A DNA stretch of 36,465 nucleotides, taken from sequence record DRR378314_1897; one strand, given 5' to 3'. The notes beneath the pieces were generated by a model that saw only the letters and a program-made list of their open reading frames with translations, searched no databases and was not told the DNA's origin. The translations under genes were made by a program, and so were the position numbers. This document shows, one piece after another, positions 1 through 36,465 of the stretch; position 1 is the stretch's first letter; every line of letters begins with the position of its first letter.

Positions 1-876
1 CTCGTTCATCATGGTGAACATGGCGCGCATGCCCTTGTGTTCGACGCCCAGCAGATAGCCAGTGGCGTCATCATAGTTCATCACACAGGTGGAATTGCCG
101 TGGATGCCCATTTTTTCCTCGATAGAGCCAACGGTTGCCCCATTGCGATCGCCCAGAGAACCGTCTTCGTTCACGATGAACTTGGGTACGATGAACAGGG
201 ACACGCCTTTGATGCCTTCGGGGCCGCCTTCGATTTTTGCTAGCACCAGATGGATGATATTGTCGGCCATGTCGTGCTCACCGGAAGAGATAAAGATCTT
301 CTGGCCGGTGATCTTGTAGGAGCCATCCGCCTGTGGCACCGCCTTGGTGCGCATCAAACCCAGATCAGTGCCGCAATGCGGTTCGGTCAGGTTCATGGTG
401 CCTGTCCAGTCGCAGGAGACCATATTGGGCAGGAAGGTATCTTTCTGCTGGTCCGTGCCATGGGCAAGGATTGCAGAGGCCGCACCATGGGTCAGACCCT
501 GATACATGGTAAAGGCCTGATTTGCCGCAGAAAACATCTCGCCCACGGCAGAGCCGATGACTTGCGGCATGTTCTGGCCGCCGTATTGCTCTGGCATGTC
601 CAGACCGGTCCAGCCGCCTTCCTTGACCTTTTCAAAGGCCTCTTTGAACCCGGTGGGCGTATAAACCACACCGTTTTCCAGCCGGCAGCCTTCAGTGTCG
701 CCAACAGTGTTCAGCGGGGCGATCACTTCAGAGGTCAGCTTGCCAGCCTCTTCCAGAATGGCAGAGGTGAAATCAGGCTCCAGATCTTCATATCCGGGGG
801 TGCTGGCCTCACTGATTTTCAACACATCGTGCAGCACGAACTGCATGTCTTTCGTAGGGGCTGTATATGTCGGCAT
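1..876 (-). CDS. Long acyl-CoA dehydrogenase (DmdC/FadE5-like), runs off the left edge
   Basis: Not in ORF track (no stop in window). Manual translation from ATG at 876: [20 protein letters not shown]...[17 protein letters not shown]...[14 protein letters not shown]...[18 protein letters not shown]...[12 protein letters not shown]; typical ACAD motifs; GGAG upstream on minus strand. Confidence 0.92.
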
Positions 877-922
877 GAGGGTCTCCCGGAGTGTGAATTT
901 CAGGCATAAGCTGGCGGTGCTG

Positions 923-1324
923 TTACTCCGCCATGCTGGGTGTTTGGTTTAAGGAGGTCATCATCTTTTCCCCCCATTTCAGTTGTTCTTTCAGATCGTT
1001 GATCGCCGCATCGAGATCTTCGCGCTGGGCCAGCATTTCTGTCAGGCGTTCGCGGGCGATATCCAGCGCACGGGTGATCTGGGTTCTTTGCTGGTCGCCG
1101 CGGTGGTACAGGTCCAGCAGCTGGCGAATTTCTTCGAGACTGAATCCGAAGCGCTTGCCGCGCAAGATCAGCTTCAGCCGCGCGCGGTCGCGTTTTGTAA
1201 ACAGGCGCTTTTGCCCTTCGCGGATCGGGAACAGCAGTTCCTTCGCCTCGTAGAACCGCAGGGTGCGCGGTGTTACATCGAAAGTGTCGCACATCTGGCG
1301 GATTGTCATCAAATCACTGGTCAT
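923..1324 (-). CDS. MerR-family regulator (LiuR-like)
   Basis: Mer[24 protein letters not shown] and [18 protein letters not shown]; directly upstream of an acyl-CoA dehydrogenase as is usual for LiuR. Confidence 0.9.
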
Positions 1325-1412
1325 TTCGTTTTACTCTCATCACATGGGTACATCGTGGTGCTGTTGGCTGCGATGTGTGATGTCTCTCGCATGCTTACAA
1401 CACCTCGTTAGG

Positions 1413-1457
1413 TTGACGTAACGTGGACGTCACGTCACTTTGAGGGGTGACGTGACG
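1413..1457. promoter_or_regulatory. LiuR-like ACGT-NN-ACGT operator region with overlapping 11-bp inverted repeat
   Basis: TTGACGTAACGTGGACGTCA (1413-1432) contains TAACGT-GG-ACGTCA; cgtcacgtcac 1428-1438 is the perfect reverse complement of gtgacgtgacg 1447-1457. Confidence 0.6.
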
Positions 1458-1669
1458 GCGTCTTTGGTAAGGCCGTATTGTCCATTTTGGTCCCGAAATC
1501 ATTATTTTTGGGGGTTGTTGGTTAACCTGAACTGCGATCCAGTCGCAATGCAAGAAAGTGGCCGTGGGTAAAAAAATCACCCATCGCGCTGCGTCAACGT
1601 CAGCGCCGCCATTTTCACAGCGCATTTGTGGCGAAAATAATGCCACACAGCCACGAAATTAACAGGGAA

Positions 1670-2050
1670 CTAGCTGTCGACTTTGTTCAGGGCCAAGGCC
1701 GTATCATCGCGCAGTTTTTTAAGCTCGCTGATCGCCTCGTCCAGCTGGGCACGTTGATCGGAGAGCTCGGACAGTTGTTCGTCAGCAAGGGTAAGCCAGG
1801 CTTTCATCTGGCTTTCGGTGCCTTCCTTTTCATAGATCAGCAACCATTGCCGCGTGACCTCAAGCGGGAAGCCGAACTTGCGGCCCCGCAGAATCAACGT
1901 CATGCGGGCACGTTCGCGCGGGCCATAGAATCTTGAACGGCCTTCGCGTTCGGGGTGCAGAAGTTCGATGTACTCATAATACCGCAAAGTGCGGGGTGTG
2001 ACATCGAATTTGGCACACATTTCTTTAAAGGTCAGGCGGTCGTCTGCCAT
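1670..2050 (-). CDS. MerR-family regulator (second LiuR-like paralog)
   Basis: [20 protein letters not shown]...RMTLILRGRKFGFPLE; clearly paralogous to 923-1324. Confidence 0.9.
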   Translation of the reverse strand: MADDRLTFKEMCAKFDVTPRTLRYYEYIELLHPEREGRSRFYGPRERARMTLILRGRKFGFPLEVTRQWLLIYEKEGTESQMKAWLTLADEQLSELSDQRAQLDEAISELKKLRDDTALALNKVDS

Positions 2051-2169
2051 TGGTCGTTACTCCCTTGGCCTTCAAGGTAGGCCGATGAAGAACGGAGCGC
2101 AACAGGTGGCCTTGCCCTTTGCTGCTGGCCTCGTGATAAAGGGCTAAATTCGGCCAAAGGATCCCCGAT

Positions 2170-2592
2170 ATGGCAGACAAAATCAAACAGGCGGGCCAGT
2201 TTATTCAGGCTCTGCCACATGCCAAGGCGCTGGGCATGGAATTGCAGGAGCTGGACGCCGGCACTGCCGCGATTTCGATGCCCTATTCCGAAGATATCAT
2301 CGGCGACCCGAAGACGGGTGTGGTGCATGGCGGGGCGGTTTCTGCGCTGCTTGATACCTGTTGCGGCGCGGCGGTGATGAGCCACCCCAGCAACCCGGCG
2401 GGGACGGCCACCATTGATTTGCGCATTGAATACCTGCGGGCGGCGACGCCGGGCCAGCGGATCAAGGCACGCGCCACCTGTTACCATGTGACCCGCTCTG
2501 TTGCCTTTGTACGGGCCACGGCGATGGACGAGGATGAAGAGGTGCCTGTCGCTATGGCCACCGGGACTTTCACAGCGGGAAGCGGCACATGA
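2170..2592 (+). CDS. PaaI-family hotdog thioesterase
   Basis: VVHGGAVSALLD motif and ATIDLRIEYLRAATPG. Confidence 0.9.
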   Translation: MADKIKQAGQFIQALPHAKALGMELQELDAGTAAISMPYSEDIIGDPKTGVVHGGAVSALLDTCCGAAVMSHPSNPAGTATIDLRIEYLRAATPGQRIKARATCYHVTRSVAFVRATAMDEDEEVPVAMATGTFTAGSGT

Positions 2593-3095
2593 TCAAACGA
2601 CCTGAGCCCGTTCAAATCGTGAAACAACGTCGTGATGGTGTGCTGCGTGCGCTGGTCGATGGGGTGCCCTATATCCGTTTCCTTGGGGTGACCTTCGAGC
2701 GGCGCGGCGATGAGCTGACTGCGATCATGCCGTTCAAGGAAGAGTTGATTGGCAACCCGATGCTGCCCGCGCTGCATGGCGGTGCAACGGCGGCATTTCT
2801 TGAGGTGACGGCGATCATCTCGCTGAGCTGGGGAATGATCTGGGAAGATATGGAAAGCGGTGCGCTTGAGATTGACGATATTGACAATATCTCGCTGCCG
2901 CGTCTGCCCAAGACGATTGATTTCACCGTTGACTATCTGCGCTCGGGATTGCCGCGCGACGCCTATGCGCGGGCGCGGATTACGCGGGCCGGGCGGCGCT
3001 ATGCCTCCGTGCATGTGGAGGGATGGCAGGACAACCGCGCCCGCCTCTTTGCGCAGGCGACAGGGCATTTCGTGATGCCGCAACGGGAGAGCTAA
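2589..3095 (+). CDS. PaaI-family hotdog thioesterase
   Basis: GNPMLPALHGGATAAFLE and KTIDFTVDYLRSG; ATGA overlap with previous gene. Confidence 0.9.
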   Translation: MIKRPEPVQIVKQRRDGVLRALVDGVPYIRFLGVTFERRGDELTAIMPFKEELIGNPMLPALHGGATAAFLEVTAIISLSWGMIWEDMESGALEIDDIDNISLPRLPKTIDFTVDYLRSGLPRDAYARARITRAGRRYASVHVEGWQDNRARLFAQATGHFVMPQRES

Positions 3096-3096
3096 G

Positions 3097-4443
3097 GTGG
3101 AGGCCCGCGCCCCGGAGGCGGCCGAAGCCGTGGGCCACAGACGGGTGCTGCGCATCGCCGTGCCGATTGTGATTTCCAATGCCACTGTGCCGATTTTAGG
3201 CGCGGTGGATACCGGCGTTGTCGGGCAAATGGGATTGGCTGCCCCCATCGGTGCTGTGGGTCTTGGCGCGATTGTTTTATCAGCCTTCTACTGGTTCTTT
3301 GGCTTTTTGCGGATGGGCACGGTGGGGCTGACTGCGCAGGCTGCTGGTGACAATGATCACGCAGAGGTCACCGCGCTTTTAACGCGCGGCCTGCTGATTG
3401 GCCTGGGGGCAGGGCTCGCGGTGATTCTGCTGCAAATCCCATTGTTCTGGGCGGCCTTCACAGTGTCGCCTGCCTCGTCCGAGGTGGAAACCCTTGCCCG
3501 TCAATATATGACGATCCGTATCTGGTCAGCCCCTGCCGCTATTGCAATCTATGCGATCACCGGCTGGTTGATCGCGCAGGAGCGTACCCGCGCCGTTCTG
3601 GTTATCCAGCTGTGGATGAACGGGCTGAACATCGCATTGGACATGTGGTTTGTGCTGGGCCTTGGCTGGGGTGTGCAGGGCGTTGCCTTTGCAACCTTTC
3701 TGGCAGAGTGGAGCGGTCTGGCCGTGGGGCTGTGGTTTTGCCGCGGCGCATTTCGCACGCCGGACTGGCGCAATTGGGTGCAGGTGTTCAACCGTTCGCG
3801 CTGGGTACGGATGGTTCGGCTGAACACGGATATTCTGATCCGCTCAATTCTGCTTGAGGCGATTTTCCTGTCCTTTGTCTTTCTTGGTTCGGACATGGGG
3901 GATGTGACCCTGGCCGCCAATCAGGTTCTGCTGCAATTTCTGATGATCACGGCCTACGGGCTGGACGGTTTCGCCTTTGCCGCTGAGGCGCTGGTGGGCC
4001 GGGCAGTGGGCGCGCGACAGGTTGATGCCTTAAGGCGTGGCGCGGTGCTGGCGTCCTTCTGGGCCGGTCTGGTGTCGGTGCTGATGACGGTGTTGTTCTG
4101 GGTCATCGGCCCGCAGATCATTGATCTGATGACCAAGGCCCCTGAGGTTCAGGCCACAGCACGGGTGTTTCTGCCTTATCTTTTGGCGGTGCCGGTGCTG
4201 GCCTGCGCAGCCTTTATGCTGGACGGGATATTCATCGGGGCCACACGGTCACGCGATATGCGCAACATGATGGCCCTGTCCTTTGCGATATTTGTCGTTG
4301 CTGTGGTGATCCTTGTGCCGGCCTATGGCAATCACGGGCTATGGGCGGCAATGCTGATCTCTTTTGTGGCACGCGGCATCACGCTGGGTCTGTGTTATCC
4401 GGCACTGGAACGCGCCGTTCAGTCCGCACCGGCTAAAGCATGA
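3097..4443 (+). CDS. MATE-family efflux transporter (DinF-like)
   Basis: 448 aa, ~12 hydrophobic segments, PIVISNATVPILGAVDTGVVG and FLRMGTVGLTAQA typical of DinF-type MATE; GTG start. Confidence 0.9.
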   Translation: MEARAPEAAEAVGHRRVLRIAVPIVISNATVPILGAVDTGVVGQMGLAAPIGAVGLGAIVLSAFYWFFGFLRMGTVGLTAQAAGDNDHAEVTALLTRGLLIGLGAGLAVILLQIPLFWAAFTVSPASSEVETLARQYMTIRIWSAPAAIAIYAITGWLIAQERTRAVLVIQLWMNGLNIALDMWFVLGLGWGVQGVAFATFLAEWSGLAVGLWFCRGAFRTPDWRNWVQVFNRSRWVRMVRLNTDILIRSILLEAIFLSFVFLGSDMGDVTLAANQVLLQFLMITAYGLDGFAFAAEALVGRAVGARQVDALRRGAVLASFWAGLVSVLMTVLFWVIGPQIIDLMTKAPEVQATARVFLPYLLAVPVLACAAFMLDGIFIGATRSRDMRNMMALSFAIFVVAVVILVPAYGNHGLWAAMLISFVARGITLGLCYPALERAVQSAPAKA

Positions 4444-4777
4444 CCTCAACCGCTTCGGGTGGGCGACCGATAACCGCTTGGCCATCTTTGAGGGCAATCG
4501 GTCGTTCGATCAGGATCGGGTTTGCGGCCATTGCGGCCAGCAAGGTGTCGTCATCCATGTCTTTGCGCAGGCCCAGTTCCTTGAACAGCTTTTCACCGGA
4601 GCGCATCATCTTAATCGCAGGGAGGTCTCCCAAGGCCTGGCGCATCTGCGCAATTTCTTCAATCTTCGGTGCGTCCTGAAGGTACAGCCGAACCGTCACA
4701 TCAACGCCTGCCGCCTCGATCAGCGCGAGAGTCTGGCGCGATTTGGAACAGCGCGGGTTGTGCCAAAGAGTAATCAT
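4433..4777 (-). CDS. arsC: ArsC-family (glutaredoxin-type) arsenate reductase-like protein
   Basis: HNPRCSKSR active-site motif and LIERPI...IGRPPE; no other ars genes nearby, so may be the YfgD-like housekeeping type. Confidence 0.85.
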
Positions 4778-5817
4778 AACCAGTCCTTTCGTTTACTACC
4801 CACCGCATCTGCAACCGTGGCAAAGCCGTCTTTGGCGAGCAGATCATCCAGCCCGCGCACAATCTGAGCGACCAGTGACATGCCGCCGAAGACCAGTGCG
4901 GTATAGAGCTGCACTGCCTGCGCACCGGCACAGATTTTCGCATAGGCTTGTTCAGCGGATCCAACTCCGCCAACCCCGACCAGCGGGATGTCTGTCAGCG
5001 TGGAAAGCCGCGCCAGAACGCGGGTGGATTTGTCAAACAACGGTGCCCCTGACAGCCCGCCCGCCTGGGCGGCGTGATGACTTCGCAACCCGGCGCGATC
5101 CAGCGTGGTGTTTGTGGCGATGATGGCCGCGACCCCGGCAGAGTTGGCAACCTCCGCCACATCTGCGATTTCGGCCTCGGTCAGATCGGGGGCGATTTTC
5201 AGAAAGACCGGTGTGGCACCGCGTACATCCATCACCCCTTCCAACAGGGCCGCCAGCGCCGCCTTGCCCTGTAGATCGCGCAGCTTTTCCGTATTGGGAG
5301 AGGAGACATTGACGGTGGCGAAATCGACGTGGTTGCGGGCGGCCTCCATGACCCGGGCAAAATCAGCGGCGCGGTCGTCGCTGGTTTTATTCGCGCCAAG
5401 GTTCAGGCCCACGGGCACACCTGTGCCGCGCTGCGCCAACCGGTTGCAAATCGCCTCTGCCCCGTCGTTGTTAAATCCGAACCGGTTGATCGCGGCCTGA
5501 TCCCGGGTCAGGCGAAACAGACGGGGTTTGGGGTTGCCCGGTTGCGGCAGGGGCGTTGCGGCCCCGACTTCGATGAACCCGAACCCGGCACGCGACAGCG
5601 GTGCGATGGCGGTGGCGTTTTTGTCAAACCCGGCGGCAAGGCCAACTGGATTGGGCAACTCCATCCCGGCCAGCGTGGTTTTCAGGCGTGCAGAGGTCAC
5701 CGGTCCCGGCGCAGGGACCAGCCCCATCCGCAGGGCGCGGATCGCCAACCCATGGGCCAGCTCAGGATCAAGCCGATGCATCGCCGTGAGGCCCAGACGT
5801 TCGATCAGCGCATTCAT
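4774..5817 (-). CDS. pyrD: Quinone-dependent dihydroorotate dehydrogenase
   Basis: [56 protein letters not shown] motifs of class 2 DHODH. Confidence 0.97.
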
Positions 5818-6245
5818 GCAAAATATTCCGTGATATCGGCACCCTGACTGCGGATCAGCCGCGAGGTTTTAACCGCCGCCTGCCGGTGCACAACGGCGCG
5901 TTGATAGTCGGGATCAGACACCATCGCCAGAAACGCATGTGCGTTGGGATATTGCGCGATGAACATCGCATCCCATGCCTCATCAGAGGGGCCGATCAGC
6001 GTCAGTTCAAAACTGGCGCGCCAGAGAATACTGCCCCCGACTTTCGCAAGGATCGGGCCGGTTTCCTGCCCGTAGTGTCCATAGGCCTGCGCGCCGGTCA
6101 GCCCGTCGCGGGCGAGTTCATGATCACCGGGATAATTTGCCAGATCATTGAACCGCACAAGGTTGAGCATGTTCAATTCACTGTCGCGGTCCAGATCCTT
6201 GAAAGCATCAAACTGGGCGCGGTCTGGATCAATATATCGGTTCAT
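5814..6245 (-). CDS. DUF1330-like protein
   Basis: Likely start ATG 6245 ([12 protein letters not shown]) after GAGG, overlapping upstream stop by 4 bp; MLNLVRF...AY..YG...GG.ILW...WD....A.YP...AFLAMV.DPDYQ....HRQAAV pattern. Confidence 0.75.
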
Positions 6246-6592
6246 TGGCTTGCCTCTTCGAAACCGGGCGGGAATTGGTGCTGGCCCTCGATCAGTGGTA
6301 AGGGCTGGGCCCAAACCACATCCTCCAGCAGCATCTTGCGATACAGATGCGGGAACAGGGCATTTCCGCGTGACACTTCCCATTTCAGCGCCTCGCCAGC
6401 CGCCGCTGCATCAACGGCGATCAGGAATAAACCATCCACACCGGCAAAATGTTTGGCAGCGGTTTCGCGTGCCTGTTCTGCGGTAGAGAAATGCACATAG
6501 CCATCGGCTAGATCAATCGGCGCACCGGCGGTTTCGCGGTTTTCACGCAGCGCTTGCCATTCGTCGGTTCGGAAAATTTTGAAAATTAACAT
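6242..6592 (-). CDS. DUF952-domain protein
   Basis: MLIFKI...GAPIDLADGYVHFST...LKWEVSRGNALFPHLY; DUF952 typically precedes pyrD in alphaproteobacteria; start trimmed to ATG 6592. Confidence 0.88.
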   Translation of the reverse strand: MLIFKIFRTDEWQALRENRETAGAPIDLADGYVHFSTAEQARETAAKHFAGVDGLFLIAVDAAAAGEALKWEVSRGNALFPHLYRKMLLEDVVWAQPLPLIEGQHQFPPGFEEASQ

Positions 6593-6771
6593 GATGGGGT
6601 GATGCCCGTCCGGCACCAAGGCGTCAAGTCGGCAACACGCCTTCTATGGGTGTTATACGTCCAGTTGAACAGGCGGCGGCAAGCGAATTTGTAAGCCCGG
6701 CCAACAACCTCTTTGACAGCCTGCGGGTCAGGGGCCACGATGCCACATAGATTCCATTTGGGGGAAAACCA

Positions 6772-8331
6772 ATGAAACGATTCCTGACAAGCGTTGCGGC
6801 TTTTGGCCTGATGGCAGGTGGTGCCGCGGCCGATTATCAACTGACTATCCTGCACACCAACGACTTTCACGATCGGTTTGAACCGATCAGCAAATATGAC
6901 TCCACTTGTGGGGCGGAAGACAACACCGAAGGCAAGTGTTTTGGCGGTATCGCACGGATGATCACAGCCATCGGCGAGGCCCGTGGCCGCGCCGGTGACG
7001 ATGTGCTGCTGCTGGACGCAGGCGATCAGTTTCAGGGGTCATTGTTCTATTCGCAGTATGGCGGCGACCTTGCGGCCGAGTTCATGGCGCAGCTTGAGTA
7101 TGACGCGATGGCGGTGGGCAACCACGAGTTTGATGACGGCCCAGAGGGGCTGGCCGATTTTCTGGACAAGGTTGGGTTTCCGGTGCTTTCCGCAAACATT
7201 GACGTAAGTCAGAACAACCGTCTGGCCGACAGGGTGGGAAAATCCGCCGTGCTTGAAGTTGCTGGCACGCAGGTTGGTGTCGTTTCCGTATTGGCGGAAG
7301 ATACACCTGAGACATCTTCACCCGGCGACACAGTGATCTTTTCCAGCGCAGTGCAGGCAGCACAGGCGGAAATCGACCGGCTGACGGGCGAAGGTGTGAA
7401 CAAGATCGTTCTGCTGACCCATGTAGGCCTGCCCGCTGACAAGCGGCTTGCGCAGGAACTGACAGGTGTGGACCTGATCATCGGCGGTCATAGCCATACC
7501 TTGCTGTCAAATACCGCAGAACGTGCCGAGGGTCCGTATCCTACCGTGGAAAACGACGTGCCGATCTTTCAGGCCTATGCTTATGGTAAATATTTGGGTG
7601 AAATCAGCGTAACCTTTGATGATGCCGGCGCGGTGACAGAGATTTTCGGTGAACCGATCCTGCTGGACGCTTCGGTGAGCGAAGACGCGGCTACGGTTGC
7701 CCGTATGCAGGAATTGGCCAAACCACTGGAAGAACTGCGCAGCCAGGTTGTGGCGGAAACCTCCGATATGATCGAAGGATCGCGTGATGCCTGCCGTGCT
7801 GGTGAATGCCCGATGGGTAATCTGGTCGCTGACGCGATGCTTGACCGGGTGAAAGATCAGGGCATTCAGGTTGCCATCCAGAACGGTGGCGGGCTGCGCT
7901 CTTCCATCGATGCCGGAGAGGTGACAATGGGGGAGGTGCTGACCGTGCTGCCGTTCCAGAACACCCTGTCGACCTTTGAGGTAACCGGTGATGTCTTGGT
8001 TGCGGCGCTGGAAAACGGCGTCAGCCAGATCGAGGACGGTGCGGGTCGGTTCCCACAGGTTGCCGGGCTTACCTTTGCCTTTGATGCCAGTGCTGAATCG
8101 GGTAGCCGTATCAGCGATGTAATGGTTGGCGGCGCGCCGGTTGAAATGGACAAGACCTATGGCGTGGTGTCCAACAATTATGTGCGCAACGGTGGTGATG
8201 GCTACGCGATGTTCAAGACAGCAGCCAAGGCATATGATTTCGGCCCTGATCTGGCAGATGTAACAGCGGAGTATATCGCAGCGAATGCGCCTTATACCCC
8301 TTACACGGACGGGCGGATCACAGCGAAGTAA
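6772..8331 (+). CDS. Periplasmic 5'-nucleotidase / UDP-sugar hydrolase (UshA-like)
   Basis: Signal peptide; metallophosphoesterase motifs ILHTNDFH, DAGDQFQG, GNHEFD, LLTH, GGHSH; C-terminal NGGGLR, VLPFQN, GRFPQVAG. Confidence 0.94.
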   Translation: MKRFLTSVAAFGLMAGGAAADYQLTILHTNDFHDRFEPISKYDSTCGAEDNTEGKCFGGIARMITAIGEARGRAGDDVLLLDAGDQFQGSLFYSQYGGDLAAEFMAQLEYDAMAVGNHEFDDGPEGLADFLDKVGFPVLSANIDVSQNNRLADRVGKSAVLEVAGTQVGVVSVLAEDTPETSSPGDTVIFSSAVQAAQAEIDRLTGEGVNKIVLLTHVGLPADKRLAQELTGVDLIIGGHSHTLLSNTAERAEGPYPTVENDVPIFQAYAYGKYLGEISVTFDDAGAVTEIFGEPILLDASVSEDAATVARMQELAKPLEELRSQVVAETSDMIEGSRDACRAGECPMGNLVADAMLDRVKDQGIQVAIQNGGGLRSSIDAGEVTMGEVLTVLPFQNTLSTFEVTGDVLVAALENGVSQIEDGAGRFPQVAGLTFAFDASAESGSRISDVMVGGAPVEMDKTYGVVSNNYVRNGGDGYAMFKTAAKAYDFGPDLADVTAEYIAANAPYTPYTDGRITAK

Positions 8332-8353
8332 AGCTGCTTAAATAAATAGAGAG

Positions 8354-8384
8354 AAAGGCGCATCCAATTGGGTGCGCCTTTTTT
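8354..8384 (+). terminator. Rho-independent terminator of the nucleotidase gene
   Basis: aaaggcgcatcc-aatt-gggtgcgccttt stem (one G.U) ending in a T run. Confidence 0.85.
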
Positions 8385-8455
8385 GATAAGGCTGGCAGCG
8401 GCAAAAAGCTTCCACTTTGACGCATCCCGGTCTTTACCCAAGCAGAATAATCAGG

Positions 8456-8899
8456 ATGATTTTACGCCGTTCTTTTATCGGCATCTCTATTCTCGGAGGA
8501 TTGATAGGCACTTTCTTCCTGACCGGGGTGCTGATCAATGCGCTGGGTCTGAATGTCACCTTTTATGACGCAATTTGGAGCGAATTGGACGGCATCTATT
8601 CAACCACCGTTGCTGTCGGGGAAGATACGGAATTTTGCCTGTGCCCTGCATATGTTTGTGAATCGAGCTCGGAGGCTGCGATGCTTACACATCCAACGAT
8701 TTGGGGGTGGCGAAACTTTCAATACTTTCGTGCCCCAGCTTTTCCCAAAACTGAACAATCACCTCGGCACAAAGCAGAAAACCCAAAACCGATCCATGCG
8801 TTGGGCGAACAAGAGTACTGTTTAATGAAACGGGAGGGCGATATTTTGTCTCTGACCTTAAGCGAAAATGGGGGCGCATTCTGGCTTGATATCAAATAG
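8456..8899 (+). CDS. Hypothetical membrane-anchored protein
   Basis: ORF with one N-terminal hydrophobic helix and a Cys cluster (FCLCPAYVC); visibly AT-richer than flanks; start at ATG 8456 is a guess (ORF opens at 8417). Confidence 0.55.
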   Translation: MILRRSFIGISILGGLIGTFFLTGVLINALGLNVTFYDAIWSELDGIYSTTVAVGEDTEFCLCPAYVCESSSEAAMLTHPTIWGWRNFQYFRAPAFPKTEQSPRHKAENPKPIHALGEQEYCLMKREGDILSLTLSENGGAFWLDIK

Positions 8900-8925
8900 C
8901 GCCTTAGCTGGAGGCGCTCTTCTTT
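8898..8925 (+). terminator. Possible terminator hairpin
   Basis: agcgcct 8898-8904 pairs with aggcgct 8912-8918, followed by cttcttt; lies between convergent genes. Confidence 0.45.
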
Positions 8926-8962
8926 GAGCTGTCATTCAAGGTTCTGCCGCGCTGTTGGATTG

Positions 8963-10003
8963 CTATTCCTTTGGGGAGGTGCCCTCGCGATAGCTTGCCG
9001 GGGATTGGCCATAGACCCGTTGAAACTCCCGATAAAAGTTCGAACGCGTCAGGAACCCCGATTGTGACATCACCTTGGCCACGGAATCTTCGGTGTCGCG
9101 CAGCAGCTGTGCCGCATGCTCCAGCCGGAAACCATTCACATATTGGGATACATTCATTCCCTGACTGACGTTGATCGCGTTTGACAGGCTGCGCTCTGGC
9201 ACGCTTAGCCGTCGTGCGATCCGTTGCACTGTCAAATCGGGGTCAAGATAGATCTGGCTACGGAGCAGCATGGCGCGGGCGGTGGCTTCCAGTGTGGCTT
9301 CGTCGCTTTCTGCCGGGATGTCGGGTTTGACCTTGGTGGGGCGTTGTAGGGCGATGAGGGTTGGAATGCTGGTCAGGATCAACAGCAACAAAGCAATCAG
9401 CAAGGCAGAGCCGAAGGTCACCAATGCGGGGGCCGACGCACCGCGGGCCATGACAAAGCTGAGCGCAATGGCGGTGTCCAAAATGAGAAGACCCAGCAAT
9501 AACCCAACAGCACCATACATCCAGCGGATCGCAGGGCGGGCGATGTCCAGACGGGCATGGATCAGGTTGTCAGGTCCACGTCGCGCCAGACGCAGCAGCA
9601 GGCCGGTATAGACCAGATAGCTGGCGCTGATCACCAGATCGAAATCACGAAAGATATTGGCGAATAACCCAAGGCCCAATGCGAGCAGAACCGCGACCCC
9701 GAGATGCAGCAGTGCATGTCTGCGAAACGATGCCCCGTCCACCGCCAAAGCCAGAAACCCCAGATAGAGCAGCGGGCCCACCGACATCGGCAGCACCCGC
9801 TGAAAGGTAATGAACCGCTCCACACCATAGCCGAAACGCAAGCCGACCAGCAGTGATTGCAGTGCAAAGCTGGTGAACAGTAACGCAAAGAAGATGCCCG
9901 AGATCCGCCGCCCCAGATCCAGACGCAGCATCAAGGGGGCGATCACCACACAGAGGCTTGCGGCAAGGATGGGCAATGGAACCGAAAGCATTTGCGTGTC
10001 CAA
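8963..10003 (-). CDS. AraC-family regulator with N-terminal membrane domain
   Basis: ~7 hydrophobic segments then YLDPDLTV..IARRL....LSNAIN...YVNGFRL..A..LL...SGFLTRSNFYREF; TTG start preceded by AAAGGAGG. Confidence 0.9.
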   Translation of the reverse strand: MDTQMLSVPLPILAASLCVVIAPLMLRLDLGRRISGIFFALLFTSFALQSLLVGLRFGYGVERFITFQRVLPMSVGPLLYLGFLALAVDGASFRRHALLHLGVAVLLALGLGLFANIFRDFDLVISASYLVYTGLLLRLARRGPDNLIHARLDIARPAIRWMYGAVGLLLGLLILDTAIALSFVMARGASAPALVTFGSALLIALLLLILTSIPTLIALQRPTKVKPDIPAESDEATLEATARAMLLRSQIYLDPDLTVQRIARRLSVPERSLSNAINVSQGMNVSQYVNGFRLEHAAQLLRDTEDSVAKVMSQSGFLTRSNFYREFQRVYGQSPASYREGTSPKE

Positions 10004-10057
10004 ACCTGTCCTCCTTTACGCGCGACCTGTCCTAGATCGTGATAGAGGACAGGGTTT
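10002..10057. promoter_or_regulatory. Triple CCTGTCCT motif in divergent promoter region
   Basis: cctgtcct at 10005-10012 and 10026-10033 (21-bp period) and inverted aggacagg at 10046-10053. Confidence 0.55.
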
Positions 10058-10133
10058 GCCGTCTCAACCCGTTGTTTTGTTGGGGGTAACCCGCAATCTC
10101 TGGGGCATCACGCCCATTGAAGGAACATGAGAC

Positions 10134-11159
10134 ATGAAGAACATTCTGCATATTGCCGCCCTGACCCTTGCCTTGACCGCTAACAGCGTTCTGGCGCAGG
10201 AGGTGCGCACCGGCTTGTCGGACCTCAAGATTTCAGATGCCCGCAGCGATCGGCCCCTGGAAGGATTCATCTGGTATCCCACCAAAGAAACGGCGCGGCT
10301 GAAGGCGCATCAATCCAATGGTGTCTGGCAGGGCATTCAAGCCATCGAAGACGCTGAACCGTTGACCGGAAAACGCCCCTTCGTGGTGCTGTCGCATGGC
10401 ATGTATGGCAATGCCCGCAACCAGAACTGGCTGGCGGATGCCTTGGTGCAACACGGCTTTGTGGTTGCGGCAATCCACCACCCCGGCACCTCAAGCTGGA
10501 TGCGGGACCCCGATCAGGCACGCCAGATGTGGGACCGGCCCGGCGACATCAGCCGTGTTATTGATCATGTGCTGACCGACCCAACGATAAGCACTCATAT
10601 TGATCCCGAGCGGATTTATATGGCGGGGCATTCACTGGGCGGGATGACCGCCGTGGCGCTGGCGGGGGGGCGGTTTGACGCGCCCAAGATGGATGCCTTT
10701 TGTGCGGCGCGGCCAAGGGAAATGGTTTGTGGTCTGCTGGACTTGTGGAAGATTGCAAAAACACCAGAGGATGCAAAAGCGATGCAGGCCGATCTGTCTG
10801 ATCCTCGGATCAAGGGGTTTGCGATGTTCGATCTGGGCGCGACCCAGACGTTTTCAACCGCCAGCCTGAATGCCATCGCACGGCCCTCGTTGGTGATTGG
10901 GGCACCCAAGGGGGAATCCGATGTTAATCTGGATGTCGAATCCCGCGCGTTGCGGGCAGCGGTGCCGGCGGAATTTGTGACCTATATGGAGCCGGAAAAC
11001 CTGTCGCACTTCGATTTTCTTGGGGTTTGCAAGCCGGGCGGTCTGGCGATCCTGCAAGCGGAAGAACCTGAAGACGCCTTTATCTGTGCCGATGGTGTGG
11101 AGGAGCGCATGGCAGATCAGGCAATAGTCATCGAGGCGGTTTTGGCGGCCTTTCAATAG
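10134..11159 (+). CDS. Secreted alpha/beta hydrolase (predicted dienelactone hydrolase-like)
   Basis: Signal peptide, VVLSHG oxyanion motif, nucleophile elbow GHSLGG, C-terminal HFDF; divergent from the membrane AraC. Confidence 0.88.
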   Translation: MKNILHIAALTLALTANSVLAQEVRTGLSDLKISDARSDRPLEGFIWYPTKETARLKAHQSNGVWQGIQAIEDAEPLTGKRPFVVLSHGMYGNARNQNWLADALVQHGFVVAAIHHPGTSSWMRDPDQARQMWDRPGDISRVIDHVLTDPTISTHIDPERIYMAGHSLGGMTAVALAGGRFDAPKMDAFCAARPREMVCGLLDLWKIAKTPEDAKAMQADLSDPRIKGFAMFDLGATQTFSTASLNAIARPSLVIGAPKGESDVNLDVESRALRAAVPAEFVTYMEPENLSHFDFLGVCKPGGLAILQAEEPEDAFICADGVEERMADQAIVIEAVLAAFQ

Positions 11160-11174
11160 GCTCTGACATTCTGC

Positions 11175-12455
11175 TCAGGGATCAGCGGCGGGGCCTTTGG
11201 TCGCGCCGCTTTCTTGTGTGCCCTCAATGGGGTCGGGCTGTGACCCTTCAACCGTTTGCAAGCTGGAGGTCCGACCAGCGTTCAGTGGCTGGAAGCTGGA
11301 CTTGCCGTCTTCTGCCACCGCCTGACGTTTGGTCATGCGCCACAGCGTGTAAAGGATCACCATCACATGCGAGAGAGAGGTGACGGCAAACAAGGCCCGC
11401 AGCCCGATCTCGGACATGGCCCAGCCCGCAACCGTTGGTCCGATGATGGACCCGATGCCATAGGTCAGCAGCAGCCCCCCCGAAATCTGGATCGCTGATC
11501 CGGGTTCCGCATGGTCATTGGCATGGGCAACGATTACCGGGTACATCGCAAAAATTGATCCCCCCAGAAGGGCCGCAAGGGCGAGGTTCATCATGCGCCC
11601 CTCAGGCGCGAGGAGGATAAAGGCGAGATCGGCAAGAAGTGCAAAACTTGCGATGCCGACCAGCACCTTGCGCCGGTCCATCTTGTCCGACAGCAGGCCG
11701 ACCGGCATCTGGATCACCGCGCCAGCAAGGATCGGAATGGCGGTGAACAGGGCGACCGCCCCCAGTACCAACCCCACTTTCTGTGCATAAACCGCGGCCA
11801 ATGTCCCGAAAGCCGCGTTTGAGACGCCAACCCAAAACACCGCAAACACCGCTACCGGAGAGTTGCGCCAAAGCGCCTTGAGGTTGAGTTTAACCTTGAC
11901 CATGGGCGGCGGGGTCGAGGTGTTGCTAAGGGCCGTAGGGACCAAAGCCAGACAATAAAAGATCGCCGCAAGCGCAAAAAAGAAAAAGCCCGAAGGATCG
12001 CCCAGCGTCAGCATCATATAACCGGCGGTATTCGCACCCAGATTGACCATCGTATAGACGCCAAACACCCGCCCGCGCGATTGTGCTGGCGTTTGTTCAC
12101 TTAGCCAGCTTTCCACAATCATCGCGGTGCCCGCAAAACAGAAACCGCAGAGCCCCCGCAATACAATCCAGGCCCAAGGGGTGATCAGGATCGCACTGCC
12201 CAGCATGGAGACGGCTGCAATCGCCGCCAAGGCACCAAAGGCGCGAATATGCCCAACCCGCCCCACAAGTGTTGATGTCATGATGCAGCCGGCGACATAT
12301 CCCAGCGCCCAGCCAGTGCCGAGCAACCCGAGCGAGACGTTCGAGAACCCTTCAAGCGTGCCGCGTACCGGCAGGATCAGACCGTTGATACCGCCTGCAA
12401 ACAGCAAGAAAGCGGAGCCGACCAAAAGGGCGGTGATGGGCAAAAGCTGTCGGAT
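11175..12455 (-). CDS. MFS transporter (YcaD-like); start codon non-canonical or lost
   Basis: 12-TM MFS with VGRVGHIRAF, IVESWL, SRGRVFGVY, LSDKMDRR. Hydrophobic body begins at IRQLLPITALL, encoded from ATC at 12455 after AAGGA; the upstream extension to 12719 is non-protein-like and overlaps the divergent gene. Confidence 0.82.
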   Translation of the reverse strand: MRQLLPITALLVGSAFLLFAGGINGLILPVRGTLEGFSNVSLGLLGTGWALGYVAGCIMTSTLVGRVGHIRAFGALAAIAAVSMLGSAILITPWAWIVLRGLCGFCFAGTAMIVESWLSEQTPAQSRGRVFGVYTMVNLGANTAGYMMLTLGDPSGFFFFALAAIFYCLALVPTALSNTSTPPPMVKVKLNLKALWRNSPVAVFAVFWVGVSNAAFGTLAAVYAQKVGLVLGAVALFTAIPILAGAVIQMPVGLLSDKMDRRKVLVGIASFALLADLAFILLAPEGRMMNLALAALLGGSIFAMYPVIVAHANDHAEPGSAIQISGGLLLTYGIGSIIGPTVAGWAMSEIGLRALFAVTSLSHVMVILYTLWRMTKRQAVAEDGKSSFQPLNAGRTSSLQTVEGSQPDPIEGTQESGATKGPAADP

Positions 12456-12610
12456 GGTGTGGTCCTTTTCGGCGCTTGGTTTCGGCCATCCTGCCTGATT
12501 AATTGCCGAGTGGAAATACCAAGCAGATCTGTGGCCCGAGGCGGCTTTTGCGCCGCTATGGCACTTGCGATAGGCTGGGTCAGGATGACCCTTAAGAAGA
12601 GAGATGTTGC

Positions 12611-13297
12611 ATGTGTGGACGATTGGTGCTGACCCTGCCAGCGGATGCGATGGCGCAGCTGTTTGCCGCCGCCCCGGCGAATGATCTGCCACGGGTGCCC
12701 AATTATAATGTCTGCCCAACTGACCCCGTTTCGATCGTCACCAGTGATGAGGCGGGGGCACGCAAGCTGCGTGCGATGCGTTGGGGGTTTATTCCACGTT
12801 GGTATAAGGAAGCCACCGGCGGGCCTTTGCTTATCAACGCACGCGCCGAGACTTTGGCCGAGAAACCGGCATTTCGCACCGCAGCGCGCACCCGGCGGGG
12901 GCTGATCATCGCCACAGGATTTTATGAATGGACCAAGGATGGCGAAGGCGGGCGCGATCCTTGGTATATTTCACGCGCCGATGGGGCACCCTTGGCCTTT
13001 GCCGCGGTCTGGCAGGACTGGCGCGGGCAGGACGGGATCACACAGAAGACCTGTGCCATTGTCACCACAGCGGCAAATACACAGATGCAGGCGATCCATC
13101 ACAGGATGCCTGTGATCATTGATCAAGCGGATTGGTCCCTTTGGTTGGGCGAACAGGGGAAGGGCGCGGCAACGCTGATGGCACCCGCACCAGATGATCT
13201 GCTGGGGTGGCACCGCGTCAGCCGCGCCGTTAACTCCAACCGCGCCTGCGGCGCGGCCTTGATCGAACCCCTGCCAAAGGGCAGCGAAGTGGGGTAA
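12611..13297 (+). CDS. SOS response-associated peptidase (SRAP, YedK/HMCES family; abasic-site protection)
   Basis: N-terminal MCGR, NYNVCPT, MRWG, LINARAET, GFYEW, IHHRMP. Confidence 0.93.
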   Translation: MCGRLVLTLPADAMAQLFAAAPANDLPRVPNYNVCPTDPVSIVTSDEAGARKLRAMRWGFIPRWYKEATGGPLLINARAETLAEKPAFRTAARTRRGLIIATGFYEWTKDGEGGRDPWYISRADGAPLAFAAVWQDWRGQDGITQKTCAIVTTAANTQMQAIHHRMPVIIDQADWSLWLGEQGKGAATLMAPAPDDLLGWHRVSRAVNSNRACGAALIEPLPKGSEVG

Positions 13298-13315
13298 GCG
13301 GTCGTGCCGGGCGGC

Positions 13316-13657
13316 TTAGTCCGACGCTTCGGCAAAGATAATTTCGCCTTCAGCTTCAGTGCCGTCAGATCCCAGGCCGGTAAAGGTCGGCGGGGTGGTC
13401 TCTTCGACTTTCAAGCTGAACATGGCTTCGGAACTGATCGGGCCGGAGGTCCAGCTTTCTTCAGGGCCGTTGACGGTGTGCGATGCATCGCTGTTGTTGT
13501 GGAACAGGATGTTGTCACCGGGGTTTGCATAAACCACGGAAGGGAAATAGCTGCCGTCCACAATCAGGACAACATGATCTTCGGCTTGTGCGGCGCTGGC
13601 CGCAAAGCTGAGAGCAGCAGCAACGGCAAGAACGCCTTTGCGAGAATACTTAAGCAT
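13316..13657 (-). CDS. Small exported cupredoxin-like protein lacking the type-1 Cu Cys
   Basis: Signal peptide (AAQA|E); YFPSVVYANPGDNILFHNNSDASHTV resembles plastocyanin/amicyanin N-half; no Cys in the protein. Confidence 0.65.
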   Translation of the reverse strand: MLKYSRKGVLAVAAALSFAASAAQAEDHVVLIVDGSYFPSVVYANPGDNILFHNNSDASHTVNGPEESWTSGPISSEAMFSLKVEETTPPTFTGLGSDGTEAEGEIIFAEASD

Positions 13658-13763
13658 TGGAATGCTCCTTGTAACGGCCCCACCCGGTCACATGGGATTT
13701 TCACTAAATGGTAAATACGGCGAAAATTTGGCAATTTTGCCCGAAATGGCGCCAAAACCGCGC

Positions 13764-14675
13764 TTAATTCAGATCGCGTAGCGGTTCTGCGGTCTGTGCC
13801 TGACCGGTCAGCCATTTGCGAAAAGACGCTAATGCGGCAGTTTCATCGCGGGTTTCGGGCCAGACGAGATAATAATTACCGATGCTTTGGGTGGTCTGTG
13901 CCGAGGCCAGCATGAGCTGCCCGTCACGCAAATAGGGTTCGGCAAAGAAGGTCGGCAAAAGGGCCACGCCTAATCCATGGATCGCGGCCTGTGCCATGGT
14001 GGAAAATTGATCGAACACCATACCAGCAGGTGGATCAGCGGTGATGCCCAGGGCCGCTAACCATCGTGCCCAGCCCCGTGGCCGGGTCTCCAAATGCAAT
14101 AAGGGGTGCTCCAATATATCCTTGGCTTCGGTCAAGGGGGTCTCCAGCAAGTCGGTCGCGCAAACCGGCACCACGGTTTCAGGCATCAAAGGCAGATATT
14201 GCACACCGGGCCAGTCTTCATGTCCAAAGTGGATTGCAGCATCAAAAGGGCTGTCAGCGATGGCAAAGGGTTTTAACCTTGTGCTGAGATTGACAGTGAC
14301 TTCGGGATGGGTGCGAGCGAAGTCGCGCAGGCGGGGTGCCAGCCAATGCATGCCAAAGGCTGGCAGGATGGCAAGGTTCAGCGACCCGCCTGTCGGGTTG
14401 GTGCGCAGTGAAACAGAAGCCTGCGCAAGGCGGTTCAGGATATCGCGCACCTGCACCACATAGGCCTGGCCCGCCTTGGTCAGCGCCAATTGCCGCCCCT
14501 TGCGGATGATCAGGGCGACATCCAGCTGTTCCTCAAGTGTTTTGAGTTGGCGGCTGACCGCACTTTGGGTCAGGGAAAGCTCTTGCGCTGCTGCGGTGGC
14601 ACTGCCCAGTCGCGCAACCGCCTCAAAGGCGAGGAGGGCCGAGATTGAGGGCAGGAAGCGGCGCGGGGCTATCAT
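13764..14675 (-). CDS. LysR-family regulator (GcvA/GcdR-like), divergent from gcdH
   Basis: LLAFEAVARLGSATAAAQELSLTQSAVSRQLKTLEE HTH; WLAPRL, AIHGLGVALLP; start ATG 14675 preferred. Confidence 0.92.
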   Translation of the reverse strand: MIAPRRFLPSISALLAFEAVARLGSATAAAQELSLTQSAVSRQLKTLEEQLDVALIIRKGRQLALTKAGQAYVVQVRDILNRLAQASVSLRTNPTGGSLNLAILPAFGMHWLAPRLRDFARTHPEVTVNLSTRLKPFAIADSPFDAAIHFGHEDWPGVQYLPLMPETVVPVCATDLLETPLTEAKDILEHPLLHLETRPRGWARWLAALGITADPPAGMVFDQFSTMAQAAIHGLGVALLPTFFAEPYLRDGQLMLASAQTTQSIGNYYLVWPETRDETAALASFRKWLTGQAQTAEPLRDLN

Positions 14676-14690
14676 ATGATTTTTTCTCAT
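14676..14690. promoter_or_regulatory. LysR recognition box (T-N11-A)
   Basis: ATGA-ttttttc-TCAT dyad directly upstream of the LysR start and ~85 bp upstream of gcdH. Confidence 0.6.
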
Positions 14691-14774
14691 ACATTCAGGA
14701 TAAAGCTGCGATAGTCTTTTGCTGCTGGATTTGCAATAAGTCGGGCAAATGTAGATGCTCTGAAAGGACTTGCC

Positions 14775-15998
14775 ATGACTGCCGAAAAGCCAGCGCTGCG
14801 CGCCAAAGATGCCCCTGATCTGGGATCGTTTGATTGGGCCGACCCCTTCCGCCTGGACAGCCAGCTTAGCGAAGACGAGCGGATGATCCGCGATTCCGCC
14901 GCTTCTTATGCGCAGGAAAAATTGCAGCCTCGCGTGATTGACGCCTATGCCAATGAAGAAACCGATGCCGGTATTTTCAAGGAAATGGGTGATATGGGCC
15001 TGTTGGGTGTCACCATCCCCGAAGAATACGGCGGGCTTGGCGGTGGCTATGTGTCTTATGGTCTTGTTGCGCGTGAAGTTGAGCGTGTGGACAGTGGCTA
15101 CCGTTCGATGATGTCGGTGCAGGCCAGCCTCGTGATGTATCCGATTTACGCATATGGATCGGAAGAACAGCGCAAGAAGTATCTGCCGAAGCTCTGTTCC
15201 GGTGAATGGATCGGCTGTTTTGGTCTGACCGAGCCTGATGCAGGTTCTGATCCGGGCAGCATGAAAACACGTGCGGTGAAAACGGCCAATGGTTACAAGC
15301 TGACCGGCACGAAGATGTGGATCTCAAATGCACCGATTGCGGATGTCTTTGTGGTCTGGGCCAAAAGCGAAGAGCATGGCGGCAAGATCCGTGGCTTTGT
15401 GCTGGAAAAAGGCATGGACGGTCTGAGCGCACCGAAGGTGGGGAACAAGCTGTCCCTGCGGGCGTCAATCACCGGCGAAATCGTGATGAAGGATGTGGAA
15501 GTCGGCGAAGATGCTTTGCTGCCACATGTTTCCGGGTTGAAAGGGCCGTTCGGCTGTCTGAACCGCGCACGTTACGGCATTTCATGGGGCGCAATGGGTG
15601 CGGCAGAGTTCTGCTGGCACGCGGCGCGCCAGTACGGGTTGGATCGCAAGCAGTTCGGCAAACCTTTGGCGGGCATGCAGCTGTTCCAGAAAAAACTGGC
15701 CGACATGATGACAGAGATTTCATTGGGCCTGCAGGGGTCTTTGCAGGTGGGTCGGTTGATGGATCAGGCCAATGCGGCACCGGAAATGGTGTCGATTGTG
15801 AAACGCAACAACTGTGGCAAGGCGCTTGAGATTGCCCGCCACGCCCGCGACATGCATGGCGGCAACGGGATTTCCGGCGAGTTTCAGGTGATCCGTCACA
15901 TGATGAACCTTGAAACGGTGAACACCTATGAGGGGACACATGATGTGCATGCCTTGATCCTTGGACGTGCGCAAACCGGGCTTCAGGCGTTTTTCTGA
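14775..15998 (+). CDS. gcdH: Glutaryl-CoA dehydrogenase
   Basis: [80 protein letters not shown]: characteristic GCDH segments. Confidence 0.95.
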
Positions 15999-16104
15999 GG
16001 GTGAGATGGGTTTCTTGCGCGTCGTCGCGCAGATCAAATAATATCTAAAATGAAGCAGAGGCACGTGGCAGATACGGGCCTCTGCATTCTTATGTGAGGG
16101 TGAT

Positions 16105-18282
16105 ATGGACCGCGTTTCGATCGTGCATGAAAATTTTCTGCGGCGTGTGGCAGCGGGAGATTTCCCCGCGGGTAAGACAGATGCCGGGGGCTTGGAGGCA
16201 GGTGCGGCGCTTGAGCTGTTTCGTGCGCAGGTTCTGTCGCGGGCGCTCGATCTGCAAAGCCGCGTGATGCAGAAGGCGGGGCAGGGGTTCTATACCATCG
16301 GATCCTCCGGTCATGAGGGGATGGCGGCGCTTGGCCATGCCTTGCGGGTCGATGATATCGCGTTTTTGCATTACCGCGATGCGGCGTTTCAGATTGCGCG
16401 GGCAGCCAAAGCGGGGCAGGCGGGCATGATGCGCGACATGCTGTTGTCCTTCGCCTGTTCGGTTGAGGATCCGATCAGCGGGGGACGGCATAAGGTCTTG
16501 GGCTCTCGGCCTTTGATGATCCCGCCACAAACCTCGACCATCGCCAGCCATTTGCCCAAGGCGTTGGGGGCGGCCCATTCGATCACCCTTGCGCGGCGCA
16601 ACCGGCCCGAACATGCCATTCTGGCGCAGGACGGGATTGTGATGTGTTCCTTTGGGGATGCCTCGTTGAACCACTCCACAGCGCAGGGCGCGATCAATGC
16701 GGCGGGTTGGACTGCGGTGCAGGGTATTCCCTTGCCGCTGTTGTTTGTTTGCGAGGACAACGGCATCGGCATTTCCACCAAGACGCCAACCGGGTGGGTC
16801 AAGGCGACGATGTCGGCCCGGCCCGGCATCAGGTATTTCGAGGCGGATGGGCTGGATATGTTTGCGGCTGTGAAGGCCGCAGAAGAGGCGGCGGAATGGG
16901 TGCGCCGTCACCGCAAACCGGCGTTTTTGCATTTGCGCACCGTGCGGCTTTACGGACATGCGGGACCGGATGTTGTGACATCCTATCTGTCGCGCGCGGA
17001 AGTAGAGGCGGATGAAGCACATGATCCGTTGCTTTATTCGGCGCGTGGTTTGGTTGCCCTGGGGGCGGCTGACGCTGAGCAGGTGTTGGAGATTTATCAG
17101 CAAACGCTGGCGGATGTCGCGCAGGCCGCCAAGGAGATGGCGGAGACCCCAAGGTTGAAGAGTGCCACTGAGGTGATGGCCAGCCTGATCCCGCCGAAAC
17201 GGCAGATTGCACCCAGCAATGGACCGGGAGCGGAGCGGCGGGCCGAGGTGTTCGGCAGTGATATGGCGCAGATTGATCAGCCGCAGCCGATGTCGCGTCT
17301 GATCAACTGGGCCTTGCATGATCTGATGCTGGAACACCCCGAGACCCTGTTGATGGGTGAGGATGTGGGACGCAAGGGCGGCAACTACGGCGTCACGCAA
17401 AAGCTGCATGCCCGCTTTGGTCCGGCGCGGGTGATTGATACGCTGTTGGATGAACAAAGCATTCTGGGGCTGGCGATTGGTCTGGCACATAACGGATTTA
17501 TCCCAATGCCGGAAATCCAGTTCCTTGCCTATCTGCACAATGCTGAGGATCAGCTGCGCGGCGAGGCGGCGACCCTGCCGTTTTTCAGCAACGGGCAATG
17601 GAGCAACCCGATGGTCCTGCGCATTTCGGCGCTTGGGTATCAGAAGGGCTTTGGTGGCCATTTCCACAACGACAATTCGCTGGCCGTGTTGCGCGATATT
17701 CCGGGATTGATCATTGCCTGCCCGTCCACTGGGGATGAGGCGGCATGCATGCTGCGCGAATGTCACCGTCTGGCGCGCGAGGAGCAGCGGGTGGTGATCT
17801 TTGTTGAACCGATTGCGCTTTATCCAATGCGGGATCTTCTGGAACCGGGGGATGGCGGGTGGATGCGCGACTATCCTGCGCCGGATCTGCGGATCGACCT
17901 GGACAGTGTCGGTGTGCATGGCGATGGCGCGGATCTGGCAATTGTGACCTATGGCAATGGTCATTACCTTAGCCGTCAGGCGCAACATGATCTGGCGGCG
18001 CAAGGTGTTGACGCCCGGGTTATCGACCTGCGGTGGTTGGCACCTTTGCCAGAGGCTGCTTTGTTGGAGGCGGTCGGCGACAGGCCGGTGTTGATCGTTG
18101 ACGAATGTCGCCGCACGGGCGGGCAGGCCGAGGCGTTGATGGCGATGATGGCAGAAGCAGATGTCACGAAATTTGCGCGGCTCACAGCGGAAGACAGCTT
18201 CGTTGCGACGGGGCCCGCCTATGGTGCAACACTGCCGTCGCGTGAGGGGATTGTGGCGGCGGCACGTTCCCTGTTGGTCTGA
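16105..18282 (+). CDS. ThDP-dependent 2-oxoacid dehydrogenase E1, fused alpha+beta
   Basis: FYTIGSSGHEG, LHYRD, ThDP motif GDA...EDN, RLYGH; beta part LMGEDVG..GG.YGVT..L...FG..RVIDTLLDEQ, EIQFLAY, VIDLRWLAPL. Confidence 0.9.
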   Translation: MDRVSIVHENFLRRVAAGDFPAGKTDAGGLEAGAALELFRAQVLSRALDLQSRVMQKAGQGFYTIGSSGHEGMAALGHALRVDDIAFLHYRDAAFQIARAAKAGQAGMMRDMLLSFACSVEDPISGGRHKVLGSRPLMIPPQTSTIASHLPKALGAAHSITLARRNRPEHAILAQDGIVMCSFGDASLNHSTAQGAINAAGWTAVQGIPLPLLFVCEDNGIGISTKTPTGWVKATMSARPGIRYFEADGLDMFAAVKAAEEAAEWVRRHRKPAFLHLRTVRLYGHAGPDVVTSYLSRAEVEADEAHDPLLYSARGLVALGAADAEQVLEIYQQTLADVAQAAKEMAETPRLKSATEVMASLIPPKRQIAPSNGPGAERRAEVFGSDMAQIDQPQPMSRLINWALHDLMLEHPETLLMGEDVGRKGGNYGVTQKLHARFGPARVIDTLLDEQSILGLAIGLAHNGFIPMPEIQFLAYLHNAEDQLRGEAATLPFFSNGQWSNPMVLRISALGYQKGFGGHFHNDNSLAVLRDIPGLIIACPSTGDEAACMLRECHRLAREEQRVVIFVEPIALYPMRDLLEPGDGGWMRDYPAPDLRIDLDSVGVHGDGADLAIVTYGNGHYLSRQAQHDLAAQGVDARVIDLRWLAPLPEAALLEAVGDRPVLIVDECRRTGGQAEALMAMMAEADVTKFARLTAEDSFVATGPAYGATLPSREGIVAAARSLLV

Positions 18283-18402
18283 ATTCTGGGTTGATTTCGA
18301 ATCGTCTCCCCTTGTCGGGGGGATGATTTTTACTGAGACGATGCGGTAGGCTTCTTTTTTAAAGAATTGATTTGTAAAGATATTTTATAACTTTAGATTA
18401 TG

Positions 18403-18418
18403 TTGCACACGTGTGCAA
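18403..18418. promoter_or_regulatory. Perfect 16-bp palindrome, LacI-type operator
   Basis: TTGCACAC|GTGTGCAA with central CG, in an AT-rich promoter-like tract (18350-18430), ~75 bp upstream of the ABC ATPase; a LacI gene lies in the same cluster. Confidence 0.8.
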
Positions 18419-18493
18419 AAAGTCCTTGATAATTTTGCTGACTTGGCCGACTGTTTCCTTGGCACCATCACTGGATGGTCAAAGGGGGCGTGC

Positions 18494-19549
18494 ATGGCTG
18501 AAATTCAACTGCGGAATATCAACAAGCGTTGGGGTAGTTTTGTCGGGGTCGAGAACTTTGACCTGACGATCGCAGACGAGGAGTTTCTGGTGCTGCTTGG
18601 GCCATCAGGTTGCGGCAAGACCACGACCATGCGGATGATTGCGGGTCTGGAAGATATCACTGAGGGCGAGATCATCATCGACGGAAAAGTGGTGAATGAT
18701 CTTGATCCGAAGGACCGCGATGTGGCGATGGTGTTCCAGTCCTACGGTCTTTATCCGCATATGAATGTCTATGAGAATATCCGGTTTCCGCTCAAGGTAC
18801 GCAAGGTAGATCCTGCGACACATGATGAACGTGTGCGCCGGGCCTCTGCCATGGTTGAGCTGGACGATTTTCTCCACCGCAAACCTGCCGAATTGTCCGG
18901 GGGGCAGCGTCAGCGCGTGGCCCTGGCGCGTGCCATTGTGCGGGAACCCAATGTGTTTTTGATGGATGAACCGCTGTCCAATCTGGATGCCAAACTGCGC
19001 GTCAGCACGCGTGCGCAGATCAAGAACCTCAGTCACGAACTTAAGGTGACCACCGTTTACGTGACCCATGATCAGATCGAGGCGATGACCTTGGCGGACC
19101 GTGTGGTGGTGATGAAGCAGGGCAAGATCCAGCAGGTCGGCACACCTACAGAGATCTACGACAACCCGGCGAACACCTTTGTGGCCTCCTTTATCGGCTC
19201 TCCTGCAATGAACCTGATGGATGGCGTCATTCGGGATGGGATTTTTGAAGGGGTGAACGTGCGGATTGAAGGGCTGAAGGCTGCGGATGGGGAGGTCACG
19301 CTGGGCTTTCGGGCAGAGGATGCAGAGGTGGCGGAAGCCGGGGCTGGGCAGATCAACGCGCCGGTTTATACAATCGAGTTGCTTGGCGATGCGGTGATGT
19401 TGGCGGTCAAGGCTGGCGGGCAGATGGTGTCGGTCAAGGCGCATAAGGAATATCGCGCCAACATTGGTGATGCTGTGTCATTTTCAGTGCCGCCTAACAT
19501 TTGCCACGTGTTTGAAAAGGCTTCAGGGGCGCGGATCAGCGTCGGATAA
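18494..19549 (+). CDS. CUT1 (MalK-type) ABC transporter ATP-binding protein
   Basis: GPSGCGKTT, LSGGQRQRVALARA, FLMDEPLSNLDAKLR, YVTHDQ, FVASFIGSP; start ATG 18494 after GGGGG. Confidence 0.95.
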   Translation: MAEIQLRNINKRWGSFVGVENFDLTIADEEFLVLLGPSGCGKTTTMRMIAGLEDITEGEIIIDGKVVNDLDPKDRDVAMVFQSYGLYPHMNVYENIRFPLKVRKVDPATHDERVRRASAMVELDDFLHRKPAELSGGQRQRVALARAIVREPNVFLMDEPLSNLDAKLRVSTRAQIKNLSHELKVTTVYVTHDQIEAMTLADRVVVMKQGKIQQVGTPTEIYDNPANTFVASFIGSPAMNLMDGVIRDGIFEGVNVRIEGLKAADGEVTLGFRAEDAEVAEAGAGQINAPVYTIELLGDAVMLAVKAGGQMVSVKAHKEYRANIGDAVSFSVPPNICHVFEKASGARISVG

Positions 19550-19625
19550 GAAGGGCCCCCTTGGGGGAAAGACAGGTGCATTCTTGCAAGGTGCACCCAA
19601 CTATATGCAACAGGGAGTTTGCAAA

Positions 19626-20846
19626 ATGATGTTGAAGAAACTAGTACTTGCGGGTGCAATTAGCCTGATGGGGACAACTGCATTTGCAGCCTGTTCCTAT
19701 GAGAATACCACTGAAATCAAAATGCTGTCTGCTGGATTTGAGGCATGGAAAGCGGTTGCGGATGCCATGGCGGAATGCGGGAATTTCCAAGCTGAGCTGG
19801 ATCAGGAATTCCGCACCAAACAGCCCTCAGCCTTTGAGGCGAACCCGGCGCTCTATCATCTTGGTGGGGTGTCAAACGGTACAGTGACGCCCTTGCTGAA
19901 CGCTGAAACCATCCGTCCGCTGGACGATCTGGTTGCCAAATACGGGCAAAACCTGTCTCCAAACCAATTGATCCGCATCGATGGCAAGATCATGGCCGTG
20001 GCTATGATGGTCAACACACAGCACCTGATGTACCGCGAAGACATCCTGTCCGATCTGGGGATCGAAACACCGACATCATGGGATGAAATCTACGCAGCAG
20101 CCGCCAAGATCAAAGAGGCGGGCGTTGTGGACCATCCTTTGGGTGCTACCATGAAGTCGGGTTGGAATTTGGCGCAGGAATTTGTGAACATGTATCCCGG
20201 TTTCGGGGGCGCGTTGTTCAACGATGACAACACCACTGCGGTGAATTCCGAGGCGGGACTGAAAGCGCTGGAGACCATGAAAGCGGGGATGACCTTTATG
20301 GATCCCGAAGTTCTGGTCAGCGATTCAACCTATGTTCAGCAGCAGTTCCAGCAGGGCAAGATTGCCATGGCGAACCTCTGGGCCTCTCGTGCGGCAGCGA
20401 TGAACGACGAAGCCGAAAGCCAGGTTGTGGGTAAGGTCAAGATGGCCGGTGCCCCTACCGCGATGGAAGGTGGTGCCCCGGCTACGACCTTGTGGTGGGA
20501 TGGCATCGTAGTTGCCGCCAATATCACGGACGAGGAAGCAGACGCCGCGTTCAAACTGGCGATGGAAGGCATGGACACCGAGATGGTTCAGGCCAACAAC
20601 GATGCGGCGATCTGGTTGATCGACGGGTTCACGCCGGGTCCCTTGTCTGAGGGCGCAATTGCCACGGCCACGGCCAATCCGGCACCTCCGGCCTATCCGT
20701 CCACCACGCAGATGGGTCTTTTGCACACTGCACTTGGCAACGAAATCCCGGCCTTCCTGACCGGCGAGCGCGACGCCGCTGCAACGCTTGTTGCGATTGA
20801 CGAGGCCTATACCACCGCCGCCAAAGAAGCTGGTGTGCTGAAGTAA
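19626..20846 (+). CDS. ABC transporter extracellular solute-binding protein (CUT1 family)
   Basis: Signal peptide MMLKKLVLAGAISLMGTTAFA after GGGAG; IRPLDDLV, LMYREDIL..LGIETPTSWDE, FQQGKIAM. Confidence 0.9.
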   Translation: MMLKKLVLAGAISLMGTTAFAACSYENTTEIKMLSAGFEAWKAVADAMAECGNFQAELDQEFRTKQPSAFEANPALYHLGGVSNGTVTPLLNAETIRPLDDLVAKYGQNLSPNQLIRIDGKIMAVAMMVNTQHLMYREDILSDLGIETPTSWDEIYAAAAKIKEAGVVDHPLGATMKSGWNLAQEFVNMYPGFGGALFNDDNTTAVNSEAGLKALETMKAGMTFMDPEVLVSDSTYVQQQFQQGKIAMANLWASRAAAMNDEAESQVVGKVKMAGAPTAMEGGAPATTLWWDGIVVAANITDEEADAAFKLAMEGMDTEMVQANNDAAIWLIDGFTPGPLSEGAIATATANPAPPAYPSTTQMGLLHTALGNEIPAFLTGERDAAATLVAIDEAYTTAAKEAGVLK

Positions 20847-20852
20847 GCTTTA

Positions 20853-20880
20853 GGGCAGGTCGGCCTGTTCCGACCTGCCC
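20853..20880 (+). terminator. Stem-loop after SBP gene (mRNA stabiliser / partial terminator)
   Basis: gggcaggtcgg-cctgtt-ccgacctgccc perfect 11-bp stem, weak T tail; common position in ABC operons. Confidence 0.7.
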
Positions 20881-20965
20881 ATTCTTGCGGTGCTGGGTTT
20901 CGCCGCAGGCATTCAGATGCCTGCTGCCAAGCTCATCCAAAACATGAAGATAGAAAGGGAAGTCC

Positions 20966-21991
20966 ATGAAATTCAAAACGTTCTTTGCCTTCGTGGCACC
21001 GTCTGTCTTTATGATGACCTTGTTCATTGCTTTGCCATTGGTGTCGGTTTTCATCCAATCCTTCCAGATCACCCAGCCGGTGATGCAACAGTTGGAGGTG
21101 GAAACCTGTACGCCCGGATTTATCACTCAGACCTGTGTGACCGAGCTGAAAACCGTGCCGATCATTGGTGATGATGGAAAAATACAGACCACCACCCAAT
21201 GGGTCGGTCTGCAAAGCTATCGCAATGTGTTGCAGATGGATAAGGTCTGGGAAGCGCTGTCATCCGGCCGCCTGGGTGACATTCTGCAAATCGATTTCTG
21301 GAAGGCGCTGCGGTTTACCCTGATGTTTACACTGCTCACGCTGCCGCTGGTGATCGGCGTTGGGTTGTTGATCGCGCTGACGGTGAACAATGCGGCCAGA
21401 GCCTTTCGCGGCCCGGTGATTTTCGTGTCTCTGCTGCCCTTCATTGTGACGCCGGTGATCGGGGCGCTGTCAATCTACTGGCTGTTTGTCGGCGACGGCA
21501 TTCTGACCGCGATGATGGAACGATGGAGCGGCACCAACATCTCGATGTTTGCGCAAGCCTGGACAATCGAGTTGCTGATGTATTTCTACCGGGTCTGGCA
21601 TGTCGCACCCTTTGCCTTTGTGATCTTCTATGCGGGGCTGCAAACGGTGAATATGGACACGCTGGAATCGGCGGTGATCGACGGGGCTTCCCGCTGGGAA
21701 CGGCTGCGCCATGTGATCATTCCGCATTTGATGCCCTTGATCGTTTTTATCGCGCTGATCCACCTGATGGATTGCTACCGGGTCTTTGACGAGATCATCG
21801 GCTTCCGCTCTCAGGCCCATGTGATTTCACTGCAATGGCTGACAGTTGATTTCCTGACACCAGATGATGCGGGCAACCGGGCAATTGCACGTGCCTCTGC
21901 CAGTGCCATGCTGACCATGATTGGGATTGTCTTTCTGCTGATCCTGCCACTGCGCCGCACATGGCGGGACCATAAAGGGGGCGCACACTGA
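20966..21991 (+). CDS. ABC transporter permease (MalF-type)
   Basis: WVGLQSY, FYAGLQTV....ESAVIDGASRWERLRHVIIPHL EAA loop. Confidence 0.92.
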   Translation: MKFKTFFAFVAPSVFMMTLFIALPLVSVFIQSFQITQPVMQQLEVETCTPGFITQTCVTELKTVPIIGDDGKIQTTTQWVGLQSYRNVLQMDKVWEALSSGRLGDILQIDFWKALRFTLMFTLLTLPLVIGVGLLIALTVNNAARAFRGPVIFVSLLPFIVTPVIGALSIYWLFVGDGILTAMMERWSGTNISMFAQAWTIELLMYFYRVWHVAPFAFVIFYAGLQTVNMDTLESAVIDGASRWERLRHVIIPHLMPLIVFIALIHLMDCYRVFDEIIGFRSQAHVISLQWLTVDFLTPDDAGNRAIARASASAMLTMIGIVFLLILPLRRTWRDHKGGAH

Positions 21992-23151
21992 TGAGCACCA
22001 CATCCAAAGCAATGCGCCAGTCCTTCGCCCTGCGCTTTTCGTCCAATGCCTTCCTTGTGTTCTGGTGCGTGATCGCCGCCTTCCCGATCCTGTGGATCGC
22101 TGTGATGAGCGTGAAATCTCCGGTCGATGCCTTTGCGCAAAACCCGATGGATGTGATCATGGGCCCCAACACGCTGGCGCGCGGTGACGGGCTGTCGATC
22201 CTTGATATCATCCTTGGCCTTGCGGTTTTGTATTTTGCCATCCGCTGGATGTTCACCCGGTTGCCCGCACTGGTCGCCCGCTACAGCCCTAGCGGCTGGA
22301 TTGTTCTGGGCTGGCTCATTGGCGCGGCGGTCTATGCGCTGGCGTTTCTGCTGGTGTTCTTTGGCCTGCTGCCGCTGATCCTTGCCCCCTTGAATACGGT
22401 GCTGGGCCCTTTGGGGGACCCTGTGCTTGGGCTGACAACACAGCATTATATTGCAGTCTGGGGCGAGAATGAGTTTTACCGCAACTTTCTGAACTCCATG
22501 CTGGTTACCGCCGGTGTCGTGACCATTTCCCTGACCGTGGGCACTTTGGCGGGGTATGGGCTGGCGCGGTCTGGTTCTGATCTGGCGTTCTGGCTGCTGA
22601 TCCTTGCACTGATTTTCCGGGCCCTGCCGCATTCGGTACTGGTCGCGGGGTATCTGCCTTGGTTCATCAATTCTGCGGAAATCCTGCGCCCGCTCTTCGG
22701 GGATCTCTCGCCAACACTCTATGGTCAGCCCTGGGCGGTGATTGCGGTGCTGGTGTCGATCAACCAGCCGTTTACCATCTGGATGCTGCGCTCGTTCTTT
22801 CAGAACATTCCCGCAGAGCTGGACGAGGCCGCACGGGTGGATGGCTGTTCACATTTTCAGGCCTTTCGCCGGGTGATCATGCCGGTGATGTGGCCAGGGG
22901 TCATCACAACGGGTCTGTTCAGCTTTCTGTTGGGGTACAACGATTACCTTGTGACGTCGTTGCTGCTGGATGCACAGAACCAAACGATGGTGCCCGCCAT
23001 CGCCGGTTACTTCAACCGCGAGACCACAACCACAGATCAGGTCGAAGCTGTGGCCGCAGCTGTGTCGATCACCGCGCCTCTGTTCCTGCTGGTCATGGTC
23101 TTCCAGCGCCAGATCGTCAGCGGCCTGACGGCAGGGGCGGTCAAAGGATGA
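21991..23151 (+). CDS. ABC transporter permease (MalG-type, with extra membrane insert)
   Basis: FLNSM, IPAELDEAARVDGCS.FQAFRRVIMP, QRQIVSGLTAGAVKG; 386 aa. Confidence 0.92.
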   Translation: MSTTSKAMRQSFALRFSSNAFLVFWCVIAAFPILWIAVMSVKSPVDAFAQNPMDVIMGPNTLARGDGLSILDIILGLAVLYFAIRWMFTRLPALVARYSPSGWIVLGWLIGAAVYALAFLLVFFGLLPLILAPLNTVLGPLGDPVLGLTTQHYIAVWGENEFYRNFLNSMLVTAGVVTISLTVGTLAGYGLARSGSDLAFWLLILALIFRALPHSVLVAGYLPWFINSAEILRPLFGDLSPTLYGQPWAVIAVLVSINQPFTIWMLRSFFQNIPAELDEAARVDGCSHFQAFRRVIMPVMWPGVITTGLFSFLLGYNDYLVTSLLLDAQNQTMVPAIAGYFNRETTTTDQVEAVAAAVSITAPLFLLVMVFQRQIVSGLTAGAVKG

Positions 23152-23157
23152 GAGCTC

Positions 23158-23202
23158 TTCTTCATCTTGCCCCTAAATTCCGGGGGCCGGGGCTGGCCCC
23201 GG
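23158..23202 (+). repeat. Short intergenic repeat, copy A, with GC hairpin
   Basis: ttcttcatcttgcccctaaattccgg 23158-23183 followed by ccggggc-tg-gccccgg 23187-23202; core recurs at 25147, 34546, 34580. Confidence 0.8.
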
Positions 23203-23233
23203 TCCGTCGCTTACCACCAGAGAAAGGACTGAA

Positions 23234-23764
23234 ATGAAAGGTTCCCGCCCCGAACAAGCCGTGCTGACGCGCGACACGGATATGTCCAAAACCGCACAGA
23301 CCCGCGCAGTGATCGAGAGCATGGTCGATGGGTTGAACGACCATACCATCGACGGCATTGGCGCATTTTTCCATCAGGACTTCCGGTGGATGGGCAATAC
23401 CGGCTGTGGCACCAAGGCGGGATTAAAGGCGTTTCAGGATAATTGGCAACGCCCATTTCAGGCGGCGTTCTCCGATAAGGTCTGCGTCGATGAGGCACGG
23501 ATGTTCATGGGCGAATGGGCTGCGGCCTTTGGCCGGCAAGAGGCGACACATTCGGGTGAATTCATGGGGGTGGCCCCGACCGGCAAACGTATCGAGATCC
23601 GCTATATGGATTTCTGGAAGGTCAGCGATGGCAAGATCGAGGACAATTGGGTGATGGTCGATTTCCCCCATGTGCTGTCGCAACTGGGGGTCGACGTTTT
23701 TGCCGGCGAAGGCTGGGAAGCCTTTGATCGCGGCGAGAAAACGCCACCGCGTCCTGATAATTGA
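23234..23764 (+). CDS. SnoaL-like ester cyclase / NTF2-fold protein (single domain)
   Basis: ATHSGEFMGVAPTGKRIEIRYMDFWKVSDGKIEDNWVMVD signature; AAAGGA RBS. Confidence 0.88.
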   Translation: MKGSRPEQAVLTRDTDMSKTAQTRAVIESMVDGLNDHTIDGIGAFFHQDFRWMGNTGCGTKAGLKAFQDNWQRPFQAAFSDKVCVDEARMFMGEWAAAFGRQEATHSGEFMGVAPTGKRIEIRYMDFWKVSDGKIEDNWVMVDFPHVLSQLGVDVFAGEGWEAFDRGEKTPPRPDN

Positions 23765-23776
23765 GAGTGTAAAGAA

Positions 23777-25105
23777 ATGGCGATAACCTATTTGAAACGC
23801 GGTAAGTCTGACGCGGAACGCAGCGATGATGATGCCAAGACAAGGGATGTTGTAGAGGCGACCCTGAAAGACATTGAGACCCGCGGAGATGCGGCGGTGC
23901 GCACCCTGTCCGAGAAGTTTGACAATTACTCACCGGTTTCCTTCAAACTGTCGCAGGATGAGATCGACGCTCTGATTGCGCGTGTGTCGCCGCAGGAGAT
24001 GAAAGATCTGAAGTTTGCACAGGAAAACGTGCGCCGCTTTGCACAGGCGCAGCGCGACCCCATGCTGGACATTGAAGTCGAGATGCAACCTGGCGTGATC
24101 CTTGGCCATAAGAATATCCCGGTGCAATCGGTGGGCTGTTATGTGCCGGGCGGCAAATTTCCGATGGTGGCCTCGGCCCATATGTCGGTGGCCACGGCCA
24201 GCGTTGCCGGTGTGCCGCGTATCATCGCCTGCACGCCCCCGTTTAACGGTGAACCCAATCCGGCGGTAATCGCAGCCATGCATCTGGGCGGGGCGCATGA
24301 GATCTATGTTATGGGTGGCATTCAGGCGGTCGGGGCCATGGCCATCGGAACCGAGACCATTGATCCGGTTCATCTGCTGGTGGGGCCCGGTAATGCTTTT
24401 GTTGCCGAAGCCAAGCGGCAATTGTTCGGCCGTGTCGGCATTGATCTGTTTGCCGGTCCAACCGAAACCATGGTGATTGCGGATGACACTGTTGATGCTG
24501 AGATCTGCGCCACGGACCTGTTGGGGCAAGCGGAACATGGCTACAACAGCCCTTGCGTCCTGCTGACCAATTCGGAAAAGCTGGCGAAAGAGACCCTCGC
24601 GGAAATCGACCGGTTGCTGGGGATTTTGCCAACCGCCGGCACAGCACGTGTGTCATGGGAGGAGTATGGCGAGGTGATTGTCTGTGACACCTATGAGGAG
24701 ATGCTGGCGGTTGCGGATGACATTGCTTCTGAACATGTGCAGGTGATGACGGATCGGGATGACTGGTTTCTGGAAAATATGACCTGCTATGGTGCGCTGT
24801 TTCTGGGTGCGCGGACGAATGTGGCCAATGGGGACAAGGTGATCGGGACAAACCACACGCTGCCCACCAAGAAGGCAGGCCGTTATACCGGGGGGCTATG
24901 GGTCGGAAAATACCTCAAGACCCATTCCTATCAGAAGATCACCACGGATGAGGCGGCGGCGGAAATCGGAGCTTACGGATCGCGGTTGTGCATGTTGGAG
25001 GGTTTTGTTGGTCATGCAGAGCAATGCAACGTCAGGGTGCGGCGCTATGGCGGCGTGAATGTCCCCTATGGAGAAGGCGCGCCTGTGCAAGAGGTGGCCG
25101 AGTAG
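23777..25105 (+). CDS. Histidinol dehydrogenase homolog (HisD/HpsN family), substrate unknown
   Basis: [64 protein letters not shown]; Zn and catalytic residues retained; GDK rather than HisD GDY. Confidence 0.9.
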
Positions 25106-25172
25106 ATCGCGATGCGATCTTTGAGAGGCGCTGCCTCTCAAACTCTCCGGAATTTAAGGGCAAGATGAAGAA
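25104..25172 (-). repeat. Short intergenic repeat, copy B (inverted), with two hairpins
   Basis: ccggaatttaagggcaagatgaagaa 25147-25172 is the reverse complement of copy A at 25/26; hairpins agatcgc-gat-gcgatct 25104-25120 and tttgagaggc-gct-gcctctcaaa 25120-25142. Confidence 0.8.
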
Positions 25173-26218
25173 TGGATAGACCGAGTGTTCATAAGGAGCT
25201 GATCGCCCCGTTGAGAGCGGCGATGTATGATTTTGATCTCGCTGATGTGCGGGAGGCGTTGCATGCGATTTGCGCACCGGATGTTGTGTTTCGGCTGGCA
25301 TTTCCGTTTGAAACCACCGTAGGTGTTGATGCCTTTGTCGATAAGGTCTTTGTTCCTTTGTTCAAGGCACTGCCTGATCTGGAACGGCGGGATCATATTG
25401 TGATGGCGGGTCCGACAACGGCGGGGGATGACTGGGTCGGCTGCGGCGGGTTTTATTGCGGCACATTCACGATGCCTTGGCTGGACATTCCGCCGACCGG
25501 TCATCTGCTCCATATGCGGTTTCACGATTTTTATCGCGTGTTGGACGGAAAAGTGGTCGAGATGCAGGCGCTTTGGGATATTCCCGAGGTGATGATGCAG
25601 GCCGGGGCCTGGCCGATGGTGCCATCATTGGGGCGTGAATGGCATGTGCCTGCACCGGCCAGCAATGACGGTATTGTTCCGGGGCCTTATGATGCGGCTC
25701 AGGGTGCCGCAACCTGCCAGCATGTGGTGGACATGTTGGAACATCTGAAACGGCATCCCGCCCAGGGCGGGCCGGAAGTGATGGAGATGGCGCGTTTTTG
25801 GCATCCGCGCATGACGTGGTACGGGCCGTCGGGGATCGGTACCGGGCGTGGTATTGCGGGTTTTCGCAATTGGCATCAAATCCCGTTTCTGGCCGGCATG
25901 CCGGACCGGGGACAATATATTGATGAGATAAATTATCACTTCTTTGGTGACCGCAACTTTGCCGCCGTGACCGGCTGGCCCGATATGTATCAAACACTCA
26001 CCCATGGCGGTTGGCTGGGCATAGCGCCAACAGGCAAGAAGATCGAAATGCGGTCACTGGATTTCTGGCGCCTTGAAAACGGGTTGATCCGTGAAAACTG
26101 GGTATTGGTTGATCTTCTTCACATGTACGATCAAATCGGTGTTGATGTGTTTGCGCGTATTCGTGAGTTCAACAAGGCCCGTGCAGGGTTTGACCCAGAA
26201 ACAGGAATTGCGTTGTGA
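25172..26218 (+). CDS. Tandem two-domain SnoaL-like ester cyclase protein
   Basis: Two copies of the signature: WLDIPPTGHLLHMRFHDFYRVLDGKVVE and WLGIAPTGKKIEMRSLDFWRLENGLIRENWVLVD. Confidence 0.88.
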   Translation: MDRPSVHKELIAPLRAAMYDFDLADVREALHAICAPDVVFRLAFPFETTVGVDAFVDKVFVPLFKALPDLERRDHIVMAGPTTAGDDWVGCGGFYCGTFTMPWLDIPPTGHLLHMRFHDFYRVLDGKVVEMQALWDIPEVMMQAGAWPMVPSLGREWHVPAPASNDGIVPGPYDAAQGAATCQHVVDMLEHLKRHPAQGGPEVMEMARFWHPRMTWYGPSGIGTGRGIAGFRNWHQIPFLAGMPDRGQYIDEINYHFFGDRNFAAVTGWPDMYQTLTHGGWLGIAPTGKKIEMRSLDFWRLENGLIRENWVLVDLLHMYDQIGVDVFARIREFNKARAGFDPETGIAL

Positions 26219-26982
26219 CCACCCTTCCAAGAACCCCGGCGTTTGATCTGACTGGCAAACGCGCTTTGGTCACCGGTGCCTCTTCGGGCATCGGGCTGGG
26301 CTGTGCTGTGGCCTTGGCAGAGGCGGGGGCCCATGTGGTTTGTGCCGCCCGGCGCGGTGATGTTTTGGCAGAGGTGAGCGAGGCGATGACAGCTGAAGGC
26401 TGGTCTTGTGAAGCTATGGCGTTAGACATTGCGGATCAGTCAGCCCTGAGTGCGGCCCTGAAAGCGCAGGGGGCTTTTGACGTGGTGGTGAATGCTGCTG
26501 GCATGGCGCGGCATGCGCCGGCGCTAGAAGCCACGCCTGAAGATTTTGATGCGGTGATGAATGTCAATGTGCGCGCGGCTTACTTCCTGTCGGCTGGCAC
26601 CGCGCAGATGATGATTGCTGCGGGAAAACCCGGGTCAATCATTCATATCTCAAGCCAGATGGGCCATGTGGGGGGCATCGACCGGACGGTCTATTGCACA
26701 TCGAAACATGCAGTGGAAGGGATGGTCAAGGCGATGGCGGTGGAGTGGGGCAAAGCGGGCATTCGGATCAATACGATCTGTCCGACTTTTGTGCGGACCG
26801 CCTTGACACAGCCGACGTTTGACAACCCGGAGCGTTTGGCCTGGATCATGGAAAAGATTAAACTGCCACGGGTGGCCGAAGTGGAAGACATCATGGGAGC
26901 GGCCTTGTTTCTGGCATCGGATGCATCGGCGATGGTGACAGGCACTGCAATGATGGTGGACGGGGGCTGGACAGCAGACTGA
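26215..26982 (+). CDS. Short-chain dehydrogenase/reductase (probably NADP-preferring)
   Basis: TGASSGIG, AARR after beta2, NAAG, ISS, YCTSK, VDGGW; GTGA overlap with upstream gene. Confidence 0.93.
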   Translation: MTTLPRTPAFDLTGKRALVTGASSGIGLGCAVALAEAGAHVVCAARRGDVLAEVSEAMTAEGWSCEAMALDIADQSALSAALKAQGAFDVVVNAAGMARHAPALEATPEDFDAVMNVNVRAAYFLSAGTAQMMIAAGKPGSIIHISSQMGHVGGIDRTVYCTSKHAVEGMVKAMAVEWGKAGIRINTICPTFVRTALTQPTFDNPERLAWIMEKIKLPRVAEVEDIMGAALFLASDASAMVTGTAMMVDGGWTAD

Positions 26983-27989
26983 TGGCGAAAGTGACTTCTA
27001 TTGATGTGGCAGCGCTGGCAGGGGTCAGCCGTTCGGCGGTGAGCCGGGTGTTTACGCCGGGGGCAAGCGTCAGCCCTGCCACAGCCTCAAAGGTGCGGGC
27101 GGCGGCGCGGGCGTTGGGCTATCGCCCCAATGTGCTGGCGCGCAGCCTGATCACCGGGCGCAGCCGGATAATCGGCCTGGTCGTCGCCTACCTTGAGAAC
27201 CAGTTTTACCCCGAAGCCATTGAACGCTTGTCCAAAAGCCTGCAAGAACAAGGGTATCACGTGCTGGTGTTTATGGCCTCCAACGATGGTGCTGCCACCC
27301 AGACGGTGATTGATGAGTTGCTGGATTATCAGGTGGACGGGATTGTGATCGCCTCGGTCGGGGTCTCCAATGACCTGACGCGGCGCTGTGAAGATGCGGG
27401 CATCCCGATTGTCCTGTTTAACCGGGACCAGTTCGATGACCGGCTGTCCAGTGTCACCTCTGACAATATGGCCGGCGGACGCAAACTGGCAGAGTTTCTG
27501 CTGGCGGGCGGGCACCGGCGCATCGGGCATATTGCCGGATGGGAAGGGGCCTCGACGCAGATAGACCGCGAGGCGGGCTTTAAATCGGGCTTGATGGCGG
27601 GCGGTGTCAAACTGGCCACGCGCACCATCGGAAATTTCGATTATGAGACTGCACAGGAAGCCACCCGTGCCATGTTTGACCGGGACGACCCGCCTGAAGC
27701 GGTGTTTGTGACCAATGATCATATGGCCTTTGCCGTGATGGATGTGCTGCGTTTCGAATTGGGGATTTCTGTGCCGCAGGAGGTCTCGGTGGTTGGCTAT
27801 GATGACGTGCAAATCGCGGCCTGGCCCAGCTATAACCTGACCACGGTACGCCAGCGCGCCAATGAAATGGTGACAAAAACCATCGAAGTCTTGATGACCC
27901 GGATTGAAGATGTCGATGCCCCTGCACAGCGCATCTGTATTGACGGGCCGTTGATCATTCGCGGCTCTGCCCGCACACCACAAGGATAG
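26982..27989 (+). CDS. LacI-family transcriptional regulator
   Basis: VTSIDVAALAGVSRSAVSRVF, LGYRPNVLARSL, SVVGYDD, LTTVRQ, LIIRGS. Confidence 0.95.
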   Translation: MAKVTSIDVAALAGVSRSAVSRVFTPGASVSPATASKVRAAARALGYRPNVLARSLITGRSRIIGLVVAYLENQFYPEAIERLSKSLQEQGYHVLVFMASNDGAATQTVIDELLDYQVDGIVIASVGVSNDLTRRCEDAGIPIVLFNRDQFDDRLSSVTSDNMAGGRKLAEFLLAGGHRRIGHIAGWEGASTQIDREAGFKSGLMAGGVKLATRTIGNFDYETAQEATRAMFDRDDPPEAVFVTNDHMAFAVMDVLRFELGISVPQEVSVVGYDDVQIAAWPSYNLTTVRQRANEMVTKTIEVLMTRIEDVDAPAQRICIDGPLIIRGSARTPQG

Positions 27990-27993
27990 CGAC

Positions 27994-28962
27994 ATGCAAG
28001 GGTTTGCCCCCAAATTCAAAGACTTCCCCGATTATATCATCGGCATCACCAAGGAAATCTGGGAGGATCGCGGCATTGCGACCCTGCATCAGTATTACTC
28101 TGACGATATCGTTGTGCGCTCGCCCGGCTCGGTGGTGAATGGCAATGAAAAGGTGATCGGCGCAACAATGGCGACATTGGCGGAATTTCCTGACCGTACC
28201 TTGCTGGGTGAAGATGTAATCTGGTCGGGCACCCCCGAAGAGGGCATGTTGTCTTCGCATCGTTTGTTGTCGACAGCGACCCATATGAATGACGGGATGT
28301 ATGGCGCGGCGACAGGGAAAAAGCTGGTTTACCGGATTCTGGCGGATTGCCATGCGATCAATAACCAGATCAACGATGAATGGCTGATCCGGGATCAGGG
28401 CGCAATTGTGCGCCAGATGGGCTGGGAGCCGAAACAATATGCCGCCGATCTGATTGAACGCGAGGGCGGGGCGGAAAACTGTGTGCAACCCTTGACGCCC
28501 GCGATTGACCAGCCGGGACCCTATAAGGGGCGCGGCAATGACAACGAGTGGGGGGCGAAATACGCGGACATCCTGACGGGGATTATGGGGGCTGATATGG
28601 CGCTGATCCCAACTGAATATGACCGTGCAGTAGTGACAGAGTATCCCGGTGGCATGACCGGGCATAGCCATGCCTCGGTGGATGGATTCTGGATGGGGTT
28701 GCGGGCATCCTTTCCCAATGCGAAGTTCCAGATTGATCACGTGATTGGCCGGGACGATCCCTTGATGCCGCCACGGGCAGCGGTACGCTGGTCCCTGACA
28801 GGTAAACATGACGGTTGGGGGGCGTTTGGCACACCGACGGGTAAGGATGTTTATGTGCTGGGGATCAGCCATGCTGAATTCGGCCCTTGGGGGCTGCGGC
28901 GTGAATATACGATTTATGATGAGGCGATGATCTGGAAACAGATTTTGCTTCAAACCGGGTAA
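27994..28962 (+). CDS. Tandem two-domain SnoaL/NTF2-fold protein
   Basis: ATHMNDGMYGAATGKKL...INDEWLIRD and GKHDGWGAFGTPTGKDV...REYTIYD. Confidence 0.85.
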   Translation: MQGFAPKFKDFPDYIIGITKEIWEDRGIATLHQYYSDDIVVRSPGSVVNGNEKVIGATMATLAEFPDRTLLGEDVIWSGTPEEGMLSSHRLLSTATHMNDGMYGAATGKKLVYRILADCHAINNQINDEWLIRDQGAIVRQMGWEPKQYAADLIEREGGAENCVQPLTPAIDQPGPYKGRGNDNEWGAKYADILTGIMGADMALIPTEYDRAVVTEYPGGMTGHSHASVDGFWMGLRASFPNAKFQIDHVIGRDDPLMPPRAAVRWSLTGKHDGWGAFGTPTGKDVYVLGISHAEFGPWGLRREYTIYDEAMIWKQILLQTG

Positions 28963-28979
28963 GCTCAGGGAATGCTGAA

Positions 28980-29597
28980 ATGACCTCCTATGCAGACATC
29001 ATGTTCACCCCAGAGGTGCAGGCCGAACAGGCGCATATTGGAAGCAAGGGAAAATTCGACAGGCGGTACAACGCCAAGCAAGATGAACCTCTTGGTGCGC
29101 CTGAACAGGAGTTTCTGACCTCGCGCAGCACGCTTTACATTGCATCTGTAAACAGTGCCGGGTGGCCCTATGTGCAGCACCGGGGCGGCCCGGCTGGGTT
29201 TCTCAAGATCCTTGATCCATTCACCATTGGATTTGCGGATTACTTTGGCAACCGACAGTTGATCACCAAGGGCAATTTGACCAAGGATGATCGCGTGTCG
29301 GTATTTGCCATGGATTACGCGCGGCAAGCCCGTTTGAAATTGCAGGGCCATGCGACTCTGCAAAATGCCGAGGATGCACCCGATCTGGCGGCGCAGCTTG
29401 CGACCGAAGGTGAGGGGCGTGTGCAGCGGGTGATGACCATTCGCATTGTGGCATGGGACTGGAATTGCCCGAAGTATATCACACCACGCTTTGACACACA
29501 GGAAATGACCGCGCTGGTCGGTCCTGAATTGTCGCGGCTGGAGGCCGAGAATGCGGAGCTGCGCGCGCGGATTGCCACGTTGGAGGGGCGCACGTGA
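28980..29597 (+). CDS. Pyridoxamine 5'-phosphate oxidase-family (split-barrel FMN-binding) protein
   Basis: YIASVNSAGWPYVQHRGGPAGFLK, GFADYFGNRQ....GNL, DWNCPKYITPRF, C-terminal coiled coil. Confidence 0.88.
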   Translation: MTSYADIMFTPEVQAEQAHIGSKGKFDRRYNAKQDEPLGAPEQEFLTSRSTLYIASVNSAGWPYVQHRGGPAGFLKILDPFTIGFADYFGNRQLITKGNLTKDDRVSVFAMDYARQARLKLQGHATLQNAEDAPDLAAQLATEGEGRVQRVMTIRIVAWDWNCPKYITPRFDTQEMTALVGPELSRLEAENAELRARIATLEGRT

Positions 29598-29678
29598 TTG
29601 CGCAGGCCCGGTCCCTTGCCCCGCTGCATGGCCATTTGGGCAGCCACCGCGCGCGCCGGTTGAACCTGCGCCCGCCGG

Positions 29679-29710
29679 GAAGGGGTGTTTTGCGCCCAAG
29701 ACACCCTTTC
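29679..29710 (+). terminator. 14-bp intergenic hairpin
   Basis: gaaggggtgttttg-cgcc-caagacaccctttc, fully paired on the + transcript with two G.U pairs. Confidence 0.55.
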
Positions 29711-29732
29711 AATATTTTCAGGAATTAACCCA

Positions 29733-30704
29733 ATGACACCTCAAGACATGCAAGCCCGCATCGTGCGCTACGGCGATCTGCGCCCCTGTAAAACTGCCTT
29801 TATCGACGCCCATACGCCGGGCAGCGATCAAAAGGAAAACTTCACCATCATCGGTGGCGGCGTATCGGAAAGCCCCGATCAACATGTGCATATCTCCCTC
29901 CCGCACGGGTTTAACATCGGCGCGGCGGGGCAGCCGCCGAAATGCCGCAACTCGCTGCACAACCACCGCACAGCCGAGGTGTTTTTTGTGCTGAAAGGCC
30001 GCTGGCGGTTCTTTTGGGGTGAACATGGTGATGCGGGCGAGGTCATTCTGGAAGAGGGTGACATCTTTAACATCCCGACCAATATCTTTCGCGGGTTTGA
30101 GAATATCGGCACCGATTACGGGATGATCATGGCAATCCTTGGCGGGGACGATGCAGGCGGCGGTGTGATCTGGGCCCCGCATGTGATCAAGGACGCGCAG
30201 GCGCATGGTTTGGTGTTGGGCGAAAACGGCAAGCTTTATGACAGCAAACAGGGCGTCAGCCTGCCCGAAGGGGTGAATCCCATGCCGCTGTTGAGTAAGG
30301 ACGAACTGGCCAAGGTCGACACGCCCACCCCGATGCAGGTCGTGGGCGGCTATGTGCGCCGCTATCTTGATATGTTTGCACTGACCCAATCGGGCAAACC
30401 CTGCAAGGTGATCGGGGAGCGGGGCATCATCCGCGACAAGCCCGGATTTGAGGTGGATTTCATCACCCGCCATTGTGCAACATCGCAGAAACACAGCCAT
30501 GACCGTCCCTCTGTGCTGATGCCGATGCGCGGCCACTGGCGGGTTGAATGGGATGGCGGCAGCGCCACGCTTGCGCCCGGTGACACCATGTCTGTGCCTG
30601 AAAACCTTGCCCATTCCGCGGTGCCGTCGATGACAGGAGAGGCGTCATTGTATCATGTAATCTCTACCGGTGATCCTGCCGGGGCCACATGGACAGGGGC
30701 ATGA
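29733..30704 (+). CDS. Bicupin protein
   Basis: LHNHRTAEVFFVLKGRW...LEEGDIFNIP and KHSHDRPSVL...LAPGDTMSVPENLAH; start ATG 29733 after AGGA. Confidence 0.85.
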   Translation: MTPQDMQARIVRYGDLRPCKTAFIDAHTPGSDQKENFTIIGGGVSESPDQHVHISLPHGFNIGAAGQPPKCRNSLHNHRTAEVFFVLKGRWRFFWGEHGDAGEVILEEGDIFNIPTNIFRGFENIGTDYGMIMAILGGDDAGGGVIWAPHVIKDAQAHGLVLGENGKLYDSKQGVSLPEGVNPMPLLSKDELAKVDTPTPMQVVGGYVRRYLDMFALTQSGKPCKVIGERGIIRDKPGFEVDFITRHCATSQKHSHDRPSVLMPMRGHWRVEWDGGSATLAPGDTMSVPENLAHSAVPSMTGEASLYHVISTGDPAGATWTGA

Positions 30705-30705
30705 T

Positions 30706-31737
30706 GTGACGCTGGTATTTGACGGGCATAACGACGCGCTGGGCCGCCTGTGGTGCGCCAGCAGCGATCCGGTTGCGGATTTTGCCCGTCCCATCGGCCA
30801 TATTAACGTGCCGCAGGCAAAGGCCGGTGGGCTGGGCGGAGGATTGTTCGCCCTGTTCTCACCGCAGGAACGTAAACCGTTTGAGTTCAATGTTTTTGCA
30901 GAGGATGACCGTGATATCCCGCTGTCCCCTCCACTGGAGGAAGGGGCAGCCCTTGTGGCGGCCATCGGGCAGGCGGGGATCGCGCATGGTCTGCAAAACG
31001 CGGGCCATTTGCGGATTTGCACAGATGCGGCAACGCTTGCCCGCAGTTTTGTAGAGGGGCCACTGGCCTGTGTATTGCATCTGGAAGGGGCGGATTGCAT
31101 CGATCCCGATCTTTTGGCGCTGGATACGCTTTATGCATTGGGGCTGCGCTCGCTTGGGCTGGTCTGGTCGCGGCCGACAATTTTCGGGCATGGGGTGCCG
31201 TTTCGCCATGGCAGCGACGGTGATACCGGTCCGGGGCTGACGGTGGAGGGCAAACGGCTGGTCGCCGGTTGTCTTGAGCTGGGGCTGACGGTGGACACCA
31301 GCCATTTGACGATGAAGGGGTTTTGGGATGTCGCCGAGGCAGGAGCCCCGTTGGTGGCCACCCATTCCAACGCTTGCGCCATCGCCAATAACGCCCGCAA
31401 TCTGACCGACGCACAGCTGCGCGCCATCGGTGAAACCGGCGGCATGGTCGGGCTGAACTTCGCCAGTGTTTTTCTGAACCATGCGGCCTGGACCACGGGG
31501 CAGGCGGATCTTGACGATTGCCTGCGCCATCTGGATCATATGATTGCAGTCGCAGGTGAGGATCATGTGGGGCTTGGGTCGGATTTTGACGGGGCCCCTT
31601 TGCCACAGGGCATCGCGTCTGCAGCTGATTTGCCCAAGTTGATTGATGCCATGCGCCGCCATGGCTACGGCGAGGCGCTGATTGCCAAGTTGGCCCATGA
31701 AAACTGGCTGGATTTTCTTGGCCGGCAGTTGGGGTAG
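30706..31737 (+). CDS. Membrane/renal dipeptidase family (M19) amidohydrolase
   Basis: DGHND, HLEG, VDTSH, ATHSN, RNLTD, GLGSDFDG; GTG start 30706 after AGGGG. Confidence 0.9.
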   Translation: MTLVFDGHNDALGRLWCASSDPVADFARPIGHINVPQAKAGGLGGGLFALFSPQERKPFEFNVFAEDDRDIPLSPPLEEGAALVAAIGQAGIAHGLQNAGHLRICTDAATLARSFVEGPLACVLHLEGADCIDPDLLALDTLYALGLRSLGLVWSRPTIFGHGVPFRHGSDGDTGPGLTVEGKRLVAGCLELGLTVDTSHLTMKGFWDVAEAGAPLVATHSNACAIANNARNLTDAQLRAIGETGGMVGLNFASVFLNHAAWTTGQADLDDCLRHLDHMIAVAGEDHVGLGSDFDGAPLPQGIASAADLPKLIDAMRRHGYGEALIAKLAHENWLDFLGRQLG

Positions 31738-31741
31738 GGTG

Positions 31742-32656
31742 ATGCGCTTGTTGTCTGCCTTGATGTTCTGCATGACACTCTGTTCGGGAGCTGTTGCGCA
31801 AAGCTGGCAGGCCGATCTGTCCCGCGATGCGGCCTATCTCGCGGGTGATGTGTCCTTTCCGGGGCTTGGCATGCGTTTCACCTGCCATGCCCGCGCGCCG
31901 GAACATGGCAATGTGATCGATACAATCTGGTTTGAATCCACCATCGCGCCGCCTTCGCAATTTCTGATTGGTTTTTCGGATTCGCTTGTGCCGCTGGGAC
32001 CGCTGTATCGCGATGATCTGACGCTGTTTGTCGGGCAAACCGGATACCGGTTGCCACGGGTCAGCTGGAATGAGTTAAACAGCGGATGGGAGACCCTTGT
32101 AGGCGTTTCCGACAGGATGTTCGCAGCTTTGCCAAATGCCACCCGGCTGGTGTTGCAGGTGGGGAATACGCAAGCCTGGGAGCTGCCAGTGAACGGGCTT
32201 GCGACATCGTTGGCGCAGGCGCAGGCGCACTGCGCCGCAGCTTGGCAGGGCGCGGTACCGGCACCTGATCTGCGCCGCATGGCCGAGCGTTTTGCGGCCT
32301 CCAATTGCAGCGATTTTTTCACCCTTGGCCCGCAGGCAATCCGCACCGCCAATATCGACGGGGACGGCATTCCGGATATCGTTCTGGATTACAACGCCAT
32401 CACCTGTGACAATGACAACAAGCGGCCCGGCGTTTGCGGCGCATCACTTTGCTCTGTCGATATATTTCTGAGCAGGACCTTCGCAAAAACCGGCCAGCCC
32501 GAACAGCTGCTGGGCATGTCCGCTGAGCTTGTGCCGCTCAGCAACGGCAATCAGGCGGTTGCCACCAGTGGCAATCTCTCCATCTGCCAAAGCACGGAAC
32601 CCTGTGCTTTTTATTGGTATTGGGATGGCCACAGCTTCACGCAATTACAACAATAA
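31742..32656 (+). CDS. Hypothetical exported Cys-rich protein
   Basis: Signal peptide MRLLSALMFCMTLCSGAVA; ANIDGDGIPDIV Ca-loop-like motif; CGASLC and other Cys. Confidence 0.7.
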   Translation: MRLLSALMFCMTLCSGAVAQSWQADLSRDAAYLAGDVSFPGLGMRFTCHARAPEHGNVIDTIWFESTIAPPSQFLIGFSDSLVPLGPLYRDDLTLFVGQTGYRLPRVSWNELNSGWETLVGVSDRMFAALPNATRLVLQVGNTQAWELPVNGLATSLAQAQAHCAAAWQGAVPAPDLRRMAERFAASNCSDFFTLGPQAIRTANIDGDGIPDIVLDYNAITCDNDNKRPGVCGASLCSVDIFLSRTFAKTGQPEQLLGMSAELVPLSNGNQAVATSGNLSICQSTEPCAFYWYWDGHSFTQLQQ

Positions 32657-32668
32657 GGGCATTTACTC

Positions 32669-33799
32669 ATGACCATCAAAACCACCCATGTAGGATCCCT
32701 GCCGCGCAGTCAGGAGGTTGTGGATTTCATCTTTGCCCGTGAGAATGGCACCCCCTATGACACAGAGGAATTTGACATCTGCATGACCGCAGCGGTTGCG
32801 GAAACAGTGGCCCGACAGGTGGCGGCAGGTGTCGATATCGTGAGCGATGGCGAGACTTCCAAGATCAGCTATGCGACCTATGTCAAAGACCGCTATACCG
32901 GTTTTTCCGGTGACAGTCCGCGCAATGCGCCTGCCGACCTCAAACAATTTCCATCTTTCCTCAAACGTTTGGCCGATGGCGGCGGCACCCCGCAATATGC
33001 GCGGCCCATGTGCACCGGGGAGGTCAAGAGCAAAGGTCAGGGCGAATTGCAAAAGGACATCGCGAACCTGAAGGCGGCGATGGCGACACATGGGGGCGAG
33101 CGCGGGTTTATGAATGCGGCCTCACCGGGGGTAATCTCTCTATTCTTGCAGAATGATCATTACAAAACGCGAGAGGCCTATCTGGCCGCTTTGGCGGATG
33201 CGATGAAAACAGAATATGAGACAATTGTGGCCGCTGGTCTGGATTTACAGCTGGATTGTCCTGACCTCGCCCTGTCGCGGCATATGCTGTTTAATGATCT
33301 TACCGATGCTGAATTCCTCAAGATCGCGGCGGGTCATGTCGAGGCCCTGAACCACGCCTTGCAGGATGTGCCGCAGGATCGGGTGCGCATTCACATCTGC
33401 TGGGGCAATTACGAGGGGCCACATGTCTGTGATATCGGTATGGGCAAGGTTTTCGACACGCTGATGGCGGCGGATGCGCGTTATGTGCTGTTTGAGACTT
33501 CCAATCCCCGCCATGCGCATGAATGGACTGTGTTTCGGGATCGCCGTGCAGATATTCCTGACGATAAGGTGCTCGTGCCCGGCGTGGTGGATACCACAAC
33601 CAATTTTGTGGAGCATCCAGAGGTGGTGGCCCAAAGGGTTGAACGTTTTGTTGATATCGTTGGCAAGGAGCGGGTGATTGCCGGCAGTGATTGTGGTTTC
33701 GGCACTTTCGCAGGGTTCGGTGCGGTGGATCCCCAGATTGCCTTTGCCAAGCTGGGGGCATTGGCAGAGGGTGCGCGGCTGGCAGGAGAGCGGAGATGA
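32669..33799 (+). CDS. Cobalamin-independent methionine synthase II-like single-barrel Zn enzyme
   Basis: TTHVGSLPR, DIVSDGE, LQLDCP, HICWGN (H-x-C), LFE, PGVVD, SDCGFG; 376 aa, no N-terminal folate barrel. Confidence 0.9.
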   Translation: MTIKTTHVGSLPRSQEVVDFIFARENGTPYDTEEFDICMTAAVAETVARQVAAGVDIVSDGETSKISYATYVKDRYTGFSGDSPRNAPADLKQFPSFLKRLADGGGTPQYARPMCTGEVKSKGQGELQKDIANLKAAMATHGGERGFMNAASPGVISLFLQNDHYKTREAYLAALADAMKTEYETIVAAGLDLQLDCPDLALSRHMLFNDLTDAEFLKIAAGHVEALNHALQDVPQDRVRIHICWGNYEGPHVCDIGMGKVFDTLMAADARYVLFETSNPRHAHEWTVFRDRRADIPDDKVLVPGVVDTTTNFVEHPEVVAQRVERFVDIVGKERVIAGSDCGFGTFAGFGAVDPQIAFAKLGALAEGARLAGERR

Positions 33800-34488
33800 A
33801 CGACAGCTTGTTTGATCTGTTGAAACGCGTTGATACGCCCACAGTTTGCAATGCTATTGAGGTGGCGCAGGGTAAACGCGGGTTTGATGATTTTACCCGT
33901 GGCTCAATGCAATGTTCGGCACCGGGGGCTGCCATGGTCGGCTATGCCCGCACCGCACGCATTCAGGCGGTGAACCCGCCAACAGAGGCACCGGATGTGA
34001 TCAAGGCGCGGCGCATGGCCTATTACAAATACATGTCAGAGGGGCCGCGCCCCGGGGTGGCGGTGGTGCAGGATATGGATGTGCCAAATGCCATCGGGGC
34101 CTATTGGGGCGAGATAAATACCAATGTTCACAAGGCGTTTGGTCTGAATGGTGCGCTGACCGACGGGGTGATGCGCGATCTTGGCGATCTGCCGAACGGG
34201 TTTGTGGTTGTGGCCGGATCGGTAGGGCCAAGCCATGGATTTGTGCATGTGGTGGATTTTGACGAACCGGTGGAGGTGATGGGTATGGCGGTCGCGCCGG
34301 GCGCATTGATCCATGCCGACCGCCACGGCGCTGTAGTGATCCCGGATGATGTTATCCCGCGTCTTGAGGCGGCAATTGCCCAATTGTTCAAATCGGAGAA
34401 AGTGGTGCTGGACGCGACCAAGGGCAAGCGCATTGGCTTTTCTGATTTTGAAGCGGCCTGGGCTGCATTCGAGGCCTCGCGCACCTGA
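33796..34488 (+). CDS. RraA-family protein (HMG/CHA aldolase-like fold)
   Basis: TPTVCNAI, MVGYART, AYWGEIN, TDGVMRD, LIHADRHGAVVIP; ATGA overlap with upstream gene. Confidence 0.88.
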   Translation: MNDSLFDLLKRVDTPTVCNAIEVAQGKRGFDDFTRGSMQCSAPGAAMVGYARTARIQAVNPPTEAPDVIKARRMAYYKYMSEGPRPGVAVVQDMDVPNAIGAYWGEINTNVHKAFGLNGALTDGVMRDLGDLPNGFVVVAGSVGPSHGFVHVVDFDEPVEVMGMAVAPGALIHADRHGAVVIPDDVIPRLEAAIAQLFKSEKVVLDATKGKRIGFSDFEAAWAAFEASRT

Positions 34489-34545
34489 TGCTAAACGCCC
34501 TGAAACGATAAACTTGGAGGGGGCGTTTGGTGCAGCTGTTGCTTT

Positions 34546-34601
34546 TGAGTTTATTGGCAAGATGAAGGGCAGGGGCATGCTTCATCTTGCCCCTAAACTC
34601 A
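34546..34601. repeat. Repeat copies C and D forming a 22-bp inverted repeat between convergent genes
   Basis: tgagtttattggcaagatgaag 34546-34567 vs cttcatcttgcccctaaactca 34580-34601, 20/22 complementary. Confidence 0.8.
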
Positions 34602-34638
34602 TGCTGAACCGTGGTATCAGCGCCAAGTTTTGCAGGTC

Positions 34639-35871
34639 TTATTCCTTGATTGAAGGGGCCCCGCCTTCAAAGGCATTGCCATTCACATAGTCACAGGGTT
34701 CGTCCTGCATTTGCAGGTGGAGCCCGTCCCCCAGGTAGGGATGCGCGCGGGCCAGATCCTCGTCCACGTCGATGCCCAGACCCGGTGCAGTTGGGGCGGT
34801 GATAAACCCGTCCTCAACACAAATGCTGCTTTTGATCAGTTGGTCATGGAATGGGGTTTCTATCGTCTCGGCCATCAGCAGGTTTGGGATGCTGACGCCC
34901 AGGTGAATGTTTGCCGCCCATTCCACAGGCCCCGCGTAAAGATGCGGGGCGAGCTGCGCGTTATAGACTTCGGCCATGGCCGCGATCTTTTTGGTTTCCC
35001 ATATGCCGCCCGAACGCCCCAAGGCCGGCTGTAGAATGGTTGCAGCCCCGCTGCGCAGCACCGGGGCGAATTCGGCCTTTGTCGTCAGGCGTTCACCGGT
35101 TGCCACAGGGATGCGCACCGCATTGGCGACCTTGGCCATTTCGCCGACATTGTCCGGCGGAATAGGTTCTTCGAACCACAGCGGGGTGTAGGGTTCGATG
35201 GCCTGACCCAAGCGGATTGCGCCAGCGGTTGAAAACTGCCCATGGGTGCCAAACAACAGGTCCGCCCTGTCGCCAACCGCGGCACGGATCGCCTTGCAAA
35301 ATGCCACGGATTGGCTGATGTCGGACATCGCCGGCATATGCCCACCGCGCATGGTATAGGGCCCGGCGGGGTCAAATTTGACGGCGGTAAACCCGCGCGC
35401 CACACAATCGGCCGCGGCTTCGGCGGCCATGTCTGGCGAGGTCCAGAAGGCGCTCACATCGTGGTGCGGCAGCGGATAGAGATAGGTATAGGCGCGGATA
35501 CGTTCGTTCATCATCCCCCCCAGCAAAGCGTAGACTGGGCGCTCACGGTGCTTGCCAAGGATGTCCCAACAGGCAATTTCAAGCCCTGAAAACGCGCCCA
35601 TGACAGTGAGGTCGGGCCGCTGGGTAAAGCCCGAAGAATAGGCGCGGCGAAACATGCGTTCAATGTTTTCGGGGTTTTCGCCCTGCATGTGACGGGCAAA
35701 GACATCTTCGATGACATGGCGCATGGCCTCTGGCCCGACAGATGCTGCATAACATTCCCCCCAGCCGACAATCCCGGTGTCTGTGGTCACTTTGACAAGG
35801 ATCCAATAGCGGCCACCCCAACCTGGAGCAGGCGGCGCAGTGACAATAACGTCGAGGTTTTGCAACTTCAT
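34639..35871 (-). CDS. Mandelate racemase / muconate lactonizing enzyme (enolase superfamily) protein
   Basis: ILVKVTTDTGIVGWGE, SGLEIACWDILGK....PVYALLGG, WFEEP, IPVATGE, APH, PTAPGLG; start ATG 35871. Confidence 0.9.
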   Translation of the reverse strand: MKLQNLDVIVTAPPAPGWGGRYWILVKVTTDTGIVGWGECYAASVGPEAMRHVIEDVFARHMQGENPENIERMFRRAYSSGFTQRPDLTVMGAFSGLEIACWDILGKHRERPVYALLGGMMNERIRAYTYLYPLPHHDVSAFWTSPDMAAEAAADCVARGFTAVKFDPAGPYTMRGGHMPAMSDISQSVAFCKAIRAAVGDRADLLFGTHGQFSTAGAIRLGQAIEPYTPLWFEEPIPPDNVGEMAKVANAVRIPVATGERLTTKAEFAPVLRSGAATILQPALGRSGGIWETKKIAAMAEVYNAQLAPHLYAGPVEWAANIHLGVSIPNLLMAETIETPFHDQLIKSSICVEDGFITAPTAPGLGIDVDEDLARAHPYLGDGLHLQMQDEPCDYVNGNAFEGGAPSIKE

Positions 35872-35921
35872 CTTGGGAGCCTTTCGCGGGAGGGGAGGAG
35901 TGGTGCCGGTAACCCGCAATC

Positions 35922-36465
35922 CTAGCAGTCGAACATGATCACGTTGCGCCGGGCGGCCCCGGTTTTGGTATCCGCAATCGCTTCGTTGATCTGACCCAGT
36001 GACCAGCGGCCCGAAATCAGCTCGTCCAGCTTCAACCGTCCTTGCAGATAGAGGTCCACCATCCATGGGATATCCCGCTGGATCACCACATCGCCCATTT
36101 TCGACCCGACCATGCCTTGCCCCATGAAGGCCATCGTCACCGGTTCATAACTGGACATGCCACCCGAATGGGGCATGCCGACCATAATCACCTTGCCGCC
36201 CCCCGCCAGATAGCGTGGTGCCGCGTCATAGGCCGGGATTGCACCCACGGTAACGATTACCGCATCAGCCCCGCGTCCCATGGCCTTGAGTGCGGCGCGC
36301 CATGGTTTTGCTTCGGAGGCTAAAACTCCATCCGTGGCACCGAATTCCTTGGCAACGGCCAGTTTCTCCGCGCTCATATCCACGGCTACGATCCTGCGCG
36401 CCCCGGCAATCCGTGCACCCTGAATGGCGTTCAGCCCAACGCCGCCGGCACCAATCACCACCACA
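35922..36465 (-). CDS. Zn-dependent alcohol dehydrogenase (MDR), 5' end outside window
   Basis: VVIGAGGVGLNAIQGARIAGARRIVAVD Rossmann motif and GRLKLDELIS...L.QINEA C-terminus. Confidence 0.9.
   Translation of the reverse strand, partial: VVVIGAGGVGLNAIQGARIAGARRIVAVDMSAEKLAVAKEFGATDGVLASEAKPWRAALKAMGRGADAVIVTVGAIPAYDAAPRYLAGGGKVIMVGMPHSGGMSSYEPVTMAFMGQGMVGSKMGDVVIQRDIPWMVDLYLQGRLKLDELISGRWSLGQINEAIADTKTGAARRNVIMFDC

Follow-up and report, generated by a model that had tools for sequence, protein, structure and literature searches.

The 36,465-nt stretch of sequence record DRR378314_1897 (the window) carries an operon that is common to many ocean bacteria and that very probably forms a catabolic regulon, in which a LacI-type repressor would control the import and breakdown of a small compound. 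In its fuller form, we tentatively propose that this compound is polar, bears a methyl group, has a CH2OH group beside a hydroxyl, and is of the MAA/gadusol type. Our best candidate for the substrate, an MAA, 4-deoxygadusol (gadusol) or another mycosporine-type compound, is by itself a possible rather than a probable identification. The initial annotation could match the cluster to no described pathway, and no paper describing this operon or a characterized pathway for it was found in the searchable literature. Its label "orphan" was nevertheless wrong in the taxonomic sense, as the cluster is widespread.

ORF listing and Pfam/NCBIfam profile scans placed 16 genes on the plus strand at positions 18491–34488, confirming a co-oriented cluster that includes a LacI gene and lies behind a perfect palindrome. 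An ABC transporter ATPase of the MalK/UgpC type with an OB/TOBE tail (18491–19549; ABC_tran 3e-34, OB_MalK, TOBE_2; UgpC subfamily at 457.7 bits, above the NCBIfam family cut-off) is followed by a highly divergent CUT1-type periplasmic solute-binding protein (SBP; 19626–20846; SBP_bac_1 2e-21) and two ABC permeases (20966–21991, BPD_transp_1; 21991–23151, BPD_transp_1 3e-21). Next come a single-domain SnoaL/NTF2 protein (23234–23764; SnoaL 4e-21), a HisD/HpsN-family Zn/NAD dehydrogenase paralogue (23777–25105; Histidinol_dh, E 7e-133), double-SnoaL protein A (25172–26218; two SnoaL stretches in Pfam), a short-chain dehydrogenase (SDR; 26215–26982; Pfam), the LacI-family repressor (26982–27989; LacI HTH and Peripla_BP_3) and double-SnoaL protein B (27994–28962; Pfam). 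Both double-SnoaL proteins have two NTF2 domains, so that the "3 SnoaL proteins" counted earlier are indeed three proteins but hold five SnoaL domains in total. The title gene list had also left out three accessory genes, namely a PNPOx-like FMN protein (28980–29597; Pfam/NCBIfam), an M19 membrane-dipeptidase-family protein (~30706–31737; Peptidase_M19 3e-79; start inferred, the ORF itself opening at 30670) and a 324-aa ORF with a signal-peptide-like N-terminus (~31742–32656; start inferred from the translation), for which no family was matched in the Pfam/NCBIfam scans. A bicupin (29733–30704) lies between the first two of these, and a 14-pair hairpin occurs at 29679–29710 (plus strand) between the PNPOx-like and bicupin genes. 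The last two genes encode a MetE-like and an RraA-like protein. Neighboring genes share bases at 21991, 26215–26218, 26982 and 33796–33799 (ATGA), and gaps of 4–17 bp separate those at 23764/23777, 27989/27994, 28962/28980 and 32656/32669.

Comparison of genome neighborhoods, the check on whether these genes co-occur elsewhere, showed a core shared across genomes. In 63 full-length loci, we found the ATPase in 59, the SBP in 57, the permeases in 56 and 57, the single-domain SnoaL in 55, double-SnoaL A in 57, the SDR in 59, LacI in 60, double-SnoaL B in 57 and the bicupin in 57. The MetE-like and RraA-like genes were present in at least 50 and at least 51 of the 63, respectively, and these counts are minima because the loci end 10 kb past the HisD-like gene. 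Together with the HpsN-like gene, these make up a conserved syntenic core of 13 genes. PNPOx (11/63), M19 (2/63) and the 324-aa ORF (5/63), which encodes the putatively secreted protein, are local inserts outside this core; hence, the proposed 16-gene unit holds for 13 co-occurring genes but not for these three. The dehydrogenase is 84–94% identical over 80 loci and the single-domain SnoaL 79–91% identical in most, and the SBP occurs as three sequence variants (roughly 40%, 65% and 85% identity), has no NCBIfam match and has its best solved relative at E 1e-14 only. Between lineages, the importer is replaced among ABC, TRAP, SSF and MFS types. Many other versions of the cluster, which also occurs in small, low-GC, streamlined genomes of the open-ocean type, also encode an alpha/beta hydrolase resembling PcaD and a lactonase-like Amidohydro_2 protein (nearest to L-fucono-1,5-lactonase), both below curated cut-offs; neither gene was found within the window.

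A putative LacI-type operator, the perfect 16-bp palindrome TTGCACACGTGTGCAA, was located from the sequence at 18403–18418. It is present once in the window, and 21 of 100 shuffles also matched it at up to 3 mismatches; the single site is therefore insignificant alone, and its weight rests on conservation. Of the 67 loci with an ATPase orthologue, 63 have the degenerate form TGCAnnCGnnTGCA no more than 300 bp upstream of that gene. The stretches upstream of the ATPase hold 99 sites in 20,100 bp, versus 5 in the remaining 1,376,872 bp. An exact copy of the core 14-mer precedes the ATPase gene in 16 of 90 loci. A promoter-like site (TGCACA-18-GATAAT, 18404–18433, plus strand), which is a consensus match only in a region where such matches do not exceed those in shuffles, has its -35 hexamer inside the palindrome. 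In the nearest genome, a Sulfitobacter (G001), the 16-mer occurs at ≤2 mismatches at only three places (reversed control, 0). One is the cluster itself; another retains the core 14-mer in full and precedes an unlinked double-SnoaL gene (338 aa) by 44 bp. In a second Sulfitobacter genome, the 14-mer is exact and stands ~50 bp upstream of the unlinked copy found there, and in other genera this fourth double-SnoaL gene lies divergently, adjoining the ATPase gene. The co-occurrence across genomes supports the earlier view of one co-regulated uptake-plus-degradation unit, but the route within the window is not "complete," as the regulon's fourth double-SnoaL gene sits elsewhere in the genome. The LacI protein reached no NCBIfam equivalog, and a search of RNA runs returned sparse low-depth contigs only, both inside and outside the cluster.

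Among solved structures, the dehydrogenase is closest to HpsN (8v35, E 4e-113), with HisD behind (E 6e-74), and the positions aligned to HpsN Glu318, His319, Asp352, Lys353 and His359, with roles given in PMC11382572, are conserved. His126, which according to the same paper contacts the sulfonate and marks off DHPS dehydrogenases, corresponds to Met130 here and to Leu or Ile in the other cluster-linked proteins. As in hps loci, a LacI gene and an SDR gene are adjacent here. This arrangement, the HpsN structures as best relatives, and the JGI name "sulfopropanediol 3-dehydrogenase" on 14 of 120 close homologues among the matches listed could point to a second pathway for DHPS or another sulfonate (cysteinolate, sulfoquinovosyl-glycerol). 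We regard this as extremely unlikely given the histidine replacement; moreover, HpsP-type Zn-ADH, SuyAB, Xsc and CuyA were not found in the window scans, and G001 already has a separate canonical TRAP-hpsN-SDR-Zn-ADH locus, which has a LacI gene of its own and an hpsN that keeps His at position 126, and behind which a thiamine-diphosphate enzyme was weakly matched. The change of His126 to Met and this separate TRAP-hpsNOP locus bear out the earlier distinction of the cluster from the DHPS pathway.

The MetE-like Zn enzyme (32669–33799; Pfam/NCBIfam, alignments) is 376 aa long and forms one barrel, and therefore lacks the barrel that MetE has at its N-terminus. It scores poorly in alignments to full MetE (domain i-E-values from 0.38 to 1.2e3), yet the motifs align with exact spacing. 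Ser10, Glu62 and Asp196, invariant in 15 orthologues, align to MetE Ser411, Glu462 and Asp577, which contact the carboxyl and amino groups of homocysteine, and the invariant His242 and Cys244 align to the zinc ligands His618 and Cys620 (roles as in PMC539065); Glu276 and Cys342, also invariant, fall where 3RPD, a MetE-like structure, has its zinc-ligand motif. Thus, the zinc- and homocysteine-binding residues of MetE are kept, whereas the folate barrel is absent. Phaeobacter inhibens has an orthologue, which is not a general methionine synthase in that species. An intact homocysteine site would also suit a methyl donor bearing a diol; examples are a betaine-lipid head group after deacylation and a quaternary ammonium or sulfonium compound that carries a 2,3-dihydroxypropyl group. 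The HpsN-like enzyme, which keeps Lys353 and the catalytic residues while Met or Leu replaces the sulfonate-binding His, would then treat the diol in the way that HpsN treats DHPS, and the MetE-like enzyme would resemble betaine-homocysteine methyltransferase; presence of the cluster in small, low-GC genomes fits as well. However, this is unlikely, as the bicupin, the lactonase-like hydrolases and many NTF2 domains would be left without a role, betaine-type solutes are usually imported by other transporter families, and we know of no such donor that is an abundant metabolite.

Some MetE-like orthologues carry the automatic database name "epoxyalkane--coenzyme M transferase," and the best fold matches of the double-SnoaL B model (pLDDT 89.2) were the fused two-NTF2 epoxide-opening Lsd19 and MonBI-MonBII, followed by the single-domain SnoaL2 and AclR. 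Both observations would fit a non-catabolic cassette (biosynthetic, detoxifying or signal-modifying), in one version of which the MetE-like enzyme opens an epoxide with a thiol and the NTF2 enzymes are epoxide hydrolases or cyclases. Nonetheless, such a role is very improbable: the names were assigned automatically, the MetE-like contacts suit an alpha-amino acid thiol and not coenzyme M, and import genes, a LacI-type repressor and a pyruvate aldolase at the end of the route together represent a catabolic signature.

That aldolase, an RraA-fold class II pyruvate aldolase-like protein (33796–34488, starting at ATG 33796 and not TTG 33691; Pfam, alignments), has invariant Gly106, Arg128 and Asp129 aligned to Gly101, Arg123 and Asp124 in the CHA aldolase structure 3NOJ (roles as in PMC5065237). 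The metal ligand Glu199 is unconfirmed because the invariant Glu aligns two residues away. Across 102 loci, RraA alone occurs in 58, HpcH alone in 10 and both in 2; in other lineages, HpcH/HpaI, an unrelated class II pyruvate aldolase fold, takes its place. In the bicupin (Pfam), the C-terminal cupin is degenerate and the N-terminal cupin has a conserved H-x-H-x3-E, with an invariant Arg at the usual position of the fourth His ligand. Its model (pLDDT 84.1) matched MncA, quercetin dioxygenases, oxalate decarboxylase and salicylate 1,2-dioxygenase at TM ~0.5. Because of this Arg, and because the fold matches are generic, with non-oxygenases (MncA, oxalate decarboxylase, seed storage proteins) among them, the protein could be an isomerase or decarboxylase instead of a ring-opening enzyme.

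The CHA-aldolase residues, the fold matches of the bicupin to salicylate/gentisate dioxygenases, and the PcaD-like and Amidohydro_2 genes of many cluster versions might suggest a methoxylated aromatic or lignin-derived compound, degraded through a lower pathway like that of gallate or protocatechuate 4,5-cleavage (lactonase, hydratase, CHA aldolase). We consider this improbable, given the sugar-type importer, the occurrence in streamlined open-ocean-type genomes, and the failure to find an extradiol dioxygenase, LigC-type dehydrogenase or tetrahydrofolate-dependent demethylase in the window or in scanned gap ORFs of distant loci. In addition, where corrinoid and folate are both absent, an aryl ether is a chemically unfavorable source of methyl groups for a thiol.

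A pathway for an O-methylated sugar, sugar alcohol or glyceryl glycoside, or for a C7 cyclitol outside the MAAs, has a better, although still modest, chance of being correct. Here, the product of the HpsN-like enzyme would be an acid of the aldonic or uronic type, the bicupin and SDR would play the parts of the isomerase and reductase KduI/KduD, and the aldolase would split a 2-keto-3-deoxy acid. Sugar pathways usually come with LacI and a CUT1 ABC importer, which counts against the MAA/gadusol reading, and the UgpC-type ATPase also speaks for a sugar. Further support comes from KduD as the best named family of the SDR (210 bits, below the NCBIfam cut-off of 338.85), from the HpcH-type substitutes, which are nearest to the sugar-acid aldolases GarL, HpaI and RhmA (below curated cut-offs), and from the Amidohydro_2 protein, which is nearest to L-fucono-1,5-lactonase (likewise below the cut-off). 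Yet the core has no glycoside hydrolase, kinase or dehydratase, the transporter is freely exchanged for TRAP, SSF and MFS types, and we know of no precedent in sugar pathways for five to seven NTF2 domains.

The gadusol/mycosporine skeleton suggested in the initial annotation is still the best match on chemical grounds. For an MAA/gadusol-type substrate, we infer each step of the reaction order, as well as the role of each NTF2 domain. The LacI protein would sit on the palindrome over the -35 region until released by the substrate or an early intermediate, and the compound would be taken up via the CUT1 ABC system. Cofactor-free NTF2 enzymes (five SnoaL domains plus two in the unlinked regulon gene) may strip substituents by hydrolysis or rearrange them, and the HpsN-like Zn/NAD enzyme would oxidize -C(OH)-CH2OH to -C(OH)-COOH. 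A methyl group would pass to homocysteine via the MetE-like enzyme, yielding methionine, and the ring would be opened by the bicupin, probably with O2. In favor of ring cleavage are the H-x-H-x3-E motif of the N-terminal cupin and the quercetin and salicylate dioxygenases among the fold matches, along with the PcaD-like and lactonase-like genes of many cluster versions. The RraA-like aldolase could then split the resulting 4-hydroxy-2-oxo acid into pyruvate and a second acid. RraA-fold CHA aldolases act on CHA and convert it to pyruvate and oxaloacetate; citrate would be an alternative product if cleavage loses CO, the CHA/citrate outcome being paper chemistry. Nothing in the 4-deoxygadusol scheme requires the SDR. 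Overall, the enzyme set of this operon is most in keeping with consumption of a small, methylated, cyclic compound, for example an algal sunscreen molecule.

The operon at positions 18491-34488 is part of a conserved catabolic regulon of undescribed function that is assembled from known enzyme families. An ORF listing and Pfam and NCBIfam scans of the window resolved 16 genes, all on the + strand. In order, these encode a MalK/UgpC-type ATPase, an SBP_bac_1 binding protein (19626-20846, + strand), two permeases, a single-domain SnoaL protein and a HisD-family dehydrogenase (23777-25105); double-SnoaL A, an SDR, a LacI regulator (26982-27989, + strand), double-SnoaL B and a PNPOx-like flavoprotein; and a bicupin, an M19 dipeptidase-family protein, a protein of no recognized family whose start resembles a signal peptide, a single-barrel MetE-like protein and an RraA-like protein. 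Four junctions have 1-4 shared or overlapping bases, and at another four the genes lie 4-17 bp apart; for example, the start of the RraA-like gene (ATG at 33796, + strand) overlaps the MetE-like stop codon as ATGA. A terminator-like hairpin (18305-18323) follows the gene preceding the operon, a promoter-like site has its -35 hexamer inside the perfect palindrome TTGCACACGTGTGCAA (18403-18418), and a convergent enolase-superfamily gene downstream of the RraA-like gene closes the unit. The ORF, domain and palindrome checks thus agree with the initial annotation, which had described 16 co-oriented genes, lacI among them, behind a perfect palindrome. The closest named homologues of the window proteins, among the matches listed, were from Sulfitobacter.

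Several features flank or interrupt this unit. A 725-aa protein (16105-18282) fuses E1 alpha-like and beta-like domains of the 2-oxo-acid dehydrogenase or transketolase type; its gene lies upstream of the operon only in Sulfitobacter and Roseobacter loci, with the terminator-like hairpin in between. Between the bicupin gene and the accessory PNPOx-like gene before it is a 14-pair hairpin with a T-rich tail (29679-29710), possibly an internal attenuator or else a scar left by the insertion. Pfam matches at window positions 1-15998 were ordinary neighbours: acyl-CoA dehydrogenases, a MatE exporter, dihydroorotate dehydrogenase, DUF1330, a 5'-nucleotidase, an AraC regulator, an alpha/beta hydrolase, an MFS transporter, an SRAP peptidase and a LysR regulator.

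Gene-neighbourhood analysis, one of the checks proposed in the initial annotation, recovered the same gene order in other genomes. A scan using one genome per species returned at least 581 relatives of the dehydrogenase, and the best 80 loci (84-94% identity) were taken with 10-kb flanks. Counts are based on the 63 loci having the full 21 kb, which are close kin rather than independent samples. LacI was present in 60 of these 63 loci, the ATPase and the SDR in 59 each, the binding protein, the second permease, double-SnoaL A, double-SnoaL B and the bicupin in 57 each, the first permease in 56 and the single-domain SnoaL protein in 55. The MetE-like and RraA-like genes were found in at least 50 and at least 51, respectively, both minimums because the loci end 10 kb past the dehydrogenase gene. 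The PNPOx-like (11/63), M19 (2/63) and family-less (5/63) genes are local inserts. Conversely, three genes absent from the window occur in Ruegeria, Leisingera, Shimia and other genera: an alpha/beta hydrolase gene that separates the MetE-like gene from the RraA-like one (30/63), a third double-SnoaL gene (double-SnoaL C) divergently upstream of the ATPase (36/63), and an Amidohydro_2 gene adjoining the latter (27/63). These accessory hydrolases came nearest to 3-oxoadipate enol-lactonase and, for Amidohydro_2, to a sugar lactonase, both far below curated cut-offs. One contig labelled as Nocardioides marinus (JAHVJD010000006.1) carries two roseobacter-type dehydrogenase copies (88-89% identity), suggesting a wrong label or contamination of the assembly rather than presence in an actinobacterium.

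The regulatory sequence is conserved along with the genes. In 63 of 67 loci, the motif TGCAnnCGnnTGCA occurs no more than 300 bp upstream of the ATPase orthologue, often as a pair of sites 54 bp apart. In total, 99 sites fall within the 20,100 bp upstream of the ATPase, versus 5 in the other 1,376,872 bp, 3 of which are at other intergenic starts inside the cluster. The regulator has an N-terminal LacI helix-turn-helix and a periplasmic-binding-protein-like effector domain, and a palindrome with a central CG lies at the putative promoter, consistent with predicted binding by a LacI-family protein. We searched for the 16-mer, allowing up to two mismatches, in the Sulfitobacter genome nearest to the window (G001), which carries a double-SnoaL B identical to that of the window. 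Three places were matched, compared with none for the reversed control. The first is the cluster itself. At the second, the 14-mer core is intact 44 bp upstream of a lone 338-aa double-SnoaL gene, situated between ntrYX-like and trkAH-like genes approximately 1 Mb from the cluster. This gene is the counterpart of double-SnoaL C beside the ATPase in other genera (51-64% identity). The third place (two mismatches) is inside a 340-aa ORF, and was taken as chance. A second Sulfitobacter genome (G133) likewise has an unlinked double-SnoaL C copy, 1.3 Mb from the cluster, with the exact 14-mer about 50 bp upstream. The recurrence of the 14-mer before unlinked double-SnoaL genes argues that the palindrome is the predicted working operator type of the regulon, and that the NTF2 proteins probably belong to its function.

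Sulfonates, particularly DHPS, are a rival class of substrate. Among solved structures, those of HpsN match the dehydrogenase best (E 4e-113), and HisD comes after them. As in the HpsN-dependent DHPS system (Cupriavidus pinatubonensis HpsN, PDB 8v35), in which a HisD-family enzyme uses Zn and NAD to oxidize a primary alcohol beside a hydroxyl by four electrons, the window protein has the HisD fold and, by alignment to 8v35, the zinc and catalytic residues Glu318, His319 and Asp352 (E319, H320 and D353, invariant among the aligned sequences). A LacI-family gene and an SDR adjoin it, as in hps loci. In HpsN, His126 and Lys353 contact the sulfonate, and His126 separates DHPS dehydrogenases from HisD (PMC11382572). 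The window dehydrogenase keeps Lys353 as well as the catalytic residues, but the His126 position is Met130; five distant orthologues linked to the cluster have Leu there, and two further paralogues have Ile. Unlike hpsNOP, the operon has an ABC rather than a TRAP importer, and it adds NTF2, bicupin, MetE-like and aldolase genes; Pfam matched no ADH_N/ADH_zinc_N gene (hpsP) and no sulfolyase (SuyAB, Xsc or CuyA) among the 16 genes, the SDR being present. Moreover, G001 has a separate canonical hps locus (G001:C1:362000-380000, genes 6591-11409) with LacI, a TRAP DctM piece, HpsN, an SDR and a Zn-ADH; the next gene weakly matches thiamine-diphosphate enzymes. Its HpsN has His at position 126 and is 46% identical to the window dehydrogenase. 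There are therefore two paralogues of the HpsN family in this organism, besides a third HisD-family gene, which is the highest scorer against the family model. Taken together, the retained catalytic residues and Lys353, the replaced His126 and the separate hps locus point to a predicted HpsN-like action (oxidation to the acid of a primary alcohol beside a hydroxyl) by an enzyme that is very probably not a DHPS dehydrogenase, and we rejected DHPS or another sulfonate as the substrate. This bears out the earlier view that the LacI, HisD-like and SDR core resembles the hps module while the pathway differs.

Automatic names are misleading for orthologues of both the dehydrogenase and the MetE-like protein. 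The JGI name sulfopropanediol 3-dehydrogenase is attached to 14 of 120 close homologues of the dehydrogenase among the matches listed (P0008 to P0117), and MetE-like orthologues (P0132, P0154, P0157 and P0185) are named epoxyalkane-CoM transferase, 2-hydroxypropyl-CoM lyase and, once, enterotoxin. Because a dehydrogenase that lacks the sulfonate-binding His is nonetheless named in this way, homology-based hpsN surveys may overcount DHPS catabolism. A proteome paper on Roseobacter litoralis includes two 'hisD' spots, in which the paralogues are not distinguishable.

The MetE-like protein has 376 aa and one Meth_synt_2 barrel only, and scores far below the cut-offs of all NCBIfam methionine-synthase models. 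Its homocysteine and zinc site is intact. In MetE, zinc is bound by His618, Cys620, Glu642 and Cys704, and homocysteine is contacted by Ser411, Glu462 and Asp577 (PMC539065). Residues His242, Cys244, Glu276, Cys342, Ser10, Glu62 and Asp196 are invariant in 15 MetE-like orthologues. Ser10, Glu62 and Asp196 align, with the right spacing, to the three homocysteine contacts, and His242/Cys244 to His618/Cys620 (T. maritima chain, allowing for a 32-residue numbering offset), while Glu276 and Cys342 occupy zinc-ligand motif positions of 3RPD, and the Cys motif also aligns to the A. thaliana MetE chain. The protein hence shares the His-x-Cys ... Glu ... Cys zinc site and the Ser/Glu/Asp contacts with MetE and with the short single-barrel proteins 3RPD and 1YPX, but differs from full-length MetE in having no N-terminal barrel. 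Without this barrel, the methyl or alkyl donor would be something other than methyl-folate, presumably the pathway substrate, and the protein most likely alkylates homocysteine, judging from its conserved residues. A special, operon-bound role fits this protein. Phaeobacter inhibens BS107, a strain with published pooled transposon-mutant fitness data (PMC5764234), has a MetE-like orthologue. Many alphaproteobacteria (e.g., G806, G890, G1057 and G1107) also encode single-barrel MetE-like proteins at 37-59% identity, with as many as four matches in one genome, and the operon enzyme is thus part of a larger, mostly unstudied family.

The RraA-like protein has the fold of the CHA aldolases and the last place in the operon, as expected for a terminal pyruvate-forming step. 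Invariant in 11 orthologues, Gly106, Arg128 and Asp129 correspond in the alignment to Gly101, Arg123 and Asp124 of 3NOJ, a CHA aldolase in which Arg123 stabilizes the enolate, Asp124 is a metal ligand and Gly101 belongs to the pyruvate pocket (PMC5065237). In a low-scoring stretch, the invariant Glu202 aligns to 3NOJ residue 201, two positions off the metal ligand Glu199. However, the protein is only a distant relative of 3NOJ (profile E 0.004), and its best solved match is the uncharacterized 3K4I. The strongest evidence that the pathway probably ends in a pyruvate-forming aldol cleavage is that unrelated folds of the same chemistry replace each other: across 102 loci, 58 have RraA only, 10 have HpcH/HpaI only and 2 have both (in these two, the HpcH gene is at the locus edge, and in one, L034, it is beside a second LacI-like gene). 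Methoxylated aromatics, whose breakdown by protocatechuate 4,5-cleavage or gallate routes employs such an aldolase, are a rival substrate class; of these routes, the window has the LigK-like fold only. The operon differs from the CHA-aldolase pathway in having no LigAB, LigC or LigM partners, and LigAB or GalA/DesZ, LigC, LigI/LigJ and a folate-dependent O-demethylase were found neither in the window nor among the scanned gap ORFs of distant loci.

In the bicupin, only the N-terminal cupin is conserved, with invariant His77, His79 and Glu83 (H-x-H-x3-E). A sequence search against solved structures gave no match, and the structural model (pLDDT 84.1) gave generic bicupin matches, including quercetin and salicylate dioxygenases. 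Modelled fold and N-domain motif thus resemble those of quercetin 2,3-dioxygenase and salicylate/gentisate 1,2-dioxygenase, and a likeness to acireductone dioxygenase can be drawn by analogy. The operon protein differs from these cupin dioxygenases in its degenerate C-domain and in an invariant Arg121 at the usual position of the fourth His ligand, and its dioxygenase activity is a prediction. The SnoaL proteins have the NTF2 fold and score above the Pfam SnoaL gathering threshold. For double-SnoaL B, the model (pLDDT 89.2) has two NTF2 domains, the best fold matches were the fused epoxide-opening Lsd19 and MonBI-MonBII followed by SnoaL2 and AclR, and the ESM Atlas returned SnoaL/NTF2 clusters only. 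Each domain of Lsd19 does its own step. A non-catabolic role, though unlikely, would accord with these matches, as the tandem-NTF2 proteins Lsd19 and MonBI-MonBII function in polyether biosynthesis. Nonetheless, double-SnoaL B is only ~11% identical to them (TM 0.3-0.4 over the whole chain), no epoxide is indicated for the operon, and, unlike that of the SnoaL polyketide cyclases, the context is catabolic, with no polyketide cluster.

The cluster extends beyond the roseobacters. Double-SnoaL B was detected in 22 of 401 genomes of a phylum sample, of which 13 were among the 20 sampled from the family of the window, and also in other families of the same class and in a different class of the phylum. 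At E ≤1e-60, the window MetE-like query matched 75 of 401 genomes of its own class, a tally that takes in paralogues down to ~37% identity and one genome flagged as unpublished (G1002), and the MetE-like protein of a locus in another class of the phylum (L083) matched 17 of 400 genomes there. About half of 28 regions fetched from these genomes had a recognizable cluster. In clusters beyond the roseobacters, the HisD-like and MetE-like proteins are 63-82% and 51-85% identical, respectively (two clusters had no MetE-like gene within the fetched stretch), and LacI, SDR, bicupin and double-SnoaL A, B and C are also kept. A smaller paralogous cassette, found in two genomes of another class (L084:9798-13415 and L087:6998-11719), encodes a HisD-family protein with 45-46% identity to the window dehydrogenase, along with two proteins resembling double-SnoaL B, a LacI and an MFS transporter, and suggests a family of related NTF2-plus-dehydrogenase pathways.

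Uptake is the more variable part. The window encodes a complete CUT1 ABC importer (SBP_bac_1, two BPD_transp_1 permeases and a MalK-type ATPase with a regulatory tail), which other lineages have swapped for a TRAP, sodium:solute symporter or MFS system, in some cases together with a TonB-dependent receptor. The cluster, with a CUT1 ABC importer, is also present in two genomes of 1.4 and 1.6 Mb (30-32% GC), whose HisD-like protein is still 74-76% identical to that of the window. Methylated sugars or cyclitols are rival substrates. Solved relatives of the window binding protein are remote (an unnamed sugar binder, E 1e-14; the SQ-glycerol binder SmoF, E 1e-11; and maltose binders), and the TRAP binding protein of another locus (L081) matched many DctP and SiaP structures at about equal level; compared with solved structures, neither indicates a ligand.

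These results support one regulated unit with an HpsN-type oxidation site lacking the sulfonate contact, an intact homocysteine and zinc site and a terminal class II pyruvate aldolase. From these we infer the order of steps, cofactor-free hydrolysis or rearrangement by the NTF2 proteins and oxygenolytic ring opening by the bicupin, and we consider it highly probable that the operon is a repressor-controlled catabolic regulon of this general logic. The substrate should be small, polar and methylated, with a -C(OH)-CH2OH group, and should give a 4-hydroxy-2-oxo acid after cleavage. Diol-bearing methyl donors are rivals. The 4-deoxygadusol core in mycosporine-like amino acids (MAAs) fits all of these features, and we tentatively name the MAA/4-deoxygadusol/gadusol class as a possible substrate. 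In such a route, NTF2 hydrolases would release amino acids from MAAs, the hydroxymethyl of the 4-deoxygadusol core would be oxidized to a carboxyl, and the 2-O-methyl group would pass to homocysteine to give methionine. On paper, cutting the cyclic reductone between C2 and C3 would produce, atom for atom, 4-carboxy-4-hydroxy-2-oxoadipate; alternatively, C2 could be lost as CO to give citrate. With amino-acid release, methyl transfer and ring cutting, one molecule would thus yield glycine/serine, the methyl of methionine, pyruvate and oxaloacetate.

According to a review, bacteria convert shinorine and porphyra-334 into mycosporine-glycine and 4-deoxygadusol, and MAAs occur in the dissolved pool; its matched passages name no genes for the conversion (PMC3083659). 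Similarly, a 2026 cyclitol review names gadusol, with no link to its catabolism in the matched passages. A homarine operon considered as a candidate (PMC13236597) is unrelated, with an FAD enzyme, a peptidase and an aldehyde dehydrogenase. Our literature search, which did not reach the supplementary tables of transcriptome and fitness papers, found no published description of the operon, in keeping with the initial annotation, which could match it to no described pathway. A search of sequencing runs turned up no clear RNA source (shares 0.06-0.10). Four runs, three of them only presumed RNA, yielded sparse contigs of low depth, both within the cluster and beyond it, with no joints or ends, and were uninformative on transcription and induction.

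The strong conservation of the regulon, even in streamlined genomes, points to a common seawater substrate. Its identity would supply ocean carbon-cycle models with a further metabolite flux, and would assign functions to seven NTF2 domains, the MetE-like enzyme and the bicupin at once. It is conceivable, if doubtful, that the regulon is the missing bacterial consumption route for MAAs and gadusol-type sunscreens. Were this true, given that the cluster occurs in roseobacters, in gammaproteobacteria from the sea and in low-GC alphaproteobacteria with streamlined genomes, these UV-absorbing molecules would be a substantial and hitherto uncounted currency of carbon and nitrogen in the surface ocean.
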